Shown here in pieces: positions 1-64,000 of a DNA stretch of 64,000 bases. Below the pieces are notes generated by a model that was given only the letters and a program-made list of their open reading frames with translations, was not told the DNA's origin and did not search any database. This DNA comes from Pseudomonadota bacterium (GTDB lineage Bacteria > Pseudomonadota > Alphaproteobacteria > MPNO01 > UBA2964), in NCBI GenBank assembly GCA_036336885.1, contig JAYZFG010000007.1, forward strand, positions 51,978-115,977. The letters are read 5' to 3'. Positions within the stretch are counted from its first letter, which is position 1, and the number at the start of each line of letters is the position of its first letter. The position numbers and the translations under genes are program-made.

Positions 1-1130
1 TTTGGAGTAGCCTTATCAACAGTGATAATCGTTACCCGCAAAAGGCCGGTAAGGGGTTCATGGAGCGAAACCTTTTTTACCCCTTTAATTCCAAGTGCAT
101 CTCGTAAATGGGCAAGAAAGAGCGGCTCATAAGCCACCCGCTTGATCACACTTGATTCGGAAGGCGCTGCTTGGCTGATGTAAGAGGTCAAAATAGCATT
201 TTTACGGTGAGTGATCGCCGTAACCTGCATTGGCATGTTAAATTCTTCTAATGCAACGTGACCATGGCTCTCGCCGAACGGGCCCTCTGGTTCAACCATT
301 TCTGTATCAATAACACCCTCTATCACCAATTCAGATTCAGCAGGTACCAGTAAATCAACGGTCCGTGCTTTTACTAAATTGATAGGGGCCCCGGCCAATC
401 CTCCAGCAACACCTACCTCATCCATGTCCAGGGGTAGTTTCTGTGGGCCCATAAATGCGACCGTCGGGGGACAACCTAGGACAATAGCCACGGGCATTTT
501 TTTATCACCTCGTGCCTGGTGCTTTTTGTAATGGGCGTAACCTCCAGCCCCTCCAACTCGGGTGGCCATCCGGACCACCATCCGGTCAGATGCTTTCAAT
601 GCTGCGCGATAGGTCCCCATATTTTGTACACCTGTTTCAGGATCCTGCGTGACCACGTTCGTCGAGGTGAGAGTCGGCGCAGCATCAAATCCCGGCGTTG
701 AGACCGGTATTGGTAAAGAGTCAATTCCGCACCCCTCTCCCAGAAGAGCCTCGTCTTCTATGATGACTTCGTGGCAGGGAGCTTCCTTTATAACAACCGG
801 ATCAATCGGGTTCGCTATTGCGTCATCCCATTTTTTTCCAATTCCCTCCACCGGTACACCCATGCCAATACTGTAAATGTCCTGATTTGCCGCTAGGGCG
901 CCTACAACGATTGGAAGTTCATATTTACGACCCTTGGCGTTGACAACATTCTTGAAAAGGAAAGCCCTACGTTCGCTTTCCTTCAAGCCGCCGACGAACT
1001 GCCAACGGACAAGTGCGTGCATTTCTGAATCTTTATCTACGGGTTCATTTACGGTAACGAGAAGCCCAGCTTTGTCTAAGGCTTCTATGTGATCATGAAG
1101 ATCGGGATAGTCTCGTCTAGGGCTACTCAT
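1..1130 (-). CDS. UbiD-family (prFMN-dependent) aromatic acid decarboxylase, paralog 1. The start codon is at 1130 and the C-terminus runs off the window edge, so it is absent from the ORF track.
   Basis: Manual translation of the reverse strand from the ATG at 1130 gives MSSPRRDYPDLHDHIEALDKAGLLVTVNEP...VTQDPETGVQNMGTYRAAL...GPFGESHGHVALEEF..., the typical UbiD/3-octaprenyl-4-hydroxybenzoate carboxy-lyase fold pattern. The frame stays open to position 1. Confidence 0.8.
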   Translation of the reverse strand, partial: MSSPRRDYPDLHDHIEALDKAGLLVTVNEPVDKDSEMHALVRWQFVGGLKESERRAFLFKNVVNAKGRKYELPIVVGALAANQDIYSIGMGVPVEGIGKKWDDAIANPIDPVVIKEAPCHEVIIEDEALLGEGCGIDSLPIPVSTPGFDAAPTLTSTNVVTQDPETGVQNMGTYRAALKASDRMVVRMATRVGGAGGYAHYKKHQARGDKKMPVAIVLGCPPTVAFMGPQKLPLDMDEVGVAGGLAGAPINLVKARTVDLLVPAESELVIEGVIDTEMVEPEGPFGESHGHVALEEFNMPMQVTAITHRKNAILTSYISQAAPSESSVIKRVAYEPLFLAHLRDALGIKGVKKVSLHEPLTGLLRVTIITVDKATP

Positions 1131-1291
1131 TTTTATAACATCTCTTGTGGTCAATTTTGCTTTGAACCTGCCATACCACACAGTGACGTGTTGACAACCC
1201 CCCAGTCGCTCCATATCCATGGAAGCAATTCTTTAACTACTGAGTAATTCTTTTTATAGGCGCGATATTTGAAGTTAGATTTATAGACACT

Positions 1292-2173
1292 ATGAAAGCC
1301 GCTCCTTTTGATTACATCCGAGTAAATACACTGGATGAAGCCTGTAAGGCTCTCTCTGAATCTGGTGAGGACGCCCGAATTATTGCGGGAGGTCAAACAC
1401 TTGTGCCTTTAATGGCAATGCGTCTCGCCCGCCCGTCACTTTTGATAGACATAAATGACGTCGAAGAACTCTCAGGTATTTCTATTGAAGGCGAACACCT
1501 TGTGATAAAGGCTGGAACAAGACAGGTAAAAGCACTCTCTTCGGAAATTGTCAGAAAAAAAATACCCTTACTTGCTGAAGCGTTATCTCATGTTGGCCAT
1601 ACTCAAACGCGGAACCTCGGAACCGTAGGCGGCAGCTTAGTGAATGCTGACCCCTCCGCTGAGATTCCTTTGATAGCACAAACCCTGGAAGCCACGATCC
1701 TAGTACAAAGCGTGCGCGGCAAAAGAAGTATAGCCGCTAGTGAGTTTTTTGAGGCAGCAATGGTAACCTGCTTAGCCCCAGACGAATGTCTCGTCGAAGT
1801 TTGTTTTCCAATCTGGCCCGAAAAGAGGAATGGTTATGGATTTCACGAAGTGAGTATAAGAGACAGCGACTACGCCCTGGCTGCTGCCGCCGCACAGCTG
1901 ACATTGGACGGTAGTGATAACTGTAAAAAACTATCGTTATCCATTTGCGGAGCGTCGCCCACAGCAATTCGCCTAAAACCAGTGGAGGAATCACTGTTAG
2001 GAAAACCCCCTCTAAATCAGGTTATTGTTGAAGCCTGCGAAATTATAGACGATTTAATAGACCCACAGGCTGACGTGCACGCGGATGCCAACTATCGTGG
2101 CCGGGTTGCAAAGGTAATGGCTCGACGGGCCATTTCCGATGCGCGAGATCGGGCAAAAGGTTTTTTAAAATGA
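1292..2173 (+). CDS. Molybdenum hydroxylase medium (FAD-binding) subunit, CoxM/XdhB-like, module 1
   Basis: 293 aa with the FAD_binding_5 pattern: N-terminal F.Y....LDEA..L..SG.DARIIAGGQTL, then GTVGGSL. It overlaps the next gene by 4 bp. Confidence 0.85.
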   Translation: MKAAPFDYIRVNTLDEACKALSESGEDARIIAGGQTLVPLMAMRLARPSLLIDINDVEELSGISIEGEHLVIKAGTRQVKALSSEIVRKKIPLLAEALSHVGHTQTRNLGTVGGSLVNADPSAEIPLIAQTLEATILVQSVRGKRSIAASEFFEAAMVTCLAPDECLVEVCFPIWPEKRNGYGFHEVSIRDSDYALAAAAAQLTLDGSDNCKKLSLSICGASPTAIRLKPVEESLLGKPPLNQVIVEACEIIDDLIDPQADVHADANYRGRVAKVMARRAISDARDRAKGFLK

Positions 2174-2652
2174 GCGAGTATAAAATTACTTTGGAGTTGA
2201 ACGGTCACGAAGTCTCTGGCAACGCCGAAGCTCGGATAACATTGGTAGATTTTCTCCGAGACAACCTAGATCAGACGGGAACGCACATCGGCTGTGAACA
2301 CGGTGTCTGCGGTGCCTGCTCGGTTATCTTCGATGGCCGCCCAATTCGATCTTGCCTAATTTATGCTGTCATGGCGAATGGTCATAAAATTACGACGGTC
2401 GAGGGTCTTGAAAAGACAAATGGTGCACTTAGTCCATTACAAGATGCATTTTGGGAAAATCACGCGATGCAGTGTGGCTACTGTACCCCGGGGATGCTAA
2501 TAGCTACCCATGCCTTATTGCAGGAAAATCCGGACCCCAGTGACGAAGAAATCCGTGAAGCCATTGGGGGAAATCTCTGCCGATGTACGGGATACCAACA
2601 GATTATAGAGGCTGTCCAATCCGCTGCGAAAAAAATGCGGGAGATACCCTGA
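2170..2652 (+). CDS. Molybdenum hydroxylase small (2Fe-2S) subunit, CoxS/XdhA-like, module 1
   Basis: 160 aa with the two [2Fe-2S] cysteine clusters GCEHGVCGACSV and QCGYCTPGM...CRCTGY. Confidence 0.9.
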   Translation: MSEYKITLELNGHEVSGNAEARITLVDFLRDNLDQTGTHIGCEHGVCGACSVIFDGRPIRSCLIYAVMANGHKITTVEGLEKTNGALSPLQDAFWENHAMQCGYCTPGMLIATHALLQENPDPSDEEIREAIGGNLCRCTGYQQIIEAVQSAAKKMREIP

Positions 2653-5045
2653 TGGCTAGTGCATCAACAAATAGCGGATTTCGGTATATAACAAAAAAGC
2701 GCCGAGTTACCGAAGACCGAAGATTTGTCACTGGGCGTGGTAACTTTGCTGCAGATTATAAATTACCGGGAATGCTACATGTTGCTATGGTTACAAGTCC
2801 CTACGCCTGCGCGGAAATTAAATCTATCGACCCTGATGCTGCATTAGAGATCCCCGGTGTCCGGTACGTCCTGACTGGGGCTGAATTATTTGAAAATATC
2901 AATCCGCTCCTCTCCGGTCTGGATCTCCCCAACGTCAAACGTATACCCCTCGCGCATGAGCGCGCTCGATATGCTGGTGAATGGGTGGCAGCCGTGGTCG
3001 CAGAAACGCGTCATATAGCCGAAGATGCCGCAGAACTGGTTCAAGTGGACTACAACCCCATTGATTTTGTTATTGACCCAGAAGAGGCTATGAAGCCAGG
3101 GGCACCTATGGTTCATCCACAGCATGGAAGCAACATTCTATGTGATAAAACTTGGAATTGGGGTGACGTCGATAAAGATTTTTCTGAGGCATCCAATACT
3201 ATAGCTTTTCGAGTGAAATGGAGTAGAAATTCAACCATTCCGATCGAAACATTTGTGGTTACAGCCAAGTGGGATGAGGGCAAGGAGGTGCTGGACGTTT
3301 GGGCATCCATCCAGATGCCTAAATACCCCGAGCAAATAGCTAGAGCATTAAGCCTGCCCGTTAACGCAATAAACGTACATTTCGATGTTGATGTTGGTGG
3401 CTCATATGGGCTAAAGCGCGGCATAAGGCAAACGGTTATTGTCAGCTATTTAACACGGAAGCTGCGTGCACCAGTTCGTTTTAATGAAGACCGACTGGAA
3501 AATTTATCTGGAGGCGAAATGCACGGCCCAGATCGAATTTTCGACATGGAAGCCGCATACGAGGATGATGGGGTTATTAGTTCAATTCGCATAAAAGCTA
3601 CAGATGATGCAGGGTGTTATCCTGGCCGCGCACCCCTTCAACTGGGAAAACCGGTCAGCGCAATTGTTGGCCCCTATCGTATAAAAAGCGCTTCTTACAA
3701 TGCAATCTCCGTGACAACAAATAAAACCAGTCAAGAAGCCGTTCGCGGATTTGGACAGGCACCGACAAATTTCGCCATCGAAACAATGGTAGACAAGGTC
3801 GCTTTTGAACTTGGACTGGGTCGGGACGAAATTAGGCGCCGAAACCTCATCCGGTCGGATGAGTTTCCTTATCGAATTCCATCAGGTTCTGAATACGACA
3901 GTGGAGATTATCATAATGTCCTCTCAAAGCTGCAGAAAACTGCTGACTGGGATGGACTTATTGCCAAAAGAAATAAATTGCGAAATTCCGGAAAACTGGC
4001 TGGCGTTGGACTTTCGACTTGTCTTGAACCCTCTGGAGGAAACTCATCATTTGAGCCTTTCCTCAACCCAAAAAATGATACAACCACGTGGATGGAATCA
4101 TGCTTGATCAAGGTTGATATGCTGGGGTCAATTACCGCTATGATGGGAACGTCTACCTCTGGTCAGGGCCACGAAACCTTACTCTCAACTGTAATAGGCG
4201 AAGTACTTGAACGCGATCCGGATAGTGTCCGCGCAGTTCACTCCGAATCTCTTGGGGCGTTACCTTCAAATAGCCCGGTTGGCAGCCGAATGGCTATTAT
4301 GCTCGGAGGGGCCGCCGCGGGCGCAGCAGATAAAATTAAGAAACAACTTCTTGAAATTGCGGCCCATAACTTTCAACTGCCTGTTGAACGGTTGGTTTAT
4401 ATTGACGGAGATATTTCAGTCGACGGTGACCCCGAAAAACTAATGACGTGGAACACGCTAGTGGATATAGCCCATCGCAATTATCACAAAATGCCATTGG
4501 GCTCAGAACCAGGGTTACAAGCTCAACACACCTGGGAGGTGCCGACCGGTGGTGCGTTACCAGCAGAAGACGGTACCGTTCAAATGTACCCCTGTTATGC
4601 TTTCGAGGCTCATATTCCCCTGGTTACCATTGATCCGGAAACAGGTCAGGTGGAGATTTTAGACTACTACATGGGTCATGATTGCGGAACCGTCTTAAAC
4701 CCAGATATCGTCCGGGGCATGACATTGGGTGGAATTGCCCACGGTATTGGTGCGGCGCTATATGAAAAATTTGAGTATGATGAGGGGGGGCAACATTTGT
4801 CGGGTTCTTTCATGGATTATCTTCTCCCATCATCTCATGAAATTCCTCATATCGAGATGATCAAACATTACACGCCATCACCGTTGACTACGTTCGGCCA
4901 AAAGGGTTCTGGCGAATCGGGATACCTCGGTACCCCGGCAGCTATTGCTGGCGCTGTCAATGATGCACTATCTCCACTTGGAAAATCTATCGAAACAATT
5001 CCAATGCGGGTTCGCGATATCGAATCCCTTATCAATAGTCAGTAG
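2652..5045 (+). CDS. Molybdenum hydroxylase large (molybdopterin-binding) subunit, xanthine dehydrogenase/aldehyde oxidase family, module 1
   Basis: ~797 aa containing GGSYGLK (equivalent to the GGGFGxK Mo-site region) and a C-terminal GESG motif. The start is set at ATG 2652, which overlaps the upstream TGA. The 2583 start in the ORF track would overlap the 2Fe-2S gene. Confidence 0.85.
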   Translation: MASASTNSGFRYITKKRRVTEDRRFVTGRGNFAADYKLPGMLHVAMVTSPYACAEIKSIDPDAALEIPGVRYVLTGAELFENINPLLSGLDLPNVKRIPLAHERARYAGEWVAAVVAETRHIAEDAAELVQVDYNPIDFVIDPEEAMKPGAPMVHPQHGSNILCDKTWNWGDVDKDFSEASNTIAFRVKWSRNSTIPIETFVVTAKWDEGKEVLDVWASIQMPKYPEQIARALSLPVNAINVHFDVDVGGSYGLKRGIRQTVIVSYLTRKLRAPVRFNEDRLENLSGGEMHGPDRIFDMEAAYEDDGVISSIRIKATDDAGCYPGRAPLQLGKPVSAIVGPYRIKSASYNAISVTTNKTSQEAVRGFGQAPTNFAIETMVDKVAFELGLGRDEIRRRNLIRSDEFPYRIPSGSEYDSGDYHNVLSKLQKTADWDGLIAKRNKLRNSGKLAGVGLSTCLEPSGGNSSFEPFLNPKNDTTTWMESCLIKVDMLGSITAMMGTSTSGQGHETLLSTVIGEVLERDPDSVRAVHSESLGALPSNSPVGSRMAIMLGGAAAGAADKIKKQLLEIAAHNFQLPVERLVYIDGDISVDGDPEKLMTWNTLVDIAHRNYHKMPLGSEPGLQAQHTWEVPTGGALPAEDGTVQMYPCYAFEAHIPLVTIDPETGQVEILDYYMGHDCGTVLNPDIVRGMTLGGIAHGIGAALYEKFEYDEGGQHLSGSFMDYLLPSSHEIPHIEMIKHYTPSPLTTFGQKGSGESGYLGTPAAIAGAVNDALSPLGKSIETIPMRVRDIESLINSQ

Positions 5046-5078
5046 GAACAGACTGAATTTTAAAACTCGAGGGAACAC

Positions 5079-5801
5079 ATGGGTAATGAACTTATAATTA
5101 AACAAAATGGACGGATTTTAGAAGCAACCTTCAACCGAGAGGATAATTCCTGCTCTGATGCCATGGCGGCTGAACTCTCGGCTTCCATGCTGTCAGCGCA
5201 TGAGACATCCGATATGGTTTTACTAAGGAGTACTGGGCCAGACTTTTGTACAGGTCGGGCCAGAAATGCTGACGCTGGAAAACCCGATCCAGAAGCATAC
5301 AAACGTAGACCGGAATACGACTCTATTTTCAACTGCTATAAAGCTATCCGAAATTCGCAAGTTCCGATCGTCGGTGTCATTGAAGGTCGCTGCATGGGAT
5401 TTGGAACAGCTGTGGCTTCGCTTTGTGACGTTTCTTTCGCCAGCAGCACCGCAACTTTCAATATTCCGGAAATAGAACACAACGTCATGCCTACTATGGT
5501 TATGTCGGCGCTATACGACCGCATAAATAGGAATGCAATTTTATGGATGACTTACACCGCACAATTTATCGATGCTGAACGGGCATTATCGTATGGCCTC
5601 GTCAGCCACGTGGTCAATGCCGATAGAGTAAATACCGAAGTCGACGAATTTTGCAAAATTCTTTTAAGCCGGCCCCGCCCGGCGATCTTGGGTCTCAAAG
5701 AATACCTCCACGTTGCTCCTAGGATGGACGAACTGGGCGCTATCGACTATGCGCGTGCCCTGCACTCCATGGTTAATACGGCGTCCGATATGAAAAAATA
5801 A
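5079..5801 (+). CDS. Enoyl-CoA hydratase/isomerase (crotonase-fold) family protein
   Basis: 240 aa with the crotonase oxyanion-hole-like segments TGPDFCTGRARN and GRCMGFGTAVASLCDV. There is an RBS-like GAGGGAA upstream. Confidence 0.7.
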   Translation: MGNELIIKQNGRILEATFNREDNSCSDAMAAELSASMLSAHETSDMVLLRSTGPDFCTGRARNADAGKPDPEAYKRRPEYDSIFNCYKAIRNSQVPIVGVIEGRCMGFGTAVASLCDVSFASSTATFNIPEIEHNVMPTMVMSALYDRINRNAILWMTYTAQFIDAERALSYGLVSHVVNADRVNTEVDEFCKILLSRPRPAILGLKEYLHVAPRMDELGAIDYARALHSMVNTASDMKK

Positions 5802-5809
5802 GTGATGTC

Positions 5810-6805
5810 ATGATAATCGATACCCATGCCCACTACCTTCCACAAACGATGCTGGAAAACCTGAATAATCATCGGTCTATGTTCCCGAATATTGATTGTA
5901 TGAATGAGGACGGCATATGGAAACTGGGCTTTGCTGGAGGCTCTCTTACGCGCCCAATACTCCCGGGGCTACGTCAGGCGGAATCCAGGCTTCAATGGAT
6001 GAACGAACAAAAAATTGATGTAATGGTTTGCGGCGGTTGGCTCGATAGTTTTGGATACGAGATCCCTGATGATGAAGGGAAGCGTTGGAGCCAATTTATA
6101 AATGATCACCTCTTGCAAGCCTGCTCTGAAACCGAGCGGTTTGCTCCTCTCTGCAGTGTTCCCCTGCAAAATGGTAAGATGGCTGCCGAGATTTTAGAGC
6201 AAGCGATCGACACAGGATTTCATGGGGTAATGATTGGGACCCAACCGAAAGGTGGGGAGGGTAATTTAGATGATCCAATCCTTGACCCGTTTTGGGAGTT
6301 AGCGTCAGATCGGAAAGCAACCATTTATTTACATCCAATGTTTGGATGCGGCGATCCTCGTCTTCTCGATTACGGTCTGGTAAATACAGTTGGGCGCGGC
6401 CTGGACACAATTTCCGCCATGTCTCGACTAATATTTGCCGGACACTTGAAAAAATATCCGGGCATGAATTTTGTCCTTAGTCACGGTGGTGGCGGCCTAC
6501 CCTTTTTACTCGGTCGCATGCAGATGAATCACGACCAAAACCCTAAATTGGGAAACCCCCGGGAAAGCTTGGAGACATGCTATTACGATACAGTTGTCCA
6601 TGATGTGAAAACGTTAGAATTCGTATGCCGAATGTTTGGGCCTGATAGGGTAATGATGGGATCAGATTATCCCTTCAGCTTTGGTGACCTCGAACCATGC
6701 AAAATAATCGAAGAGAGCAAACTTGCGGATAAAGAAAAGCAAGATATTTTGGGTAACGTGGCAAAACGCGTGTTCCATATAGAAAATTGTAGTTGTAATC
6801 ATTAA
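5810..6805 (+). CDS. Amidohydrolase-2 family (ACMSD/LigW/gamma-resorcylate-type) metal-dependent decarboxylase or hydratase
   Basis: 331 aa with N-terminal MIIDTHAHYLP (HxH metal ligands), an internal LSHGGGGLP and a C-terminal MMGSDYPF (the Asp ligand). These are hallmarks of PF04909. Confidence 0.8.
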   Translation: MIIDTHAHYLPQTMLENLNNHRSMFPNIDCMNEDGIWKLGFAGGSLTRPILPGLRQAESRLQWMNEQKIDVMVCGGWLDSFGYEIPDDEGKRWSQFINDHLLQACSETERFAPLCSVPLQNGKMAAEILEQAIDTGFHGVMIGTQPKGGEGNLDDPILDPFWELASDRKATIYLHPMFGCGDPRLLDYGLVNTVGRGLDTISAMSRLIFAGHLKKYPGMNFVLSHGGGGLPFLLGRMQMNHDQNPKLGNPRESLETCYYDTVVHDVKTLEFVCRMFGPDRVMMGSDYPFSFGDLEPCKIIEESKLADKEKQDILGNVAKRVFHIENCSCNH

Positions 6806-6865
6806 TAACAATAAGATTACCCAACAAATTATAGAAATTGGTGATCGCAAGGGAACCTTGGAAAA

Positions 6866-8056
6866 GTGAAAATGAGCCGATTAGACCACTGTTACAATAT
6901 TGCAGACTTGAGAAATGCAGCCAAGAAACGCCTTCCACGGGGTGTATTTGATTATATTGACAAGGGAACCGAGGACATGATGTCTCTCGGTAATAACCGC
7001 AAGGCAATAACTGATATAAAATTACTGAACAAAGTCATTACGGATATTTCTGATGTAAAGCTAGATTCAAATATTTTTGATCGTGCCGCCGCAATGCCAC
7101 TTGCCATTGCACCAACCGGCACGGCGGGTTTGGCTTGGTATGAGGGTGAGTTTGAACTCGCAAAAGCAGCAGCGAAGACAGGTGTTCCCTTTACGCTGGC
7201 TACCGGCTCAAACACTCCGATGGAGAAACTTGCGAATGAGGCGGGCGGTCGACTGTGGATGCAACTATACATGTGGAAAGAAAAACACTACTCGGATGAC
7301 CTGGTCCGAAAAGCGGCACGAAACGGTTTTGAAGCATTACTATGGACGGTGGATATAGGACATGGTGCCAACCGGGAACATAACCTTCGTAACGGATTTG
7401 CTACGCCTTATGTTTTAAACACAAAGTCCGTCATTGACATGCTTCGTCACCCCGCATGGCTATCCACTGTTATGGGCCGATACTTCATAAATGGGGGTAT
7501 GCCGCGTCATGTTAACTATCCTGAAGGATATCAGATGCCAATTACTGGCAATGTGTCAAAAATGGAAGATAAAAAACCGACTACCAAACGGGCGGATAAG
7601 TTGTCTTGGGATGACGTTGACCGGTTAAGAGACATATTCCCAGGAAAGCTCTTAATAAAAGGTATTATGCGGCCAGATGATGCTGCTGAAGCTATTGAAC
7701 ATGGGGTGGATGGGATTGTTATATCAAATCATGGCGGACGTAATATGGACAGTGCGCCCGCTCCGATCCAAGTTCTTCCGGACATTGTAAAAGCTGTTGA
7801 AGGAAAAATGACAATTATTGTTGATAGCGGCGTGCGCCGTGGCAGTGACGTCGTAAAATATTTGGCGCTGGGCGCTGACGCAGTCCTTGCAGGACGTGCA
7901 ACACTCTATGGAACGGCAGCGGGTGGCGAAGCTGGGGCAATAAAAGCCATAAATCTCCTGAAAGATGAGATGAAAAGAACTATGGCCTATATTGGCACGC
8001 AACGCGTTACCGACATCAGTAGCGACGCTATTTGGAAGAATTCTTTACCCTCTTAG
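6866..8056 (+). CDS. FMN-dependent alpha-hydroxy acid dehydrogenase/oxidase (L-lactate, glycolate or mandelate dehydrogenase family)
   Basis: 396 aa with the VISNHGGRNMD active-site motif, DSGVRRGSDVVKYLALGA, and an inserted loop typical of the membrane-associated LldD/MdlB type. Confidence 0.85.
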   Translation: MKMSRLDHCYNIADLRNAAKKRLPRGVFDYIDKGTEDMMSLGNNRKAITDIKLLNKVITDISDVKLDSNIFDRAAAMPLAIAPTGTAGLAWYEGEFELAKAAAKTGVPFTLATGSNTPMEKLANEAGGRLWMQLYMWKEKHYSDDLVRKAARNGFEALLWTVDIGHGANREHNLRNGFATPYVLNTKSVIDMLRHPAWLSTVMGRYFINGGMPRHVNYPEGYQMPITGNVSKMEDKKPTTKRADKLSWDDVDRLRDIFPGKLLIKGIMRPDDAAEAIEHGVDGIVISNHGGRNMDSAPAPIQVLPDIVKAVEGKMTIIVDSGVRRGSDVVKYLALGADAVLAGRATLYGTAAGGEAGAIKAINLLKDEMKRTMAYIGTQRVTDISSDAIWKNSLPS

Positions 8057-9453
8057 TCTAAAATCTCTTCCAGGTTAATACGATCCCACACTTCCTTTGG
8101 TGGCTTAATTGGTTCCTCAAAATCAAGAGTTGCAGGGCGAGTTGCATCTATAATAACCTTAGTGTTCATAGGACCAGATTCTGTGCGCACCTCCCCGTAC
8201 GCTGCCGGGTTTAAGTGAGATCCCATTGCGTTTGGTATTATTGCAAGATCTCTATCTGCTTCAAAAGTGGTTCCAATCGCCCATAACACGCGCTCCTCGT
8301 TATAGATATCGATATCATCGTCAACCACAATTGCAATTTTAATATTTGGATTCGCCGTCAATGCCGCCATGCCCGCTGACTTTCCCTCACCAGGCACGCG
8401 TTTTTTTATGGATACATACACGGTAAAGCGACAAGAACCCGATACCGGCATATAAACACCGGTAACAGTTGGGCAAAGATGTTTAACGCTATCGTAAACG
8501 GTACTTTCGAGACCTAGTGCGCCAGCCAAGTTATGCTCTTGATGAGCAGGATCGAGATCGTGAAATATTGCATCTTCTCTCATAGTGACTGCCGTAACCT
8601 TCATCATCCCAACTGGGTCCTTAGCCGGTCCATAATACCCCGTGAATTCTGCGAAGGGACCGTCTTTGGTCTCATGGGCGGGGTCTAAATAGCCTTCAAT
8701 GGCGATCTCCGCAAATGCTGGAACTGGAATATCAACAGTTTCGCCGTCGACAACCTCTAGGGGCTCCCCAAGCAATCCTCCCATTACCTCCAACTCACTT
8801 AAATCCATTGGCCCTTCACATAATGTACCAATAAGAGCAGCCGGGTGATGACCCAGAAAGAGGACCGCCTCCATCCGTTTGTTCAGTTCTTTGTAGCGCC
8901 GGTAAATATAGCCCGCGTGATGAGCTGGATTAAACATGCATCCAAGCAAATTTTTACCCTGCAGCTCGTGTCGATACATTCCTGCATTAAGTACTCCTGT
9001 ATCAGGATCTTTAACTACCAAGACACCAACGGTAATATACTTACCAGAATCATTTTCAGCGTGATGAACGATAGGGAGTTTTGACAAGTCAACATCATCA
9101 TTCATAAAGACGCGTTGTTTTACAGGGGCTTGGGACCTCTCAACTGATTTAGTGGGAAGGGGTTTTGCTTCTCTTTCAATGAAACGTTGAAGGATTGAAC
9201 TCTTCGGTTCAAGAGGATCAACGCCTAAAGCGAGACCAAGTAAATCGTAACTCCCAAAAACATTGGTCACCAATGGATGCTCGGAGCCATTTACCTTTTC
9301 ACAACGAATTACCGGATAGCGCCCCTCTGCGGCCAATTTTTGTTGTATTACACAAGGCTCAAAAATAGGATCAACCGGCTTTGAGACATTAGCGTAAAAG
9401 GCGGAACCTAATTGCCTCGCTTCACCGATAAATGATCTTAGATCTTTATTCAT
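8053..9453 (-). CDS. UbiD-family decarboxylase, paralog 2
   Basis: 466 aa: ...VVKDPDTGVLNAGMYRHEL...KDGPFAEFTGYYG...IAIVVDDDIDIYNEERVLWAI... It is convergent with the upstream plus-strand operon, with a 4-bp overlap. Confidence 0.85.
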   Translation of the reverse strand: MNKDLRSFIGEARQLGSAFYANVSKPVDPIFEPCVIQQKLAAEGRYPVIRCEKVNGSEHPLVTNVFGSYDLLGLALGVDPLEPKSSILQRFIEREAKPLPTKSVERSQAPVKQRVFMNDDVDLSKLPIVHHAENDSGKYITVGVLVVKDPDTGVLNAGMYRHELQGKNLLGCMFNPAHHAGYIYRRYKELNKRMEAVLFLGHHPAALIGTLCEGPMDLSELEVMGGLLGEPLEVVDGETVDIPVPAFAEIAIEGYLDPAHETKDGPFAEFTGYYGPAKDPVGMMKVTAVTMREDAIFHDLDPAHQEHNLAGALGLESTVYDSVKHLCPTVTGVYMPVSGSCRFTVYVSIKKRVPGEGKSAGMAALTANPNIKIAIVVDDDIDIYNEERVLWAIGTTFEADRDLAIIPNAMGSHLNPAAYGEVRTESGPMNTKVIIDATRPATLDFEEPIKPPKEVWDRINLEEILD

Positions 9454-9550
9454 TTTAATATTCCGAGCATTTATAAAGTTATTTCGGTAGATACTTTACT
9501 ACATAACGCGATTATTAACATTTTGATACAGTTTTAGACTATCGAAAGAA

Positions 9551-10345
9551 TCAATTTTGACGACGCGCCACCCCCGGCATTGCAGTAAAGAAAAACAAGA
9601 GCATGGACACCACTACAATAGATGGCCCTGCGGGGGTATCAATATAGGCGGAGGCTGCAAGGCCACCTAACACCGAGATTGCACCCAAAATTATCGCATA
9701 AAATGCCATCTGCTCAGGCGTTCGGGAAAACCTCCTAGCGGTTGCCGGCGGAATGATTAGTAAGGAGATGATTAGCAATATTCCAACAATTTTCATTGAA
9801 ACCGCTATTACAAATGCGATCATCAACATAAAAATCAATCTGACCCTGCCTAATGGAACACCATCAACAAGCGCCAGACCCTCATGTACCGTCATTGACA
9901 ATAGCCCACGCCAAATCAGAGCTAACAGTATGAGGCATACCACAGCACCACCATAAACCCAGATTAAGTCAAAGGGTGAGACCGACAGAATATCACCAAA
10001 CAAATACCCCATGAGATCAATTCGCACATTATCCAAGAAGGCAACTACGACCAATCCTAGCGCCAACATTCCATGGGCTAGAATTCCAAGTATTGTATCT
10101 GATGCAAATCTTTGGTCACCCTCCATGGCGTAGAGGGCAGTTGATATAGCTACACAGATTGCTATCACACCCAGTAACGGATTTAAATCAAGTATAAGGC
10201 CGAGGGCTACTCCTAAAAGTGCAGAGTGGGAGAGTGTAGCACCAAAATAGGACATGCGACGCCAAACCATGAAACAACCCAAAGGACCAGCGATGATCGT
10301 AACACCCACGCCCGCCGCAAATGCTAATAGAAGAAAATCATCCAT
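9551..10345 (-). CDS. znuB: Zinc/manganese ABC transporter permease ZnuB
   Basis: Polytopic membrane protein of the ABC-3 family. The start is reassigned to the internal Met (MDDFLLLAFAAG) so it does not overlap the znuC stop. Confidence 0.8.
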   Translation of the reverse strand: MDDFLLLAFAAGVGVTIIAGPLGCFMVWRRMSYFGATLSHSALLGVALGLILDLNPLLGVIAICVAISTALYAMEGDQRFASDTILGILAHGMLALGLVVVAFLDNVRIDLMGYLFGDILSVSPFDLIWVYGGAVVCLILLALIWRGLLSMTVHEGLALVDGVPLGRVRLIFMLMIAFVIAVSMKIVGILLIISLLIIPPATARRFSRTPEQMAFYAIILGAISVLGGLAASAYIDTPAGPSIVVVSMLLFFFTAMPGVARRQN

Positions 10346-11129
10346 TGCCGGCCTCTTGCCGTTGATTCCCAGTCTCTTTAATAGGAGTTCCAGCGAGATC
10401 ATGCCGATGATCATGATGATGGGTATAGAAAGCTAATGCCGAATCTACAGTATCTGACCCAAACATTTCCAGATAAGCTGGGTTGCGGCTAACTGTATCG
10501 GGTTTTCCTTCACAGCAGATATGATTATTAAGGCAAATAACATGGTCGGTAGCGGCCATCACGAGATGTAAATTGTGGGAAACCAACAAAATACCGCATT
10601 TACGACGATCACGAATAGCCCTAATCAATTCATAAAGCTCACCCTGCCCCGCAAAATCAATACCAGCAGTAGGCTCATCTAAAACCAGCAATTCTGGTTC
10701 ACGTAATAAAGCCCTAGCTAACAACACACGACGTAATTCACCCCCTGAAAGTCCTTGCACAGGAATATCAAGCGAAGTTGAAAAACCGACTTCCCTAAGA
10801 GTAGTCTCCAAATTTGGCAGTGAATTACGAGCCCCGAGAAAAAGGAAACGTCTTACATCTAGAGGCAAAGTGGGGTCTATTTCGAGTTGTTGTGGGACAT
10901 AGCCTATGACGAGCCCTGGTTTTCGTTCTACTCGTCCACTATCACATTTAATCAATTTAAGAAGGGCGTTAATCAATGTTGATTTACCGGCACCATTTGG
11001 CCCCACCAACGTAACAATTTCACCAGAATTTACACTTAGGCTAATATTATCGACAACCGGTTTCCCCCCCCTAGAAACTGTCAGGTCAGTCGCCCGAATA
11101 AGCGCTCCGTCATCCAAATCTTCAATCAT
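10338..11129 (-). CDS. znuC: Zinc ABC transporter ATP-binding protein ZnuC with a His-rich C-terminal tail
   Basis: Walker A GPNGAGKST, ABC signature LSGGELRRVLLARAL, Walker B LLVLDEP, and the tail ...HHHDHRHDLAG. The start is probably the internal Met at 11129, just after the zur stop. Confidence 0.85.
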   Translation of the reverse strand: MIEDLDDGALIRATDLTVSRGGKPVVDNISLSVNSGEIVTLVGPNGAGKSTLINALLKLIKCDSGRVERKPGLVIGYVPQQLEIDPTLPLDVRRFLFLGARNSLPNLETTLREVGFSTSLDIPVQGLSGGELRRVLLARALLREPELLVLDEPTAGIDFAGQGELYELIRAIRDRRKCGILLVSHNLHLVMAATDHVICLNNHICCEGKPDTVSRNPAYLEMFGSDTVDSALAFYTHHHDHRHDLAGTPIKETGNQRQEAGNG

Positions 11130-11649
11130 TGCGAGATCCAGACGAACAATCTGCACACCTACCAATTACCTCCACAGTCTGCTGGCCAACGGTAAATCCC
11201 ATGGCATTGGCTCGGCTTGCTACAGCCCGAGCAACGGCTTCATCATCTAATTCTGCAACAGTTCTACAATCCTGACATATTAGGAACTGTCCTCCATGAT
11301 GGCGTGCAGGGTCACCGCAACCAATATAAGCATTTAGAGACTCGATGCGATGTATCAGACCGTGCTCCATTAAAAAGTCTAGGGCTCTATATACCGTAGG
11401 TGGCGCCGCCTTACGGTGGCTATCCTTCAACCGGTCAAGCAACTCATACGCGCCAATTGGACCATGACTTGACCACACCAATTCAAATACTTTGCGACGT
11501 AACGGGGTAAAGGTCAGACTTTCGTTCTCGCAGCAAAGTTCCGCGGCAGCCATAGCCTCCGAAATACATTTTTTATGATTATGGATTTGTGGCTGAAACG
11601 GCGCAATGACCGAGGTATTTTTATCCAATTTCTTCATAAGAATCTCCAA
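11122..11649 (-). CDS. zur: Fur-family zinc uptake regulator (Zur)
   Basis: 175 aa with the Fur-family DNA-binding helix and the metal-site motifs HHGGQFLICQDC and CADC. It sits directly upstream of znuCB. Confidence 0.8.
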   Translation of the reverse strand: MEILMKKLDKNTSVIAPFQPQIHNHKKCISEAMAAAELCCENESLTFTPLRRKVFELVWSSHGPIGAYELLDRLKDSHRKAAPPTVYRALDFLMEHGLIHRIESLNAYIGCGDPARHHGGQFLICQDCRTVAELDDEAVARAVASRANAMGFTVGQQTVEVIGRCADCSSGSRND

Positions 11650-11656
11650 GGATGCT

Positions 11657-11678
11657 TAATGTTATACTATATCATATA
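11657..11678. promoter_or_regulatory. Candidate Zur box, an imperfect palindrome immediately upstream of zur-znuCB
   Basis: TTAATGTTATACTATATCATAT contains ATGTTATA and TATATCAT half-sites resembling Fur/Zur-type AT-rich palindromes. It lies 8-30 bp upstream of the zur start. Confidence 0.3.
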
Positions 11679-11782
11679 TCCCTCTGTTCCACGCAAGTTT
11701 TGTTAGTCGAAAACAATACTTGCACAACCCGATTCGATTGGTCTAACAAGATAGACATATAAAATGTTGCCTTACGAGGCGA

Positions 11783-12493
11783 ATGAAACAAATAAAAATG
11801 AAAACATTCGATATTCCCCGAAAGCTTGTCGCTGAATTTCTCGGTACCGCTTTTCTGCTCGCCGCCGTTATTGGCTCTGGGATCATGGCCGAGACACTAT
11901 CCCCAACAAATAATGGCGTGGCCCTATTAGCCAATATGGCCGCAACCGGTGCTATATTGACAGTATTAATTATAGTATTTGGTCCCATTTCAGGCGCACA
12001 CTTTAACCCTGCAGTTACCCTTGCCTTTGTTATAAGACGTGAAATTACACCGGGCCAGGCACTAAGCTACATTTGTATTCAAATTATCGGTGCACTGACG
12101 GGCGCCGTTATAGCCCACATTATGTTCAGCGCCCCGCTCCTAGAAGCTTCGAACAACATTCGTACTGGGCCCGCACAATGGATTGCAGAAATTGTTGCCA
12201 CATTTGGGCTTATTATGACAATTTTCGGCAGTATCCGCTTTCGTGCATCCGCAGTCCCTTACGCGGTGGGTCTGTATATTTCGGCGGCCTACTGGTTTAC
12301 GTCTTCAACTTCGTTTGCAAACCCAGCAGTTACAATGGCGCGAAGCCTTACCGATAGTTTTTCAGGGATCCGACCGGAGGACATGCCAAGCTTTATTGCG
12401 GCACAGCTGATCGGTGCGGTTCTTGCCACGATAATAGTAAATTGGCTATTTAGTCCTCAGCACAAGGATAATAACTATGAAAAAAAGCTTTAG
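11783..12493 (+). CDS. aqpZ: Aquaporin Z (MIP family water channel)
   Basis: 236 aa with two NPA boxes (SGAHFNPAVTLA and ANPAVTMA) across six transmembrane segments. Confidence 0.85.
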   Translation: MKQIKMKTFDIPRKLVAEFLGTAFLLAAVIGSGIMAETLSPTNNGVALLANMAATGAILTVLIIVFGPISGAHFNPAVTLAFVIRREITPGQALSYICIQIIGALTGAVIAHIMFSAPLLEASNNIRTGPAQWIAEIVATFGLIMTIFGSIRFRASAVPYAVGLYISAAYWFTSSTSFANPAVTMARSLTDSFSGIRPEDMPSFIAAQLIGAVLATIIVNWLFSPQHKDNNYEKKL

Positions 12494-12547
12494 GTTTCTT
12501 ATTAAACTCCATGCCCCATTTATCTGAGATTAAGTAATTCTATCGCG

Positions 12548-13429
12548 ATGCGATTTATGCAATTTTTTATTTCGATTTTATCGGGTGTCCTGGCCCTTAG
12601 CCTAGTATCGTTTTGTTCGTTGAACGCCCAAGAAATCATTGAGTTTAAAAGCCTAAACGACTCAAGAACAAAGATCCGTGGCGAATTATTCAAGCCTAAT
12701 CTTTACAAAAGACCGGCGGCTATAGTGATGATGCACGGTTGTTCCGGCCTTTACACAAAGTCCGGGAAAATACGCACCAACTCTGCTGCGTGGATCAAAC
12801 GTTTCGTGGCTTGGGGTTACGTTGTGCTGGCTGTAGACGGGTTTACGCCCCGCGGGTTTCGGACGATGTGTAAAAGGAGAAAAAGGCCCCTCCATTCTAT
12901 CGATGATCGCCCTTTTGATGCATATGGAGGGCTGGCTTGGCTCAAGAAACAGCCCTTTCTGAATAAGGACCAAATTTTTTTAGTAGGTTGGTCAAATGGC
13001 GCAATGTCTACTTTATCAGGTCTTCGAAGGAATAAAGCTGAGTACTTTGGTGATGGCCACCGGTTCAAAGCCGCAGTGGCGTTTTACCCTGGTTGCATTA
13101 CTCTAAAAAAAAGGGTCCGAAATAGGTATAGGCCTTACGCACCTTTACTTGTATTTATAGGATTAGCCGATAATTGGACGTGGCCGAAACCCTGTATAGA
13201 TATGATTGAGCAGGCCTCTAAAGATGGTTTTCCAGCAAATTATATTGCCTTTAGAGGTGCCTATCACGCATTTGATCACCCTAATTTACCAATCAAGACA
13301 ATAATTAGTCGAAATGCCAAATGGAAAAAAGACAAAGAAAGATATGTTACCGTTGGCTCAAATGGTCCCGCTCGTGAAGCGGCAATCAAATTCATACGCA
13401 TTTGGCTGGACAAGCAGGGCACAAAATAA
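12548..13429 (+). CDS. Secreted alpha/beta hydrolase, dienelactone-hydrolase-like
   Basis: Signal peptide MRFMQFFISILSGVLALSLVSF...A, then MMHGCSGLY and the nucleophile-elbow-like LVGWSNGAM. Confidence 0.65.
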   Translation: MRFMQFFISILSGVLALSLVSFCSLNAQEIIEFKSLNDSRTKIRGELFKPNLYKRPAAIVMMHGCSGLYTKSGKIRTNSAAWIKRFVAWGYVVLAVDGFTPRGFRTMCKRRKRPLHSIDDRPFDAYGGLAWLKKQPFLNKDQIFLVGWSNGAMSTLSGLRRNKAEYFGDGHRFKAAVAFYPGCITLKKRVRNRYRPYAPLLVFIGLADNWTWPKPCIDMIEQASKDGFPANYIAFRGAYHAFDHPNLPIKTIISRNAKWKKDKERYVTVGSNGPAREAAIKFIRIWLDKQGTK

Positions 13430-13450
13430 ATTTTTCCTAAAGGTTTTTGT

Positions 13451-15040
13451 TTATATGGTGGGCGGCGGCTCAGCAGCAAACTCTGTGCCAGAAAGACAAA
13501 GACGACCTTCGGGATCTTGCCAGAGTTTATTGGCAGCATGGAGCTCTCCAATCGCTCGCGTGACTGCCTTGAAGCCCTCGCCTTCAAAAGTTTTGGCAAG
13601 CTCTTCAAAATATAATGGCTTCTTCTCTATCAAAAATTCAATGCGCACAGCAAGCTCAGTGATATCTACATCAACTGATTGCTTGGCCGTTTCTTCTCCT
13701 GCACCCAAATAATCTTTCAAATCCACCTGGTTTGCATAAGCGTATTCAATGCGCTCAAAACGCTCACGCGGCAGGTCGTCAGGAATTGTTGCATCAATAC
13801 CGCATTTGGTTGTTATAGGTGTCCGACCAGGGGTAGCCTTTAGGCTGGGATCCAACGGTTTGGCGCGAAGATCGGGGATTATAACAATGTCACGGTCCGC
13901 TTGAACCCGCGTCGCGATTGCCCACTCAACATCAGTTCCGTTAAAAACATCTATATCTTCATCAACCACGACAACATGCTTTATATCCGAGGCAACGAGT
14001 GCCGCCATGATTGCGTGCTTAGCATCACCGGGCCGCTTTCGAATAGAAACAATAGCATGGAAATAGCAGGATCCGCCGGGGGTAATATTCACATTAACCA
14101 GGTCAAGGTTTGCGGTTTTAAAAGCACGCCTTACCGCGGCCTCGCGGTTGGGCGCCCCAGGCAATATCACCTCCCAAGGCATATGAAGAGCATAATACAT
14201 TGCATCTTTACGCATAGAAATTGCTTTAATTTTCACCTGCGGGTTCCAGTGAAGTCCTCCCATAAGACGGGTAAACTCACCAAAACGCCCCTCAGGTTTG
14301 GTCCAACCAGTCGGCAGAATTTCGGCTTCTAAAACAATTTCAGCATCCGCAATACACGGAACATCAACTGTCTCCCCGGGAGTAAGTTGGATAGGACCTC
14401 CCAGCATACCACCGGCTATAGCCAATTCGCTCTGGCCCATTGGCGCCCTATATGTTGCACCTACATTGATCGCCAAATGAGTACCTATATTAATTGAAAT
14501 TGGTAGAGATTCATTGCGGCGGAAAGCTTCCAAAGCCAGCAATTGAAGATCATTAGGTGTAACGATATCAATGCCTGTTAGGTTTTTTTCGCGTAATAAG
14601 AACCTATAAATTCCAGCGTTAAGAGAACCACTACTACTCTTAGCAATTGTTACCCCTGCGGTTATCATGGGGCCGCCATCATGAATTGAGAAAAGCGGTA
14701 CGGGCAATTCAAATAAGTCAACATCATCATCAACCATTAGAATTTGGCGAACGGGTCCACCGTTAATTAATTCGGGCTCTATGGGACTTGATAGACCTTC
14801 ATCAAGGCGTCTATAGACATCTTCGTATAGACAATCGAATGCCGCTCCAATGCGTTCTCTAGAATTAGCAACACCCGAGATAACCGGCATCGCGTAATCA
14901 TTAACATTGTGAAAGACTAGAGCTTTCTCCGATTTGTCGACTAACGTAGCAATGTGGCGAATATCGACAGGTTTGGTGATATCCTCAACATGTCCGTCAC
15001 GGCGCAAATTTTCGACTATATCACGAAAACTGGTTGTCAT
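13451..15040 (-). CDS. UbiD-family decarboxylase, paralog 3, with a ~75 aa C-terminal extension
   Basis: 529 aa. The core resembles paralog 2 (LNAGIYR, GRFGEFT, VVVVDEDIDVFNG), followed by the extra tail SVDVDITELAVRIEFLIEKKPLYFEELAKTFEGEGFKAVTRAIGELHAANKLWQDPEGRLCLSG. Confidence 0.85.
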   Translation of the reverse strand: MTTSFRDIVENLRRDGHVEDITKPVDIRHIATLVDKSEKALVFHNVNDYAMPVISGVANSRERIGAAFDCLYEDVYRRLDEGLSSPIEPELINGGPVRQILMVDDDVDLFELPVPLFSIHDGGPMITAGVTIAKSSSGSLNAGIYRFLLREKNLTGIDIVTPNDLQLLALEAFRRNESLPISINIGTHLAINVGATYRAPMGQSELAIAGGMLGGPIQLTPGETVDVPCIADAEIVLEAEILPTGWTKPEGRFGEFTRLMGGLHWNPQVKIKAISMRKDAMYYALHMPWEVILPGAPNREAAVRRAFKTANLDLVNVNITPGGSCYFHAIVSIRKRPGDAKHAIMAALVASDIKHVVVVDEDIDVFNGTDVEWAIATRVQADRDIVIIPDLRAKPLDPSLKATPGRTPITTKCGIDATIPDDLPRERFERIEYAYANQVDLKDYLGAGEETAKQSVDVDITELAVRIEFLIEKKPLYFEELAKTFEGEGFKAVTRAIGELHAANKLWQDPEGRLCLSGTEFAAEPPPTI

Positions 15041-15118
15041 ATCGAGCTCCTGAACTAATGATACATATTAACATATCCGCCATTTCAATAGTCGTGCAAA
15101 TCTAACCAGAGATTTATA

Positions 15119-16009
15119 TTGATTGCTCACCAAATAATGACCAACTTTAAACAAGATAAAATTGATGTCCTCGACCATGTCGCTGTTATTGTCCAGGACC
15201 TTTCTATGTCAAAAGGTTCCTTTAAGCGCCTTGGATTTTGTTTAACACCTGTATCACAACATTCTGGTGCGCTTACCGCTGGTGGGGAAGTGGTCCAGTG
15301 GGGATGCGCAAATACCTGTGTCATGCTGGAGCAAGGTTACCTTGAGCTTATGGGGATTATAGACGAAAACCTCTACGACAATAAAATTCCAGAGTTCTTA
15401 TCACGGTACGAAGGCATTCATATTATGGCCTTCGGTTGTCAGAATCCAAACTCTGTATCCAATCGACTAAGTTCCTCGGGTTTTAAAAGCAACGGGATTT
15501 ATAGCCTGTCCAGGGCACTCGATACCCCAAAAGGTCAAAGGACAGCCAAGTTTGAGCTAGTGAGACTGCCGCCCGGTGATATGCCTGAAGGGCGTGTGTT
15601 GGCTATCAAACACCTCACAAAAGATTATTTATGGCAGGATCGATACATGGAACATCCTAACGGTGCTTTAGCTCTTGAGGAATTGGTTGTTTCAGTCGAA
15701 GACCTGCCAACAGTTGCTAAGCGTTACACGCGTTATTTTGGAATAAAGCCAGTTAATAAAGGAGGAAGTTGGCAGTTCAAATTACGGGAGGGTACTTTCG
15801 TGTTAACCACGAGCAGGCTGTTATTTGAAAATTATGAAATTAACGCGCCTTCAAACCCCTTTGCGGCTATTATCAAGATTAAATCTCGAAACTTGTTTAA
15901 AACTCGTAAAATTTTGAACCAGAATAGTGTCAAATTCAAAGAAATAAAGAATGGGATCCAGGTTCCAGGTTCCGAAGCTTCTGGGGCAACCGTAATCTTT
16001 ACTGAGTAG
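15119..16009 (+). CDS. Two-domain VOC (glyoxalase/dioxygenase fold) family protein
   Basis: 296 aa with VLDHVAVIVQDL (VOC N-terminal beta-alpha-beta-beta-beta) and a second repeat. It overlaps the downstream FAD enzyme by 4 bp. Confidence 0.55.
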   Translation: MIAHQIMTNFKQDKIDVLDHVAVIVQDLSMSKGSFKRLGFCLTPVSQHSGALTAGGEVVQWGCANTCVMLEQGYLELMGIIDENLYDNKIPEFLSRYEGIHIMAFGCQNPNSVSNRLSSSGFKSNGIYSLSRALDTPKGQRTAKFELVRLPPGDMPEGRVLAIKHLTKDYLWQDRYMEHPNGALALEELVVSVEDLPTVAKRYTRYFGIKPVNKGGSWQFKLREGTFVLTTSRLLFENYEINAPSNPFAAIIKIKSRNLFKTRKILNQNSVKFKEIKNGIQVPGSEASGATVIFTE

Positions 16010-16012
16010 ACG

Positions 16013-17425
16013 ATGGATTTTGATCTCATAATCATTGGGGCTGGTTTTGCAGGGCTAACTGCCGGAAATCGGGCTGCTGAACTCGGTTTAATACCTCTAG
16101 TATTGGAGGCAGGCAGTGATCAGTTTTATAAATGTAATTCCCGTTTCTCTACTGGATCATGTCATGTGGCTTTTAATACACCATGGACTGACCCGGACGA
16201 CCTAACAAAAACAATTTCCGACAATCTAGACGGAGCCGCCCGAAAAGACCTTGCTATTGCTATGGGAAAAAATGCTAGCCGAACAATCGATTGGCTCCGC
16301 TTGCAAGGAGCCACTTTTGAAGATCATCCAAGAAGATCGGATCATATGCCCATGCTATCCCCCTTAAGGGAGATGAAGGCTGGTTTGGATTGGGAAGGCG
16401 GAGGCGCCAACTCACTCCTGAAAAAACTTGGAAAGCTCTTGATAGACCGCGGCGGGAAACTCCATCTTGGAAGTCGGGTTACCAAATTAAACATAGAGAA
16501 CGGACAAATTTGTGGTGTAAACGTTAAAACTCAGAAGGGCAGCTACAATATCTCCTCAAATGCGGTGGTTATCGCCGACGGCGGTTTTCAAGCCAACCCG
16601 AAGCTTGTTGAAAAATATATAGGCTGCCCCATTACCAAACTCCAGCAGCGCAATGCCGGCACTGGGTTAGGCGATGGCCTTCGCATGGCAATGACTATAG
16701 GCGCCGAGGCGGTTGGGTTGGAAAGTTTTTACGGTCATGTTTTAAGTCGGGATGCAATAGAAAATGAAAGTTTATGGCCCTACCCACAAGTCGACTTAAT
16801 CTGCGCAACCAGTATTGTCGTCAACCAAGAAGGCAAACGGTTCGCAGACGAGGGATATGGTGGAATTTACATCGCAAACTCTATAGCTCGGTTAGCCGAC
16901 CCATTGTCGGCAACAGCTATTTTTGATGCGCGCGTCTGGGAGGAGGCCAAGACCACGGACAATGTACCTCCTAACCCCAGTCTTCCGCATGCCGGGGGGA
17001 CGGTGTTGCAAGCCCCAACACCGTGGGAATTAGCGGTCATAGCTAATATAAACCCAGTGGGACTTTCGACCACTATAGATACCTACAATCACCACCTGTT
17101 GAACGAGATAGACCAACCTCTCACCCCATCGCGAACACAAGAAACATATGTTGCGCAATCTATTAGCGAGCCGCCGTTTTATGCCATACCCCTTTGTGCT
17201 GGAATTACCGTTACCTCTGGCGGCCTTTCGGTAAATGGAAAAGGGCAGGTTATGGGTAAAGATGACTACCCTATTAATGGTTTGTACGCCGCTGGCTCAA
17301 CGGTTGGGGGAATTGAGGGTGGTCCCCGGTCTTCCTATGTAGGGGGATTAATGAAATCGTTTTGCATAGGTCTCTTGGCGGCAGAAACTATTGCCGGTCA
17401 TCATGGGTCGCCAGACAGCGTTTAA
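16013..17425 (+). CDS. FAD-dependent oxidoreductase, FAD_binding_2 type (fumarate reductase/TcuA/KstD-like flavoprotein)
   Basis: 470 aa with the N-terminal dinucleotide fold DLIIIGAGFAGLTAG and a C-terminal GLYAAGSTVGGIEGG. Confidence 0.75.
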   Translation: MDFDLIIIGAGFAGLTAGNRAAELGLIPLVLEAGSDQFYKCNSRFSTGSCHVAFNTPWTDPDDLTKTISDNLDGAARKDLAIAMGKNASRTIDWLRLQGATFEDHPRRSDHMPMLSPLREMKAGLDWEGGGANSLLKKLGKLLIDRGGKLHLGSRVTKLNIENGQICGVNVKTQKGSYNISSNAVVIADGGFQANPKLVEKYIGCPITKLQQRNAGTGLGDGLRMAMTIGAEAVGLESFYGHVLSRDAIENESLWPYPQVDLICATSIVVNQEGKRFADEGYGGIYIANSIARLADPLSATAIFDARVWEEAKTTDNVPPNPSLPHAGGTVLQAPTPWELAVIANINPVGLSTTIDTYNHHLLNEIDQPLTPSRTQETYVAQSISEPPFYAIPLCAGITVTSGGLSVNGKGQVMGKDDYPINGLYAAGSTVGGIEGGPRSSYVGGLMKSFCIGLLAAETIAGHHGSPDSV

Positions 17426-17474
17426 AAGATTAGAATAAGGGCCACACCATCGTTTCGGACTATTTCACGAGTAA

Positions 17475-18548
17475 ATGAGTTTTTTTTCTGCCTTTAAAGA
17501 CCGACTTCCCCGAGTGGGTCTTTCATTGATTGTAAGCATTCCCGCTGGATGCCTTCTTGCGTGGCTGGAAACACCAATTCCCTGGATGATTGGCCCGATG
17601 ATTGCCGTAGCCACACTCAACTTACTTGGTATCCGTGCTTTCGCAATCCCATACGGACGTCAGATTGGGCAGGTAATTTTAGGTTCAGCAATTGGTATCT
17701 ATTTTACTCCACCGGTTTTGGCCGCCCTTGCCACAAATTCCACAGCCATCTTTATCACAACTATTTCCGCCTTCGCGATTGGAGGTGTCGGGGCTTTGGT
17801 AATGTCAAAGGTGTCAGGTGTTGACGGCAAGTCGGCATTTTTTTCCTCAATCCCTGGCGGGTCAATGGCAATGGCGAACCTCGCTGAAAAATATGGGGCA
17901 ACAATGCCCCCTGTTGCCGTTGCCCACAGTCTCAGGGTCTCCATTTTAGTTATTGTTATCCCTTTTGGAATAACCTACGGAGGAATACCAGTCGAGGCGT
18001 CTGCCTATCGACCAGAGTTTGCCTTGGACTACTCCATCCTAATCCCTTGGCTAATCGTGGGGCTGATTTTAGGCGAAATTTCCGAACGACTCCGATTTCA
18101 TAATGGGTGTCTACTAACCCCACTTTTTTTGGGTATGATCCTTGCATTAAACGGGGTAACTCTATCAGAAGTGCCCAGTTGGTTAACCGATGTCGCACAA
18201 CTATTATTTGGTCTGATTTTAGGCGAAAGATACGAGCGGGCATTCTTTGCCCGCCACAAACTCTTTATTCCTTTCGCACTGATTAATGCACTCTTTATAA
18301 TTTTAGCATCAGCTGCCGTGGCAGTTGGTATCTTTTTTGTCTTCGACTTACCCATAGCAACGATGATTATAGCTACAGCACCTGGCGGAATGGCAGAAAT
18401 GGCTATTGTTGCTCAAGCACTGCAGATGGCCGTACCGACGGTAATGGCGTTCCATTTATTCCGGATTATCATCGTAAATATGGGAACTCAGTATATTTAT
18501 ATCACCGCTGTCTGGGTGCGCAGAAAATTTGGCTCCCAAATCAACTAA
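17475..18548 (+). CDS. AbrB-family membrane protein (duplicated AbrB/putative ammonia monooxygenase-like transporter domain)
   Basis: 357 aa polytopic protein with the internal repeat SIPGGSMAMANLAEKYGATMPP / TAPGGMAEMAIVAQAL. Confidence 0.65.
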   Translation: MSFFSAFKDRLPRVGLSLIVSIPAGCLLAWLETPIPWMIGPMIAVATLNLLGIRAFAIPYGRQIGQVILGSAIGIYFTPPVLAALATNSTAIFITTISAFAIGGVGALVMSKVSGVDGKSAFFSSIPGGSMAMANLAEKYGATMPPVAVAHSLRVSILVIVIPFGITYGGIPVEASAYRPEFALDYSILIPWLIVGLILGEISERLRFHNGCLLTPLFLGMILALNGVTLSEVPSWLTDVAQLLFGLILGERYERAFFARHKLFIPFALINALFIILASAAVAVGIFFVFDLPIATMIIATAPGGMAEMAIVAQALQMAVPTVMAFHLFRIIIVNMGTQYIYITAVWVRRKFGSQIN

Positions 18549-19318
18549 GCAAAATAATTAGTCCAAGCAGCATAAAGTAAGCGAGCTGCGAGTAACGTCA
18601 GAATTGTCTGTAATGCAATTCGAAAGGTCTTTTCCGGCAACCGGTCCAAAACTCTTCTACCGATAATCGTCCCACATACGCCAAACCCTATGAGACCAAC
18701 CATTAAGGGAATGTACGGCCCAAAAGCAAAACCTAAAACACCAAAAAGGATAACTTTAAAGAGATGCTGGAACGTCATCAATGAAGCATGGGTTGCCACA
18801 ACCTGTTGACGTTCTTGGCAGGCAGCATTTACGAAAGGTGCAACAAGCGGTCCCGTACCGCCGACAAACATTGTTGCAAAACCACCGAAGACACCACAGC
18901 CAAAAAATTTCATAGGACCAGGATTGGAACTACGAAATTTGGGGGCCCAGGTAGCGTAGAGGACAAACACACCTAGAATTGATTGCAACAACCAAACTTC
19001 TAAGGCAAAAATCGTCAGTCCGCCTAACCACGACCCTAATAGGGTCCCAACTAAAAAAGCTGGGATCACGGAATAAAGAATTTGGCGCCGCATAAGGAAC
19101 GCACGAAATCCGTTAGAGCCAATTTGCACAACCGCGTGAACAGGTATCAAGACGGTGGGAGGCAAAAACAGGGTCATAGTAGCCAACACCAGCAGACCAC
19201 CACCCAAACCCAATCCAGCAGCAATAAAACTACCAACAAACGAAATCCCGCAGAGTGCTGAAAAACCTGCGAAGTTGAGCGTCGTGCCATCTGTCAATAA
19301 AGATATAAATAGTTCCAC
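18545..19318 (-). CDS. TauE/SafE-family anion (sulfite/sulfoacetate-type) exporter
   Basis: 257 aa membrane protein with the DUF81 glycine-rich helices GLGLGGGLLVLATM and GGFATMFVGGTGP. Confidence 0.7.
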   Translation of the reverse strand: MELFISLLTDGTTLNFAGFSALCGISFVGSFIAAGLGLGGGLLVLATMTLFLPPTVLIPVHAVVQIGSNGFRAFLMRRQILYSVIPAFLVGTLLGSWLGGLTIFALEVWLLQSILGVFVLYATWAPKFRSSNPGPMKFFGCGVFGGFATMFVGGTGPLVAPFVNAACQERQQVVATHASLMTFQHLFKVILFGVLGFAFGPYIPLMVGLIGFGVCGTIIGRRVLDRLPEKTFRIALQTILTLLAARLLYAAWTNYFA

Positions 19319-19455
19319 TACCCCCCCCTACCTAGCATCTCCGTCTTTAACACACCTGCAAATTCTTCGCACCTACCCCCCTTACCTTCTTAATAGGTTG
19401 CAGTAACCCCTGACCTGAGTTAGGTCCATCTGACAAAATAGGAAAGGACTGACCT

Positions 19456-19644
19456 GTGCAACCACTTGACCCAGAACAACTTAAATTTGTTGAAATTCTT
19501 GCTAAGCTCATGTTGGAAAATGAGGTGTTCAAAGAAGAGTATTCCGAAAAAGACTTTAATGAAGTAATTGACTGGCTCACCAAGCTTCGTACCCAAATAG
19601 ATATTACAATTGAAGCGCTGCAGGACCAAGGACCCAGTAAATAA
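19456..19644 (+). CDS. Hypothetical small acidic protein (62 aa, GTG start)
   Basis: ORF preceded by AGGAAAGGA 6-8 nt upstream of GTG. It has no recognisable family; predicted helical, glutamate-rich. Confidence 0.3.
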   Translation: MQPLDPEQLKFVEILAKLMLENEVFKEEYSEKDFNEVIDWLTKLRTQIDITIEALQDQGPSK

Positions 19645-19663
19645 AAATTCAGCAGAAGACGGC

Positions 19664-20437
19664 TTACGGAAAAGCTATTCCTCCATTCGCAGTAAATGTC
19701 TGGCCGGTAGTAAACTCCGCATCGTCCGAACACAGAAACAGCATGAACCCGGCGTATTCATCCATCGTTGCGGGGCGCTGAACAGCCTGCTGTTTGGCCA
19801 AATTTTCAAACATCGCTCCTGATACCGATGGTCGTTCCACTTCTGTTTCAACAGCACCAGGCATAAAAAGGTGGGCAGTAATATTCCATTCTCCGAGCTC
19901 TTTTGCCATAGATCGTGTCATACCAATCATTGCCGACTTTGATGTTATATAATGCAAATAATTCGGGCGACCTGTTGGTACCGTGGTTGATGCAATATTG
20001 ATGATGCGACCCCATCGACGTTCCTGCATTGCCGGAACAACCGCACGGGAACAAAAAAATGCCCCATCGATATTGACCCTCATCGCCGATTGCCATTCTT
20101 CTACCGGCAACTCCCAAAAGGGAGCAATTGTAATTTGTGAGAAAACTGCCGCGTTATTAATCAAACAATCGATACGGCCAAAAGCAGACAGCGCGGCTTC
20201 CGCCATTGCACTTGCATCAGCCTCACTAGCGACATTAGTCCTAATGCTAATGGCACGCCCGCCTTTTTGTTCAATCTCTTTAACAACCCGGTGACCATTT
20301 TCCTCATTAATCTCCGCAATTACTGGTATCGCACCTTGTGCCGCAAATTCATGGGCATAGGTACGTCCGAGTGCCTGGCCACCACCCGTTATGATTACAA
20401 CGCGGTCTTTGAGACTTGGATAATGAGCTGTCGGCAC
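19664..20437 (-). CDS. SDR-family short-chain dehydrogenase/reductase
   Basis: 257 aa with the TGGGQALG Rossmann motif, NNAA, and a YxxxK-like catalytic segment. Confidence 0.85.
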   Translation of the reverse strand: MPTAHYPSLKDRVVIITGGGQALGRTYAHEFAAQGAIPVIAEINEENGHRVVKEIEQKGGRAISIRTNVASEADASAMAEAALSAFGRIDCLINNAAVFSQITIAPFWELPVEEWQSAMRVNIDGAFFCSRAVVPAMQERRWGRIINIASTTVPTGRPNYLHYITSKSAMIGMTRSMAKELGEWNITAHLFMPGAVETEVERPSVSGAMFENLAKQQAVQRPATMDEYAGFMLFLCSDDAEFTTGQTFTANGGIAFP

Positions 20438-20470
20438 GATATTTCTCCCTCACCTATTTTCTAAATTTTT

Positions 20471-20905
20471 TTAAAACGTTATTAAAGCTTTCTCTAGGGC
20501 CTCACGAACCAGTTTAGGCAGTGGTTTTGAAGCCTGTTTTTTGGGATCAAAATATACAGAAATGACCTCAGCTGTTGCAATACAGCGTTCTCTATCAAAA
20601 ACACTCTGGGCCAGGACAAAAGAAGAATTACCTATATTAACTACCACAGTTCCTACATCGATGGTGGCGGGATAGGACAAGCTACCATGATACGTCGCCG
20701 TAAATTTTTTAATCGCAAATCCTTTTAGAAGTTTTTCTCCCAAACCAACCATGTAATCATTTCGGAGAGCTATCCGACCATCCTCAAAGTATTGATTAAT
20801 GGCACCATTGTTAACATGGCCATTAGGATCAAGATCACTATATCGAACAATGTCTTTTGTCCATATGCGGTAAATTGACCTGTTTAATAAATCTGAATCT
20901 GACAT
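20471..20905 (-). CDS. Hotdog-fold acyl-CoA thioesterase (4HBT family)
   Basis: 144 aa with YSDLDPNGHVNNGAINQYFEDGR, the typical 4HBT catalytic region. Confidence 0.7.
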   Translation of the reverse strand: MSDSDLLNRSIYRIWTKDIVRYSDLDPNGHVNNGAINQYFEDGRIALRNDYMVGLGEKLLKGFAIKKFTATYHGSLSYPATIDVGTVVVNIGNSSFVLAQSVFDRERCIATAEVISVYFDPKKQASKPLPKLVREALEKALITF

Positions 20906-20910
20906 ACTTC

Positions 20911-21888
20911 TTAAGTAAACCCTTTCTCATAGAGCCGATGAAGTGTTGCACAAATTTCCTCTGACAAAGGACCCATCTCCACAGCTTCACAGGCTTCTTC
21001 CAAGTGAAAGATATCGGACAAACCAATAATTGCCGTCGACACAGCTTGATTGGAGAGTACGAAACGGACTGCCGTCTGCGCTCGGGTCTCCGACCGATCT
21101 CCAATCCTAGAAAATACCGCGTCAGCGTGACTGGCCTCGGTTTGCGCATCAGTATTTTCTGTCAGGATGCTCTCCCGTCCAGTTCGAACTGTTGTCGCTA
21201 AATAACTTGCCGCAAATATCCGAATAGCCATGATCGCCATTTTTTGAGCAACGCAAGCTCTCATGACCCCGGCTCCGTTGTAGCTCTGCCAATTTTGGGG
21301 TTTAACGTCCCAACCTGAAGAGGGGTTAATCAAATTATAGTAGACCTGGGCAGCGTCAAACCGCCCGCTATTAATGACTTCGATGGTTGAAACATTGTTG
21401 CCCAGCGCTGTTAGACCCATAAATCTAATCATTCCCCGATCACGCAATTTTTCCATACTGTCAGCGATACCATCCCGACGTAGTACGTCATCAATAGAAA
21501 TTGTTCGCTCTGAAGCCTCGAGGGTGATTAAGCTATGAATTTGTAATAAATCAATTTCGTCACGCCTTAACCTTGAAAGGCTCTCAGTTACACTTCTCTC
21601 AACCTGACTAATCACACTTTCAGACGACCGAAGATTAATCCTTACCTTGGTAGAGACCAGAGGCTTTTCAGGTATATCAACTAAAATGGCACCGAGTGCT
21701 TTTTCGGATTTTCCATCACCGTATTGGGGGGCGGTGTCAAACCAGTTAACTCCAAGGTCAATTGCTCGCCGGACCGCGTCGTATCGTATATTTTCATCGG
21801 CATCGATCAAAATGCCACCTGAACGCCCTCCCCCAAATGCAACCTCGGAGACTTCCAATCCAGTTTGACCAAAACGACGCAGTTTCAT
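20911..21888 (-). CDS. Aldo/keto reductase
   Basis: 325 aa: MKLRRFGQTGLEVSEVAFGGG..., GVNWFDTAPQYG, and an IIGLS C-terminal motif. Confidence 0.85.
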   Translation of the reverse strand: MKLRRFGQTGLEVSEVAFGGGRSGGILIDADENIRYDAVRRAIDLGVNWFDTAPQYGDGKSEKALGAILVDIPEKPLVSTKVRINLRSSESVISQVERSVTESLSRLRRDEIDLLQIHSLITLEASERTISIDDVLRRDGIADSMEKLRDRGMIRFMGLTALGNNVSTIEVINSGRFDAAQVYYNLINPSSGWDVKPQNWQSYNGAGVMRACVAQKMAIMAIRIFAASYLATTVRTGRESILTENTDAQTEASHADAVFSRIGDRSETRAQTAVRFVLSNQAVSTAIIGLSDIFHLEEACEAVEMGPLSEEICATLHRLYEKGFT

Positions 21889-21962
21889 TATTGGTGACGC
21901 TCCTGTAAATTTTGTACTTCATTGCCTGAGATAGAGCTTTAAAACAACTGTTAGGAATAATT

Positions 21963-22388
21963 ATGCCAGACACAACCCCAACACTTAAATTAACCTCCGA
22001 AGGTGCGATGAAAATTCTTCAGGCCGCCATAAAAAAGGCGAATGAGATGAATGTTCCCCAGTGTATTTCTGTTGTTGATTCAGGGGGGCATTTGTTGGCT
22101 TTTTTCCGAATGGATGGAGCGTTCGTGATGTCTAACACCTCATCACGCCGCAAGGCTGAAACCGCGGCAGCCTATGGTATTCCCACCGGTGATATTCCCG
22201 AAGGAATAGATATAAAATTAGCGATTGTCACAAATGGTGAACGCGTTAATTTACCCGGCGGTTTACCCTTGATTATCGAGGGACAAGTGGTAGGAGCCAT
22301 CGGTGTCGGCTCAGGCACGGGTCAACAGGATTTGGAAGTCGCCAAAGTTGGGGTATCAGCTTTAGACGGAGCGCAAAACTTCGATTGA
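21963..22388 (+). CDS. GlcG/HbpS-like heme-binding protein (DUF336)
   Basis: 141 aa with ISVVDSGGHLLAF and VVGAIGVGSGTGQQD. Confidence 0.7.
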   Translation: MPDTTPTLKLTSEGAMKILQAAIKKANEMNVPQCISVVDSGGHLLAFFRMDGAFVMSNTSSRRKAETAAAYGIPTGDIPEGIDIKLAIVTNGERVNLPGGLPLIIEGQVVGAIGVGSGTGQQDLEVAKVGVSALDGAQNFD

Positions 22389-22390
22389 GA

Positions 22391-23404
22391 TCAGGCCTCC
22401 AATAAATTTGGCGCAACTTCATCGACAAAAAGACCAACAGAAGTTTGGGACTCATCCAACGACATGTCGCCAAAAACAAATTGCCCTACCAGGTAATTGG
22501 CACCCGAAATGGTTAACTCTCGCTCCAGAACTTCCGCGACCGTTTCAGGTGAACCGGCTACTGCACGACCCTCCGCGGCTATTGAATCAAATTCAGCGGG
22601 TCGTTGATGACGTGGTTTGGTCGTACCACGATAATCAAATAAATAATTAAAGCTTCGATGCCAGACCGGATAGCTGCGACGCGCTACATCCAATGCCTGT
22701 TGATCGGTTTCACCAACAACGATAAATCGTCCTATCCCTATCTTGGGTTCTTCTATATTAACGTGACGACTACCTTTCCTGGCAGACTTGTAAGCGGTAA
22801 CCATTTCACCTGTCTCCGCAGCGGAATCCAGACTAATAACATTAAGGCCTTCTGCCCCCGCGCGTGCAGCGCTATCCAAGGCGTGAATACCATACCAAAT
22901 TGGGGGATGCGGGACCTGCCTGGGTTCCAATGCCACAGGCACATCTTTGAACTTAAAAAATTTTCCTTGGTAATCAACATGACCACTTTTTAATGCCATC
23001 AAAATTATTTCCAGAGATTCCAGGTAAATTTCTTGTGAGTCTTTGGGATCTCGACCAAAAATATCAATCTCGATTGGAGAGGCTCCCCTGCCAAATCCTA
23101 GATCCAGACGACCTCCACTCATTTGGTCAAGCATACAAATCTCTTCTGCAAGCCTCAGTGGATGATATAGCGGCAAAGCGTAAACCATCGGACCAAACCG
23201 CAGATTTTCAGTGCGTTGTGCCACAGCCGCAAGAAAAACACTGGGCGACGGCGCCATCCCAAGCGGTGTCCCGTGATGTTCCGCTAGGTGATAACCATAA
23301 AACCCTGCCCGATCGTACATTTCTATAATACGCAGTCGCATCTCATAATAAGCGTCAAGCGGCATATCACCGCGATCGAGATGGTCAAAAACACCAAATT
23401 GCAT
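22391..23404 (-). CDS. LLM-class (luciferase-like) flavin-dependent monooxygenase/oxidoreductase
   Basis: 337 aa: MQFGVFDHLD..., GRLDLGFGRGASP and YHLAEHH. Confidence 0.8.
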   Translation of the reverse strand: MQFGVFDHLDRGDMPLDAYYEMRLRIIEMYDRAGFYGYHLAEHHGTPLGMAPSPSVFLAAVAQRTENLRFGPMVYALPLYHPLRLAEEICMLDQMSGGRLDLGFGRGASPIEIDIFGRDPKDSQEIYLESLEIILMALKSGHVDYQGKFFKFKDVPVALEPRQVPHPPIWYGIHALDSAARAGAEGLNVISLDSAAETGEMVTAYKSARKGSRHVNIEEPKIGIGRFIVVGETDQQALDVARRSYPVWHRSFNYLFDYRGTTKPRHQRPAEFDSIAAEGRAVAGSPETVAEVLERELTISGANYLVGQFVFGDMSLDESQTSVGLFVDEVAPNLLEA

Positions 23405-23536
23405 TAATTACTCCTCAACATATTTATTAATACTGATGTTAAACCCAGGGGCTCGCGGTCCCCAACTACAAAATGTTCTAAATTATGAGTGCCTCTTGTA
23501 TAACATTACCATCCCGCACGATTTTACCTAAATTAA

Positions 23537-24376
23537 ATGGGAAACGTTGATATGTTGAATAGCAAATATGAATTAATTGCCGGCCATCAAATACATTACT
23601 GGGAGGGAGGCAGTGGGTATCCAGTCCTCATGTTACACGGTGTAGGAGCCGGTACATCTAGTTTAGGGAATTATGGGCCGGTACTCGAGGCACTTTCGGA
23701 GCGATGCCATATCTATGCTCCTGACTTAATTGGCTTTGGAGAGTCAGAACGGAAAAGGACACGGCCATATTTTGATTTTGAAATATGGGTGCTACAAGCT
23801 ACTGAAATAATTGATAAATTCATGCCTTCTGGAGAATGTGGACTAATAGGTCATTCTCTTGGCGGGGCTTTAGCTCTTAAAACAGCAAGCTATAATCCAA
23901 AAATTACCCGGGTTTTAACATCAAGTACCATTGGTTCAGCCTACAAGTTTAATGATTCTCTTGATAAAATTTGGACCTTCCCAAAATCTAAAGACGATTT
24001 ACGCACTAGTATGGCCTATATGGTCAGCAACCCCGCCGCACTCACCGAAGAAATGCTGGACAGGCGCTGGAACCTCCTCCAGGCAGACGGTTATGCAGAT
24101 TATTTCGAAGATATGTTTGCGCCACCCCGCCAAAGATTTATTGACCAAGCGGTATTAACAGAAACCGAGTTGGCGGCAATAAAAGCTAAAACTGTAATGT
24201 TGCATGGCCGTGATGACCGCCCATGCCCTCCCGACCTAACCACGATGGTCATTGCTTCTTCCCTTAATGATGTTGACGTCCATTTACTTGGAAACTGTGG
24301 TCATAACTTGCCAAGCGAGCGAACAGATGACTATCTGGCTATCGCGCTCGACTTATTTTCCAGGGGAGGCCCCTAA
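23537..24376 (+). CDS. Alpha/beta-fold hydrolase, meta-cleavage-product (C-C bond) hydrolase-like
   Basis: 279 aa with HGVGAG, nucleophile elbow GHSLGG and a C-terminal HGRDD...GHN triad arrangement. Confidence 0.75.
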   Translation: MGNVDMLNSKYELIAGHQIHYWEGGSGYPVLMLHGVGAGTSSLGNYGPVLEALSERCHIYAPDLIGFGESERKRTRPYFDFEIWVLQATEIIDKFMPSGECGLIGHSLGGALALKTASYNPKITRVLTSSTIGSAYKFNDSLDKIWTFPKSKDDLRTSMAYMVSNPAALTEEMLDRRWNLLQADGYADYFEDMFAPPRQRFIDQAVLTETELAAIKAKTVMLHGRDDRPCPPDLTTMVIASSLNDVDVHLLGNCGHNLPSERTDDYLAIALDLFSRGGP

Positions 24377-24401
24377 TGAGGTTTATCAAAGGAAAAATAT
24401 A

Positions 24402-25022
24402 ATGATCAGACTATATGCTGCTCCTACTACTAACGGTATCCGGGCAAAAATTACGCTCGAAGAATGCGGCCTCAGTTATAAACTTGTTCCCGTCGATATG
24501 AAGGCTAAGGAACACAAAACGACCGACTTTCTCTCTATGAATCCAATGGGAATGACACCGGTGATAGTGGATGAGCAGGGTCCCGGAGGCGTTAAAATCA
24601 CGATTCCGCAATCAATCGGGATTATGTTCTATTTGGCAGAAAAGGTAGGGAAATTTATTCCAAAGGACCCCATAAATCGTGCCGCTTTCTGGAACCCGAT
24701 GATGAACGCCACAACTGATATTGGTCCTACTTATGGTGCTATTTCGTTCATTGGGCGTATGGAGGAGCCACATGATCCGACCCGAGAGAAATTTATAGAC
24801 AGGCTGAAAGAAAATTATAATGTCTGGGACAACTTCCTGCACAAACATGCATACTGTGTGGGCGACAAAATAACTATTTGTGATTTTGCCCTTTTCGGTA
24901 TCCATGCGCGTACAAAGATTTTGCTCCCACAAGTTTTAGAGGGTCTCGAAAACCTCGAACGCTGGGCCAATCTTTTAAATCAACGTCCCGGCATTCAGAA
25001 AGGACAGAATTTTGATGGCTGA
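24402..25022 (+). CDS. Glutathione S-transferase
   Basis: MIRLYAAPTTNGIRAKITLEECGL...MNPMGMTPVIVDE, a GST N-terminal thioredoxin-like domain. The start is at ATG 24402, after the upstream stop; the longer track ORF overlaps the hydrolase. Confidence 0.8.
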   Translation: MIRLYAAPTTNGIRAKITLEECGLSYKLVPVDMKAKEHKTTDFLSMNPMGMTPVIVDEQGPGGVKITIPQSIGIMFYLAEKVGKFIPKDPINRAAFWNPMMNATTDIGPTYGAISFIGRMEEPHDPTREKFIDRLKENYNVWDNFLHKHAYCVGDKITICDFALFGIHARTKILLPQVLEGLENLERWANLLNQRPGIQKGQNFDG

Positions 25023-25437
25023 ATGGATGGAAACCCACCGCGCCGTAGTGCACCCATGGCACTGTGATGTCCTTGGACATATGAATGTCCGATGGTATGC
25101 ACATTTATTCGATGATGCAGAGTTTCACCTGTGGTCCAGTATTGGATTGAGTCACGCCACGTTAAAAAAAACCGGTGTTGTAACAGTCATTGCCAATACC
25201 AATACGGACTTTTTACACGAAGCTTCAGCAGGAGAACTCTTAACCATCGAAAGTGCTTTTACTAAACTTGGCACCAAGAGCCTTGTAATAAGTCAACGTA
25301 TGACTAACTCTGAGAATTCTAACTTGATAGCTAGGCAAGAGGCTGTATGTGTCTTCTTCAACATGCAGAACCGCCAAGCCGCTCCAATGCCAGACGACAT
25401 TCGCTCAAAGCTCGAAACTGTTTTAATCGATAGCTAA
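25015..25437 (+). CDS. Hotdog-fold thioesterase (4HBT-like)
   Basis: ~140 aa with HPWHCDVLGHMNVRWYAHLFDDAEF. The start is at ATG 25015 or 25027. Confidence 0.6.
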   Translation: MAEWMETHRAVVHPWHCDVLGHMNVRWYAHLFDDAEFHLWSSIGLSHATLKKTGVVTVIANTNTDFLHEASAGELLTIESAFTKLGTKSLVISQRMTNSENSNLIARQEAVCVFFNMQNRQAAPMPDDIRSKLETVLIDS

Positions 25438-25553
25438 AAGATAATAAGAAAAGATAGGATTGAGAGATTGAAACAGCACCCTATAGGTAGTTGGGTCATC
25501 TTTAAGCGGCCATCTACCCGGTTAAGTAATGGAATAGTGATACAGGTAAGCAA

Positions 25554-26342
25554 CTAACCTTTATCACTGGAACTCTCTCCAAGAATTTCCTTCGCCTTGA
25601 AATAAGTTAGAACCGGATACATCGCTGAAAACATCGCCAAGGCTAACCCTATGTAACCTTCCCGATAGCCCCGTTTAAAAAAATAAGACTGCAAAAATCG
25701 ACTAAAAAACCTCCTAAACGTCCCTAATCCTTTAGGTACCGAGCCTGCTGCAACAGCATCTAAAGCGGCGGCAGAACTGTAACGGTTCAATCGCTCGTAC
25801 ATCGATGTGAGGTTTTGATCAATGAAATGATTGATCCCAGCCGCCATTTCACCCCGTTTTCCAATCAGAGAAATTTTCGGATGTACAGTGCCACTATGCC
25901 ATATTTTCATGCCCTTTCGAAATAATGCGGCTTTGCCTCCAACCCCGTTATAGGCTCCCCAACCGTATTGTACATATTTTCCCCCTACAAAATTCCTGAA
26001 TGGGATTATGAAATAATCCATTTGAGTTTTAGGAAGTGTATTAGTTATTTCTGCGACTAGTTCATCGGTCAAATTCTCATCCGCATCAAGCTCTAAAATC
26101 CAATCCCCAGCACATGCCTCAATCCCTGTATTCCGACGGTCACCCTCATCCGGCCAGGCACCCTTGATGAGCTTAACGCCGAATTTTTCAGCAACCATCG
26201 CCGTCTGATCTGTCGACCGATCCAGTATCACTACTATCTCATCAGCAAACCTGCCGCTCTTTATACAATCTGCGATTTGATGTTCTTCATTGTGGGCAAC
26301 AATCAGCACAGAAAGATTAACTCCGGGCACCAGAAACTCCAA
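25554..26342 (-). CDS. Family 2 glycosyltransferase
   Basis: 262 aa with VLIVAHNEEHQIADCI (DxD-type GT-A fold) and LELDADE. Confidence 0.7.
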   Translation of the reverse strand: MEFLVPGVNLSVLIVAHNEEHQIADCIKSGRFADEIVVILDRSTDQTAMVAEKFGVKLIKGAWPDEGDRRNTGIEACAGDWILELDADENLTDELVAEITNTLPKTQMDYFIIPFRNFVGGKYVQYGWGAYNGVGGKAALFRKGMKIWHSGTVHPKISLIGKRGEMAAGINHFIDQNLTSMYERLNRYSSAAALDAVAAGSVPKGLGTFRRFFSRFLQSYFFKRGYREGYIGLALAMFSAMYPVLTYFKAKEILGESSSDKG

Positions 26343-26535
26343 AAATTAACTTATCCATAATTTGGTTCATTATCTCAGATTAAAACTCGATGTGTGAAAT
26401 TTTTTATTTTGTTGTTATTAAAGCCTCTCAAATACTTAAGATCGAACGCTAAAGGGGGTAGTGTGTATAAAATAGGTTATGTATGTTCACATAATAAGTT
26501 TTTAGCGCAACACACAACTTTCAGGAGTTGCCACT

Positions 26536-27222
26536 GTGAAGGCAAAAAGAAATCTCGCACAACGCCTTCTTGATAGGTATTTTTATAAAAATTATGCCCG
26601 TAATCTTCTTTATGAATTACAATTGAGGGCACGCTCGGAATCTGCCGATTTTGTCCAAAAGGAGATGCCAGAAGCGCAAATATTTCGGGCCCATCGGGAC
26701 ATTATCCGTTTTGCAGTTAAAAACGCTCCGGAGGACGGCCTCTTTCTAGAATTTGGAGTAGCAACGGGTAACACTTTGGCCGAGATAGCGTCTACAGTAC
26801 CTAATGGCAAAACAGTATTTGGGTTCGACAGTTTCGATGGCTTGCCGGAAGACTGGTCTGGACACGTTGAGACGGGTGGAGCGTTCAGGCAAACGAAACT
26901 ACCTACTGTGCCGGCGAATGTTAAATTAATACCGGGTCTCTTCAACAAAACATTACCTATTTTTACATTAGAAAACCGTGAACCAATCAGCTTTGTCCAT
27001 ATCGATTGCGATCTTTATAGCTCGACCGCAACAATTCTAAAAAATATTGGGTCACGATTTCGATCAGGAACGATGATCCTTTTTGACGAGTACTTTAATT
27101 ATCCCGGTTGGAAGCTGCATGAGCACAAAGCTTGGGTAGAGTTCTACCGAAATTCTGGAACCAAATTTAAGTATATTGGATTCACGGCATCAGATGGGCG
27201 CGTCCTGGTTAGAGTCGGCTGA
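26536..27222 (+). CDS. Class I SAM-dependent methyltransferase, TylF/MycF (macrocin O-methyltransferase)-like
   Basis: 228 aa with LEFGVATGNT (SAM motif I) and IDCDLYSST, typical of PF05711. It is divergent from the GT2 gene. Confidence 0.55.
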   Translation: MKAKRNLAQRLLDRYFYKNYARNLLYELQLRARSESADFVQKEMPEAQIFRAHRDIIRFAVKNAPEDGLFLEFGVATGNTLAEIASTVPNGKTVFGFDSFDGLPEDWSGHVETGGAFRQTKLPTVPANVKLIPGLFNKTLPIFTLENREPISFVHIDCDLYSSTATILKNIGSRFRSGTMILFDEYFNYPGWKLHEHKAWVEFYRNSGTKFKYIGFTASDGRVLVRVG

Positions 27223-27234
27223 ATGACCGATGAA

Positions 27235-27321
27235 TGGTGCCCCCCGCCAGAATCGAACTGGCACTCCCTTGCGAGAACTAGATTTTGAGTCTAGCGCGTC
27301 TACCAATTCCGCCAGAGGGGC
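27235..27321 (-). tRNA. tRNA-Leu (anticodon CAA), class II with a long variable arm and encoded CCA
   Basis: Reverse complement reads GCCCCTC-TG-GCGGAATTGGTAGACGCG-CTAGA-CTCAAAA-TCTAG-TTCTCGCAAGGGAGT-GCCAGTTCGATTCTGGC-GGGGGGC-A-CCA. The acceptor stem is 7 bp with one G-U pair, the anticodon loop is CTCAAAA and the T-loop is TTCGATT. Confidence 0.9.
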
Positions 27322-27470
27322 ATTTTTCAACCGTAGGCGCAAAATGCCTAACTTTGAGACCGTTAGTCAAGCGCAGTCATTTATGAGTAAATGATTTGAT
27401 CGGCTTGCGCCAATCCTGTTTAGTCGTTAGACCGACCTTAATTTGGTGACAAATTCTCATCTATTGGAAG

Positions 27471-28058
27471 GTGAAATTGTTAAAACGGTCCTACAATTGG
27501 GTAATGTCATTTTCAGGTCGCCCCAGTGCTGTCTGGGCATTGGCCTTTGTTTCTTTTATCGAGAGTTCTATTTTTCCGATCCCCCCGGACGTTTTATTGA
27601 TACCGATGGTTCTCGCCGCGCGTTCTCGTTGGTTAGCCATTGCCATGATTTGCACGATTGCCTCAGTTTTAGGAGGGTTAGCAGGCTATGCCATTGGATA
27701 TTTTTTATACGATGTTATTGGCCGGACACTATTGGAGTTTTATGGCTACTCTGCACAATTTATGAGTTTTCAGCAGCGTTATAATGACCTCGGTGCTTGG
27801 ATCGTTTTTGTAGCTGGCACCACACCGTTTCCATATAAGGTAGTTACTATTGCCAGCGGTGTCACACGCCTAGACCTTACAACGTTTACAATAGCCTCAA
27901 CGCTGGCTCGGGGCCTCCGGTTTTTTATCATTGCGGCATTGTTATTTTGGCTTGGACCGCCAATCAGACACTTTATCGAAAAACGATTAGGTCTGATGTT
28001 AGGGGTATTCGTTATTCTTTTGATTTCTGGCTTCGTCATATTAAAGTATCTCGTTTAA
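27471..28058 (+). CDS. DedA/YqaA-family (SNARE-associated domain) inner membrane protein
   Basis: Membrane protein with FIESSIFPIPPDVLLIPM. The start is GTG 27471 or ATG 27504. Confidence 0.65.
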   Translation: MKLLKRSYNWVMSFSGRPSAVWALAFVSFIESSIFPIPPDVLLIPMVLAARSRWLAIAMICTIASVLGGLAGYAIGYFLYDVIGRTLLEFYGYSAQFMSFQQRYNDLGAWIVFVAGTTPFPYKVVTIASGVTRLDLTTFTIASTLARGLRFFIIAALLFWLGPPIRHFIEKRLGLMLGVFVILLISGFVILKYLV

Positions 28059-28106
28059 TGAATACTTTAGCTGTACGTTTTACTCTATGGACCCCATTTT
28101 TTGATT

Positions 28107-28619
28107 ATGATGAAGTTACTCAGATCAGTATTACTCAACCGCCATAAAGTGATAATAATTACAGCGATCACCTCTGCCAGTTTACTCCTAGCCGTGTTTA
28201 TCTTGCAGTATCTCGTTGGTATAGAACCATGCAGCCTTTGTATAACGCAACGTTGGCCCCATGCCTTGGTATTAATGTTGAGTTTGTGCGCCCTACTGCC
28301 CATAATGGCTAAGTTTAGACGTCCCATTTTAGCGTTAATTGGCCTAGCATTTGCGACAACTGCGAGTATTGGCGCCTATCATCTCAGTATTGAGTTTGGA
28401 TGGGTCGCAGGACCCGCTACATGTTCAGGTAATATCACTGGTGACACTGTTGAAGAACTTCGCCGCCAACTTATGGCGAAGCCTTTTGCAAAGTGTAGTG
28501 ATATAGCGTGGTCCTTATTTGGGGTTTCCCTTGCCGGGTACAATTTTATGATATCGACTTTTCTCACAATAGTTTGCGGAACATCGGTAATCTTAAATTT
28601 CAAAAGGGCCAAGAAGTGA
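28107..28619 (+). CDS. dsbB: Disulfide bond formation protein B (DsbB)
   Basis: ~170 aa, four TM segments, a first periplasmic CxxC (EPCSLCITQRW) and a second Cys pair (GPATCSGN...AKCSD). Confidence 0.7.
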   Translation: MMKLLRSVLLNRHKVIIITAITSASLLLAVFILQYLVGIEPCSLCITQRWPHALVLMLSLCALLPIMAKFRRPILALIGLAFATTASIGAYHLSIEFGWVAGPATCSGNITGDTVEELRRQLMAKPFAKCSDIAWSLFGVSLAGYNFMISTFLTIVCGTSVILNFKRAKK

Positions 28620-28657
28620 CTGTTAAAAAGTCAAAAAAAATCACCGGGGCAGGAAGA

Positions 28658-29185
28658 ATGCATGGGGATCCAACACGTGAAGAGATGGTGCATTCCATGA
28701 TTAGGGTGAATCACGCTGGAGAACACGGTGCCGTCAGAATTTATCAAGGCCAATTAGCAGTTCTAACAGGCTCCAAAGCGGAACAGCCCATACGCGAGAT
28801 GATGGAACAAGAACAACACCACCTGGATACATTCGATGAAATGATTGCAGACCGGCGTGTCCGCCCGACCGCTCTTGCTCCTCTATGGCATGCTGCGGGA
28901 TTTGCGCTTGGAGCTGGTACTGCTTTACTAGGAAAGAACGCAGCCATGGCCTGTACACAAGCTGTTGAAGAGGTGATAGACGAACATTACGAAAAACAAG
29001 GAAAACAACTTGGAGATGACGAAAAGGAATTGCGCGAAACGGTAAACGAATTTCGTGCTGATGAGTTGGCTCATAGGGACAAAGCTGTTGAAGAAGGCGC
29101 AGAGAATATGCAAGGTCATAAAATCCTGTCGGGCGCCGTAAAAACAGGTGCGCGATTGGCCATTTGGCTCTCAAAGCGAATTTAG
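28658..29185 (+). CDS. coq7: Demethoxyubiquinone hydroxylase Coq7 (ferritin-like di-iron carboxylate protein)
   Basis: MHGDPTREEMVHSMIRVNHAGEHGAVRIYQGQ...EQEQHHLDTF...ELAHRD shows the two ExxH di-iron motifs. Confidence 0.8.
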   Translation: MHGDPTREEMVHSMIRVNHAGEHGAVRIYQGQLAVLTGSKAEQPIREMMEQEQHHLDTFDEMIADRRVRPTALAPLWHAAGFALGAGTALLGKNAAMACTQAVEEVIDEHYEKQGKQLGDDEKELRETVNEFRADELAHRDKAVEEGAENMQGHKILSGAVKTGARLAIWLSKRI

Positions 29186-29739
29186 CGGCGCCTATTCTTG
29201 CTCATGCGATAACTTCGATGGCATCCAGCACAGGACTTTCCGAGAGCTCTGTAAGCCGTCTTAACAGCAACCACATTACCAGCTCTCCCGGCCTCTGCCA
29301 CCGCTGTGGCCGATCGCACCATAGTGTTCATTGCTCGGGCAAAACCCTCCCAATCTTTCCAAATTTGTGGTGATGCCCTACTCGTCTCGCCTTGGATATT
29401 TCTCACAAATAGTTTAAGTGACTGGCGACCATGACCCGCTATGCGTTTAGATGCGTTGGCAATTTTTAAACCATCAAAAGGATTTTTCCCTCGCACCATT
29501 TTTCCTATAATTTTTATTTCAGCACCTATCACCTTCATGCTCTTCATTCGGAGTTTGACGACACCCACACTACCCGCATGAGCAAGCATCCACTGAGAAT
29601 TCTGAAAGGTATTATATTTTTTAGAAACAGATTGGGCCTGAACATAATCCAATGGTCCAAAATGCGAAAATAATATTAGAAATGGAAGTAGGATACTGAA
29701 TTTTATTTTGTTTTTCATAAACGTTACGTAAACTTTCAT
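29182..29739 (-). CDS. Class II cytochrome c (cytochrome c-prime/c556-like) with signal peptide
   Basis: C-terminal heme motif SCAGCHRSY and N-terminal signal MK(V/N)...LLPFLILFSHFGPLDYVQA. The start is ambiguous between 29739 and 29718. Confidence 0.55.
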   Translation of the reverse strand: MKVYVTFMKNKIKFSILLPFLILFSHFGPLDYVQAQSVSKKYNTFQNSQWMLAHAGSVGVVKLRMKSMKVIGAEIKIIGKMVRGKNPFDGLKIANASKRIAGHGRQSLKLFVRNIQGETSRASPQIWKDWEGFARAMNTMVRSATAVAEAGRAGNVVAVKTAYRALGKSCAGCHRSYRMSKNRRR

Positions 29740-29803
29740 AATGGCAATAATTGAGCCCGATAGGAAAGAGCCTCGAAACGGCAATAGATTTAAGGTAATA
29801 ACT

Positions 29804-29873
29804 TTACCCGTTAATTAAACCCTAAAACTTCATACCCGTTAATCAAGATTTAAATGGGGGCAAACGGGTAATA
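29804..29873. promoter_or_regulatory. Triplicated ACCCGTTAAT motif (two direct copies plus one inverted) in the divergent cytochrome c-prime / VOC promoter region
   Basis: TTACCCGTTAAT at 29804-29815 and ATACCCGTTAAT at 29832-29843 are direct copies. AAACGGGTAATA at 29862-29873 is the reverse complement TATTACCCGTTT. Confidence 0.4.
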
Positions 29874-29891
29874 CCAAATTTATTAGGCTAA

Positions 29892-30416
29892 ATGGTATAT
29901 CCTGTTAACATATGTAAGAGAGCATTAAAAAGAAGAAAGGGTATCGAATTGTCAGGATTATCAATTGGACATATTGGTATTCACGTCCCCTCTATAGATG
30001 AAGAATTGAAGTTCCTTGACATCTTAGGCGCTAAACTTACAGCCACCGACACAATGAAAAACGGAGTAAAAGTTGCGTTTGTCTCACTCGATGGAGCTCG
30101 TCATCACACGATAGCCCTATTTGAAGACGGGCAAAAAATTCCCTCTGGCAATTCGCGAACTAAAGGGACTGGGCTTCACCATATCGCAATACCAGTAGAA
30201 AGCCGAGACATCGTTCTCAGGTGGCAACAAATCTTAGAAAACAATGGTATCAAAATTACAGGACCCTCTATCCAGGGGCCTGATGGGGGTGGTCTTTCGA
30301 ATGGCAGCGGGAGCTACTCCATTTTTTTTCAGGATCCTAATGGTATTTGTTTCGAAATTTATACGGGAGCGATGTCTGTCTCTGAATTCAAAGCATATAA
30401 AGAAGCTGCCCGATGA
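29892..30416 (+). CDS. VOC family protein (glyoxalase/extradiol dioxygenase fold)
   Basis: 174 aa with GHIGIHVPSIDEELKF and GLHHIAIPVES. Confidence 0.6.
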   Translation: MVYPVNICKRALKRRKGIELSGLSIGHIGIHVPSIDEELKFLDILGAKLTATDTMKNGVKVAFVSLDGARHHTIALFEDGQKIPSGNSRTKGTGLHHIAIPVESRDIVLRWQQILENNGIKITGPSIQGPDGGGLSNGSGSYSIFFQDPNGICFEIYTGAMSVSEFKAYKEAAR

Positions 30417-31177
30417 AAGAAGAATTTGTCTTCTTGAAAATGAAAGATGGGATGATGAAAACCTTCATTGTTTTTCCCAATGATGGCCGAAAATATTCCC
30501 CTGTGATCCTATTTATGGATATCTGGGGTGTCCGCGAAGAACTTTGGAATATTGCTCGAAAAATTGCATCAAAAGGTTACTACGCTATTTTGCCTAATCT
30601 CTATTATCGGCAGGGTGATATCACAAACATCTTCTGGAATGATAAAGGTCAAATGATTTCGTTGCATAAACTCGATTCCAAAAATGAAAAAATTGTGCAC
30701 AGTCAGCGCAACAGACTTTCGACGACAATGATCCTATCTGACATAAACGACCTGATAGGCTTTATCGATACCCAAGATAACTGCAAGCCTGGCCCTATAG
30801 GCTCTGTGGGCTGGTGTATGGGGGGCTGGATTGGTCTCAAGTCAGCCGCGGAGTTTCCGGACCAATTTCAAGCCACCGCGACCCTGCACGCTACAAAACC
30901 AATATCCAATCAACCAAATTCACCCCATAGGTTTATAAAAAACATGAAAGGTGGACTTTACTGCGGCTGGGCCGAACTCGACCATTTATCGCCGCCGTCA
31001 ATGATACAAGACTTTGAAAAACTCCTAAAAAATCAACCTATCAATTACCGGAGCAATATGCATCGCACGGTTGAACACGGATATGCACTCCCCGACAGAG
31101 ACATATATGACCAAGAAGCCGCCAAAAAGGATTGGGTAGAAATTTTTGATCTTTACGAGCAATACTTAAATAACTGA
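30413..31177 (+). CDS. Dienelactone hydrolase family protein
   Basis: 254 aa with the nucleophile Cys in SVGWCMGGWIG and a conserved His near the C-terminus. It overlaps the upstream gene by 4 bp. Confidence 0.75.
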   Translation: MKEEFVFLKMKDGMMKTFIVFPNDGRKYSPVILFMDIWGVREELWNIARKIASKGYYAILPNLYYRQGDITNIFWNDKGQMISLHKLDSKNEKIVHSQRNRLSTTMILSDINDLIGFIDTQDNCKPGPIGSVGWCMGGWIGLKSAAEFPDQFQATATLHATKPISNQPNSPHRFIKNMKGGLYCGWAELDHLSPPSMIQDFEKLLKNQPINYRSNMHRTVEHGYALPDRDIYDQEAAKKDWVEIFDLYEQYLNN

Positions 31178-31256
31178 TAGGTTATTATCGTTTCTTCAAA
31201 TTACATTTGATCGCTAAAGTTTTTTTTGTTCAAATAAATTTTGCTATGGGGAAGAC

Positions 31257-32111
31257 ATGTCGATGAAAATAACTGCTTTCGACGCGCCCTTAGGCGCTGA
31301 AATAACGGGCATAGACATCCGCCATGAAATAAATGAAGAGGTTTTCTCTCATATTAAAACTGCTTGGCTCAAATACGGTGTCATAGTAATTCGTGAACAG
31401 TCCCTCAGTAAAAAAGAACAAATTAGGTTTGCCAAAAGATTTGGTAATGTGGGCGAGCGCGGCTTACCCGCAGAAAAACGAAAAGAGGTCGATGACTTCG
31501 GCGGGGCAATCATGATGATTACGAATAAAAAAAGTGCCGATGGAAAGTTCATCGGATCTGTCCCTGAGGGCGAATTGTGGTTTCACAGTGACTTGAGTTA
31601 TCGATTGATCCCTGACCAGGCAACCATGTTACATGCGTTAGCCTTGCCGACAAGTGGCGGCAACACGTTATTCTCAAACATGTATGACGCCTATGCAAAC
31701 ATACCACCTGAACTTAAACAAAGACTTCAAGGGAAAAAGGCATTACACGCCTACGATTTTGCAACTACAGCGGGCGTCAATTTAGACCGAGGGCTAGACA
31801 ACATCCAACATTATTGGCAACCAATCTTCGTTCAGCACCCCTTAACGCAACGAACAGCACTCTATGTAAGCCGGTTAATGAGTGCAAAAATAGAAGACTT
31901 GGAGCGCAACGAAAGTGACGAAATTCTTGAGACTTTATTTAAAATTATAGAGAACCCCAAGAGATTATATGAACATGTATGGAGTTTGGGTGACCTGGTA
32001 ATCTGTGACAACCGGTGCTGCACGCATGCTCGTCGAGATTTTCCACCTGATCAACTTCGCATGTTGCAACGGTGCACGGTACGCGGAGAACCAATGATTC
32101 CCGCCATTTAA
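31257..32111 (+). CDS. TauD/TfdA-family Fe(II)/2-oxoglutarate-dependent dioxygenase
   Basis: 284 aa: MSMKITAFDAPLGAEITGIDI..., WHSDLSY (HxD facial triad) and a distal His in CTHARRDF. Confidence 0.8.
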   Translation: MSMKITAFDAPLGAEITGIDIRHEINEEVFSHIKTAWLKYGVIVIREQSLSKKEQIRFAKRFGNVGERGLPAEKRKEVDDFGGAIMMITNKKSADGKFIGSVPEGELWFHSDLSYRLIPDQATMLHALALPTSGGNTLFSNMYDAYANIPPELKQRLQGKKALHAYDFATTAGVNLDRGLDNIQHYWQPIFVQHPLTQRTALYVSRLMSAKIEDLERNESDEILETLFKIIENPKRLYEHVWSLGDLVICDNRCCTHARRDFPPDQLRMLQRCTVRGEPMIPAI

Positions 32112-32114
32112 ATT

Positions 32115-32966
32115 TTATGCGGTCCTCTTGCTCCTGACCGCTAACACATACGAACTACCAAATATAATCATCGCCCCAAGCCAAGTCCAAAAATCTCCTG
32201 TTTCTGAAAACAAGATAAAAGCTGCCAAAGCCGTCATGGGCATACGCAGAAAATCGAAAGGCATCACTGCGCTAGCATCTGCTATAGCAAAAGAACGAGC
32301 ATAAGCATAGACCGCTATTGTGCCATTGACGCCAATCGCGATGAATATCGGAATATCTTCCAATGTCGGAGTAACCCAAAATATAAGTGCCGGGACCATT
32401 GCAATTGGAAACATTAATAAATTGAAATAGAATACCGATTGTTTGGCTGTATCCGTTGTCATCAAACGCTTTACACAGATATTAGAAACAGCGTAGGAAA
32501 ATGCGGACACCAAAACTAAAATTGTTGCCAACTCTACACTAATTACACCCGGCCTTATTATAACAAGTAAACCTAGAAACCCTATTATCACGGCCACCCA
32601 ACGCTCACTTGTCACGGTCTCTTTAAGAATTAACGCCGCCAGTAGGACAACGAATAATGGTTGTGTGAAACTCAGGGCCGTCACATCAGGAAGCGGTATT
32701 TTTGCGATTCCGTAAAATAATAACAAAACACCAATATATGAAAGCAGAGCTCTAAGGCAGTGTAAGGGCAGACGCTGCGTTTTAAGGGTTGAAAACCCTG
32801 CATTCATTGCCGGAGGCAGCAAAATAAAGACAGCGACAACATTTCGAAAAAACAGAATTTGGAAAGATGAATAATCATATGATAACTGGCGCACTAGGAT
32901 CGTCATGAACGTCCAACACAAACCTGCAAGGACCATCCAGGCCGCACCCCGCAGATTACTATTCAT
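32115..32966 (-). CDS. DMT-superfamily (EamA-like) transporter
   Basis: 283 aa, 10 TM segments, duplicated EamA domain. Confidence 0.7.
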   Translation of the reverse strand: MNSNLRGAAWMVLAGLCWTFMTILVRQLSYDYSSFQILFFRNVVAVFILLPPAMNAGFSTLKTQRLPLHCLRALLSYIGVLLLFYGIAKIPLPDVTALSFTQPLFVVLLAALILKETVTSERWVAVIIGFLGLLVIIRPGVISVELATILVLVSAFSYAVSNICVKRLMTTDTAKQSVFYFNLLMFPIAMVPALIFWVTPTLEDIPIFIAIGVNGTIAVYAYARSFAIADASAVMPFDFLRMPMTALAAFILFSETGDFWTWLGAMIIFGSSYVLAVRSKRTA

Positions 32967-32993
32967 TAAACTACAATTCCTGAACCGGGTTTA

Positions 32994-34451
32994 TTATTTT
33001 CCGCCTTTGACGAAACTATCCGGCAAAACGCTGCTCCATTTAGCGCGAATCCGAGAATCAAGATCGGGACTATTTCGTGCTACGATTGGAAAAGTCTCAC
33101 GACGTTTGAATGGTATGCAAGCGTCAACCACTACACGCGCGTTACGGCGATCTGTTTCATCATCGAAACACATTGGATCAAGGTGAGAACTCCACCCCCC
33201 CGAAATAACATCAACATCATCGCGGGGATCACAACGTGTACACATAGACCAGAGAACGTCATTTATGTTGGTAGGGTCTATGTCTTCGTCAACAACCACC
33301 GTCCAGCGATTGCAATAGGCTCCTGCTAGGCATTGCGATGCCACCAAACCAGCCTGCTTAGCGTGACCCCCATATAATTGTTTTATTGCGACTGTGAGCC
33401 AGAAACGGCTACCCCCGGCTTCATGCGCCCATACTCCTTTTATCTCAGGAATTCCTGCAGCTTCAAGCTGTGACCAAACAGCACCACAGCGATAATGACC
33501 CAAATAATACGTATTATCATTTGGAGGGATGGCCGGTACAGCCCCCATAAGAACGGGGTTGTTTCGGTGCATCATTGTCTCAACCCGAATGGCAGGTTCC
33601 AGTCTTTGTCCACCGGCATAATACCCTGTCCACTCACCGAGAGGCCCTTCGACAACTTCATCCTCTGGATGTATATAACCTTCAAGGGAGATCTCCGCAT
33701 TTGCTGGGACGGGCAGACCGGTTTTGGGCATATTTATAATTTCAATTGCCTCATCAAATATTCCACCAGCCGCTTCATATTCACTCTTACCATAAGGAAT
33801 TTCGAGACCAGCAAGCATAAATAAAGCAGGATGCATGCCGAAAACAGCTGCAACAGGGCAAGGCTCGCCTCGCGAATGATACTTCTCCATAATTAACCGA
33901 CCATGCTTGCCCGGAGACATCATCACGGAGGCCACATCAGGTTCATGGACCTGCATCCGATAGGTACCGTAGTTAATCCAACCACTATCGGGGTCCTTCA
34001 TAACCACCATGCACGCCGTTCCAATAAAGTGACCGCCGTCATGCTCATGCCATACGGGAGTTGGTATCGACGTCAGGTCAACATCTCCACCCTCGGTGAC
34101 ATTATCAAGGAGAGGTCCTCCATTAACTTGTTTTGGCGGCACTGAGGGGGCATCACCCATATACTTCCGCCACCACTGTACCAACTCCATCTCGGAAGCA
34201 TCCTCTGGTAGACCCAGGGCCAAATTTATACGAGGTGTTGAGGTCAGGAGGTTAGATAGAACTCGATGGCCATTTGGAAAACCCGGAATATCGTCAAACA
34301 TAAGCGCCGGATTGCCCATCTTGCGCTGAACAATATCAACGATACCACCAATATCTTCCTTTGGTTCTGCACCTGAAATTTTATGCAATTCCCCTGCCGC
34401 ATCAATTTCATCGATCCAGTTCCGTAAATCTTTATTGGCCACCGTGGTCAC
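32994..34451 (-). CDS. UbiD-family decarboxylase, paralog 4
   Basis: 485 aa: ...VMKDPDSGWINYGTYRMQV...GPLGEWTGYYAGG...WTVVVDEDIDPTNINDVLWSM... Among the in-window paralogs it is closest to paralog 1. Confidence 0.85.
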   Translation of the reverse strand: MTTVANKDLRNWIDEIDAAGELHKISGAEPKEDIGGIVDIVQRKMGNPALMFDDIPGFPNGHRVLSNLLTSTPRINLALGLPEDASEMELVQWWRKYMGDAPSVPPKQVNGGPLLDNVTEGGDVDLTSIPTPVWHEHDGGHFIGTACMVVMKDPDSGWINYGTYRMQVHEPDVASVMMSPGKHGRLIMEKYHSRGEPCPVAAVFGMHPALFMLAGLEIPYGKSEYEAAGGIFDEAIEIINMPKTGLPVPANAEISLEGYIHPEDEVVEGPLGEWTGYYAGGQRLEPAIRVETMMHRNNPVLMGAVPAIPPNDNTYYLGHYRCGAVWSQLEAAGIPEIKGVWAHEAGGSRFWLTVAIKQLYGGHAKQAGLVASQCLAGAYCNRWTVVVDEDIDPTNINDVLWSMCTRCDPRDDVDVISGGWSSHLDPMCFDDETDRRNARVVVDACIPFKRRETFPIVARNSPDLDSRIRAKWSSVLPDSFVKGGK

Positions 34452-34616
34452 TCCGAGCGGTTTGAGAATGTATTATGGTTAGCCTGTTTTAACGAAAATG
34501 AAAATGGATTTAAAAAAAATAATTGGTCAGTACCTTGAACTTAGATGGCGAAGATGGGAGCATCGCCGCGATAAATCATAGGCCGACTGAACCTAAAACT
34601 GAAGAAGGAGAAAGGC

Positions 34617-35486
34617 GTGAAGGCGCCCAAGTTTAATTATATAAAAGCAAAATCAAGACACCAGGCGCTCGAATTATTAGACAGCCTTGGAGATGAGGGC
34701 CGAATAATTGCGGGAGGCCAAAGTTTAATGCCAACCTTGAATATGCGTCTCTCACAACCAGATACGCTGATTGATATCAACCAAATACCTGACCTCCAAA
34801 GAATAGCTGTAGAAAATGATATCGTTAAAATTGGTGCCCTATGCCGCCACGCAGACATTGCTCAATCACCAATTATTAATGAACACCTATCACTAATCTC
34901 TCAGGCAATGTACCACGTCGCTCATGTTGCTGTACGTAATCGAGGTACAATCGGTGGAAGCATTGCCCTCGCCGACCCAGCCGCAGAGCTGCCTGCATGT
35001 GCAGTGGCACTCGGTGCTACTTTAGCCGTCGAAAGCATAAATGGGCGACGAGAAATAGCAGCTGAAGACTTTTTCAAAGGCCTATATGAAACTGCTCGCC
35101 AATCTAATGAACTTTTGGTAGAGATTATGATTCCAAGGGAAAAGTCGGACGACGTCTCCGTATTTATGGAGTTAGCCCAACGACACGGTGACTTTGCCAT
35201 CGCAGGACTGGCGTGCTTAGCAAGGGTCAAAAACAAAAGTTTTGAGAAATTACGATTAGTGTATTTTGGTAGTGAGGACAAACCCACACTAGCCAGAAAG
35301 ACCGCAGATGCCGTAATCGGAAAGACTTGGTCGGAGAAGCGTCGAGCAGCCGCAATTGATGCGTTAGCTGACGACCTAGACCCCATGGAGAATCTACAAG
35401 GTAGTGCCAGTATGAAGCTGCATTTACAAAAGGTACTTACCGGTAGAGTTCTTGATACCGTCATAGATCGTGGGGGGATAGAATGA
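34617..35486 (+). CDS. Molybdenum hydroxylase medium (FAD-binding) subunit, module 2
   Basis: 289 aa paralogous to 1292..2173 (RIIAGGQSLMPTLNMRL, GTIGGSIA). It overlaps the next gene by 4 bp. Confidence 0.85.
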   Translation: MKAPKFNYIKAKSRHQALELLDSLGDEGRIIAGGQSLMPTLNMRLSQPDTLIDINQIPDLQRIAVENDIVKIGALCRHADIAQSPIINEHLSLISQAMYHVAHVAVRNRGTIGGSIALADPAAELPACAVALGATLAVESINGRREIAAEDFFKGLYETARQSNELLVEIMIPREKSDDVSVFMELAQRHGDFAIAGLACLARVKNKSFEKLRLVYFGSEDKPTLARKTADAVIGKTWSEKRRAAAIDALADDLDPMENLQGSASMKLHLQKVLTGRVLDTVIDRGGIE

Positions 35487-35971
35487 TGGACGAAATCTCG
35501 ATGGAAATTTCACTCACAGTCAACGGTGAAAAAATCACCAAGACCGTCCCCGTTCGCCAACACCTTGTTGACTTTCTTCGAATAGAGCTGGGACTCACAG
35601 GTTCTCACCTTGGCTGTGAACACGGTATCTGTGGCGCATGTTCAATTCGGGTTGATGGAGCAGTTGTCAGAGGCTGCCTCATGCTGGCAGTTCAGGCTGA
35701 TGGAACCGAAGTTTTTACTATAGAGGGCCTCACGGAAACGGGCGAAATAGCGGATCTGCAAAATAATTTTGTCGAAAGAAACGCTATGCAATGCGGTTAT
35801 TGTACTCCTGGCATGCTGGTGACCGCTGCGGAATTACTACGGGACCTCAAGCCCCGCAGTCGAGAAGATATCCGAAATCATTTATCTGGTAACTTCTGCA
35901 GATGTACAGGTTATCACGCCATCGTCGATGCAGTCGAAAAAACCATCAATAAACGCCTTGAGGACAGTTAA
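35483..35971 (+). CDS. Molybdenum hydroxylase small (2Fe-2S) subunit, module 2
   Basis: GCEHGICGACSI and QCGYCTPGM...CRCTGY. Confidence 0.9.
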   Translation: MMDEISMEISLTVNGEKITKTVPVRQHLVDFLRIELGLTGSHLGCEHGICGACSIRVDGAVVRGCLMLAVQADGTEVFTIEGLTETGEIADLQNNFVERNAMQCGYCTPGMLVTAAELLRDLKPRSREDIRNHLSGNFCRCTGYHAIVDAVEKTINKRLEDS

Positions 35972-35974
35972 GCT

Positions 35975-38362
35975 ATGAATAAGGAAAATGAACTTTATCT
36001 GCTTGACCGTCCAAATAGTTATGTTGGACGCACCCTATCGCGGGAAGCCGCAAAACGTGCTGTTGCAGGAAGGGGACGTTATACAGACGATATTTCGCCT
36101 AACCGAACGCTGCATGCAACCTTTGTCCGAAGCCCCTACGGACATGCAAAAATTTTATCTATTGACGTTGATGCCGCCAAGAAACACCCAGGTGTCGCCC
36201 TCGTAATGACAGGTGTAGAACTTTCAGAAATGTGCACGGGGCCCTGGGTTGGAACACTAGTCTGTTTTGAGGGCATGAAGTCTGCACCACAATACGCGAT
36301 GGCGGTTGACCGTACATGCTGGCAAGGTGAGCCCATTGTCATGGTTGTCGCGAGTAGCCGTGCGGTAGCAGAAGATGCCGCCGAGTTAGTCTCTGTAGAG
36401 TATGAAGAATTGGCTGTCGTAGTCGATAAGGAAACTGCGCTGGACCCAAAAACACCAGTAATTCATCCTGAGTTGGGGGACAACCTTGCCTTTGAAAAAA
36501 CGATCGAAACCGGCGATGTTGAAACAGCGACTTCCGAGGCTGATATTGTAATCGAAGATACCTTTACCTTTGGAAGACATACCGCAGTGAGTTTGGAACC
36601 TCGAGCTCTATTGGCTGAGTATGACCCTGGCACCGAGAGGCTCACGATACATACTAGCAGCCAATGCCCACACATGATCCAGGCCGTCTTTGCCCGCACC
36701 TTAGGAATTCCAGAGCATAATGTCCGAATAGTAGCCGCTGATGTTGGGGGTTCTTTTGGCCTAAAGATCCACACCTTTGGCGACGAAGTCGCAACGACTG
36801 CGGCATCGATAAAGCTAGGAAGGCCAGTAAAGTTTATTGCTGATCGTTTAGAGAGTTTTGCAACTGACATTCACGCGAGGGAAAACCGCGTAAAGGGGCG
36901 TATCGCGGTCACTAAAGATGGGATTATCACCTCCATGGATATAGATATACGCTCCGGTGCGGGTGCATATTCTCAGTATCCCCGCACCAGTGTTTTCGAG
37001 GCCAACCAAATATTAAATATCACTGGCGGTCCGTACGCGCATGAAAATTACCGCGCAACCACTCAAGTCGTTTATTTGAATAAAGTTCCAACATCACAAT
37101 ATAGAGCTGTTGGACATCCCATCGGAAATTCAGTAGGCGAGTCTTTGGTTGACCAGGCTGCCGCCGCTTGTGGGATTGACCCAATGGAATTTCGGCGTCG
37201 AAACGTCATGCATGACGATTCATATCCAAGGACCAGTGCCGCAGGTATCGAGATGCAAGATTTATCTCATCAAAAATGTCTCGAAACGCTTGTCGACCGC
37301 ATGAACTATGATGAACTGCGTCAGGAACAATCCAAATATAGAGAAAAGGGTATCCAGCGGGGTATTGGTATCGCAGCCTTCATCAAAGGCACCGCTCCGG
37401 GTCCCTCCGGATACTATGGTGCAGGGGGTGCTCCAATAGCAACGCAAGATGCCTGCACCGTTAAGTTGGAACCCTCGGGCGGTGTGTTATGCATGGTTGG
37501 TGTAACTGATCAGGGCCAGGGTGTTGACACCGTGATGGGTCAAATAACTGCTGCAACATTGGGAGTACCGATAGAGTCTGTGCGGGTGATAGAGGGTGAT
37601 ACCGATGCTGTACCATATGGCGGTGGGACTTATGCCTCACGCGCTACTGCTATCGGCGGAGAGGCAACTTACCAAGCAGCTCAGAAGCTGAGGGAAGAGA
37701 TCCTTGAAATCGCAGGTTCATTACTTCAAACGGACACCGATAAACTAGACATTATCGACGGGAACATAGTGGATAAAGGCGATACAACATCACGAATTTC
37801 GTTGGCCGAGATAGGACGGATAGGTCACTTTCAGGTTTCAGAATTGCCAAACCATATTCAACCTGTACTTTCCGCAACCCATCGTTTTCGTCTTCGTGAT
37901 GCACTTTATATTTTCACTAATGGTATACAGGGTGCGTATGTCGAGGTTGATGTCGATACAGGTTTTATAAAACTCCTGAACCACTGGGTTATTGAAGATT
38001 GTGGCCGCGTGATCAACCCACAGCTCGCCGATGAACAAGTGCGAGGTGGGTGTGTTCAAGGGCTTGGGGGCGCACTTTACGAAGAATGTGTCTATGATGA
38101 TGCTGGACAATTGCAGAACGCAACTCTTGCTGATTATTTAACGCCCATGGCTGGTGAAATGCCGGATATAGAAGTAGCTCATATTCAAACCCATACAAGT
38201 GTCTCCGAACTGGGCGCAAAAGGTGTTGGAGAATCGGGGACTGGGGCTGCTCCTGCCGTCGTTATGAACGCTGTTAATGATGCAATACGTCCTTTTGGGG
38301 GAAAGGTCACATGCCAACCGATGTCACCTCAAATTATCCTTCAGGCCTTGGGCAAGATATAA
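35975..38362 (+). CDS. Molybdenum hydroxylase large subunit, module 2
   Basis: 795 aa containing GGSFGLK and a C-terminal GAKGVGESG. It is paralogous to 2652..5045. Confidence 0.85.
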   Translation: MNKENELYLLDRPNSYVGRTLSREAAKRAVAGRGRYTDDISPNRTLHATFVRSPYGHAKILSIDVDAAKKHPGVALVMTGVELSEMCTGPWVGTLVCFEGMKSAPQYAMAVDRTCWQGEPIVMVVASSRAVAEDAAELVSVEYEELAVVVDKETALDPKTPVIHPELGDNLAFEKTIETGDVETATSEADIVIEDTFTFGRHTAVSLEPRALLAEYDPGTERLTIHTSSQCPHMIQAVFARTLGIPEHNVRIVAADVGGSFGLKIHTFGDEVATTAASIKLGRPVKFIADRLESFATDIHARENRVKGRIAVTKDGIITSMDIDIRSGAGAYSQYPRTSVFEANQILNITGGPYAHENYRATTQVVYLNKVPTSQYRAVGHPIGNSVGESLVDQAAAACGIDPMEFRRRNVMHDDSYPRTSAAGIEMQDLSHQKCLETLVDRMNYDELRQEQSKYREKGIQRGIGIAAFIKGTAPGPSGYYGAGGAPIATQDACTVKLEPSGGVLCMVGVTDQGQGVDTVMGQITAATLGVPIESVRVIEGDTDAVPYGGGTYASRATAIGGEATYQAAQKLREEILEIAGSLLQTDTDKLDIIDGNIVDKGDTTSRISLAEIGRIGHFQVSELPNHIQPVLSATHRFRLRDALYIFTNGIQGAYVEVDVDTGFIKLLNHWVIEDCGRVINPQLADEQVRGGCVQGLGGALYEECVYDDAGQLQNATLADYLTPMAGEMPDIEVAHIQTHTSVSELGAKGVGESGTGAAPAVVMNAVNDAIRPFGGKVTCQPMSPQIILQALGKI

Positions 38363-38417
38363 TGTTTGGAAGCCATTCCTAAATTTTTCCAAATCAAAAG
38401 CGAAAGGATATCAGAAT

Positions 38418-38981
38418 ATGCCAAAAGCTATTTGGAAAGATGCTTTATTAGCCGAAAGTGACACTATCGCCCACGTTGAAGGTAATGCTTACTTTCCTGT
38501 TGAAACAGTAAATTCAAATTTAGTTCGCCCAAACCCAAAACTTCCCCTTACATTCTGCCACTGGAAGGGGTTTGCGACTTATTTTGACGTTGTTGTGGAT
38601 AGTGCCGTAAATATTGGGGCTGCCTGGCAATATGAACGACCATATCAAGAAGCATCCATCATCAAAAACCACATTGCATTCTGGAAAGGGGTTGTGATCA
38701 TGGATGGACCCAAGGGTCGGGGTCTTGTCGAAAAGATCCCAAGTAAACGTGGCGATAAAAACGGATGGGAAGCACTATGCTGGTTGATTCGTCATTCGAA
38801 TAAAAATTCATTATTAGCCGATGATCTTCTAAATAATACGGGTATTACTGAAGAAAAATTCGAGGAGGCCTGGAGGATGGCTGATGTTCAACGATATGCC
38901 AAACGTTATCGCTGGACATTAGAAAGCAGGTCCCCATTGGTACTGAAACGTAGCGAGGGAGAACCCATAAAAGTTCATTGA
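38418..38981 (+). CDS. DUF427-domain protein with an extra C-terminal region
   Basis: The N-terminal ~100 aa match the DUF427 pattern (ESDTIAHVEGNAYFP...CHWKGFATYFDV...AAWQYERP...IKNHIAFW) and are followed by ~85 aa of unknown function. There is an RBS AAGGA 10 nt upstream of ATG 38418. Confidence 0.6.
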   Translation: MPKAIWKDALLAESDTIAHVEGNAYFPVETVNSNLVRPNPKLPLTFCHWKGFATYFDVVVDSAVNIGAAWQYERPYQEASIIKNHIAFWKGVVIMDGPKGRGLVEKIPSKRGDKNGWEALCWLIRHSNKNSLLADDLLNNTGITEEKFEEAWRMADVQRYAKRYRWTLESRSPLVLKRSEGEPIKVH

Positions 38982-38998
38982 TTTTCGCGACAGCTCGG

Positions 38999-39559
38999 CT
39001 AATCGTCCTGCAACTCTGTATCCCAATATAAAAAATCTCTCCAGCTTTCGTGAAGATAGTTAGGTGGGAAAGCACGCCCGTTTTCTTGTAATTGCCAAGT
39101 GGAAGGTTGCTTTGGCATATGGCGTGGGTACATTTCTATTTCCTGTACGCTTTTATTTGCTTTGCGAAGATTACAGACCGAACAGGCCGTTACAACATTT
39201 TCCCAATTGGTTCGGCCTCCTCTGGATCGGGGCACAACGTGATCAAAAGTCAATTCATGGACAGGGAACCACTTTCCGCAATATTGACAATCGAAACGAT
39301 CCCGTAGAAATACGTTAAACCTTGTGAAAGCGGGCTTCCTTGATAGGGGTATATATTCCTTAAGAGCGATAACACTGGGCAACTTCATTGTAAAACTAGG
39401 GGAGCGGGCACAAGTATCATATTCAGCAACAATATTGACCCGATCAAGAAATACTGCTTTCACAGCATCCTGCCAGCACCATAGCGACAAAGGAAAATAA
39501 CTTAGTGGCCGAAAATCGGCATTAAGTACCAGAGCGGGTGAGTTCTGCATCGGTAACAA
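38999..39559 (-). CDS. Stand-alone HNH endonuclease
   Basis: 186 aa with CQYCGKWFPVHELTFDHVVPRSRGGRTNWENVVTACSVCNLRK, the HNH zinc-finger nuclease motif. Confidence 0.8.
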   Translation of the reverse strand: MLPMQNSPALVLNADFRPLSYFPLSLWCWQDAVKAVFLDRVNIVAEYDTCARSPSFTMKLPSVIALKEYIPLSRKPAFTRFNVFLRDRFDCQYCGKWFPVHELTFDHVVPRSRGGRTNWENVVTACSVCNLRKANKSVQEIEMYPRHMPKQPSTWQLQENGRAFPPNYLHESWRDFLYWDTELQDD

Positions 39560-39757
39560 AATATTCTAACCTAGTAACTTATAACTATTTAACGAAATAG
39601 GCTTTTAATTTATTTTAAATTCGTTCCCCTTACAGAGGAAATGTTACAAGTTAATCACGGGTCATACAACTTAAGACCATAAATATAAATTTGACGCCCG
39701 GGTATTAGAAGCCTTTAATTCTGTAACGAGCGACGTGAGTTTCGAAAGGATCTTAAC

Positions 39758-40252
39758 ATGAGCACAAAGACATCTGTAATTAACTCTAAATTTTTATCGC
39801 ATGGCACTTTGGGATCAAAAGACCTCAATGCAACACGGAGATTCTATGAAGAATTTCTCGGTATTGAAGTTATGCAGACAAGTAAAATTTCACTTATGAT
39901 TCGGTTGGGTGGAAATCACATTTATGCTGTTGTTCAGGACAAAAATATGGGTGAAATGCCTCGTCTAAACCACAACGGCATTGATGTTGACAGTGACTCT
40001 GAAGTCGACAAATCCTATCAAGCTGTTCTTGATGGTGCAGAGCAGTGGGGCCTATACAACCCCTCAAAACCGGTTGAACAACATGGAACATACAGTTTCC
40101 ATTTCTGGGATCGCGACGGAAACTGTTGGGAAATTCTTAGCAACCCACGAGATGGATATAACTGGATTTTCAATATGGGTGACCTTGAAGGAAAGGGTCA
40201 CTGGGATCCGGAACTCAGAAAGTCGCGGCTTGAAGCTTCTCTAGATACTTAG
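39758..40252 (+). CDS. VOC family protein (glyoxalase-like)
   Basis: 164 aa: LSHGTLGSKDLNATRRFYEEFLG, a VOC fold. Confidence 0.55.
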   Translation: MSTKTSVINSKFLSHGTLGSKDLNATRRFYEEFLGIEVMQTSKISLMIRLGGNHIYAVVQDKNMGEMPRLNHNGIDVDSDSEVDKSYQAVLDGAEQWGLYNPSKPVEQHGTYSFHFWDRDGNCWEILSNPRDGYNWIFNMGDLEGKGHWDPELRKSRLEASLDT

Positions 40253-40917
40253 TCTCTCATTCTGAGAACTTTAGCGAGAAAGTCCCCACCCGTAATTACT
40301 CCTTCTTGGTCAATACCATGGGCAAGTCTGGGTCTCGCACAAGTCTCAACTTCTATACCATTCTTTCGGAGTTGGCCTGCAGCATTTTCCATCAAATCAA
40401 TCGACAATAGTGGATCTTCCTCGCCATGGATCAGCATGATAGGGGGACGCACCGAAATTTCATCAGCAAGCTTTTCGGGTGCCTCCAACCTTCCCGAATA
40501 ACCTAAAATTCCAGCAGGAGATTTTATCCGTCGAACACCAACATGCAGAGACAACATTGTCCCTTGCGAAAATCCGAGTAAAGCTAATTTTTCGTCAGAC
40601 AAACCAAGCCTTTCGAGCTCAGAATCTATAAATGCATTGATCGTTGCAGCGGCTAATTCTATCTGAGACAGTCGGTCATAATCATCTCCCTCCCAGACAT
40701 CGAACCACTGCAGACCTCCAAATGGGTTTTGTGCACATCGATGAGGTGCATTGGGAGACATAAAGACTGTATCAGGTAATATTTTTGATAAAGGAGACGC
40801 CAGACCAATCAGGTCGTCCCCATTTGCACCATAGCCATGCAGTAAAATAACAACACTCTTTGCAGAACCTGACAACGGCTCCACGACAGGTCCAGAAAGT
40901 GTGGGCAAATCAATCAT
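40249..40917 (-). CDS. Phospholipase/carboxylesterase-family alpha/beta hydrolase
   Basis: 222 aa with ILLHGYGANGDDL, GFSQGTM (nucleophile elbow) and LIHGEEDP. Confidence 0.75.
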   Translation of the reverse strand: MIDLPTLSGPVVEPLSGSAKSVVILLHGYGANGDDLIGLASPLSKILPDTVFMSPNAPHRCAQNPFGGLQWFDVWEGDDYDRLSQIELAAATINAFIDSELERLGLSDEKLALLGFSQGTMLSLHVGVRRIKSPAGILGYSGRLEAPEKLADEISVRPPIMLIHGEEDPLLSIDLMENAAGQLRKNGIEVETCARPRLAHGIDQEGVITGGDFLAKVLRMRD

Positions 40918-41564
40918 GATGGTTTTCCTCCCGCTAGCGGTCTAATGACACAAAGGTAATAATGCCAGAGTATGCGGGCTGCAACCGACCTATGGGGCCT
41001 CCATCTGTCTCCAAACTCCATTAGTGCATCCTGATCAGGGCGAGATGTTAGATTTTTGACCTTTTCTACGCTTACGGCCAAAGCTACGTCTCCAACCGGC
41101 CATACATCTGGCCTACCTAAAGCCTCCATTAAATATACGTCTGCTGTCCAGGGGCCAATCCCTGGTATTTTCATCAGTTCCTTTCTTGCCAAATTGTCAC
41201 TGCATACACGTAAATCATTAAGTCTTAAGCTGCCATCTATGATCGCCTGAGCTAAAAAACGACAATAACGTATTTTCTGTCGCGAAAAACCAAGCTCCCG
41301 TAATTCTACATCTTTTACTAACAATAGCGTATCTGGCGTAGGCTCAGACCCTATCCAAGCTACCAACCGCTCAAAGGTTGCCCGCGCAGAGGCAAGAGAT
41401 ACTTGCTGTTCGAGTATCAGATAAAGCAACGTACGAAAACTCTCTGACCTATTCCAGAGTGGTGGGACACCAAATTTGTCCACTACAATTTCTAAATCAG
41501 GGTCTTGGGCACAAAGTTCAGCGGTAGCTAATTCCAGCCGTTCATGGTCAAGACGTATGGTCAC
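40914..41564 (-). CDS. DNA-3-methyladenine glycosylase II (AlkA-like, HhH-GPD)
   Basis: 216 aa with the HhH-GPD segment IPGIGPWTADVYLMEALGRPDVWPVGD (catalytic Asp). Confidence 0.75.
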   Translation of the reverse strand: MTIRLDHERLELATAELCAQDPDLEIVVDKFGVPPLWNRSESFRTLLYLILEQQVSLASARATFERLVAWIGSEPTPDTLLLVKDVELRELGFSRQKIRYCRFLAQAIIDGSLRLNDLRVCSDNLARKELMKIPGIGPWTADVYLMEALGRPDVWPVGDVALAVSVEKVKNLTSRPDQDALMEFGDRWRPHRSVAARILWHYYLCVIRPLAGGKPS

Positions 41565-42409
41565 CTATGCAGACCCCTCTGTATCTCGATATAATCTGGA
41601 TGTTCAGGGTGTAAAATTCCGTGGCGAATAAAAAAGTCAATATTTACTGCTGCACAATTGAACTTAAAGGCTGTGGTATCGGAAGTAATGGACATTACCT
41701 CTTGGGCAGGTAAAAGCTTAAATTCAGCAACTTCTCCATCATTATTGACTGGGTTAAAATCAGGAGGTAATTCCAAGTCAAACACAAACATTACATCTGG
41801 CTTCACGCAATTATCTTCTTTATGTCGATATGAAATTGACCCCACCGGCCTCGCCTTTTGGGCTATTTCCGCGGGGATCGCAGCTTCTTCAGCACATTCT
41901 TTTATAAGATTCTCGACCAAACTTAGCCCTACTGGTTGGCCTCCCGCCACCATATTATCGAGCATGCCAGGATAGGTTGGCTTGTCGTCGGCACGACGAC
42001 CTATCCACATCATCAGCTCATCTTTGCAGCGGACAAATCCATTTATATGAATTCCATAAGCTGAAACACCAAATCGGGGTACAGCACTGCGATCCATTTC
42101 CAAAAAAGGGACGCTATAAAACCCGTCACCAACCGGGTAAGCTTCATCGCGCCAACCATTGACCCAACCCTCTTCAACCAAAGTTTCTAATACCAAAGCG
42201 AGAGCATTAGTTCGATCCTCATAATTTTTTAAATCAGCTGAGAGAGAAATTCCCTCAGCGGAAAATTCGAAAACACTGTCAAAACGTTTTAATACATCGA
42301 AAAAATCGTGATGCAGCCAACCCACAGGGACGCCCCAAATTGAGAATTCCCTATAATCTGAGAGGTTTTCACAATTGTTACAATTTTTAATTCTGTCGAG
42401 TAAACTCAT
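41561..42409 (-). CDS. NUDIX hydrolase with an N-terminal DUF4743-like domain
   Basis: 282 aa with the Nudix-box-like GGQPVGLSLVENLIKECAEEAAIP. It makes 4-bp overlaps with the AlkA and esterase genes, suggesting an operon. Confidence 0.65.
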   Translation of the reverse strand: MSLLDRIKNCNNCENLSDYREFSIWGVPVGWLHHDFFDVLKRFDSVFEFSAEGISLSADLKNYEDRTNALALVLETLVEEGWVNGWRDEAYPVGDGFYSVPFLEMDRSAVPRFGVSAYGIHINGFVRCKDELMMWIGRRADDKPTYPGMLDNMVAGGQPVGLSLVENLIKECAEEAAIPAEIAQKARPVGSISYRHKEDNCVKPDVMFVFDLELPPDFNPVNNDGEVAEFKLLPAQEVMSITSDTTAFKFNCAAVNIDFFIRHGILHPEHPDYIEIQRGLHR

Positions 42410-42544
42410 CTAATCTAAACCCTAATTCGGATCCCCACCATCAACCAACTAATTGATATAATCGACACAAGAATGCAAAGTGGAGATGAAGCAGATCTGA
42501 CCTTGCAACCTATTAAAATATGTTTATCTATAAAGAGTACGATC

Positions 42545-42742
42545 ATGCAACAAACATTTCCATGGCTCATTATCATCGCGGTAGGTATTACTTTTTTGGT
42601 TATGGTAACGGGCGTGGTAGGGATGTTGCGTCCTGGTAAGGGAAACGCAAAACGATCAAATATACTCATGCGTTATCGTATATTTTTTCAAGCAATAGCA
42701 ATCGCTCTTGTTGCTATAGCATTTTTGATAGGGAGAGATTAA
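42545..42742 (+). CDS. Small twin-transmembrane-helix protein (DUF2909/HIG1-like)
   Basis: 65 aa with two hydrophobic helices separated by RPGKGNAKRSN. The start is moved to the internal Met. Confidence 0.45.
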   Translation: MQQTFPWLIIIAVGITFLVMVTGVVGMLRPGKGNAKRSNILMRYRIFFQAIAIALVAIAFLIGRD

Positions 42743-42869
42743 TTATTGCGTATACCTTAATACCAATACGCAGCATATTGATCCTGTATTAATTTATTCG
42801 TATATCTTTAACCATAGGTGCGAATGAGTTATACGAAGCATCAAATGTCAAATAAAATTCGGGTTTAAC

Positions 42870-43619
42870 ATGAAAATTCTCGTCGCTGTCAAACGGGTCA
42901 TAGATTACAATGTCAAAGTACGTGTGAAGGGAGACAATACTGGCGTTGAGTTAACCAACGTCAAAATGTCTATGAACCCTTTTGACGAGATCGCTGTAGA
43001 AGAGGCAATAAGGCTTCATGAAGCCGGGATTGCAACGGAGGTGATCGCTGTGTCATTAGGGGAAGCCAAATGTGCCGAAACTATCCGAACTGCATTAGCC
43101 ATGGGTGCGGATCGCGGCATTCATGTAAAAACTGATGAGGAGTTACAGCCTTTGGCCGTAGCAAAGCTCCTTAAGGCAATTTGTGAAAAAGAAACCCCTG
43201 ATATGGTGATTGTCGGCAAACAGGCTATCGATGATGACTGTAGCCAAACCGGCCAGATGCTTGCAGCCCTCATGGGTTGGGCGCAGGGTACCTTTGCATC
43301 CAAAGTAGAAATAAATGATGAAAAAGCACAAATAACCCGGGAAATAGACGGGGGATTAGAGACAGTTGAGCTGTCTATGCCCATTGTCGTCACCACGGAT
43401 TTACGACTCAACGAGCCGCGTTATGCATCTCTTCCAAATATTATGAAAGCCAAGAAAAAGCAAATTGATGAATATTCCCCGGAGGACCTCAAAATTGATG
43501 CATCGCCAAGACTTAAAACTTTACGGGTTGATGAACCACCGCCTCGTCAAGGGGGCGGTAAAGTGGCCGACGTTGCCGAACTGGTAGATAAGCTTAAAAA
43601 TGAAGCGGGAGTAATCTGA
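42870..43619 (+). CDS. etfB: Electron transfer flavoprotein beta subunit
   Basis: [19 protein letters not shown]... Confidence 0.9.
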
Positions 43620-44575
43620 TGGGTGTCTTAGTAATTGCTGAACATGACAATCATGAGATCAAAGGGGCAACCTTAAATACGGTAACCGCCGCTGTGGCGC
43701 TGGCCGCTGGAGATATTGAAGTGTTGGTTGCGGGCGAGAACTGTCAAACAGTAGCCGAACAAGCCGCAGCCATAAAAGGAATAAGTAAGGTTCGAATGGT
43801 TGACAATGGCCTGTATGGTAACGGGCTAGCCGAACCATTTGCCGCGTTAATCGTCGGGCTTGCAGAAGATTATACGCATATTTTGCTGTCACACACCACT
43901 AGTGGCAAGAATGTTGCACCGCGGGTTGCCGCTTTACTCGATGTTGTACAGGTGTCCGATATCATGGAGGTTCAATCATCCAATACATTTGTTCGCCCCA
44001 TTTATGCTGGAAATGCTCTGGCAACTGTGCAGGCTGACGACCCAAAGCTTGTCATAACCGTTCGTAGTACGGCTTTTGAAAAAACAGAGCTTGGCGATGA
44101 AAAAGTTACGATTGAAACAATGGAGGCGGGCAAAAATCCTGAAATTTCTTCTTTTGTTGGACAAGAATTAACAAGATCCGAACGGCCAGAACTAACATCA
44201 GCCCGAATAGTGGTCTCCGGTGGACGAGGGATGCAATCGGGAGACAATTTCCATTTGGTGGAAGCTGTTGCTGATAAAATTGGAGCAGGAGTTGGAGCAT
44301 CCCGCGCAGCGGTAGATGCGGGATATGTGCCCAACGACTATCAAGTGGGTCAAACGGGTAAAATTGTTGCACCTGAACTTTATGTGGCAGTGGGGATCTC
44401 AGGGGCGATCCAGCACCTTGCGGGGATGAAAGACAGTAAAGTCATTGTCGCAATTAATAAGGATGAAGAGGCACCAATTTTTCAGGTTGCCGACTATGGT
44501 CTGGTTGGGGATCTATTTGAAGAATTACCCGCTTTGACCTCAGAACTTGAAAAGCAGGGTATCAAGCCGCGGTGA
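43619..44575 (+). CDS. etfA: Electron transfer flavoprotein alpha subunit
   Basis: 318 aa with the C-terminal FAD-binding motif region [27 protein letters not shown]. Confidence 0.9.
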
Positions 44576-44613
44576 TGAGGTCTGATAAGGATCAAATTAA
44601 GTGAAATTTCAAT

Positions 44614-45501
44614 ATGAATAAGCGCTCAGGTATTACCAATATAGGTATTGTTGGTGCTGGACAAATGGGTAGTGGGATAGCGCAGGTATGCGCACAATTT
44701 GGCTACCATGTTATGCTTGCTGACACCTCTTCTGAAATTTTAGATAAATCTCTCGCTAATATTGAAAAGCAAGCCCAACGACTACTGGGAAAAGAACGAT
44801 TAACGAAACAAGAGTTTGAGGCAATCTCTTCTAATATTTCTAAGACAACTAATTTAAGCGCCTTCAGTGATTGCGATCTAGTAATAGAAGCCGCAACGGA
44901 AAATGAAGAAATAAAAAAGTCAATTTTTGAAACCCTTGTGCCAATCCTGGGAAATAAAACTATTTTAGCGACAAATACCTCTTCTATTTCAGTAACACGT
45001 TTGGCCGCCTCGACAGGTCGCCCTGATAAATTTATAGGGATTCACTTCATGAATCCTGTCCCCGTAATGAACCTAGTAGAAGTAATTCGTGGGATGGCTA
45101 CAGATGAATTGACTTACAAATTTGTAAGCAAATTTATAAGTCAATTAGGGAAAACAGCTATAACGTCTGAGGACTACCCGGCATTTATCGTCAACAGAAT
45201 TCTTGTACCAATGCTTAATGAAGCAATGTGGGTACTTCATGAGGGTGTTGGCCGCGTTACCGACATTGATAAAGCGATGAAACTAGGTGCCAATCATCCG
45301 ATGGGACCGTTAGAGTTAGCTGATTTTATCGGGCTAGATACATGTTTATCAATTATGCAAGTTTTGTATCAGGGCATGGGCGACAGCAAATATCGACCGT
45401 GCCCGCTACTAGTAAATTATGTTGAAGCTGGCTGGCTCGGACGTAAATCTGGTCGAGGGTTTTATGATTACTCTGACAACAAGCCAATCCCAACTGGCTG
45501 A
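44614..45501 (+). CDS. hbd: 3-hydroxybutyryl-CoA/3-hydroxyacyl-CoA dehydrogenase
   Basis: NAD Rossmann fold IGIVGAGQMGSGIAQV, and the 3HCDH signature region. Confidence 0.85.
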   Translation: MNKRSGITNIGIVGAGQMGSGIAQVCAQFGYHVMLADTSSEILDKSLANIEKQAQRLLGKERLTKQEFEAISSNISKTTNLSAFSDCDLVIEAATENEEIKKSIFETLVPILGNKTILATNTSSISVTRLAASTGRPDKFIGIHFMNPVPVMNLVEVIRGMATDELTYKFVSKFISQLGKTAITSEDYPAFIVNRILVPMLNEAMWVLHEGVGRVTDIDKAMKLGANHPMGPLELADFIGLDTCLSIMQVLYQGMGDSKYRPCPLLVNYVEAGWLGRKSGRGFYDYSDNKPIPTG

Positions 45502-45506
45502 GTTTA

Positions 45507-46091
45507 TCAATTTAAATTTCGATAGTGATCAATTAGTCCTAAGGCCTGGAGTGTATCCCATTCCGCCATCCCATTTAAACGTCCAAGCTCCATACCATTT
45601 TTTGAAAACAAAATGGTAGTTGGCAAGCCTACGACTTTTAGCGTTCGGGCAATTCTCATATCTCTATCAACGTATACAGGTAATTTATTGATCCTCAATT
45701 TATCTAGGAATGGCGAGACTTTCTCCCATTCTTTCAAATCCTGGGATAAAGCAAGAACCGTAAAATCACTTCCACCACGCTTTTTTTGAAGGTTAGCTAA
45801 TGACGGCATTTCGCGGATACACGGACCACACCAAGTAGCCCAAAAATTCACCAAAACGACCTTACCTCTATACTTTTTTAGCGACACCAATTCACCACTT
45901 TTAGCCAACGCTTCCATTTTAAGCGTTGGCCCAAGCGTATCAGTCCGGATAAAATTTTTCATCGAACCCGTCAGTGGTGGTAAACTGGATAAGGTATTAG
46001 AATTATTTTGACTTGATTTATTGACAAAAAACGCCCAGATGGCGGTGCCAACGGCTAAAAGAGCGATCAAAATGATTACAGTTTTACGCAT
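45507..46091 (-). CDS. TlpA-like periplasmic thiol:disulfide oxidoreductase (thioredoxin fold)
   Basis: WATWCGPC active site and an N-terminal membrane anchor. The start is reassigned to MRKTVIILIALLAV. Confidence 0.75.
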   Translation of the reverse strand: MRKTVIILIALLAVGTAIWAFFVNKSSQNNSNTLSSLPPLTGSMKNFIRTDTLGPTLKMEALAKSGELVSLKKYRGKVVLVNFWATWCGPCIREMPSLANLQKKRGGSDFTVLALSQDLKEWEKVSPFLDKLRINKLPVYVDRDMRIARTLKVVGLPTTILFSKNGMELGRLNGMAEWDTLQALGLIDHYRNLN

Positions 46092-46122
46092 TTTACCTCT
46101 TAAACGGAATTGAGATGGAACG

Positions 46123-47580
46123 ATGAACGCAAAGAACACCAGCACTTCCAAGACGCGGGCTAACCCTGCCACGGTCACCCCTACTCGGAAAAGTAAAAAT
46201 ATAACTAATACAATTTGGGGCGGTCGATATAGCAAAGGGCCGGACGCATTAATGGAAGAAATAAACGCTTCGATTAGTTTTGATCAAAGACTTTATATTC
46301 AAGATATCAAAGCTTCGGTCGCGCATTGCAATATGCTAATAGATCAAAAAATTATTGACTCTATTGCAGGTAACAAAATTATCGAAGGCCTCAAAGAAAT
46401 TAAGGAAGAATTAGATAGGGGAGTTTTTGAATTTAAGGACTCTTTGGAGGATATCCATCTTAATATTGAGGGTAGATTAACCGAGTTAATTGGGGAGGAT
46501 GCCGGTAGACTCCATACAGCAAGATCACGAAACGATCAGGTCGCGACAGATTTTAAGCTTTGGATTAGGGATGAGATTGATGGGCTTGATGAAAGCCTTA
46601 AAACTTTGCAGTCGGTCTTAATTGATCAAGCTGAGAAAAATTCTGAGACCATTATGCCTGGGTTTACGCATTTACAAGCCGCCCAACCAGTAACTGTCGG
46701 CCATCATCTATTAGCATACGTCGAAATGTTTGGCAGAGATCGTAGCCGTTTTAGGGATGCCAGAGTAAGGCTCAACGAAAGTCCCCTCGGATCTGCAGCG
46801 TTGGCAGGCACATCATTTCCGATTGATCGGAAGCAAACCGCTTCAGCGCTTGGGTTTGATCGACCGTCAAATAATTCTATGGACGCCGTATCAGACCGGG
46901 ACTTTGCACTCGATTTCTTGTCTGCAGCTGCTATCACTGCCCTGCATCTCTCACGCCTAGGCGAAGAGATTGTTATATGGTGCTCAGCACAGTTCTCATT
47001 TGCTCATCTCAGTGACGCATATTCTACGGGCAGTTCAATAATGCCACAAAAACGGAATCCAGATGCGGCTGAACTGGTACGAGGTAAAAGTGGTAGAATT
47101 ATTGCCGCTTTGATCAATTTAATAACGGTAATCAAAGGGCTACCGATGGCCTATTCGAAAGATTTACAAGAGGACAAGGAACCCGTATTTGAAGCTGCAG
47201 ACTCCTTAGGACTCTCGGTTGCTGTGATGTCTGGAATGATAAAAGATTTAGATTTTGATATCGACCAGTTAAACAAAGCGGCCGAGGTAGGGTTCACCAC
47301 CGCAACCGATCTCGCGGACTGGATCGTGAGAGTTTTGGATATGCCGTTTCGAAAAGCACATCATATAACCGGTGAACTGGTAAAGGCTGCCGAAGAGTCC
47401 GGCCGCAGGCTCGATGAGTTATCGCTGCCAGAAATGCAGGTGGTAGAACCAAAAATTACTGATGATGTATTTTCTGTCTTGGCGGTGAAAGATTCGGTAA
47501 AGAGTAGAACAAGCCACGGTGGAACAGCTCCAAAAAATGTCTTGATCGAGGTAAAAAATGCTCGTGCGAGGTTCTTGTGA
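46123..47580 (+). CDS. argH: Argininosuccinate lyase
   Basis: WGGRYS near the N-terminus and the lyase_1 signature [13 protein letters not shown] ~30 aa low-complexity N-terminal extension makes the true start uncertain. Confidence 0.9.
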
Positions 47581-47711
47581 TGCGTTTCTTTGTCCTGTGT
47601 ATTTTACTAATAGCGGTTACTTCGCCGCTTTTTGCCTGTGGTAAGAAAGGTAGTTTAGAGCCGCCGGTGAACGCGCAGAAGACTGACTACCCAAGGACCT
47701 ATCCACAATGA
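47580..47711 (+). CDS. Small lipoprotein (43 aa), YifL/LptM/LppL-like, overlapping both neighbours
   Basis: [29 protein letters not shown]... with lipobox LFAC and the post-Cys G(K/L)KGPL-type motif. ATGA overlaps link it to the argH stop and the lysA start. Confidence 0.5.
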   Translation: MRFFVLCILLIAVTSPLFACGKKGSLEPPVNAQKTDYPRTYPQ

Positions 47712-48970
47712 CCCAGTTTAACTATCGCGAAGGGCGACTGTTCGCTGAGGACGTAGACATAGTGGAAATTGCCTCTAATATCGGTACTCCTTTCTATTGT
47801 TATTCAAAAGCGGCTATAACCGAACAATATGAAGCGATGGCCAATGCTTTGGATCATTTTAGTGCCCGAATTTGTTATGCTGTAAAAGCCAACTCTAATC
47901 TAGCAATAATTAAAACCTTAAGTGATTTGGGCGCTGGAGCCGATGTTGTAAGTGAGGGAGAAGCGCGACGTGCCCTCGCCTCGGGGATTCCGGCGGCAAA
48001 CATTGTTTTCTCAGGTGTCGGAAAAACCCGAGAAGAAATGCGTTTTGCAATCCTCGCGGGTGTCGGACAATTTAATGTAGAATCTATCGGTGAGCTTGAA
48101 ATACTAAACGACGTTGCGATAGAGATAGGAAAAACAGCGATTGTTGCCTTGAGGGTTAACCCAGACGTAGACGCAGAAACGCATTATAAGATTTCGACCG
48201 GCCGTAGGGAGGACAAGTTCGGTATTAATATTGAGTTAGCACCCTCCGTTTATGAGAAAGCATTATCATTACCTGGTCTTAAACTAGTTGGCCTTGCCGT
48301 TCACATAGGCTCACAACTAACCTCTCTAAAACCATTTCGTAAAGCGTTTGAACGTGTTGCTGATATGGTGAATATTCTGCGCAAAGCTGGATACAATCTT
48401 TCACGATTGGATCTTGGGGGTGGGCTAGGAATAACTTATGATGGAGAGCAACCGCCTGGACCCGTGGATTATGCAAACATGGTTGCGGAAACGGTAGGTA
48501 GTTTAGATGTCGAACTGACGTTTGAGCCGGGGAGATTTTTGGTGGGTAATGCTGGGATTCTGGTCACGTCTGTTATTCAGGTTAAAGAAACGGATAATAA
48601 GCGTTTCGTCGTGGTGGATGCAGCAATGAATGATCTAATCCGGCCAGCCCTTTACAATGCGGTGCACCATGTTCAAACGGCTATTAATCTCAAAGGTAAT
48701 GATACCTTTATTACAGAACTAGTTGGTCCCATATGCGAGACGGGGGACGTTCTAGCCCGGAATGTTCAGCTACCGGCTTTAGTAGAAAACGATTTATTAT
48801 ATCTAAAATCAGCTGGCGCTTATGGAGCCGTTATGGCCTCAAGCTATAATTCACGTCTTTTGGTTCCAGAAATTATGGTAAACCGAAATGATTTCAACGT
48901 AATTCGGGCGCGTCCTAGTTATGACGACCTATTAGGGCTTGACCAAATTCCAAAGTGGATTAACCAGTAA
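47708..48970 (+). CDS. lysA: Diaminopimelate decarboxylase
   Basis: PLP fold-III decarboxylase with YAVKAN (PLP Lys) and GPICETGD. Confidence 0.9.
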   Translation: MTQFNYREGRLFAEDVDIVEIASNIGTPFYCYSKAAITEQYEAMANALDHFSARICYAVKANSNLAIIKTLSDLGAGADVVSEGEARRALASGIPAANIVFSGVGKTREEMRFAILAGVGQFNVESIGELEILNDVAIEIGKTAIVALRVNPDVDAETHYKISTGRREDKFGINIELAPSVYEKALSLPGLKLVGLAVHIGSQLTSLKPFRKAFERVADMVNILRKAGYNLSRLDLGGGLGITYDGEQPPGPVDYANMVAETVGSLDVELTFEPGRFLVGNAGILVTSVIQVKETDNKRFVVVDAAMNDLIRPALYNAVHHVQTAINLKGNDTFITELVGPICETGDVLARNVQLPALVENDLLYLKSAGAYGAVMASSYNSRLLVPEIMVNRNDFNVIRARPSYDDLLGLDQIPKWINQ

Positions 48971-49015
48971 AATTATATGGCCAAGTAGCTTAAAAGGATT
49001 CTCCCAAAGAAACTT

Positions 49016-49561
49016 TTAGATGTCTTCGATGAAACCAATATAGGGTAAACCACGGTATTTATTCGCTAAATCAAGACCATACCCAACGACAAATTTTGGA
49101 TCGATTGTAAAACCAACATAGTCTGCTTCTATATTAACTCTTCGCTGGCCGGGTTTATCCAGCAATAAACATGTCTTAACTAACGCGGCATCGCGTTTAA
49201 TCATCATTTCAACAGCAAATGCAATGGTTCTCCCTGACTCCAAAATATCATCAACAATAAGAACTTGGCGCCCATTAACCTCTTCATTAAGGTCCTGCTT
49301 AACCGTTATTGTGCCAGAGCTCTTTGATCGCAGTCCGTAACTCGAAAGACTGACAAAATCTACCTGCGCAGAAGCACCGTTACTTTCTAGGGCCCTTATC
49401 AAATCAGCAGCAAACACAAAGCTACCCTTTAAAATTACAATGACGAGTAATTCGCCCGAAAAATCGGCAACTATCTCTGCTGCCAACGCATCAACGCGCT
49501 CAGAGATTTCTTCTGCTGAATATAAAGTTTTTATTACTGGTTCAATGTTTAAATTAGACAC
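49016..49561 (-). CDS. hpt: Hypoxanthine phosphoribosyltransferase
   Basis: PRPP-binding motif VLIVDDILESGRT. Confidence 0.9.
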   Translation of the reverse strand: MSNLNIEPVIKTLYSAEEISERVDALAAEIVADFSGELLVIVILKGSFVFAADLIRALESNGASAQVDFVSLSSYGLRSKSSGTITVKQDLNEEVNGRQVLIVDDILESGRTIAFAVEMMIKRDAALVKTCLLLDKPGQRRVNIEADYVGFTIDPKFVVGYGLDLANKYRGLPYIGFIEDI

Positions 49562-49759
49562 AAACTTATTATTCTTTTTAATAATACATAGTGAACATTG
49601 TCGTAATTTTCATAGCCTAAGAAACAATCATTACGGTCTTCCTGTATTACGATGTTGTATACGGTATATTAATTTAATTGCAAGATACGTTGCACAAGGT
49701 GGACGATAAGGTAAACCGTATGTCATTCTTTGATCATTTCACGTGTATAGGGAAAAATT

Positions 49760-50485
49760 GTGTTTTCTGGCGCTGAAGTCATCAAATTTCAAAACGTTGG
49801 ACTGCGTTACGGTTTAGGGCCTGAAATCCTCCAAGATATTTCTTTGCAACTAGAAGAAGGCAGTTTCCATTTTTTAACGGGGGCGAGTGGAGCCGGGAAA
49901 TCTTCTTTATTACGCCTAATGTACTTAGCACATCAGCCATCAAGAGGCCTAATTTCTTTATTTGGACAGGATGTCGCTACTACACCACGTAGGGAATTAC
50001 CGGCATTACGCCGCAAAGTAGGTGTTGTGTTCCAAGACTTTAGGCTGATTGACCATCTAACAGCATTGGAGAATGTGGCCTTACCTTTACAAATTTCTGG
50101 CACGAGCGAGAACGAGATAAAGTCTAACGTCTCAGAACTTTTAGATTGGGTTGGCTTGTCAGGCCAAATGGATAACCGCCCCCCAATACTATCTGGTGGA
50201 CAAAAACAACGAGTTGCAATTGCTCGCGCCGTAATCACCCGGCCCAAGTTACTACTAGCTGATGAACCTACAGGTAATGTTGACGACCGGATAGCAAGGC
50301 GTCTAATGCATTTGTTCGAAGAATTAAATAAAATCGGAACCACAATCGTATTGGCAACCCATAATAAAACGCTGGTAAACGACTTCATTTACCCCCGGCT
50401 TCACCTTCAAAAAGGATCTCTGCATATCTACAAATCAGGGGAATATAATTGGAAGGCTGAATTGGGTCATGAGGAATTAAGTTAG
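49760..50485 (+). CDS. ftsE: Cell division ATP-binding protein FtsE
   Basis: Walker [10 protein letters not shown], signature [14 protein letters not shown] and Walker [11 protein letters not shown]. The start is GTG. Confidence 0.85.
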
Positions 50486-51375
50486 TGAAAGGCAAGATCA
50501 TTTTGCCGCTCACCGGTGATGCAGCTAGTCGTTACGTACCCTGGTTTATCGCTTTTATGGTATGGCTAGCCGTTTTAGCGTTAGGCGCGGTTTTAATCCT
50601 GTCTGCACACACGGAACAATGGCGCAACGACCTTACTGGAAACCTAACGATCCAAGTTCCGGTTCATGGGGAGGAAACAAATCCCGAGACGGAAGAAGAT
50701 TTAAACTATGTATTATCCCTATTGCGAGATATTCCAGAAATAGCCTCGGCAGAAGAAATTCCTAGGGACCGGGTGATTAAACTGCTCATACCTTGGCTCG
50801 GGCGCGAAATTACCTCGGGTCCATTCCTTTTACCAATTCCGAGGATCATTAGTGTAAAAATAAAGCCAAAAGTTAATCTTGATGTTGAACGGCTTTGGGA
50901 AAGGCTAAATAAAAAGATAAGCGGGGTTCAGGTAGACGACCACCAAGTATGGTTGGCAAAGCTTTTTGCCTTAACTGACCTTATCGAGGGGATCGCCTTC
51001 ATTATATTGCTTCTTGTAAGCATTGCATGTGTAGCAACCGTGATATTCGCAACCCGAACAAGTTTAAATATACATAGCCATTTAATCGACCTTCTCCACA
51101 TAATAGGTGCCCGCGATGAGTTTGTTGCCCATCAATTTTGCCGCTACGCGATGTCTTTAGGCTTTAAAGGTGGTCTTTTGGGAATTTGTATGGGGATAGC
51201 AACTTTCTTCGTCATCGATTTACTTGCGTCTGAGGCGAGTTCATCCTTTATAATACCGTTAACACTCAGTTTATCACAATGGGCCTGCATAACAGCAATC
51301 TCTTTAGTGACTCCTGCTATCAGTGCCATAACCTCATGGGTGACAGTTCTTAAAGTACTTAGTCGTGTAATGTAG
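50485..51375 (+). CDS. ftsX: Cell division permease-like protein FtsX
   Basis: 296 aa with an N-terminal TM segment, a periplasmic domain and C-terminal FtsX-type TM helices. It directly follows ftsE. Confidence 0.8.
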   Translation: MKGKIILPLTGDAASRYVPWFIAFMVWLAVLALGAVLILSAHTEQWRNDLTGNLTIQVPVHGEETNPETEEDLNYVLSLLRDIPEIASAEEIPRDRVIKLLIPWLGREITSGPFLLPIPRIISVKIKPKVNLDVERLWERLNKKISGVQVDDHQVWLAKLFALTDLIEGIAFIILLLVSIACVATVIFATRTSLNIHSHLIDLLHIIGARDEFVAHQFCRYAMSLGFKGGLLGICMGIATFFVIDLLASEASSSFIIPLTLSLSQWACITAISLVTPAISAITSWVTVLKVLSRVM

Positions 51376-51385
51376 GTCGAACCTA

Positions 51386-52021
51386 GTGAAATACGGAATG
51401 GGATACAAAAAGAAAAGTCCTAAAAAGAAATGGATGATAGGCTTTATTATCTGTTCGATATTAGCCCTAATAGTTTGGATATTAGGTTTAATTTGGTATG
51501 TCCGTGAAGTACCTGCAAGTCACCAATATAGTCAAACAAAAACAGAGGCAATAGTTGTTTTGACGGGGGGGTCGGGTCGGCTGGAAGTAGGGCTTCAATT
51601 ACTATCAGAAGGTTATTCTGAATTATTATTTATTTCAGGTGTCGCTCGCGGTGTAGACGTACAAGAACTATTAAAACTCGTTCGCAGAAAACCAACTGAA
51701 TTTGCATGCTGCATTGCCATAGGCTACCAAGCAGATAATACGGCAGGAAACGCTTTTGAGACCTCTGTTTGGTTATCCAAAAATAAGTTGCAATCGCTCC
51801 GGTTAGTTACAGCTAGTTATCACATGCCCCGGAGCCTTTTTGAATTTAGACGAATTATGCCTAAAATAAAAATTGTGCCTCACCCCGTTTTTCCATCACA
51901 GTTCAAACGAAAAGATTGGTGGCGCTGGCCGGGAACTGCCGAACTTTTGGCGAGCGAGTTTAATAAATATTTGATAGCTCAATTTAGTCTAGATCAAAAC
52001 CTAAGGGTCCAAAAAAGATAA
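51386..52021 (+). CDS. YdcF/ElyC-family DUF218 protein
   Basis: IVVLTGGSGRLEVGLQLLSEGYSELLFISGV. Confidence 0.75.
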   Translation: MKYGMGYKKKSPKKKWMIGFIICSILALIVWILGLIWYVREVPASHQYSQTKTEAIVVLTGGSGRLEVGLQLLSEGYSELLFISGVARGVDVQELLKLVRRKPTEFACCIAIGYQADNTAGNAFETSVWLSKNKLQSLRLVTASYHMPRSLFEFRRIMPKIKIVPHPVFPSQFKRKDWWRWPGTAELLASEFNKYLIAQFSLDQNLRVQKR

Positions 52022-52023
52022 TA

Positions 52024-52752
52024 ATGATCATGGCTCGTTCATTTTTATATCACATTGTATACTGTATTTGGGCTTTCCTTATGTGCTTCGCCTTTTTACC
52101 GTCTTTGTTTCTTCCTTTTTGGGCAAGTAATTTAATTGCTAGGGTTTGGACTAGCTCAATTTATTTTTTCCTTCGGTTCATATGTAAACTTACATATCGA
52201 ATTGAAGGAATGGATACAATACCCAAAGGCCCCGTAATAATAGCATCTAAACATCAGTCTGTATGGGAGACACTCTTTTTTCCCTACCAACTCAAAAGAT
52301 CAACAATAATCCTAAAAAAAGAACTGTTTTGGTTACCCTTTTTCGGTTGGTATGCAAAAAAATATGGTGCGATCGGTATAAAACGTAGCGGTGGTGCTTC
52401 AACGATCCGGAAACTTATTAAAGAGGCGCGGGCGCATGCTTTAGACGGAAGATCGATTGTAATATTTCCCGAAGGAACACGAACTCAACCTGGCAAAATC
52501 GGTGTCTACCACAGTGGAGTTGCCGCACTATACAAGAACTTAAAAATACCAGTTGTGCCCGTAGCATTAAATTCGGGGCTATACTGGCCCAGGCGAAAAC
52601 TTATCCGACGGCCTGGTGTAATTACATTACGATTTTTACCACCTATACCCCCCGGATTACCCCGGCATGAATTTATGGGGAGACTTCAATCAGATATTGA
52701 GGCGGCGCAAGAAGAACTTTGTGATCTAAAATATCAAAGCAAAAACCTTTGA
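52024..52752 (+). CDS. plsC: 1-acyl-sn-glycerol-3-phosphate (lysophospholipid) acyltransferase
   Basis: HQSVWE (HX4D-like variant) and FPEGTRT acyltransferase motifs. Confidence 0.8.
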   Translation: MIMARSFLYHIVYCIWAFLMCFAFLPSLFLPFWASNLIARVWTSSIYFFLRFICKLTYRIEGMDTIPKGPVIIASKHQSVWETLFFPYQLKRSTIILKKELFWLPFFGWYAKKYGAIGIKRSGGASTIRKLIKEARAHALDGRSIVIFPEGTRTQPGKIGVYHSGVAALYKNLKIPVVPVALNSGLYWPRRKLIRRPGVITLRFLPPIPPGLPRHEFMGRLQSDIEAAQEELCDLKYQSKNL

Positions 52753-52755
52753 GTT

Positions 52756-53628
52756 TTAATCTAGGGTTTCTAACTGAACCGGATTCTTTAACAAACCGAC
52801 GCCATTAATCTGAACCTCAAGATTATCACCAGGTTTTAGGTATGCCGGAGGATCATGCTCAATTGCTGAACCACCTGGACTACCTGTACAGATCAAATCT
52901 CCGGGCTCAAGCATAGTGAACCGCGAGATATAGGAGATAACAAATGGAATATCAAAGATCATCATATCTGTATTACCATTTTGCCTTTCTTCACCATTAA
53001 CTCTAGTAATAATTTTAAGATTCATAGGGTTTAATATTTCATCAGGCGTTACTATCCAAGGTCCCATTGAACCCGAGCGCCACTGATTTTTAACAGGGCA
53101 ATTCTGCGTTCCTCGTCCTATCCAATTCCTTACACTGCCCTCGTTGGCAATAGTGTAACCACCCACATAAGACATTGCTGCCTTTTCGGAGATGTGGCGA
53201 CCTTGCTTGCCTATCACAACCACAAGTTCTCCTTCATAATCCAGTTGATCGGCATCATCGGTACCACGAATTATCGCCTGTTCGTGTGCAGCAAAAGAAT
53301 CATTAAATCGAGGAAAAATACTCGGCCAATCTGGCCGGCCATCTTCCATCACCTCATGATAGGCATAGTAATTTCGTCCAACACAAAAGATTTTACCAGG
53401 GTTGCAAATGGGCATCCGGAAATTAACTTCTTTCGTCTCAATGATATTGGAACCATTTTCAACAGTCTCTTTCAGTGATTCTTTTGAGCTTCCGCCTCCT
53501 TTAAGTAACGCCTTCAAATTAGCAAAGGTTTCACCACTCAATAATCCCTTGGACAAATCAATAATATAATCATCTTTGATTGCACCAAAACCCTCATCGC
53601 CATCATGGTAAAAGCTTACAAACTTCAT
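52756..53628 (-). CDS. Fumarylacetoacetate hydrolase (FAH) family protein
   Basis: 290 aa FAH-fold (2-keto-4-pentenoate hydratase/HpcE-like) with the metal-binding Glu/Asp pattern EGELVVVIG. Confidence 0.8.
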   Translation of the reverse strand: MKFVSFYHDGDEGFGAIKDDYIIDLSKGLLSGETFANLKALLKGGGSSKESLKETVENGSNIIETKEVNFRMPICNPGKIFCVGRNYYAYHEVMEDGRPDWPSIFPRFNDSFAAHEQAIIRGTDDADQLDYEGELVVVIGKQGRHISEKAAMSYVGGYTIANEGSVRNWIGRGTQNCPVKNQWRSGSMGPWIVTPDEILNPMNLKIITRVNGEERQNGNTDMMIFDIPFVISYISRFTMLEPGDLICTGSPGGSAIEHDPPAYLKPGDNLEVQINGVGLLKNPVQLETLD

Positions 53629-53693
53629 TTTGTTTCCCTCAATTTGGCCTATAATTTATAGTTTATTTCATTGGATTGGGATAGCACAGCATA

Positions 53694-54251
53694 TTAAACG
53701 TTTTGATTAACAAGCCTAAGTAGCGTATTTAACATTTTATCGTTGAGTCCTTGGCCGTCCAAATGTTTGACTGTTGCTGCGAGGTAGTCTCTGTTTGAGC
53801 CATTTTTACCACTTGCATGTAAAATCCGCTCGGCTGTTTTCTCCATAGACATTTCACCAACGTATAGCGCGTGATCCCTATTCACTACTAACGTATAACC
53901 CTTAACAGTATGATCATCGAGTTCGATTTCAACCGGCACACATCTATAAATTTTCTCTAGCATTTCCCGATTACTGAGATAATCAAAAACCCTTTCACAG
54001 TCCGTTTGGGCAATACTCAGTGCTAGCCCCTGGCATTCGCCCCCAGCATCAAGACCAAGAGATAATCCCGGTTGGTCCGGTGTTCCCCTATAGATCTCGG
54101 AAGAAACACAGAACTTACGTTGCCAACCTTTTAGTTTAGCCTTTCGGGTTTCTTTGGCATTGAAGCCCGGATTCCACATCAATGACCCATAGGCAAAAAA
54201 CCAAATATCACCCGTCTCGTCGATAACTGATTTGAAATGCATTTCCGTCAT
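53694..54251 (-). CDS. ChaC-like gamma-glutamylcyclotransferase
   Basis: WFFAYGSLMWNPGF (YGSL motif) and a downstream catalytic Glu region. Confidence 0.75.
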   Translation of the reverse strand: MTEMHFKSVIDETGDIWFFAYGSLMWNPGFNAKETRKAKLKGWQRKFCVSSEIYRGTPDQPGLSLGLDAGGECQGLALSIAQTDCERVFDYLSNREMLEKIYRCVPVEIELDDHTVKGYTLVVNRDHALYVGEMSMEKTAERILHASGKNGSNRDYLAATVKHLDGQGLNDKMLNTLLRLVNQNV

Positions 54252-55147
54252 TTGTCTTCGATCCGTTTATTCACAATAGCTACTCCAGCAGCTGCTATTG
54301 CTAAACCTAATAACGCCGGGATTGCAAAAGTTTCTTCGAACATTAGCCACCCCATAATCGCTGTCGTCGGAGGACTTAGGTAAATAAGACTAGTAACCTT
54401 TGCCGTAGCACCTCGTTGGACCAAGAAAAAGTATAACGCAATTGCGATCACTGAAAGCCCGAAAGCCGACCACGTCAAAGCAATGAAAAATTGAGTAGTC
54501 CATTCGATATGCAGTGGTTCAAATAAAACTGCCAGAATACCCACAAACATGCAGGACGCAGCGTTTTGAATTGTAACAGCAGCCCTAATGTCAATTCCAA
54601 TGCAATAACGTTTTTGATAAATAGTTCCCAACGTAATGCCGAGTAAAGCCAACCCTGCGAACATAATGCCCCATAGACTCTGACTAGATAGGTCTATCTT
54701 TTCTGCCACTACAAGCCCCAAACCAACAAATCCTAATCCAAGACCAAGCCATTGTTTAAAAACTAGCTTTTCCCCCAATATTGGAGAGGCTAAACAACCA
54801 GTAATCAATGGTTGGAGACCAACGATAAGTGCCATTACTCCCGTAGATAGACCGAGAAAAATTCCATAAAATACACCTATTAAATAAGTTGTTTGGACCA
54901 GTAACCCCGCAATAACTATATGGAGGATAGAAATTGACCTGTTAGGCCAACGAAATGGCCAAATCAAGTTGATAGAAAATAAAATGAAAAGAGCCAAACC
55001 AAATCTAAGCATCAGAAAAGTAAGGGGTTTCGTATAAGGCAATCCAAATTTTGCTGCTACAAATCCACTGGCCCAAAAAAAAATAAAAAAGCCCGATGCT
55101 AAGTATATACGTCCGATTGATTGATTATCTGTAATTTCTTCTCTCAC
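54248..55147 (-). CDS. DMT/EamA-family transporter
   Basis: 299 aa, 10 TM segments. Confidence 0.7.
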   Translation of the reverse strand: MREEITDNQSIGRIYLASGFFIFFWASGFVAAKFGLPYTKPLTFLMLRFGLALFILFSINLIWPFRWPNRSISILHIVIAGLLVQTTYLIGVFYGIFLGLSTGVMALIVGLQPLITGCLASPILGEKLVFKQWLGLGLGFVGLGLVVAEKIDLSSQSLWGIMFAGLALLGITLGTIYQKRYCIGIDIRAAVTIQNAASCMFVGILAVLFEPLHIEWTTQFFIALTWSAFGLSVIAIALYFFLVQRGATAKVTSLIYLSPPTTAIMGWLMFEETFAIPALLGLAIAAAGVAIVNKRIEDK

Positions 55148-55251
55148 AAGTGGATCGTGTTTCTCAATTACTTTACGCCTTTCCGAAACATAACACCAAG
55201 TTTTCTATTTTATGAACTCGACCAAAGCGTCGCAGATGCATATAAAGACTT

Positions 55252-56316
55252 ATGTCATTCGTTATAACCAAATGGCGTAAGCACATTGTCATATGGGTAG
55301 CTATTACAGTGAGCCTTCCTGCTGTCTACTCCTGCTTTTGGTTAATTATGGCAAAAAAAATAGAGAATGATATTTACCATTGGAAAAGACAACAGGAGAC
55401 TGCAGCGTGGAAATTCGACTATGATAAAATTAGAGTTTCTGGTTTTCCGTGGAATTGGGTTTTTAATTTAGAAAATCCTAATTTCAAAAATATTCGGGCG
55501 AGTAATGAGCTTCGTTGGTCAGGTTCCCAATTACAAATGAAATTAAAGCCATGGGATTTAAAAAATGTAGAATTTTGGACGAAAGGTAAGCAGGAACTTC
55601 ATTTTTATAAAAAGAGCTTGATAAAGCCTGTTAAAGCCCGGATAAAAAACGGTTGGGGAAAACTGACGCTAAATCGATTTGGCAAAATAGGGGACCTTAA
55701 ATTCTCTTTAGACGAGTGTGTCATCCAAACACCTGATACGAAGCAAGTTCAACTTAACGGTATAAGTGTAACTCTCTCCTCTAATCTTCCAAATAAGCCT
55801 GAAACAAGAGCACACCAAGTCCCATTATTCCACCTCAATACCGAATTCTCCGGCTTGATATTACCAAGAATGGCCTTTCCTTCACTGGAGAAAAAAATAT
55901 CGGAATTAAGATTATCAGCCGACTTCCTAGGCGTTGCAGAGGGCAGAACCATTAAAGAATTTTTATCAACATGGTCTCAAAATGGAGGCTCTCTAGAAAT
56001 TAATCATATCAATTTTAAATGGGCAAAATTAAAATTTTCAGGAAACGGGACCTTAGCGCTTGATGACCAACTGCAGCCCATTGCGGCATTAAGTGCTAAA
56101 GTTTCTGGTTATAAAGCAGCCATTAATTCGATGGTCTTATCTGGATTCATTAAACCTAGCCTTGGAATGGTTTTGAGCTTCGCAGCTAGTATACTTGCTA
56201 AAAAGAGGGAAAGTCTAAATCAGGAACAAATAGGAATCCCTTTAACTTTACAAGACAGCTTCTTACACCTTGGGCCAGTCAAAATTTTGAAAATTCCTAT
56301 CCTAAATTGGGAGTAA
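55252..56316 (+). CDS. Membrane-anchored conserved hypothetical protein (DUF2125-like, alphaproteobacterial)
   Basis: 354 aa with a single N-terminal TM helix then a soluble domain. The family assignment is from memory only. Confidence 0.4.
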   Translation: MSFVITKWRKHIVIWVAITVSLPAVYSCFWLIMAKKIENDIYHWKRQQETAAWKFDYDKIRVSGFPWNWVFNLENPNFKNIRASNELRWSGSQLQMKLKPWDLKNVEFWTKGKQELHFYKKSLIKPVKARIKNGWGKLTLNRFGKIGDLKFSLDECVIQTPDTKQVQLNGISVTLSSNLPNKPETRAHQVPLFHLNTEFSGLILPRMAFPSLEKKISELRLSADFLGVAEGRTIKEFLSTWSQNGGSLEINHINFKWAKLKFSGNGTLALDDQLQPIAALSAKVSGYKAAINSMVLSGFIKPSLGMVLSFAASILAKKRESLNQEQIGIPLTLQDSFLHLGPVKILKIPILNWE

Positions 56317-56324
56317 TACTTAAA

Positions 56325-57236
56325 TTAGGCGCCGTTAGGTGGCTTAGGTGGAATGTGCTGCCCTGCCTCAATTACACTTCGACGAATTTCACGTGTCCGA
56401 ACAAATAGGGATTGTAAACTATCTCCATCTCCATTTCGTATGGCGCGTTGTAACCCGCCTAAATCTTCGGTAAGCCGTCCTAACATTTCTAAAACAGCAT
56501 CTTTATTATTTAAAAATATATCACGCCACATAATAGGATCTGATGCTGCAATTCTTGTAAAATCGCGAAAGCCACCAGCTGCAAACTTTATAACTTCCGA
56601 CCTTAGCCTTTCTTCCAGGTCGGTGGCTGTACCAACGATTGTATATGCAATTAGATGGGGTACGTGCGAAGTAATAGCAAGCACTTGGTCATGATGGTCT
56701 GGGTCCATATACTCAATGTTACTTCCAGTGCGTCTCCATAGTTCTGCTACGCGTTCAATTGCGGTCTCATCGGTACCTTTGACTGGGGTAATAATCATCC
56801 ATCGGTCTTCAAATAAAGTATCGAAACCTGCGTCTGGGCCAGAATTCTCTGTTCCAGCTATTGGGTGACAAGGTACAAAATGGACGCCTTTTGGAATGTT
56901 TTTAGCAACGGCTTCGATCACCGCACGCTTAACAGACCCTACGTCACTTACGATTGCACCAGGCTTTAGTGATCCAGACATATTTTTTGTAACAGCTTCG
57001 TAAGCACCAATCGGTGTACAAAGAATTACAAGCTCAGCATCTTTAACTGCCAGTGCTATATTATCTGTGACATTGTCGACTAAATTCAGATCCAACGCCT
57101 TTTTTCTTGTTTCTTCAGTCCGTGCACACGCGACAACCTCCTTTGCCAAACCATCACGGCGTATAACTCGCGCAAGAGACGAGCCAATCAATCCTATTCC
57201 GATGAACGAAATTTTTTTAAATAATACGTCTGCCAT
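56325..57236 (-). CDS. tyrC: Prephenate/arogenate (cyclohexadienyl) dehydrogenase
   Basis: ISFIGIGLIGSSLAR NAD-binding fold and a PDH domain. Confidence 0.85.
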   Translation of the reverse strand: MADVLFKKISFIGIGLIGSSLARVIRRDGLAKEVVACARTEETRKKALDLNLVDNVTDNIALAVKDAELVILCTPIGAYEAVTKNMSGSLKPGAIVSDVGSVKRAVIEAVAKNIPKGVHFVPCHPIAGTENSGPDAGFDTLFEDRWMIITPVKGTDETAIERVAELWRRTGSNIEYMDPDHHDQVLAITSHVPHLIAYTIVGTATDLEERLRSEVIKFAAGGFRDFTRIAASDPIMWRDIFLNNKDAVLEMLGRLTEDLGGLQRAIRNGDGDSLQSLFVRTREIRRSVIEAGQHIPPKPPNGA

Positions 57237-57242
57237 ATTATG

Positions 57243-58328
57243 CTATTTTGCCAGAAATTCTTTTATAACCCTGACAAACTCCTCCATCTCATTTTTCCTA
57301 CCTATTGTTACCCTGAGACAATCTGGTAATCCATAACCACTTGTTTCTCTTGGCAAAATTCCTTTATTTGCAAAAAATGTCATCGCTTCCTGTGCGCTTT
57401 GGCCAGTACTACCCCCAAATTGTATAAGCAAGAAATTTGCCACACTAGGATAGACCTTCAAACCACAATCGGTGAGGCGGTCACTCAACCATGGTAGCCA
57501 TATTGAATTATGTTCTTGCGCGGCCCTCAAATGGTTAACATCTTCGACTGCAGCTTTGCCGGCCAACTGCGCCGGTGTAGAGAGATTAAACGGCCCCCTC
57601 AAGCGATTTAATACATCTACTATAGACGGTGGACAATAGCACCAACCAATACGCAATGCCGCAAGTGCATAAATTTTGGAAAAGGTTCGAGTAACTACGG
57701 TATTCTCTGCCCCATCGACCAGATCAAACCCCATATTATAGTCTGGCCGGGTAACGAATTCCGCATAAGCGCAATCTATTACCAACAAGATATCGTCTCG
57801 CAGAGCAGCACGAAGCTTCAACAACTCATCTGATGTGATATACGAACCCGTTGGGTTATTTGGATTAGCGATAAATACTATACGTGTCTTGTCGTTCACC
57901 AATGAAAGTGTAGCGTCGACATCAAATGTCAGGTTTTGTTCCGGCACCTTTACCGGTTTTGCACCGACGCAATGGGCTACTATCGGATAAATATTAAAGC
58001 CATGCTCTCCCATCAGAATCTCATCACCAGGCCCCGCATATCCGCGCGCTAAATTGTATAACAACTCATCCGAACCAGCTCCACATACAATTCTCTCTGG
58101 ATCTAAGGTGTTAAACTCTCCAAGGGCTTCGCGGAGTATCTTAGAGCTACCATCGGGATAAATATGTAGGGATTTATCCCCACCACGAAATGCTTCCAGT
58201 GCTTTAGGACTTGGACCCAGTGCACTTTCGTTAGCGGAAAGCTTGATCACAGAAGGTTTACCATCCACCAAAGATTTTCCAGGCACATAAGGGACAAGTT
58301 CCATTATTCCAGGCTGAGGCTTCAACAT
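57243..58328 (-). CDS. hisC: Histidinol-phosphate/aromatic aminotransferase (class II PLP aminotransferase)
   Basis: 361 aa with the conserved SKIYALAALRIGW (PLP-Lys in SK). Confidence 0.8.
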   Translation of the reverse strand: MLKPQPGIMELVPYVPGKSLVDGKPSVIKLSANESALGPSPKALEAFRGGDKSLHIYPDGSSKILREALGEFNTLDPERIVCGAGSDELLYNLARGYAGPGDEILMGEHGFNIYPIVAHCVGAKPVKVPEQNLTFDVDATLSLVNDKTRIVFIANPNNPTGSYITSDELLKLRAALRDDILLVIDCAYAEFVTRPDYNMGFDLVDGAENTVVTRTFSKIYALAALRIGWCYCPPSIVDVLNRLRGPFNLSTPAQLAGKAAVEDVNHLRAAQEHNSIWLPWLSDRLTDCGLKVYPSVANFLLIQFGGSTGQSAQEAMTFFANKGILPRETSGYGLPDCLRVTIGRKNEMEEFVRVIKEFLAK

Positions 58329-58329
58329 T

Positions 58330-59184
58330 TTACTTCCCTGACTTTAATGGCACAGCATAACTGCCAACCGATTGGGCTACGGTAAAACCAATCCCTTTTT
58401 CAACTATATTATTCAATCTCGGGTCATCAAACTCCACAAAACCATGTACCTCAATTAAAAATACCTCATTAGCAGTTTTGTCATTTAATAGTGGAACTAA
58501 TGCTGAGGGTTTTAGTCCTTCGTCAGTTAAGGTACTTGTTAATCGAGAGCGGCTGACCGGCTCAACAATTTCTATGATTACATAACTTATATCATCGTCA
58601 CTTTTGACGGGAGATATCTCAGCGACAAGCAAAGCTTCAACCCCGCGGCCTCGTCTATTACCCCCTGACTCGAATGGTAGTCGTGCGCATATACGTAATA
58701 AACTTTCACTGCCCTGACTACCGAGTAATGGCCACCAAGGATCAGACTCATCAATTTGTGGTATAGGTAAAACACCTACTGTTGCGGCAGCTTCTGCAAC
58801 AGCCCGCAATACACCGCGTGAAGTTTCATACCGTATTATCGGCGTCTGTGAGCCAAAGTGATCCCTCACAATATCCCAATAAGCGCCGTCATCATTACCT
58901 GTCACCGCTATTTTAAATTCACCCTGCATAATAAGAGATGCAGAAATTAACTCACGCCAAATACGGGCTATTACGCCAATTGGTAATTCACCTCGGTGCC
59001 GACCCACCAACTTACGCAACACCTCTGCCTCACGCGCCGGCCGAAATATTGGTCCCCCTGTACCCTCCTTGGCTTCTTTGACCTCCGCCACTAAATCAGC
59101 ACGCTGCATGATCAAATCATGTAACGATTGGTCGATAGAGTCGATCTTATCTCTTAATTCATCCAAACTTTTATTTACACTCAT
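58330..59184 (-). CDS. Chorismate mutase (AroQ) fused to a ~190 aa C-terminal domain
   Basis: The N-terminus LDELRDKIDSIDQSLHDLIMQRADLVAEVKEAK is the AroQ CM helix. The C-terminal part resembles the N-lobe of prephenate dehydratase/periplasmic-binding folds. Confidence 0.6.
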   Translation of the reverse strand: MSVNKSLDELRDKIDSIDQSLHDLIMQRADLVAEVKEAKEGTGGPIFRPAREAEVLRKLVGRHRGELPIGVIARIWRELISASLIMQGEFKIAVTGNDDGAYWDIVRDHFGSQTPIIRYETSRGVLRAVAEAAATVGVLPIPQIDESDPWWPLLGSQGSESLLRICARLPFESGGNRRGRGVEALLVAEISPVKSDDDISYVIIEIVEPVSRSRLTSTLTDEGLKPSALVPLLNDKTANEVFLIEVHGFVEFDDPRLNNIVEKGIGFTVAQSVGSYAVPLKSGK

Positions 59185-59226
59185 AACAATCTCTTGCTGA
59201 CAGTTTCCCCATTATGCAAAGCTGGG

Positions 59227-59246
59227 CCGCGCGTTTATAGCGCGCT
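59227..59246. promoter_or_regulatory. GC-rich hairpin in the metX leader region
   Basis: A GCGCG stem around a TTTATA loop, followed by CUAAGACUUUAACAAAAAGCAAAG. It lies 100-120 nt upstream of metX. Confidence 0.25.
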
Positions 59247-59345
59247 AAGACTTTAACAAAAAGCAAAGAAAATATTGCTAAATATTTCACTTCGTCATAG
59301 CTATCATTAAAATTTAGTTAATAGTTACTTGAAACAAATGTTTAA

Positions 59346-60515
59346 ATGAAGACCATGACATTGTCATTAAACCCAATATCAAAAGAAAATTTGCCAGGAC
59401 ATCATGTCGAGCTTGGTGTTGAAACACCATTAAAATTAGATTCTGGAGCGATTCTAAGCCCATTCGACATTGCTTATCAGACCTACGGTGTTCTCAATCA
59501 AGACAAATCAAATGCGATCCTTGTTTGCCATGCGCTAACTGGGGACCAATACCCTGCAGAAGAGCACCCCGTTACAAAGAAAGATGGGTGGTGGAAACTG
59601 ATGATCGGACCGGGAAAGGTACTTGATACTGATCGTTATTTTATCATTTGTTCTAATGTTTTGGGCGGTTGTATGGGAACAACCGGTCCAAGCTCAATTG
59701 ACCCAAAGACTAAACAACCTTTTGGTCTTAAGTTTCCGGTAATTACTATTGGTGACATGGTACGTGCTCAAAAAATGATGATTGACCACCTAGGAATTGA
59801 AAAACTTTTTTGCGTGATTGGCGGATCGATGGGAGCAATGCAGGTATTAGAGTGGGCGTCAAAATATGGTGACCAACTTCATACTGCAGTACCTATCGCT
59901 GGTGCCCCACGCCATTCTGCCCAGAACATTGCATTCCACGAAGTTGGGCGACAAGCAATTATGGCAGACCCGGAATGGTGTCAAGGCAATTATAGTATTG
60001 AAAATAAACGACCGCGTCGGGGACTTGCCGTTGCAAGAATGGAGGCACATATCACCTACCTTTCTGAACCGGCCCTTCATAGGAAATTTGGTCGGCGATT
60101 ACAAGAACGTGACCAAATATCATATGGCTTCGATGCAGATTTTGAGGTTGAATCTTATTTACGTCATCAGGGCAGCAGCTTCGTAGAACGTTTCGATGCA
60201 AACTCCTACCTTTATATCACTCGTGCTATGGATTATTTTGACTTAGCCGTAGAGCACGGGGGTGTTCTTGCAAATGCTTTTCATGACACGGAAGTGAGAT
60301 TTTTTGTCGTCTCCTTCTCGAGCGATTGGCTTTATCCAACTATTGAAAGCCGAACAGTTGTGCACGCGCTCAATGCGGTCGCGGCCAATGTCAGTTTTCT
60401 TGAAGTCCAAACAGACAAAGGACATGATGCTTTTTTGTTAGACGAACCGGTTTTGCATGAAACACTTTCAGGCTTTTTAGACGGTGCTATTCGGCACAGC
60501 AGGCTGAAACTATGA
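59346..60515 (+). CDS. metX: Homoserine O-acetyltransferase
   Basis: 389 aa alpha/beta hydrolase with GGSMGAMQ (nucleophile Ser). It is followed by metW with a 4-bp overlap. Confidence 0.85.
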
Positions 60516-61144
60516 CGGAAGAATTGACCGATAAACCACTCAGATCTGACCTGAAAATTATCAGCGATTTAATTTCACCAGGAAGCCGGGTACTTGATAT
60601 AGGCTGTGGGGACGGTACTCTTTTAGCTCACCTTGCCGAAAATAAAAATATAGATGCTCGGGGCATAGAACTGAGTCAAGAAGGGGTTAATGCCTGTGTC
60701 GCTAAGGGGTTATCGGTAATACAAGGTAATGCAGATACGGATTTAGCTGATTATCCATCAAACGCCTTTGACTACGTAGTTTTGGGACAAACTCTGCAAG
60801 CTACTCGCAGTCCCAAAGACGTTTTAACGACTCTTGTTAGAATTGGGCAGCATGCAATAGTGTCTTTCGTGAATGTTGGACACTGGCGTACCCGATTATC
60901 CCTAATTCTCCATGGGCGTGTCCCTGTTCCCGATGCAAGTCATTATAGTTGGTATGATAGCCCTGATATTCATTTATGCACTGTTCTGGATTTTGTCGAT
61001 CTATGCGAAGAACTTGGGTTAAAAATTGATATTGGTCTCTCTATTGACCGGAACACCAAAATTCAACCAATCAGGACCCGCAGCCACACTGCAAACCTTA
61101 AAGGTGATCAGGCCATATTTCAGCTCACCCGAGAAAGATCTTAA
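60512..61144 (+). CDS. metW: Methionine biosynthesis protein MetW
   Basis: [15 protein letters not shown]-fold. It is the typical metX partner. Confidence 0.8.
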
Positions 61145-61860
61145 CTACCAGCAATTACTTTATAATGTTGTCGTCGACCTCGGCTTTTTACCATATCGGT
61201 AGTAGACGCATGAATCTGCTTTCTAAATTCTAGAATTAACACTCCAGAGATCGAAGGGAATATTCTTTTACCGACTTCCTCCCACACGCGTGAAGAAGCA
61301 ACTATCAAACGAGATCTTACTGGCGGCATAAAGAGGGCACGCTCGGTGCGAATTGGCATAAAAAGAGTATCTCTAAGTAAATGTTGGGCCTGCGCCGGTG
61401 TATAGGAGTTGCCATTACCAAATGGTGTATGATCCAATCGGGCCCAAATTCCTCTTCGATTGGGCACAACTACAACAAGCCGTCCTCCATCAGCGAGAAT
61501 TCGCCAAACTTCGCGAAGCATAGAACGTAGTTGCTCGCTGCACTCAAGAGCATGTACTAATAATATTTTGTCAAAGGATACATCAGGAAGTGGTATTTCT
61601 TCTTCAGCACATAATATCACTCTACCACTTTCTTCCCCCGGCCAATGCAAAACTCCCTGTTGAGCAGGCATAACCGCGATTGTTCTTTCCGCTTCATTTT
61701 GAAATATGTCTAAAAACGGGATTGCATAGCCCAACCCCAACACTCGTTGATTGGAAACATTTGGCCAAACACCACGTATACAGTGACTAATTAATGTTTG
61801 GGCGGTTTTCCCAAGACCATTTTTATAAAAGTCACTTAGATCAACAACGTCACACCACAT
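61141..61860 (-). CDS. Putative class I SAM-dependent methyltransferase
   Basis: 239 aa with a methyltransferase-type-11-like core LLVHALE...WRILADGGRLVVV. It is divergent from gloB. Confidence 0.45.
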   Translation of the reverse strand: MWCDVVDLSDFYKNGLGKTAQTLISHCIRGVWPNVSNQRVLGLGYAIPFLDIFQNEAERTIAVMPAQQGVLHWPGEESGRVILCAEEEIPLPDVSFDKILLVHALECSEQLRSMLREVWRILADGGRLVVVVPNRRGIWARLDHTPFGNGNSYTPAQAQHLLRDTLFMPIRTERALFMPPVRSRLIVASSRVWEEVGKRIFPSISGVLILEFRKQIHASTTDMVKSRGRRQHYKVIAGS

Positions 61861-61971
61861 ATTCCTATCTTATCATAACAAATAATAAAATGGGGCAGCA
61901 TAGTGTTGGCGCAACACAATCTCTTTGGTATTTTGGTAGAGAAGTAGAAACTTAACTTAAGGAAAAATTCC

Positions 61972-62742
61972 ATGACTATGTTGGAAATTGAGCAAATTCC
62001 CACCCGAACTGATAATTATGTATACCTGATTAAGGAATCGGGACAAGGAAAAGTTGGTGTCGTGGATCCATCGGATGCAGATCCGGTTATAGAAGTGCTA
62101 AACCGTCTAGGCTGGGAACTGACGCACATAATTAACACCCACCACCATAACGATCACACCGGCGGCAATTTAGAACTCAAAAAAAAATACGGGTGCTCTG
62201 TCGTTGGCCCTCTAGCAGACCACGATCGTATAGCCGGTATCGATATCGATGTTGGGGACGGTGATACATATATGTTTGGTGACTTAGAGGCAAAAATATA
62301 TGACACACCGGGTCATACACGTGGGCACATCGCTTACTGGTTTGAGGAATGTAGCGCTTTATTTTGTGGAGATACTCTTTTTGCTCTCGGTTGTGGAAGA
62401 GTATTTGAGGGTACGTTCGAGCAGATGTGGGAATCTTTGGGTAAGTTACGAGCTCTTCCCGATAATACCATGGTTTATTGTGCTCATGAATACACACAGG
62501 CAAACGCCAAATTTGCAATCACCATTGAAACAGATAATACAGCGCTATTGGAGAGAGCATCCGAAATTGACGCTTTACGAGCTAATAATGAACGGACTGT
62601 CCCATCACTGCTAGGGCTTGAGAAAGCAACCAACCCCTTTTTGCGTGCTGATATTGCATCAGTTGCTAATGCAGTAGGGCTACCATCCGGTACCCCTGTT
62701 GAAGTATTCGGAGAAATCCGTAAGCGCAAAGACAATTTTTAA
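61972..62742 (+). CDS. gloB: Hydroxyacylglutathione hydrolase (glyoxalase II)
   Basis: Metallo-beta-lactamase HHHNDHTGG motif. Confidence 0.85.
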   Translation: MTMLEIEQIPTRTDNYVYLIKESGQGKVGVVDPSDADPVIEVLNRLGWELTHIINTHHHNDHTGGNLELKKKYGCSVVGPLADHDRIAGIDIDVGDGDTYMFGDLEAKIYDTPGHTRGHIAYWFEECSALFCGDTLFALGCGRVFEGTFEQMWESLGKLRALPDNTMVYCAHEYTQANAKFAITIETDNTALLERASEIDALRANNERTVPSLLGLEKATNPFLRADIASVANAVGLPSGTPVEVFGEIRKRKDNF

Positions 62743-62774
62743 TTTAAATAAGAGAAATTTTACCAGATTCCTGA

Positions 62775-63950
62775 TTAATTCCGAGCAACGCACATGGCAA
62801 TGCCCATGCCACCCCCGATACAAAGAGTTGCCAAGCCCTTAGACAAATTACACTTCTCCATCTCATAAAGTAGTGTAGTCAAAATTCGGGCTCCAGAAGC
62901 TCCGATTGGATGCCCGATGGCAATTGCCCCACCATTGACGTTTAAGCGGTCATCATCCCAACCAAGATCTTTCCCCACAGCTAATGTTTGCGCCGCAAAC
63001 GCTTCATTTGCTTCAATGAGGTCTAAATCGTCAATTGCCCAACCTGCCTTTTCCAAAGCTGCTCTGCTTGCGGGAATAGGCCCCGTGCCCATTATAGAGG
63101 GGTCAACACCGGCCTGAGCCCAAGAGACGATCCTCGCTTTTGGGGTAATCCCTCTTTTTGTTGCTTCCTCCTCTGTCATAAGTACAAGCGCCGCTGCCCC
63201 ATCATTGATGCCTGAGGCGTTACCAGCTGTTACCGTCCCATTTTTCGAAAAAGCCGGACGCAACTCCGCGAGTGACTCAGCTGTCACGCCACCACGCGGA
63301 TATTCGTCACGATTAACCGTTATAGATCCTTTGCGAGTTTTTATTACTACCGGCGCTATTTCATCCACAAATTTTCCTGCATTTTGCGCCTTCTCCGCAC
63401 GTTGTTGTGATCTTAAGGCAAATTGATCTTGTTCTTCGCGGCTAATCTGCCATTGTTTCGCAATATTCTCTGCCGTACAGCCCATATGGTAGCCGTTAAA
63501 AGCGTCCCACAGCCCGTCGCGGATCATAGTATCGACCATCTTAGTATCACCCATTCTTTTCCCATCGCGAAGATGAATACAGTGAGGAGCCTGACTCATG
63601 CTCTCTTGTCCCCCGGCAACGACTATAGACGCGTCATTATTTTTAATAGATTGCAGTGCTAAAACTATCGTTTTTAAACCCGAGCCACAGAGCTGATTGA
63701 TACCGAAGGCTGGTACCTCTACCGGCACGTCCGCAGCCATTGCAGCCTGACGTGCGGGATTTTGACCTGTAGCAGCCGTCAAAATTTGTCCCATTATTAC
63801 TTCAGATACGTCTTCTGGTAATATATTAGCACGGTCCAGCGCCGCAATAATCGCGACAGTCCCAAGGTCAGAGGCAGTCAAATCAGCAAAAGCGCCATTA
63901 AAGTTTCCAACTGGTGTCCTAGCAGCGCTTACAATGACAACTTCATTCAT
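62775..63950 (-). CDS. Acetyl-CoA C-acetyltransferase (thiolase II)
   Basis: 391 aa with active-site Cys in NQLCGSGL, and C-terminal GHPIGASG and CIGGGMG. Confidence 0.9.
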
Positions 63951-64000
63951 TTTTCATAAACATCCCAAATATTCGTATGAAGCCAAATTTTATATAATAT

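Follow-up and report, generated by a model that had tools for sequence, protein, structure and literature searches.

Why should a single chromosomal stretch carry four genes of the UbiD family within 35 kb, and what might their products do? The window analyzed here, 64,000 nucleotides from an uncultured marine alphaproteobacterium, had been read in an earlier note as holding four such genes, all on the minus strand, and the list of open reading frames together with Pfam confirms them (U1 to U4; Table 1). Family assignment used Pfam, NCBIfam and PDB neighbours: all four match UbiD (PF01977; E-values in Table 1) and UbiD_N, and the three complete genes, U2, U3 and U4, also match UbiD_C. U1 is cut by the start of the window, leaving only the N-terminal part of a protein whose 97%-identical ortholog in locus L005 has 551 aa, while U2 (466 aa), U3 (529 aa) and U4 (485 aa) are each full length relative to their own homolog families. 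It is probable that these are four intact prFMN-dependent decarboxylase genes of three lineages, independently acquired, with U1 and U4 coupled to molybdenum (Mo) hydroxylases and U2 and U3 standing alone as HmfF-type enzymes.

Table 1. The UbiD-family genes of the window and their neighbours.
Feature	Coordinates	Strand	Evidence
U1 UbiD-family decarboxylase, N-terminal 376 aa, runs off window start	1..1130	-	Pfam UbiD E 2.9e-51
M1 FAD-binding subunit, XDH/CoxM-type molybdenum hydroxylase	1292..2173	+	PF00941, PF03450; co-conserved with U1 homologs
M1 [2Fe-2S] subunit	2170..2652	+	PF01799 E 2.9e-34
M1 molybdopterin-binding large subunit	2652..5045	+	PF01315, PF02738, PF20256
Crotonase/enoyl-CoA hydratase-family protein, M1 operon	5079..5801	+	PF00378 E 3.5e-22
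ACMSD-type Amidohydro_2 protein, 331 aa, probable metal-dependent non-oxidative decarboxylase or hydrolase	5810..6805	+	PF04909
FMN-dependent 2-hydroxyacid dehydrogenase/oxidase, last M1-operon gene	6866..8056	+	PF01070 E 8.6e-121
U2 UbiD-family decarboxylase, HmfF-like family	8053..9453	-	Pfam 6.5e-61; PDB HmfF 6H6V E 7e-80
U3 UbiD-family decarboxylase, second HmfF-like family	13451..15040	-	Pfam 3.6e-44; PDB HmfF E 3e-78
EamA/DMT-family transporter, directly downstream of U4	32115..32966	-	PF00892
U4 UbiD-family decarboxylase, PhdA/PpcB-like lineage	32994..34451	-	Pfam 8.3e-60; PDB 7PDA (PhdA) E 1.1e-113
M2 FAD-binding subunit	34617..35486	+	PF00941, PF03450
M2 [2Fe-2S] subunit	35483..35971	+	PF01799; 71-80% orthologs in distant U4 loci
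M2 molybdopterin-binding large subunit	35975..38362	+	Pfam; 73-74% orthologs in distant U4 loci
DUF427 protein after M2	38277..38981	+	PF04248; 57-69% orthologs in close relatives only

The density of four copies per 35 kb is far above usual; in a plasmid collection, the 440 records that matched UbiD did so at merely 483 places. To call it very unusual was nevertheless an overstatement, because multi-UbiD islands occur elsewhere: Paraburkholderia caribensis has U1-like and U4-like genes inside a 20-kb stretch, and Aromatoleum EbN1 has three UbiD genes in 12 kb. U1 to U4 are new members of an already known kind.

Alignment of the four proteins shows a genuine UbiD family with its catalytic residues in place. 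All four proteins retain the Mn-binding Asn and the catalytic Arg, both within NxGxYR, together with the Mn-binding Glu and the Glu/Asp-x4-Glu pair. In U2 the first acidic position is Asp (DGPFAE), and N, R, E and E-x4-E are invariant across 50 members of the U1 clade. The canonical Mn-binding His, at the position of H191 in A. niger Fdc1, is present in U2, U4, E. coli UbiD, and the HmfF-type and PhdA-like sequences, but is replaced by Arg and a GGAGG insertion in U1 and by Asn-Asp in U3, in a loop whose alignment is uncertain. Because this His is missing, cofactor binding of U1 and U3 may differ. It is nonetheless very unlikely that either is a pseudo-enzyme or uses a different cofactor arrangement: both retain all remaining catalytic and metal residues, the variant TRVGGAGGYxHY is nearly invariant in the 50 U1-clade members and is followed, after a few residues, by a His that all of them conserve, the Asp of U3 could ligate Mn, and both families are under strong purifying selection. 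The same holds for each of the four genes, judging from large homolog families at 60-90% identity.

Are the four copies products of local duplication? The earlier note had sorted them by motif into two subtypes, U1 with U4 and U2 with U3, and favoured module duplication. The first motif is as it described (N[MY]GTYR in U1 and U4, as QNMGTYR and INYGTYR; LNAG[MI]YR in U2 and U3, as LNAGMYR and LNAGIYR). The second, (I/V)VVDDDID, is restricted to U2 (IVVDDDID) and is therefore no marker of a U2/U3 subtype; U3 and U4 both have VVVDEDID, and U1 has IAVNEDID. Comparison of the proteins lends the subtypes themselves no support. Pairwise identities among the four range from 23 to 34%, with U2 and U3 at 34% and U1 and U4 at 29%, no closer than U1-U2 or U2-U4. 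The phylogeny, run as a neighbour-joining tree, resolves three deep lineages, with U1 in its own clade, U2 and U3 in two separate HmfF-like families, and U4 PhdA-like; U1 and U4 fall in different clades. The two hydroxylases are likewise only 34% (FAD), 49% (FeS) and 30% (Mo) identical, while M1 orthologs reach 42-65% identity at distant loci, with about 96% as the maximum among close relatives, and those of M2 reach 58-80% and about 91%, respectively. A single ancestral cassette of UbiD and Mo hydroxylase giving rise to U1/M1 and U4/M2, with a second UbiD type giving rise to U2 and U3, would fit the common architecture of the two pairs (a minus-strand UbiD gene divergent from FAD-FeS-Mo, with spacers of 161 and 165 bp) and HmfF as the top PDB match of both U2 and U3. 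Shared architecture is weak evidence of duplication, however, because the FAD-FeS-Mo order recurs in other XDH-type sets examined, and such an origin is most improbable given the low identities, the separate clades of U1 and U4, and far closer orthologs of each gene in other bacterial classes. The U1/Mo and U4/Mo pairs recur in distant genomes and would therefore be old, independent modules joined here; the evidence points to probable assembly of the four genes through the gathering of ancient modules of independent origin into a region where catabolic genes abound.

The claim that U1 and U4 are the two genes with Mo hydroxylases was borne out, and the pairings are conserved in other genomes: each is an evolutionarily conserved divergent pair with its own three-subunit hydroxylase of the xanthine-dehydrogenase family. 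The intergenic regions between the divergent genes of the two pairs yielded neither a regulator nor an operator common to both. U1 belongs to a distinct clade of ~550-aa proteins, found at 70-77% identity in soil alpha- and betaproteobacteria and in many proteobacterial MAGs; HmfF is, weakly, the top structural neighbour of U1 in the PDB. In many alpha- and betaproteobacterial loci U1 homologs adjoin FAD/FeS/Mo, Amidohydro_2 and TctC or DctP genes. Besides the hydroxylase, carboxylate-binding transporter proteins and an amidohydrolase of ACMSD type belong to the conserved set. The open reading frame of the M1 large subunit opens at 2583, the likely start being the ATG at 2652 that overlaps the upstream stop codon. 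Its top PDB matches are CoxL-like proteins and quinoline 2-oxidoreductase QorL (E about 1e-110), it lacks the AYR motif found in the active site of CO dehydrogenases, and neither it nor the M2 large subunit attained an NCBIfam equivalog. Within the M1 operon, whose structure is read from gene spacing alone, the Amidohydro_2 protein is closest in the PDB to ACMSD (3e-34), then to IDCase, LigW and gamma-resorcylate decarboxylase, and its orthologs at 44-50% identity adjoin Mo subunits in distant U1 loci. The crotonase-family gene is kept in close relatives only, and the FMN-dependent dehydrogenase scores 304 bits against the L-lactate dehydrogenase subfamily model (cut-off 376).

Soil, freshwater and marine metagenomes contain members of the U4 family at 68-78% identity; against the phenylphosphate carboxylase beta model U4 itself scores 296 bits (cut-off 469). 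Its homologs lie beside M2 orthologs of 58-80% identity in loci L113, L115, L123 and L126, while seven further loci have a different XDH set next to the U4 homolog, and orthologs of the M2 FAD subunit (57-65%) adjoin U4 homologs in those four distant loci and in L117. QorL is the top PDB match of the M2 large subunit (3e-133), and orthologs of the EamA/DMT transporter (77-81%) keep the same position in close relatives.

The roles of U2 and U3 here are the least certain, because their gene contexts vary between genomes. U2, convergent with the FMN-dependent dehydrogenase gene and part of a large homolog family (66-91% identity), is found in L005, L007 and L013 and not in L006, L008-L012 or L014, although the L010 flank is too short for the expected position. 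U3, apparently monocistronic, has a conserved ~90-aa C-terminal extension, and every homolog in its family is about 530 aa long and aligns at 99-100% coverage. U2 and U3 may each act alone as an HmfF-type decarboxylase of furan- or hetero-aromatic acids. A more specific reading would make one or both a true HmfF within an HMF/furfural pathway, in which M1 would be the furoyl-CoA dehydrogenase and the crotonase-family gene would encode HmfE. HmfF is indeed their top structural-database neighbour (E about 1e-80), the JGI label on both families is '2,5-furandicarboxylate decarboxylase 1', in three distant genomes a U3 homolog stands directly behind a GMC oxidoreductase, the class to which HmfH belongs, and M1 with the crotonase-family gene loosely resembles hmfABC and hmfE. 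Yet JGI assigns its names automatically by orthology group, U2 and U3 are just 35% and 32% identical to the hmfF-type UbiD of the Cupriavidus hmf cluster, and the Mo subunit of M1 matches its hmfA-type counterpart at 34% identity, hardly different from that of M2 (33%). The open reading frame list has nothing of GMC oxidoreductase size in the window, Pfam scans of the window's frames gave no AMP-binding CoA ligase, tblastn for UbiX was empty, and U2 is absent from many close relatives with a complete M1 operon. This pathway is thus unlikely.

Could any of the four instead serve ubiquinone biosynthesis, as 4-hydroxy-3-polyprenylbenzoate decarboxylase? COQ7 is encoded in the window (28508-29185), and the organism therefore makes ubiquinone. 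The four proteins nevertheless score only 108-161 bits against the PRK10922 equivalog (cut-off 788), none groups in the tree with E. coli UbiD or with the UbiD encoded in the UbiU/V cluster of Paracoccus, and their neighbours are catabolic, all of which leaves this role next to no probability and supports the view that U1 to U4 are not the ubiquinone enzyme. The family requires Mn2+, K+ and UbiX (PMC7976604), and a housekeeping ubiX cannot be taken for granted in alphaproteobacteria (PMC10626278). By tblastn there is no ubiX within the window; none adjoins any U4-family locus examined, and one lies beside 5 of 80 U1-family loci.

Catabolic decarboxylation of (hetero)aromatic acids, as the earlier note proposed, fits the neighbours (Mo hydroxylases, an ACMSD-type decarboxylase and carboxylate transporters). 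On sequence grounds, the four enzymes would most likely decarboxylate (hetero)aromatic carboxylates non-oxidatively, and in the case of U1 and U4 this reaction would be linked to a water-dependent hydroxylation of the ring. A (hetero)aromatic carboxylate would be taken up, a ring carbon would be hydroxylated by the Mo enzyme with oxygen from water, and the carboxyl group would be removed by the UbiD enzyme before or after that hydroxylation, presumably by covalent catalysis on a prFMN cofactor that Mn2+/K+ keep in place, with the conserved Arg and Glu(Asp)-x4-Glu. The prFMN would be supplied by a UbiX encoded outside the window. Catabolic clusters combining UbiD with a Mo hydroxylase have precedents in the hmf-type cluster of Cupriavidus KK10 and in the lumazine pathway (PMC12391406).

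Lumazine cluster I is the best characterised analogue of the U1 module. In Cupriavidus sp. LA-1, this cluster for pterin/lumazine degradation comprises LuDH, DHLI, XCDC and UbiX; two amidohydrolase paralogs make up the heterotetrameric 6,7-dihydroxylumazine isomerase, which is always accompanied by a GTPase (PMC12391406). As would be expected of the U1 module, an XDH-family hydroxylase acts on an N-heterocycle with water-derived oxygen, an Amidohydro_2 protein rearranges or cleaves, and a UbiD decarboxylates. These three shared enzyme classes could suggest that the U1 or U4 module is itself a lumazine cluster, with lumazine dehydrogenase, the isomerase and xanthine-8-carboxylate decarboxylase (XCDC). 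Comparison with the S. meliloti pSymB cluster, used in place of the LA-1 sequences as it has exactly the published gene content, gives that identification very little credence: its UbiD is only 25-32% identical to U1 to U4, its Mo subunit shares 28-31% identity with those of M1 and M2, a search of the window at E 1e-3 gave no counterpart of its deaminase, its GTPase or either of its two small amidohydrolases, and the window has a single ACMSD-like Amidohydro_2 protein versus a two-subunit isomerase.

Other known systems resemble individual genes. U2 and U3 fall in the broad clade of the Cupriavidus hmf-cluster UbiD. They resemble HmfF (2,5-furandicarboxylate decarboxylase; Pelotomaculum thermopropionicum 6H6V, Cupriavidus hmfFG), but have no hmfG (UbiX), hmfH or hmfD homolog nearby and differ from HmfF in the C-terminal extension of U3 and the DGPFAE Asp of U2. 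U4 aligns end to end with PhdA, the phenazine-1-carboxylate decarboxylase of Mycolicibacterium fortuitum (7PDA), with the NxGxYR motif, His, Glu and EGPxGE all conserved; at 42.5% identity over 463 aa it is not a PhdA ortholog. In M. fortuitum, phdA stands together with the UbiX homolog phdB, whereas the partners of U4 are a Mo hydroxylase similar to QorL and a DMT transporter, with no UbiX adjacent. E. coli UbiD shares its fold and catalytic motifs with all four proteins, though not their tree clades or equivalog-model scores. The anaerobic phthalate island on plasmid 2 of Aromatoleum aromaticum EbN1, unlike the window, has genes for UbiX and CoA-transferase and belongs to an anaerobic pathway that depends on CoA, and its phthaloyl-CoA decarboxylase is only remotely related (E 1e-14 to 1e-17). 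It is like the window in its packed UbiD paralogs, there accompanied by two UbiX genes, one of the three UbiDs being 43% identical to U4 and lying near a DMT transporter.

Four minus-strand UbiD-family genes, here called U1 to U4, lie where the earlier note had placed them: all four appear in the ORF listing and match the Pfam UbiD and UbiD_N models. U1 is partial because the window edge cuts the gene; its ortholog in a related MAG (locus L005) encodes 551 aa with 97% identity, and UbiD_C was also matched in this full-length ortholog region. U1 to U4 are members of the UbiD family, and at the level of sequence the evidence for the fold is decisive. None of the four reached an NCBIfam equivalog cut-off. 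A role as the ubiquinone-biosynthetic UbiD was rejected, given PRK10922 scores of 108-161 bits against a cut-off of 788 and a clade separate from E. coli UbiD. The preferred reading is that these are four independent decarboxylases with catabolic roles, predicted to be prFMN-dependent.

Features of the window and of the loci compared with it (window positions unless a locus or accession is named)
Feature	Position	Strand	Content or match
U1 UbiD, open at window start	1..1130	-	PF01977 E 2.9e-51, UbiD_N
U1 His-loop replacement (U1 residues ~165-195)	~560-640		TRVGGAGGYAHY
U1-divergent array, in order		+	FAD, 2Fe-2S, MoCo subunits (M1), crotonase-family, Amidohydro_2, FMN-dependent 2-hydroxyacid dehydrogenase
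U2 UbiD	8053..9453	-	PF01977 E 6.5e-61, UbiD_N, UbiD_C
Znu/Mnt-like metal uptake set	9551-11649	-	ABC-3 permease, ABC ATPase, Fur-family regulator
U3 UbiD	13451..15040	-	PF01977 E 3.6e-44, UbiD_N, UbiD_C
U3 C-terminal extension	13451-13720		~90 aa, without Pfam match
U3 His-loop replacement	~14480-14560		PND
Genes divergent from U3	15119-18548		Glyoxalase_3, TcuA-like FAD_binding_2 dehydrogenase, AbrB-duplication membrane protein
Ubiquinone hydroxylase gene	28508-29185		COQ7-type
U4 UbiD	32994..34451	-	PF01977 E 8.3e-60, UbiD_N, UbiD_C
HNH endonuclease gene	38999-39559
ORF without family match	39758-40252
DctPQM TRAP transporter	L005 11798-14705		downstream of U1 ortholog, corresponding to just beyond the window start
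Amidohydro_1 gene	L009 2715-4247		510 aa
U3 homologs in distant genomes	L174, L175, L176 ~6200-9600		GMC oxidoreductase, U3 homolog, phosphoribosyltransferase gene
S. meliloti pSymB cluster (L182)	CP140937.1 1640479-1653538		two amidohydrolases, UbiD, UbiX, NCS2 permease, GTPase, Mo/FeS/FAD subunits, deaminase-like amidohydrolase

The earlier note had sorted the genes into two subtypes, the first with the fourth and the second with the third. BLASTP identities among them are only 23-34% (34% for U2-U3; 29% each for U1-U4, U1-U2, and U2-U4). The best PDB match of both U2 and U3 is HmfF (6H6V; 7e-80 and 3e-78), and that of U4 is 7PDA (E 1.1e-113; 42.5% identity over 463 positions), the phenazine-1-carboxylate decarboxylase PhdA (PMC10850782). 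U1 has no good match in the PDB, HmfF being the best at 5e-31 (3e-35 with the full-length ortholog). A neighbor-joining tree was built with references recovered from annotated records (E. coli UbiD, Paracoccus UbiD, PpcA/B, VdcC, phthaloyl-CoA decarboxylase, and the UbiD of a Cupriavidus hmf cluster, hmf being the HMF/furfural pathway). U4 grouped with PpcB-like and U4-like sequences, U1 formed its own clade, and U2 and U3 fell deep in an HmfF-like group; E. coli UbiD grouped with none of the four. On the basis of the identities, the differing PDB neighbors, and the tree, the genes represent three lineages instead of two subtypes, and no sister relationship links U1 and U4. The motif (I/V)VVDDDID, proposed as shared by U2 and U3, is present in U2, but the corresponding sequence is VVVDEDID in both U3 and U4 and IAVNEDID in U1.

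Alignment of the catalytic residues, which the earlier note had suggested, recovered the Arg and the Glu(Asp)-x4-Glu pair in all four proteins. The Arg of NxGxYR, its Asn, the Mn-binding Glu, and the acidic pair are kept throughout, with the acidic motif reading EGPFGE in U1, DGPFAE in U2, EGRFGE in U3, and EGPLGE in U4. Residue roles were assigned from A. niger Fdc1, in which H191 is an Mn ligand and Asn, His, and Glu are the Mn2+ ligands holding the prFMN phosphate. At the H191 position U2 and U4 keep the His, whereas U3 has Asn-Asp and U1 has Arg with a GGAGG insertion, the loop alignment being uncertain here. The segment TRVGGAGGYxHY is near-invariant among 50 U1-clade sequences, with a conserved His downstream, which argues for a modified site, not decay, in this clade; such an altered cofactor-binding loop could inform how prFMN is held. 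The C-terminal extension of U3 belongs to a protein of steady length (528-535 aa at 99-100% coverage in more than 100 homologs), and U1 orthologs carry a different extension, also of about 90 aa.

U1 is separated by 161 bp from a divergent six-gene array that begins with a FAD/2Fe-2S/MoCo hydroxylase set, M1, and U4 by 165 bp from an equivalent divergent set, M2, of FAD, 2Fe-2S, and MoCo subunits, with a DUF427 gene after it. No shared operators or inverted repeats were found in the two UbiD/hydroxylase intergenic regions. The large subunits of M1 and M2 most resemble CoxL-like proteins, quinoline 2-oxidoreductase, and 6-hydroxypseudooxynicotine dehydrogenase. Aerobic CO dehydrogenase was rejected for both, as the AYXCSFR/AYRGAGR loop is absent (there is no AYR motif) and TIGR02416 scores are 424 and 461 bits against a cut-off of 991. 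None of ten neighboring genes searched against NCBIfam, including both large subunits, reached an equivalog cut-off.

One scan of species-representative genomes returned 466 U1 relatives. Identity is 70-97% for the best 80, whose sources are marine Rhodospirillaceae-type MAGs and alpha- and betaproteobacteria of soil and freshwater. At distant loci the homolog is repeatedly divergent from FAD-FeS-Mo genes (42-65% to M1), followed by Amidohydro_2 (44-50%) and TctC receptors; in close relatives the opposite flank of U1 instead carries a DctPQM TRAP system. The only PDB relative of the TRAP receptor at L005 is 4MNC (2e-37), whose ligand is presumably benzoylformate, and this serves as a lead only. 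At some beta- and alphaproteobacterial loci (L030, L041, L034, L061, L036, L081), one hydroxylase cluster contains a pair of U1-type paralogs, with identities to U1 of about 75% and about 57%. Nine close relatives (L006, L009, and seven more) have an Amidohydro_1 gene, absent from the window, between Amidohydro_2 and FMN_dh of the M1 operon; Amidohydro_1 genes of similar size adjoin U2 homologs at two loci (L178, L179). The U1 module also occurs in cultured relatives, among them Neorhizobium petrolearium, Rhizobium jaguaris, and Paraburkholderia caribensis MBA4. The U1 clade is one of proteins of about 550 aa with conserved partners: a three-subunit XDH-type hydroxylase, a predicted ACMSD-type decarboxylase, and a TRAP or TTT carboxylate receptor.

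U4 is followed by an EamA transporter gene, and a metagenome scan gave U4 homologs of 66-97% identity. At four distant loci (L113, L115, L123, L126), where the U4 homolog is 75-77% identical, the adjoining hydroxylase is an M2 ortholog (58-80%); of the other U4 loci, seven have different XDH-type sets and about nine have none. A 257-aa family seemingly conserved beside U4 homologs was dismissed as antisense ORFs within the UbiD gene. Directly after U4, M2, and DUF427, at the boundary with housekeeping genes, lie an HNH endonuclease gene and an unmatched ORF, which may be a trace of mobility.

Module duplication, which the earlier note preferred to random accumulation, does not agree with these data. 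The UbiD proteins are as distant as stated, M1 and M2 are only 34% (FAD), 49% (2Fe-2S), and 30% (MoCo) identical, and the pairings are conserved across bacterial classes. The U1/Mo and U4/Mo pairings recur in distant loci, and therefore each predates the divergence of these classes; this age argues for functional coupling and against local duplication. U1 to U4 did not arise from one another by duplication, and accretion would be the route by which the four genes, two of them in conserved hydroxylase-coupled modules, were assembled. For genome interpretation, co-located family members can reflect accretion of ancient modules, not recent expansion.

The setting is marine: exact or near-exact copies of the genes occur on contigs of TARA and other marine metagenomes, as well as in MAGs labeled Rhodospirillaceae or Alphaproteobacteria (UBA2964), and the exact U3 protein is present on a 154.5-kb NCBI MAG contig. 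GC content is about 45% throughout the window. Hydrolase, oxidoreductase, and transporter genes abound in its first 39 kb, and 40-64 kb is housekeeping (ETF, argininosuccinate lyase, DAP decarboxylase, FtsEX, tyrA, hisC, metXW, thiolase). The U4 and U1 orthologs of a sister MAG are about 51 kb apart, compared to 33 kb here. The earlier view that four UbiD genes in one neighborhood are very unusual holds in part. In a plasmid collection, 483 UbiD-matching places fell in 440 records with a match, so a replicon typically carries a single copy. However, multi-UbiD islands exist: on plasmid 2 of Aromatoleum aromaticum EbN1, three UbiD genes and two UbiX genes are packed into 12 kb, and a 20-kb stretch of Paraburkholderia caribensis MBA4 contains UbiX, an XDH set, and genes resembling U4 (43%) and U1 (54%).

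UbiX was not found in the window by tblastn with E. coli UbiX (best E 0.5; the search covered the window only). The query was validated by matches of 52-65% identity to annotated UbiX genes elsewhere; it matched at five of the best 80 of the 466 U1 loci and at none of the U4 loci. In some alphaproteobacteria aerobic ubiquinone synthesis proceeds without UbiD/UbiX (PMC10626278), so a housekeeping ubiX is not to be taken for granted. We infer that prFMN for U1 to U4 comes from elsewhere. The organism makes ubiquinone, though none of U1 to U4 is a biosynthetic UbiD; the window holds a COQ7-type gene, adjoined by DsbB and cytochrome c'.

Among close relatives keeping the M1 operon, U2 was found in only three, and U2-family neighborhoods vary (a DHODH-like pair, a Rieske oxygenase, Amidohydro_1 genes). 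UbiD enzymes require Mn2+, and a metal uptake set lies directly upstream of U2 with a 97-bp gap. This adjacency is probably incidental, since the set also adjoins the M1 operon in relatives lacking U2 (L016, L017, L021). Divergent from U3 is a group including a TcuA-like dehydrogenase (174 bits, against a cut-off of 369). For U2 and U3 the hmf pathway serves as the analogue. U2 and U3 were rejected as HmfF orthologs, being 32-35% identical to the Cupriavidus hmf-cluster UbiD in a window without hmf context: ORF listing, Pfam scans, and tblastn revealed no UbiX, GMC oxidase, or CoA ligase in it, and M1 is no nearer to hmfA than M2 is. In three distant genomes a U3 homolog (about 60%) directly follows a GMC oxidoreductase, an order resembling the hmfH-hmfF pairing; because of this, a link of the U3 family to furan- or aryl-alcohol oxidation is possible. 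Two large HmfF-like families carry the furandicarboxylate decarboxylase label in databases on thin evidence.

The substrates of U1 to U4 most plausibly belong to the N-heteroaromatic or furan-type carboxylates; individual substrates and pathway order are likewise what we infer. It is conceivable, though somewhat short of an even chance, that the U1 clade is an uncharacterized UbiD branch acting with its partners in a widespread, undescribed pathway for N-/O-heteroaromatic (poly)carboxylates in marine and soil Proteobacteria, with U4/M2 a second such pathway. Nothing specific was found in the literature on a UbiD and XDH pathway for pyridine or quinoline-carboxylate. There is demand for UbiD enzymes as catalysts of reversible (de)carboxylation, and few of their substrate classes are known. 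The window indicates at least two conserved, widespread UbiD and molybdenum-hydroxylase modules without a characterized member; identifying the substrates of these modules and of the two HmfF-like families would add heteroaromatic-acid catabolic routes in ocean and soil and would also correct automatic annotation.

PhdA and U4 share a lineage; orthology would call for high identity to PhdA and a phdB (UbiX) partner, and U4, at 42.5% identity, has no adjacent UbiX. The lumazine/pterin pathway of Cupriavidus sp. LA-1 combines a Mo dehydrogenase, an Amidohydro_2 isomerase, the UbiD enzyme XCDC, UbiX, a GTPase, and a deaminase (PMC12391406). It was compared with the window through a complete homolog of the published cluster on S. 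meliloti pSymB, standing in for the LA-1 proteins; other candidates from the plasmid collection were set aside as an hmf-type cluster and anaerobic-ubiquinone UbiTUV-UbiDX clusters. The pSymB UbiD is 25-32% identical to U1 to U4 and its Mo subunit 28-31% to M1/M2, and nothing in the window matched its isomerase subunits, GTPase, or deaminase. With such identities and unmatched components, neither the U1 nor the U4 module was accepted as the lumazine pathway itself. The window has a single ACMSD-like Amidohydro_2 protein of 331 aa, in contrast to the two paralogous small Amidohydro_2 subunits of the lumazine cluster. Functionally, the nearest analogue of the U1 module is nevertheless the LA-1 lumazine/pterin pathway.

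Follow-up and report, generated by a model that had tools for sequence, protein, structure and literature searches.

Two similarly built UbiD and molybdenum hydroxylase cassettes, probably for the breakdown of imported aromatic acids, in a marine alphaproteobacterial genome

The window, a stretch of 64,000 nucleotides, contains two loci in which the gene of a UbiD decarboxylase lies divergent from the three subunit genes of a molybdenum hydroxylase. The two are probably independent, non-orthologous and similarly built catabolic cassettes, with Mo enzymes of the xanthine oxidase family (CO-dehydrogenase/quinoline-oxidoreductase branch; three-subunit FAD / 2Fe-2S / molybdopterin hydroxylases) and prFMN-dependent UbiD enzymes, both for the aerobic degradation of aromatic or heteroaromatic carboxylic acids that the cell imports. 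The protein families, the catalytic motifs and a linkage conserved across many genomes are established. Judged from the sequences, the cassettes match no characterized pathway.

Module 1 (1..5045) begins on the minus strand with the 5' part of UbiD1 (1..1130, reading frame 3..1130; Pfam UbiD_N and UbiD), of which only 376 of 551 codons are visible because the window start cuts the gene; contig L054, which is 100% identical, has the gene complete (551 aa) and a DctP gene after it. Across a divergent intergenic region of 161 bp (1131..1291) follow, on the plus strand, the FAD-binding subunit (1292..2173; FAD_binding_5 and CO_deh_flav_C), the 2Fe-2S subunit (2170..2652; Fer2 and Fer2_2) and the molybdopterin-binding large subunit Mo1 (2652..5045, 797 aa; Ald_Xan_dh_C, MoCoBD_1 and MoCoBD_2). 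The start of Mo1 follows public gene calls, which give the 797-aa product; the ORF listing places it at 2583. Module 2 (32994..38362) consists of the PhdA-like decarboxylase UbiD2 (32994..34451, minus strand, 485 aa), an intergenic region of 165 bp (34452..34616) and, on the plus strand, the FAD-binding (34617..35486), 2Fe-2S (35483..35971) and large subunit genes (Mo2, 35975..38362, 795 aa). Pfam assignments confirmed this architecture for both loci as described in the earlier note. The 4-bp overlaps reported there apply to the FAD/2Fe-2S junctions but not to those with the large subunits, which overlap by 1 bp in module 1 and are separated by a 3-bp gap in module 2. No inverted repeat was found in either intergenic region, and no likeness between the two was apparent by eye. 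Besides the two module UbiDs already recognized, Pfam identified two previously missed paralogs, both without a Mo partner, giving four UbiD genes in the window: UbiD3 (8053..9453, minus strand), whose adjacency to module 1 is not conserved and which was not seen in the module 1 loci of relatives, and UbiD4 (13451..15040, minus strand, 529 aa), whose divergent neighbors encode Glyoxalase_3 and FAD_binding_2 proteins.

Identities between the two sets amount to 29% for UbiD, 34% for the FAD, 49% for the 2Fe-2S and 30% for the Mo subunits. They had correctly been called diverged paralogs and not recent copies. With just 29-49% identity, however, they represent two different systems and no duplicated module, and each has its own orthologs in other genomes.

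Among solved structures, Mo1 is closest to the mycobacterial CoxL (8uem) and to QorL (1t3q), and Mo2 to QorL of quinoline 2-oxidoreductase (1t3q, E 3e-133); 6-hydroxypseudooxynicotine dehydrogenase (7dqx) is also among the closest relatives of Mo1/Mo2. The catalytic glutamate of the GESG motif is present in both large subunits and the CSFR motif absent from both, cox accessory genes are missing from the window, and none of the NCBIfam equivalogs reached its cut-off for the Mo hydroxylase subunits. By these features the Mo subunits are distinct from ordinary CO and xanthine dehydrogenases. The likeness to Qor and 7dqx comprises the three-subunit make-up and the catalytic glutamate, but holds at the family level only, and the qor and nicotine clusters have partners other than the UbiD, Amidohydro_2 and ECH found here. 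The xanthine oxidase family also includes many aldehyde oxidoreductases, and the Mo enzymes might oxidize an aromatic aldehyde to the acid that the neighboring UbiD decarboxylates, without any ring hydroxylation. We regard this as unlikely, yet as the most serious alternative. PaoC and the Desulfovibrio enzymes are among the PDB matches of Mo2, and the best NCBIfam models for Mo2 (569 bits) and for the FAD and 2Fe-2S subunits of both modules are those of archaeal glyceraldehyde dehydrogenase, all below cut-off. Mo1 scores slightly higher with the CO-dehydrogenase group-5 model (442 bits) than with the glyceraldehyde dehydrogenase model (422 bits), both below cut-off. Against this alternative, scores to QorL, CoxL and 6-hydroxypseudooxynicotine dehydrogenase are just as high or higher. 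Furthermore, the TRAP/TTT binding proteins linked to module 1 point to the import of an acid and not of an aldehyde, and its ACMSD-like partner suits a hydroxylate-then-decarboxylate chemistry as in picolinate catabolism.

UbiD1 carries the EGPFGE motif. No characterized protein comes nearly as close to UbiD2 as PhdA (PDB: 7PDA; PMC10850782; E 1e-113), which decarboxylates phenazine-1-carboxylate in Mycolicibacterium fortuitum; PhdA acts on a fused N-heteroaromatic acid, but an identity of about 43% over the full length (463 aligned positions) does not fix the substrate of UbiD2. Outside the Alphaproteobacteria, the PhdA-like genes seen on plasmids of Streptomyces and Aromatoleum lack an XDH-family neighbor, and only an alphaproteobacterial subclade pairs a PhdA-like UbiD with a Qor-like trio.

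UbiD and Mo genes also lie side by side outside this genome, in many Alphaproteobacteria and in metagenomes, where the pairing occurs in several gene orders. Loci with 3 kb or more of flank on each side were compared; these are best similarity matches, mostly from MAGs and metagenomes, and not phylogenetically independent. XDH-family genes were present in 27 of the 36 loci of UbiD2 relatives (within 600 bp in 22) and in 20 of the 25 loci of UbiD1 relatives. The search with UbiD1 had yielded 531 metagenomic relatives. The XDH-family genes beside UbiD1 relatives are mostly Mo1 orthologs (55-88% identity), and these loci, from marine, soil and freshwater samples, also carry Amidohydro_2, ECH, DctP or TctC in at least three gene orders. 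Orthologous divergent modules 2 (Mo2 at least 73% identical) occur in syntenic marine relatives and, with differing flanking genes, in L017, L019, L023 and L045; the marine relatives keep the EamA/DMT transporter gene that lies directly downstream of UbiD2 (32115..32966, minus strand; Pfam EamA). Other UbiD2 relatives (63-75% identity) adjoin, in other gene orders, XDH-family trios just about 30% identical to Mo2, and hence the partnership outlasts the replacement of the partner. At least eleven UbiD2 relatives had no XDH gene within 10 kb. In both modules the identity of the UbiD correlates with that of the linked Mo subunit (r = 0.97). A divergent UbiD neighbor for both trios has a rough chance probability of p = 0.004 (4 UbiD among roughly 58 genes); the adjacency exceeds chance, and its conservation across genomes is far stronger evidence than this value.

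In relatives, module 1 forms part of a wider cluster with a TRAP/TTT carboxylate transporter, one to four UbiD, the Mo trio, an Amidohydro_2 protein and an enoyl-CoA-hydratase-family protein. Seen from the side of Mo1 (nine loci chosen through it), Amidohydro_2 is present in six loci and UbiD in four, and the UbiD becomes optional. The number of UbiD copies beside Mo1 orthologs ranges from zero to four, with none in L142, L151, L152, L156 and L157. The coupling of decarboxylase and hydroxylase proposed earlier is thus backed by adjacency conserved elsewhere but is not obligatory, and UbiD of module 1 looks like an optional, peripheral funnelling decarboxylase. The partner that most steadily accompanies the Mo1 trio is the ACMSD-like, metal-dependent Amidohydro_2 protein (5810..6805, plus strand; best PDB match ACMSD, E 3e-34), which the earlier note did not mention. 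PicC is the Amidohydro_2 decarboxylase of the picolinate pathway. The pic cluster with the Mo dehydrogenase PicA (bioRxiv 10.1101/530550) shares with the core of Mo1 and Amidohydro_2 the logic of Mo hydroxylation followed by Amidohydro_2 decarboxylation, there of a pyridine carboxylic acid; unlike module 1 it is not known to comprise a UbiD, and the likeness is one of logic. Also linked to Mo1 is a crotonase/enoyl-CoA-hydratase-family protein (5079..5801, plus strand; ECH_1), 72% identical to the ECH adjoining the Mo1 ortholog in Burkholderia sp. PAMC 26561. The FMN-dependent alpha-hydroxy-acid dehydrogenase (6866..8056, plus strand; FMN_dh) is a lineage-specific accessory of module 1, with counterparts 87-90% identical in L059, L060 and L063 and none in L138.

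That the two systems merely share a genome rich in UbiD and XDH genes, with paralogs packed in a catabolic island, or that the trios resemble form II CO dehydrogenases and have an unrelated role, appears very improbable to us. The two UbiD genes lacking a Mo partner among four in 64 kb and the frequency of UbiD-free Mo1 loci would fit such a lack of coupling, as would the high local density of XDH genes in soil alphaproteobacterial loci, with as many as four large subunits of this family within 21 kb (L036). Yet the direct adjacency in 22 of 36 loci and the covariation of UbiD and Mo identities speak against it, and the linkage holds across gene orders, flanks and XDH subfamilies.

Several features bear on the form of the substrates. 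The DctP gene downstream of UbiD1 on L054, the transporters of relatives (DctP, DctQ and DctM in L138; TctC and TctAB in L150) and the lack of a CoA ligase support the assumption that they are probably free acids. The claimed absence of a CoA ligase proved correct: Pfam, run on 1..43.6 kb and on ten ORFs chosen from the region of 43.6 to 64 kb, showed no AMP-binding protein, and tblastn with an HmfD proxy gave no match anywhere in the window. Genes for UbiX, XdhC and CoxG are likewise absent from the window, and the cofactors must therefore be supplied from other parts of the genome. The crotonase-family protein sits awkwardly with a free-acid pathway since members of this family usually act on CoA thioesters.

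For catabolic cassettes of the kind we propose, we infer what they act on, in which order the reactions run and which electron acceptor is used. In module 1, a TRAP transporter, its binding protein encoded just beyond the window start, would import a free, probably polycarboxylated acid, from which UbiD1 may remove a carboxyl group, funnelling the compound into the core pathway. The Mo1 enzyme would then place a water-derived hydroxyl group on an electron-poor ring carbon, the Amidohydro_2 protein could either decarboxylate the compound in a metal-dependent reaction or bring about a hydrolytic ring opening or rearrangement, and the resulting products would be processed by the crotonase-family protein together with the FMN-dependent dehydrogenase. 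In module 2, the PhdA-like UbiD2, the Qor-like Mo2 and the EamA transporter may together serve the decarboxylation and hydroxylation of a fused N-heteroaromatic acid, possibly a quinoline, quinoxaline or phenazine carboxylate.

The HmfABC/HmfFG furan pathway is a precedent for the same decarboxylase-hydroxylase logic. As in hmfABCDE and hmfFGH of Cupriavidus basilensis HMF14, a UbiD would funnel a dicarboxylate into the pathway of a three-subunit XOR-family dehydrogenase, followed by a crotonase-family enzyme. Module 1 could accordingly be read as a version of it, with an HmfF-type 2,5-furandicarboxylate decarboxylase, an HmfABC furoyl-CoA dehydrogenase and an HmfE hydrolase. JGI's automatic annotation calls many relatives of Mo1 '2-furoyl-CoA dehydrogenase large subunit', the gene of the crotonase-family protein comes after Mo1 just as hmfE comes after hmfABCD, and HmfF is the best PDB match of UbiD1. 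This match (E 5e-31) is, however, about equal to that with Fdc1. Against the proxy, a cluster of Cupriavidus sp. KK10 with the full hmf architecture, identities were 34% for Mo1, 31% for UbiD1, 35% for UbiD3 (to HmfF) and just 25% for the ECH (to HmfE), which does not exceed the likeness to unrelated members of the families (37% to other plasmid XDH proteins). In addition, Mo1 lacks the CoxG fusion, the gene order differs, module 1 has the ACMSD-like Amidohydro_2 instead, and the window holds no CoA ligase, UbiX or GMC oxidase. The analogy drawn earlier therefore stands for the pathway logic but not for orthology (25-35% identity to the proxy). This direct comparison led us to reject both modules as HMF/furoate clusters, and there is little chance that module 1 is one.

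Lumazine degradation in Cupriavidus sp. LA-1 proceeds through LuDH, the Amidohydro_2-family DHLI and the UbiD enzyme XCDC (/UbiX) (Doi, Maeda and Takaya 2025, PMC12391406). That one of the modules is such a lumazine/pterin cluster I (LuDH, DHLI and xanthine-8-carboxylate decarboxylase) is the least probable reading, although the same three protein families stand together there, its XOR type varies between lineages (PMC12391406) and the close module 1 relatives L059, L060 and L063 carry an Amidohydro_1 protein that could resemble a cytosine-deaminase-like pterin deaminase: against the proxy on plasmid p1 of Burkholderia sp. RPE67 (two tandem amidohydrolases, UbiD, UbiX, CobW-like GTPase and xanthine permease), UbiD1 to UbiD4 are only 26-32% identical to XCDC, the single Amidohydro_2 of the window has no BLASTP match to DHLI alpha or beta, and the window contains no CobW-like GTPase, UbiX or deaminase. 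Both modules were rejected as this cluster as well. The suggestion of a system not yet described thus needs qualification: the logic of Mo hydroxylase, amidohydrolase-2 and UbiD was published in 2025 (PMC12391406), but the modules are not that cluster. The same logic is found in two published systems, HMF/furoate and lumazine/pterin, and neither module is either of them. Compared with LA-1 cluster I, the window lacks a second DHLI subunit, a xanthine permease and orthology, and module 1 adds the crotonase-family protein and the TRAP/TTT carboxylate transporters. Common to both is the combination of a three-subunit XOR-family Mo hydroxylase, an Amidohydro_2 protein and a UbiD, which in LA-1 hydroxylate, rearrange and decarboxylate an N-heterocycle, and the XOR type is swapped between lineages there as it is around UbiD2 relatives here.

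Two modules were recovered by ORF listing and Pfam where the earlier note had described them, each with a UbiD gene on the reverse strand divergent from the three genes of a molybdenum hydroxylase on the forward strand. In module 1, UbiD1 (3..1130, −; truncated at the window start, with 376 codons visible) is followed by the FAD subunit (1292..2173, +), the 2Fe-2S subunit (2170..2652, +) and the Mo subunit Mo1 (2652..5045, +). Module 2 comprises UbiD2 (32994..34451, −), the FAD subunit (34617..35486, +), the 2Fe-2S subunit (35483..35971, +) and the Mo subunit Mo2 (35975..38362, +). The 4-bp overlaps reported for these genes occur at the FAD/2Fe-2S junctions of both modules, but not at the other junctions. 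The divergent spacers measure 161 bp (module 1) and 165 bp (module 2); a search revealed no inverted repeat in either, and no common operator was apparent by eye when the two sequences were compared. Between the modules, sequence identities are 29% for UbiD, 34% for FAD, 49% for 2Fe-2S and 30% for Mo subunits. This range of 29–49% bears out the view of the modules as distant paralogues and rules out a recent duplication as their origin. Given this distance, the term "duplicated" is misleading: the association of UbiD with a Mo hydroxylase is real and conserved, and the modules are two distinct systems.

The window contains four UbiD genes according to Pfam, two of which, UbiD3 (8053..9453, −) and UbiD4 (13451..15040, −; 529 aa, including ~100 aa that extend the C-terminus), had been overlooked and have no Mo-hydroxylase partner. 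UbiD2, UbiD3 and UbiD4 match the UbiD_N, UbiD and UbiD_C domains, and the UbiD1 fragment matches UbiD_N and UbiD. Its C-terminal domain is annotated on the full product in locus L054, which was found by exact look-up of the module 1 FAD subunit and carries a complete UbiD1 of 551 aa followed by a DctP gene. The acidic catalytic loop E/D-G-P-F-G-E/D reads EGPFGE in UbiD1 and EGPLGE in UbiD2, with DGPFAE in UbiD3 and EGRFGE in UbiD4. The closest characterized relative of UbiD2 is the phenazine-1-carboxylate decarboxylase PhdA (PDB: 7PDA; PMC10850782), with an E value of 1e-113 against 1e-50 for the next-best PDB match; their identity of ~43% over 463 aligned positions is too low for a transfer of substrate. 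UbiD1 is without a close characterized relative (HmfF, 5e-31; Fdc1, 9e-30). An exact-sequence look-up returned no match for UbiD2 (GTG start) or for P0001, and none of the module proteins reached the cut-off of an NCBIfam equivalog. Public automatic names of UbiD1 and UbiD3 relatives, '4-hydroxy-3-polyprenylbenzoate decarboxylase' or 'ubiquinone biosynthesis protein UbiD', look wrong or over-specific.

Both hydroxylases have the three-subunit composition of the xanthine oxidase/CODH family, with separate FAD, 2x[2Fe-2S] and molybdopterin subunits (Pfam), and the catalytic glutamate is retained in a GESG motif near the C-terminus of Mo1 and Mo2. The closest solved relatives of both are QorL (1t3q), mycobacterial CoxL (8uem) and 6-hydroxypseudooxynicotine dehydrogenase (7dqx), and by sequence Mo1 and Mo2 affiliate with the CODH/Qor branch of the family. 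The automatic names carried by the Mo1 relatives P0014..P0119, '2-furoyl-CoA dehydrogenase large subunit' (JGI), 'aldehyde oxidase' and '3-oxo-Delta1-steroid hydratase/dehydrogenase large subunit', likewise look wrong or over-specific. Downstream of Mo1 lie a generic crotonase-family gene (ECH, 5079..5801) and an ACMSD-like Amidohydro_2 gene (5810..6805; E 3e-34), for which a PLSDB search returned no close orthologue (≤33% identity). The closest TRAP binding protein was PDB 4MNC; benzoylformate, its putative ligand, carries no weight in the analysis.

The adjacency of UbiD and Mo genes recurs for both modules in related genomes and is not unique to this one. For module 2, a search of genome contigs with UbiD2 yielded 53 loci, nearly all labelled Alphaproteobacteria, which were then probed by tblastn with the window proteins. 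The search places the window among uncultured marine Alphaproteobacteria, with the label Rhodospirillaceae; locus L001 is 99% identical to it. An orthologous module in divergent arrangement (Mo2 identity ≥73%) is present in the syntenic marine relatives L001–L009, L041, L049 and L050, and also amid different flanking genes in L017, L019, L023 and L045. UbiD2 relatives at 63–75% identity directly adjoin XDH-family trios only ~30% identical to Mo2, in FAD-Mo-FeS, co-directional or convergent orders, and at L044, L046 and L047 the 2Fe-2S subunit gene alone was detected beside the UbiD2 relative. In raw counts over top similarity matches, mostly MAGs and not independent of each other, an XDH-family gene stood at 27 of the 36 UbiD2-relative loci flanked by ≥3 kb on each side, and within 600 bp in 22 of the 36. 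PhdA-like genes carried by plasmids of Aromatoleum and Streptomyces (42–43% identical) have no XDH-family neighbour, and the UbiD/XDH pairing thus characterizes an alphaproteobacterial subclade.

Single loci showed further variation around UbiD2. In L009 (7259..11446) the Mo2 orthologue (78%) is directly divergent from UbiD2 and FAD and FeS genes are missing, and in L018 (9033..11437) a FAD-subunit gene (57%) is the only remnant adjoining the UbiD2 relative. The TauD gene of the window (31257..32111) is missing in the 99%-identical L001 (L001 11486..12561 compared with window 30413..32966), where the EamA match is shrunk to ~270 bp at 84% identity; immediately next to module 2, these near-identical strains differ by an indel. 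On plasmid 2 of Aromatoleum aromaticum EbN1 (L153, 7920..12174), a PhdA-like UbiD 43% identical to UbiD2 is flanked by two sets of UbiX and UbiD (phthaloyl-CoA decarboxylase-type) and adjoins an ABC transporter, a porin and a DMT/EamA transporter; an EamA gene also lies beside UbiD2 in the window.

For module 1, 531 UbiD1 relatives were found in metagenomes, the best 80 of which (70–97% identity) originate from marine, soil, freshwater and sediment samples. Most well-flanked UbiD1 loci contain orthologues of the Mo1 trio (55–88%), Amidohydro_2 (47–81%), ECH and the carboxylate transporter genes DctP or TctC, in at least three gene orders and frequently with a second UbiD1 paralogue. XDH-family genes occurred at 20 of the 25 well-flanked loci of UbiD1 relatives. 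Neighbours were detected by tblastn with window proteins, and additional neighbour families for Pfam were picked by ORF clustering across 145 loci, a single-linkage procedure spoiled by chaining and by long antisense ORFs where GC content was high, which served family picking only. In both modules the identity of UbiD co-varies with that of the linked orthologous Mo subunit (r = 0.97), and this co-variation indicates a long co-inheritance of the two proteins.

A set of nine loci was picked via Mo1 homologues (61–77% identity), so that it is not biased towards UbiD. L138 has one UbiD together with Amidohydro_2, ECH and DctPQM; L150 has two with Amidohydro_2, TctABC and UbiX; L140 has four in tandem, with no other linked genes noted in the locus survey; and L155 has four tandem UbiD-sized genes, with a UbiD Pfam match recorded for one of them, and UbiX nearby. 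The other loci are without UbiD: L142 (Burkholderia sp. PAMC 26561) carries an ECH gene (72% identical), L151, L152 and L156 carry Amidohydro_2 and a transporter, and L157 carries Amidohydro_2. Seen from UbiD1, the Mo1 cluster is almost always near; seen from Mo1, UbiD is optional and variable in copy number. From the presence of Amidohydro_2 in six of the nine loci as against UbiD in four, and from these variable copies, we infer that the core consists of the Mo hydroxylase and the ACMSD-like enzyme; UbiD1-type decarboxylases would act at its periphery and feed carboxylated precursors to it. The four tandem genes of L140 (1055..8460) and L155 (715..7460) encode 544–564 aa each and are divergent from a Mo1-type trio (65–66%); in L140 all four have UbiD Pfam matches and a TPP enzyme follows past the array. 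Such arrays suggest that several related substrates are funnelled to one hydroxylase.

Related clusters are carried by the cultured strains Neorhizobium petrolearium OS53, Sinorhizobium fredii, Burkholderia sp. PAMC 26561 and Paraburkholderia caribensis MBA4, and genetic work is therefore feasible. In N. petrolearium OS53, a UbiD 55% identical to UbiD1 is divergent from an XDH trio in a plasmid locus (L144) that also encodes UbiX, TctC, a TPP enzyme and a second Mo subunit, and P. caribensis MBA4 has UbiD1-like, UbiD2-like and XDH-trio genes inside 20 kb. In L059 (2742..4274, −), L060 and L063, relatives at 87–91%, an Amidohydro_1 gene (510 aa) that is missing from the window separates the Amidohydro_2 gene from the FMN-dehydrogenase gene; it is reminiscent of the pterin deaminase, similar to cytosine deaminase, that is encoded in alphaproteobacterial lumazine clusters. 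A UbiD hit on the 70-kb Leisingera caerulea plasmid (L147, 8447..13093) was discarded: its UbiD and UbiX genes adjoin two U32 peptidase genes and an SCP2 gene, a set that looks like O2-independent ubiquinone biosynthesis (UbiT/U/V) and is irrelevant to the modules.

The route proposed for module 1 would start with the uptake of a (poly)carboxylated aromatic or heteroaromatic compound as the free acid and its decarboxylation by UbiD1; the Mo1 enzyme would hydroxylate the product with water-derived oxygen, and the ACMSD-like enzyme would decarboxylate it or open the ring hydrolytically, with the crotonase-family protein and the FMN dehydrogenase catalyzing downstream steps. Module 2 may perform the same two-step chemistry on a fused N-heteroaromatic acid, with the EamA transporter. 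Free acids had been proposed as substrates since no CoA ligase was seen, and indeed neither the Pfam scans nor tblastn with proxies over the whole window matched an AMP-dependent ligase. In the main rival reading, the Mo enzymes would be aldehyde oxidoreductases producing the acid, the carboxyl group of which UbiD then removes. We tentatively propose, with more doubt than confidence, that the module 1-type cluster (UbiD1, Mo1 trio, ACMSD-like Amidohydro_2, TRAP/TTT transporters and one to four tandem long UbiDs of 545–564 aa) represents a widespread uncharacterized route of marine and soil Alphaproteobacteria, in which polycarboxylated aromatic or N-heteroaromatic acids (e.g. pyridine, pteridine and benzene polycarboxylates in dissolved organic matter) are decarboxylated, hydroxylated and subjected to ring opening. 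If true, prFMN enzymes would gain a new class of substrates, and the 'CoxL-like' Mo hydroxylases a new functional clade.

The same logic is found in the lumazine/pterin cluster I, where LuDH, an XOR-family enzyme of three subunits, is encoded together with the isomerase DHLI (alpha/beta; Amidohydro_2 family), a deaminase, a GTP-binding helper, and UbiX with a xanthine-8-carboxylate decarboxylase of the UbiD family (PMC12391406). The modules are not this cluster, however, and the proteins are not orthologous. Like the Hmf proxy below, the lumazine proxy was recognized by architecture and does not derive from an experimentally studied strain; it is an annotated cluster on plasmid p1 of Burkholderia sp. 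RPE67 with two tandem amidohydrolases; His6 and His8 are present in its beta but not in its alpha copy, matching the published description (PMC12391406). UbiD1–UbiD4 are 26–32% identical to this proxy, and Amidohydro_2 had no BLASTP match to either DHLI subunit. Whereas the lumazine cluster has tandem DHLI alpha/beta and a CobW-like GTPase, the window has a single Amidohydro_2 and no GTPase match; nor did the lumazine proxies for UbiX and deaminase match in the window.

Nor are the modules the HMF/furoate cluster, which the earlier note had considered the closest known analogy. Its proxy on a replicon of Cupriavidus sp. KK10 encodes UbiD, UbiX, TctC, a GMC oxidase, a Mo-CoxG fusion, FeS, an AMP ligase, ECH and MFS (Pfam), with the FAD subunit detected by tblastn. 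Identities to this architecture-recognized cluster (Mo1 34%, Mo2 33%, UbiD1 31%, UbiD2 30% and ECH 25%, E 1e-6) give no orthology and are no closer than those to other family members. Unlike the Hmf large subunit, Mo1 and Mo2 lack a C-terminal CoxG domain; Hmf includes the furoyl-CoA synthetase HmfD, whereas no AMP-binding gene occurs in the window or in L138; and Hmf has HmfG/HmfH, while tblastn with proxies found no UbiX, GMC oxidase, XdhC or CoxG anywhere in the window. UbiX is absent from the 64 kb by this search, but lies within the cluster in the relatives L144, L150 and L155. Form I aerobic CO dehydrogenase can be dismissed: the AYXCSFR loop with its Cu-binding cysteine is absent from Mo1 (AVRGFGQ at this position) and Mo2 (QYRAVGH), the NCBIfam CODH models scored below their cut-offs, and the Pfam scans contained no coxD/E/F/G accessory genes.

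The claim of a system not yet described thus stands for the cassettes themselves, which are uncharacterized, but not for the general design, for which precedents are published (Hmf; lumazine, 2025). Literature searches found no published description of either module. Neither the Mo1–ACMSD-like core nor the subfamily of long UbiD1 proteins and its tandem arrays has been characterized. Many 'CoxL-like' Mo enzymes and UbiD paralogues of marine and soil bacteria are without an assigned function, and automatic annotation as '2-furoyl-CoA dehydrogenase', 'ubiquinone biosynthesis protein UbiD' or 'aldehyde oxidase' misleads here. Two conserved cassettes distinct from both characterized examples provide testable units for new substrates of prFMN decarboxylases, enzymes wanted as biocatalysts of (de)carboxylation, and could help to explain the use of carboxyl-rich aromatic and heterocyclic compounds by abundant pelagic Alphaproteobacteria.

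In the remainder of the window, Pfam scans placed catabolic genes in 1..38 kb and mostly other genes from ~39 kb onwards (HNH endonuclease, carboxylesterase, DNA glycosylase, NUDIX protein), followed by housekeeping genes including ETF, thiolase, ArgH and LysA; genes for COQ7, DsbB, GST and cytochrome c' point to a proteobacterial source. The window proteins are deposited in NCBI as MEE26546xx, MAG-derived and with generic names throughout. Divergent from UbiD4 is a group of genes for a Glyoxalase_3 protein (15119..16009), a FAD_binding_2 protein (16013..17425) and an AbrB-family membrane protein (17475..18548); a FAD_binding_2 gene likewise occurs within the Mo1-type cluster of L151. Among the catabolic genes, an ABC-3 permease, an ABC ATPase and a Fur-family regulator (9551..11649, −) resemble an operon for metal uptake of the Znu/Zur type; its link with Amidohydro_2, a Zn-dependent protein, is probably fortuitous. 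A DUF427 ORF (38277..38981, +) overlaps the 3' end of Mo2, hence its true start is probably later than called, and is followed by the HNH endonuclease gene (38999..39559, −). Both are kept beside module 2 in marine relatives, with a gap of ~1.1 kb between DUF427 and Mo2 in L002, L004, L005, L007 and others, which in L002 contains a GDSL-lipase gene (386 aa).

Follow-up and report, generated by a model that had tools for sequence, protein, structure and literature searches.

A partly conserved gene cluster in marine alphaproteobacteria with a probable role in degrading a carboxylated nitrogen-ring compound

Genes for two UbiD-family enzymes, a molybdenum (Mo) hydroxylase, a crotonase-fold protein, an amidohydrolase-2 (AH2) and an FMN-dependent dehydrogenase lie side by side at one end of the 64-kb window (the whole stretch of DNA that was analysed), raising the question of which of them belong together and on what compound they act. 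Comparison with related genomes indicates a real gene cluster in marine alphaproteobacteria, conserved only in part, with a probable role in degrading a carboxylated compound with a nitrogen-containing ring. The features of the locus are as follows.

1..1130, minus strand: UbiD-1, first 376 codons of 551 aa (translation and Pfam UbiD/UbiD_N)
1131..1291, no strand: divergent intergenic region with a promoter-like element (17-region alignment)
1292..2173, plus strand: FAD-binding (medium, CoxM-like) Mo hydroxylase subunit (Pfam FAD_binding_5, CO_deh_flav_C)
2170..2652, plus strand: [2Fe-2S] (small, CoxS-like) subunit (Pfam Fer2_2/Fer2)
2652..5045, plus strand: molybdopterin-binding (large, CoxL-like) subunit, 797 aa (Pfam Ald_Xan_dh_C, MoCoBD_1/2)
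5079..5801, plus strand: divergent crotonase-fold protein, 240 aa (Pfam ECH_1)
5810..6805, plus strand: predicted ACMSD-subfamily AH2, 331 aa (Pfam Amidohydro_2, residue alignment, fold match)
6866..8056, plus strand: FMN-dependent 2-hydroxyacid dehydrogenase, LldD/mandelate-dehydrogenase type (Pfam FMN_dh)
8053..9453, minus strand: UbiD-2, HmfF-like UbiD decarboxylase, 466 aa (Pfam, PDB matches)

Only six genes occupy the plus strand from 1292 to 8056, where the original prediction had placed a seven-gene plus-strand operon. The two UbiD genes run along the minus strand, so neither can share a transcript with these six: UbiD-1 begins at an ATG at 1130, divergent from the FAD subunit gene, and runs off the window start, and UbiD-2 converges on the FMN dehydrogenase gene, the two sharing 4 nt at their 3' ends. 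UbiD domains do bracket the locus, as had been claimed, but on the opposite strand and not within one operon. The domain assignments of all genes were borne out by Pfam, and so was the tight packing, with overlaps of 4 nt (FAD/FeS) and 1 nt (FeS/CoxL) and gaps of 33 nt (CoxL to crotonase), 8 nt (crotonase to AH2) and ~60 nt (AH2 to FMN dehydrogenase). The longest CoxL reading frame begins at 2583, but the start at 2652 is favoured because of the gene call in the identical contig L001 and the stop/start overlap; the FMN dehydrogenase starts at 6866 (GTG) or 6872 (ATG).

Promoter and terminator scans of the window performed at chance level, so transcription units were drawn from spacing and conservation only. 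A promoter-like element was found upstream of the FAD subunit gene, with TTGACA at 1191-1196, a 17-nt spacer and TATCCA at 1214-1219; in an alignment of 17 orthologous intergenic regions, TTGACAACCCC (1191-1201) and CATA (1212-1215) were invariant. Because its -10 hexamer is weak, this element was missed by the generic promoter scan. Neither an inverted repeat nor an Rfam match was found in 1131-1291.

Among ~80 related genome loci, CoxM-CoxS-CoxL lie directly upstream of the AH2 gene in 60 of the 66 with enough flanking sequence, and a UbiD-1 orthologue occurs within 10 kb of AH2 in 24 of 57 (17 divergent, 7 co-directional). In the co-directional loci UbiD-1, CoxMSL and AH2 form one five-gene operon arrangement, and the genes upstream of it are unrelated, making it a self-contained five-gene unit. 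The same module, accompanied by a gene for a TctC binding protein, was found in a Burkholderiales MAG, at identities of 76% for UbiD, 63% for CoxL and 48% for AH2. These data point to UbiD-1, the FAD/FeS/Mo hydroxylase and the ACMSD-like AH2 as the conserved unit. Against a fixed module, in 33 of the 57 loci no UbiD-1 lies within 10 kb of AH2, implying that CoxMSL-AH2 can also function without UbiD-1 or with one encoded far away, and neighbours in the distant clade differ (PaaK-like ligase, M20 peptidase, TauD). A cog0402 (purine/pterin/triazine-type) deaminase gene follows AH2 in 7 of 15 close relatives.

UbiD-1 is seen at its full length of 551 aa in L007, a locus with 93% nucleotide identity to window positions 1-13196, where DctP-DctQ-DctM genes for a TRAP transporter continue from it on the same strand; TRAP genes also stand behind UbiD-1 in L003-L005. 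The original prediction had reported neither regulator nor transporter, and none is encoded in 1131-9453, but since L007 carries TRAP genes just past the position of the window start, the missing transporter reflects the window edge. With a score under the general TIGR00148 cut-off, UbiD-1 is a divergent member of the UbiD family; its alignment keeps the motifs N-x-G-x-Y-R, E238 and GPFGE, and orthologues adjoining CoxMSL-AH2 are 52-94% identical. It is predicted to be a prFMN-type UbiD-family decarboxylase and a core member of the cluster. No UbiX was found in the 64-kb window, which counts against our reading; in L076 and L079 UbiX is the first gene of a UbiX-CoxMSL-AH2 arrangement.

The nearest PDB neighbours of CoxL are form-II-type CoxL, quinoline 2-oxidoreductase and 6-hydroxypseudooxynicotine dehydrogenase. 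CoxL has the loop AVRGFGQ, not the CODH loop AYRCSFR, together with the Glu motif GSGESG, and it falls among the N-heterocycle hydroxylases. NCBIfam matches of the FAD subunit were all under equivalog cut-offs. Weighing against a nitrogen-ring substrate, aldehydes are also oxidised by members of this Mo hydroxylase family, and one of its substrates, furoyl-CoA, is a heterocycle without nitrogen.

An ACMSD/LigW-type enzyme had been proposed at 5810-6805, and this call was upheld: residues H6, H8, R48, H175, H225, R236 and D286 of AH2 align with human ACMSD H6, H8, R47, H174, H224, R235 and D291, so that every metal-binding and substrate-binding residue of ACMSD is retained, including the catalytic His and both substrate-binding Arg. 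Its structure model (pLDDT 91.8) had ACMSD as best Foldseek match (TM 0.87), followed by IDCase and LigW. AH2 is thus predicted to be a metal-dependent non-oxidative decarboxylase-type enzyme of the ACMSD subfamily (ACMSD, IDCase, LigW, gamma-resorcylate decarboxylase, PicC) and a core member of the cluster. It differs from that subfamily in being only 26-30% identical, in having no NCBIfam match and in being fused into a Mo hydroxylase operon, and the kynurenine and nitrobenzoate pathway genes are absent near it.

The crotonase is present in 17/19 close-clade loci against 2/59 distant loci, and is a divergent, marine-clade-specific addition. It had only generic PDB matches (E ~1e-14), and its structure model failed (pLDDT 35); judged by invariant residues derived from 15 orthologues, the first of the canonical hydratase Glu residues seems to have been exchanged for Ala. 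It hints at CoA chemistry, yet a ligase or transferase is absent, a further point against our reading.

Given these features, we consider the chances somewhat better than even that the window contains the right-hand portion of a conserved catabolic gene module whose substrate is carboxylated and most likely N-heteroaromatic. The steps below come from family chemistry, and their order is a guess. The core would consist of two divergent units, UbiD-1 and then the TRAP transporter running leftward to just outside the window, and the three Mo hydroxylase subunits, crotonase and AH2 running rightward from the ~1191-1219 element. An acid would be imported by a carboxylate transporter that depends on a binding protein (of TRAP type here, with TctC in Burkholderiales), after which the Mo hydroxylase would put a water-derived oxygen on an electron-poor ring carbon adjoining the nitrogen. 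AH2, whose site retains both arginines with which ACMSD binds the carboxylates of its substrate, might then take off a carboxyl group beside the new oxo/enol function; alternatively it might open or rearrange the ring, in the manner of DHLI, the amidohydrolase-2 isomerase of lumazine degradation. UbiD-1 would strip a second (hetero)aromatic carboxyl with prFMN from a UbiX encoded elsewhere, and the product would presumably feed a general pathway also encoded elsewhere. Two decarboxylases and a carboxylate transporter suggest a di-acid, or an acid that gains a carboxyl via ring contraction.

The original prediction had instead joined all eight genes in one pathway for one substrate family, with three decarboxylase chemistries and two UbiD enzymes, which we regard as improbable. 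L007 and L017, the nearest relatives, show the same arrangement, and so does L016, but with a cog0402 amidohydrolase gene inserted between AH2 and the FMN dehydrogenase; the terminator scan, itself at chance level, placed no terminator-like site in the short gap between those two genes, and both UbiD-2 and the FMN dehydrogenase are confined to the clade in which the core, too, is found. However, apart from the opposite strand of both UbiD genes, L005, L008, L018, L019, L022, L023 and L025 retain the core but not the FMN dehydrogenase or UbiD-2, and at least ~5 kb separates these two genes in L003, L009, L012 and L013, the intervening genes in L003 being a chemoreceptor, cupredoxins and a MauG-like gene. 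Scattering of orthologues, which the original prediction had said would speak against it, was found for the FMN dehydrogenase (9/15 close-clade and 0/41 distant-clade loci) and UbiD-2 (7/12 and 0/37), both of which are up to ~5-6 kb from the core in relatives or absent, but the core stays linked. UbiD-2 homologues elsewhere occur in unrelated contexts, with PyrK/PyrD-like genes or a Rieske dioxygenase. The FMN dehydrogenase, whose NCBIfam LldD subfamily score is under the cut-off, is an accessory gene; it and UbiD-2 are lineage-specific, confined to the closest relatives, and stand outside the conserved core.

In agreement with the claim that no described pathway combines all these enzymes with two UbiD enzymes, no paper describing this gene combination was found in the literature searched. 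The likeness to furoate and picolinate pathways that had been pointed out holds, but a closer published analogue is lumazine/pterin cluster I of Cupriavidus sp. LA-1, which encodes LuDH, DHLI, the xanthine-carboxylate decarboxylase XCDC and a pterin deaminase (Doi, Maeda & Takaya, 2025, PMC12391406). Compared by enzyme family, both clusters encode a three-subunit Mo hydroxylase, an amidohydrolase-2 enzyme (an isomerase in LA-1) and a prFMN/UbiD decarboxylase from a divergent branch, UbiD-1 being below the TIGR00148 cut-off much as XCDC is described as divergent; the target is N-heteroaromatic in both (predicted for our module), His6 and His8 of AH2 match those reported for the beta subunit of DHLI, and the amidohydrolase-superfamily deaminase of LA-1 is matched in close relatives of our module only. 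It is nevertheless quite unlikely that the locus is an orthologue of that pathway, which ends in xanthine. DHLI is a 108-kDa alpha2beta2 enzyme whose two subunits come from paralogous genes and whose metal-ligand Asp is at 235, and a GTP-binding chaperone gene always goes with it (PMC12391406), whereas AH2 is one 331-aa gene product with Asp 286, and the chaperone is absent from the window, L003-L005 and L094. Unlike LA-1, the module lacks UbiX in the cluster, uses TRAP/TctC carboxylate transport and not purine/pyrimidine permeases, and has a crotonase with no LA-1 counterpart.

Very unlikely is an hmf-type furoate/2,5-furandicarboxylate pathway, with a UbiD acting on FDCA, the Mo enzyme on furoyl-CoA and the crotonase hydrolysing 2-oxoglutaroyl-CoA. 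The best PDB matches of UbiD-2 are the HmfF structures 6h6v/6h6x (E 7e-80, 37.5% identity to P. thermopropionicum HmfF), the furan-specificity His H296 (PMC7976604) is kept as H307, JGI labels UbiD-2 relatives 2,5-furandicarboxylate decarboxylase, and the Mo hydroxylase and crotonase pair resembles HmfABC and HmfE. The HmfF-like gene is, however, the non-conserved UbiD-2, none of whose homologues turned up in an hmf context; 1-16 kb contains neither furoyl-CoA synthetase (HmfD) nor any AMP-binding gene, and HmfG/UbiX is likewise absent; gene order is M-S-L-ECH and not the canonical hmfABCDE; and the hmf pathway has no step for an amidohydrolase-2. The pic (picolinate) cluster of Alcaligenes faecalis JQ135 shares a three-component Mo hydroxylase, whose substrate there is a pyridine carboxylate, and an amidohydrolase-2 decarboxylase, PicC, but has no UbiD enzyme, and its PicB monooxygenase, PicD dioxygenase and PicE/F/G genes have no counterpart here.

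That there is no pathway at all, a form-II CoxL-type oxidoreductase lying by chance beside unrelated decarboxylase genes in a UbiD-paralogue-rich genome, could draw on the four UbiD genes present within 35 kb and on the many AH2 loci without UbiD-1, but it is barely credible and already disfavoured by the synteny data, in which the linkage of CoxMSL-AH2 and UbiD-1 is more than chance, outlasting rearrangement (divergent versus co-directional) and changes of transporter type and bacterial class, with UbiX fused into the CoxMSL-AH2 operon in two loci.

Eight genes were placed in positions 1-9453 from an ORF map and by translating the left edge, and their products were assigned by Pfam:

1-1130, minus strand: UbiD-1, a prFMN-type decarboxylase gene that starts with the ATG at 1130 and is truncated by the window edge after 376 codons
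1292-2173, plus strand: CoxM, FAD subunit of a Mo hydroxylase (FAD_binding_5/CO_deh_flav_C)
2170-2652, plus strand: CoxS, [2Fe-2S] subunit (Fer2_2), overlapping the preceding gene by 4 nt
2652-5045, plus strand: CoxL1, Mo subunit (Ald_Xan_dh_C/MoCoBD_1/2)
5079-5801, plus strand: crotonase (ECH_1), after a gap of 33 nt
5810-6805, plus strand: AH2, an amidohydrolase-2, after a gap of 8 nt
6866-8056, plus strand: FMN-dependent 2-hydroxyacid dehydrogenase, after a gap of about 60 nt
8053-9453, minus strand: UbiD-2, which shares its last 4 nt with the end of the FMN dehydrogenase gene

For the Mo subunit, the longest ORF begins at 2583, within the [2Fe-2S] gene; the start at 2652, where the ATG overlaps the stop codon of that gene, agrees with a 797-aa call on an identical metagenome contig. 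None of the eight genes reached an NCBIfam equivalog cut-off. The domain assignments of the original prediction were borne out by Pfam across the region, as was its tight packing by the overlaps and short gaps of the ORF map. The proposed seven-gene plus-strand operon flanked at both ends by UbiD genes was not: the plus strand carries six genes, UbiD-1 is divergent and UbiD-2 convergent, so that neither UbiD can be co-transcribed with those six. The predicted lack of a regulator held, as no regulator gene was found. Overall, the original observation was confirmed in part, and its interpretation was likewise supported in part. On its right side the module is smaller than was first proposed, and on its left side it is larger.

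Scanning genomes with an alignment of AH2 gave 80 loci, onto which the cluster proteins were mapped by tblastn. Loci with AH2 identity of 64% or more form the close clade, and the remaining loci form the distant clade.

Genes accompanying AH2 in the close and distant clades
UbiD-1 orthologue within 10 kb: close 14/14, all divergent; distant 10/43 (3 divergent, 7 co-directional)
DctP: close 14/14; distant 0/43
Crotonase: close 17/19; distant 2/59
FMN dehydrogenase: close 9/15; distant 0/41
cog0402-type amidohydrolase after AH2: close 7/15; distant 0/41
UbiD-2: close 7/12; distant 0/37

CoxM-CoxS-CoxL immediately precede AH2 in 60 of the 66 loci with enough flank, and 24 of 57 loci have a UbiD-1 orthologue (52-94% identity) no more than 10 kb away, divergent in 17 and co-directional in seven. 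The co-directional orthologues sit immediately upstream of CoxM, and since the genes upstream of these operons share no relation among loci, UbiD-1-CoxM-CoxS-CoxL-AH2 appears as a self-contained unit. The distance from the FMN dehydrogenase gene to UbiD-2 is about 5 kb or more in several relatives, and in locus L003 unrelated genes (a chemoreceptor, cupredoxins and a MauG-like protein) lie between them. As judged by tblastn synteny, this five-gene core keeps together in relatives as predicted, whereas the orthologues of the FMN dehydrogenase and UbiD-2 are scattered. The module also occurs in a Burkholderiales MAG (UbiD 76%, CoxL 63% and AH2 48% identity), there with a TctC binding protein in place of the TRAP transporter described below. 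Neighbour-family clustering revealed no additional gene common to both clades.

AH2 homologues came from marine Rhodospirillaceae and other Alphaproteobacteria MAGs, identical copies of the AH2 protein were found on two short marine metagenome contigs, and no homologue above 33% identity was found on plasmids. One related locus, L007, is 93% nucleotide-identical to positions 1-13196 and reaches further left, where UbiD-1 is 551 aa long and dctP (2480-3523 of L007), dctQ and dctM come after it in the same orientation. In three others (L003, L004 and L005) UbiD-1 is likewise followed by TRAP genes, often with two dctP copies, as in L003. The original prediction had noted that no transporter was encoded; with TRAP genes directly behind UbiD-1 in relatives, that absence is an artefact of the window edge. 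The sole PDB relative of the TRAP binding protein was 4mnc/4mni (E 2e-37), a benzoylformate complex; it was too distant for its ligand to be transferred, and that assignment was rejected.

In an alignment of 17 orthologous loci, TTGACAACCCC (1191-1201) and CATA (1212-1215) are invariant in the UbiD-1/CoxM intergenic region, and their flanks have diverged. These elements read as a predicted -35 box and weak -10 box with a 17-nt spacer, serving the plus-strand genes. A further block, GCCATACCA(T/C)A, is kept just upstream of 1191-1219 in the closest clade, and its conservation with the two elements suggests a promoter and possibly an operator. No inverted repeat was found in the divergent intergenic region, a generic promoter and terminator scan performed at chance level, and Rfam gave no RNA family over 1-16000.

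AH2 aligns with human ACMSD such that H6, H8, R48, H175, H225, R236 and D286 correspond to H6, H8, R47, H174, H224, R235 and D291, and it thus holds the whole ACMSD site, with metal ligands, catalytic His and two substrate Arg. A structure model from 37 sequences (pLDDT 91.8) was searched with Foldseek and best matched ACMSD (TM 0.87, 26-27% identity), followed by iso-orotate decarboxylase, LigW and dihydroxybenzoate decarboxylases. Alignment and model together place AH2 in the ACMSD subfamily, in line with the ACMSD/LigW-type call made earlier. For the Mo subunit, the closest solved structures are a CoxL, quinoline 2-oxidoreductase and 6-hydroxypseudooxynicotine dehydrogenase.

UbiD-1 belongs to a very large, highly conserved clade with more than 8000 candidate homologues, whose members in marine Alphaproteobacteria and in Burkholderiales are about 75% identical, and its score falls under even the general UbiD subfamily cut-off. 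Work on Fdc1 has assigned roles in UbiD enzymes to an N-x-G-x-Y-R motif, a metal-site Glu and the catalytic Glu of GPFGE; all three are invariant in the four UbiD paralogues of the window, UbiD-1 included. No UbiX or Flavoprotein ORF was found anywhere in the 64-kb window, and tblastn with three UbiX proteins over the related loci matched only in L076 and L079, where UbiX leads the operon UbiX-CoxM-CoxS-CoxL-AH2. On the opposite strand, these two loci (1-10975) also carry another UbiD, 33-34% identical to UbiD-2, and a further CoxL/M/S set.

The crotonase matched generic enoyl-CoA hydratases only (E about 1e-14). Canonical enoyl-CoA hydratases use two catalytic Glu (E144 and E164 in the rat enzyme). 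In a by-eye alignment with the canonical motifs, GFGTAVA stands in place of GGGCELA and IPEIEH retains the second Glu, and both segments are invariant in 15 orthologues; read this way, the first catalytic Glu appears to be Ala and the second kept, so that the protein would depart from the two-Glu hydratase pattern. A single-sequence AlphaFold model of it was unusable (pLDDT 35).

The closest published analogue of the marine core, compared by enzyme family and published description, is the lumazine/pterin cluster of Cupriavidus sp. LA-1. There, lumazine is hydroxylated twice by a three-subunit Mo dehydrogenase, ring contraction by the amidohydrolase-2 isomerase DHLI yields xanthine carboxylate, and XCDC, a divergent UbiD enzyme with UbiX, decarboxylates this to xanthine; pterins enter the pathway through a pterin deaminase (PMC12391406). 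All three enzyme families, Mo hydroxylase, amidohydrolase-2 and UbiD, are in the marine core, which includes a three-subunit XOR-family Mo dehydrogenase at 1292-5045, a match at the family level only. DHLI is an alpha2beta2 complex of 108 kDa built from two paralogous amidohydrolase-2 subunits, with His6, His8 and Asp235 in beta, and beta is always accompanied by a gene for an LA1_0143-type GTP-binding chaperone (PMC12391406), whereas here a single 331-aa gene has the metal ligands H6, H8, H175 and D286. No second amidohydrolase-2 copy was found in the window, L003-L005 or the Burkholderiales locus L094, and no domain of the chaperone type was among the Pfam matches of window ORFs and of genes in those loci. 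LA-1 has UbiX in its cluster and module 1 does not; the purine/pyrimidine permeases of LA-1 have no counterpart in the marine module; and no pterin deaminase (PDA or CDA-like) is encoded in the window. Of 15 close relatives, 7 have a cog0402-type amidohydrolase gene after AH2.

This cog0402-type protein, of 510 aa, lies between AH2 and the FMN dehydrogenase gene at L003 (11068-12600) and L016 (11107-12639); the window and the L007 and L017 loci have no copy of it. Among characterised proteins it is closest to MTA/SAH deaminase, 8-oxoguanine deaminase, atrazine chlorohydrolase and guanine deaminase. Genes for zinc uptake also lie nearby: zur-znuC-znuB, encoding a zinc uptake regulator and ABC transporter, occupy 9551-11649, immediately upstream of UbiD-2 and likewise on the minus strand, and in L005 are found about 1.5 kb past AH2 with three unrelated ORFs between. 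By analogy, their position beside the probably Zn-dependent AH2 may recall the metallochaperone need of DHLI, or may be coincidence.

The hmf system shares Mo hydroxylase, crotonase and UbiD with module 1, but it requires a CoA ligase and UbiX, which are both absent here. No gene for furoyl-CoA synthetase (HmfD) or an AMP-binding domain was found by Pfam in window positions 1-16 kb; the canonical hmf order is hmfABCDE (PMC8091172). The best relative of UbiD-2 is HmfF (E 7e-80, 37.5% identity), and H307 of UbiD-2 aligns with HmfF H296, a His reported to be key to furan specificity (PMC7976604). HmfF is paired with the UbiX protein HmfG; UbiD-2 has no such partner in the window and is the gene that is not conserved with the core. 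Homologues of UbiD-2 with 69-73% identity at L096 (8001-11171) and L097 (3687-9422) adjoin PyrK-like and dihydroorotate-dehydrogenase-like genes, or a Rieske dioxygenase and a cog0402 amidohydrolase, and were not located in hmf clusters. The label "2,5-furandicarboxylate decarboxylase", given automatically to UbiD-2 relatives without any hmf context, is therefore unsupported by context, which matters for annotation, and these settings suggest that the HmfF-like clade in marine bacteria acts on other heteroaromatic acids.

Likeness to the pic system is limited to Mo hydroxylase and amidohydrolase-2; the module neighbours are unrelated to it, and include no PicB 6-hydroxypicolinate monooxygenase, PicD dioxygenase or PicE/F/G. 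AH2 shares with ACMSD (EC 4.1.1.45) the Zn ligands, catalytic His, two Arg and (beta/alpha)8 amidohydrolase fold, but sequence and model indicate that it is an ACMSD-subfamily enzyme and not ACMSD itself, because identity is low (26-30%), there is no NCBIfam match, and no kynurenine-pathway genes are nearby: neither 3-hydroxyanthranilate dioxygenase nor aminomuconate semialdehyde dehydrogenase, the usual context in kynurenine and 2-nitrobenzoate pathways, neighbours it in the window or L003-L005. Aerobic CO dehydrogenase was rejected, since the CoxL1 active-site loop is AVRGFGQ rather than the AYRCSFR of CODH, with the GSGESG Glu motif kept, and the NCBIfam CODH models scored 442 and 424 bits against cut-offs of 950 and 991. 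A literature search for UbiD with pyridine dicarboxylates, 6-hydroxyquinolinate, or TRAP/xanthine dehydrogenase/amidohydrolase returned nothing relevant.

The core is a real, conserved catabolic module, best classed as a variant of the recently described Mo hydroxylase/amidohydrolase-2/prFMN-decarboxylase kind, and is not categorically new. The most likely mechanism, a scheme we infer as a whole, would start with import of a carboxylated heteroaromatic compound by the binding-protein-dependent carboxylate transporter. The Mo hydroxylase would then oxygenate a ring carbon adjoining nitrogen, the ACMSD-like enzyme would strip a carboxyl adjacent to the new oxo group or remodel the ring as DHLI does, and UbiD-1 would strip a second (hetero)aromatic carboxyl group. 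A di-acid substrate is favoured by the two decarboxylases, the two carboxylate-binding Arg of AH2 and uptake by TRAP or TctC systems, and the cog0402 deaminase in relatives favours an amino-substituted N-heterocycle family. Candidates are pyridine dicarboxylates, such as quinolinate, and pteridine carboxylates, such as the folate photoproduct pterin-6-carboxylate, with neither preferred by the evidence. It is a tentative and rather doubtful proposal that this is a widespread undescribed pathway, in which the UbiD clade, a dedicated Mo hydroxylase and the ACMSD-like decarboxylase strip two carboxyls from an N-heteroaromatic di-acid taken up by TRAP/TTT systems; if true, this would bring a new substrate specificity for all three enzymes.

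The core, with its carboxylate transporter, is present in many marine alphaproteobacterial MAGs and one Burkholderiales MAG. Knowledge of its substrate would allow functions to be assigned to thousands of genes that now carry the labels "CO dehydrogenase", "ubiquinone decarboxylase" or "ACMSD", would add a turnover route for nitrogen-ring carboxylates in seawater, and would provide a second example of this enzymatic logic, first described for lumazine in 2025.

The window holds four UbiD paralogues within 35 kb, and its other UbiD and Mo hydroxylase genes are arranged as follows:

13451-15040, minus strand: third UbiD, 529 aa with a C-terminal extension
15119-16009, 16013-17425 and 17475-18548, divergent from the third UbiD: Glyoxalase_3, FAD_binding_2 and AbrB-family membrane protein
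32115-32966: EamA transporter gene, behind UbiD-4
32994-34451, minus strand: UbiD-4, divergent from the second Mo hydroxylase set in the layout of module 1
34617-35486, 35483-35971 and 35975-38362: second FAD/FeS/Mo hydroxylase set
38277-38981: DUF427 gene, after that set
38999-39559: stand-alone HNH endonuclease gene, between module 2 and housekeeping genes

Paralogues in the second module (32994-38981) are about 30-49% identical to those of module 1, and its FAD/FeS/Mo set is about 30% identical to the first set.

PLSDB plasmids were searched with UbiD-1 for an LA-1-like cluster. The matches examined in Paracoccus (including P. kondratievae) and Ruegeria proved to be UbiD/UbiX loci for ubiquinone that also contain U32-peptidase and SCP2-domain genes, presumably of the O2-independent ubiquinone UbiT/U/V type, and a Paraburkholderia match comprised UbiX, UbiD, a porin and an NMT1-type ABC system; all were set aside. 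On rhizobial megaplasmids, the UbiD-1 homologue (56% identity) is accompanied by GntR, UbiX and a Mo hydroxylase of another type (30% identity), and there is no amidohydrolase-2; the pairing of UbiD with Mo hydroxylase is thus a recurrent theme. On a Neorhizobium plasmid (L087, 6320-17471) and S. meliloti pA (L088), the UbiD-1 homologue is divergent from a Mo hydroxylase operon that also encodes CoxG and an ABC binding protein, and after it come a second Mo subunit, GntR and UbiX; both hosts can be cultivated, and the UbiD-1 clade could be studied there.
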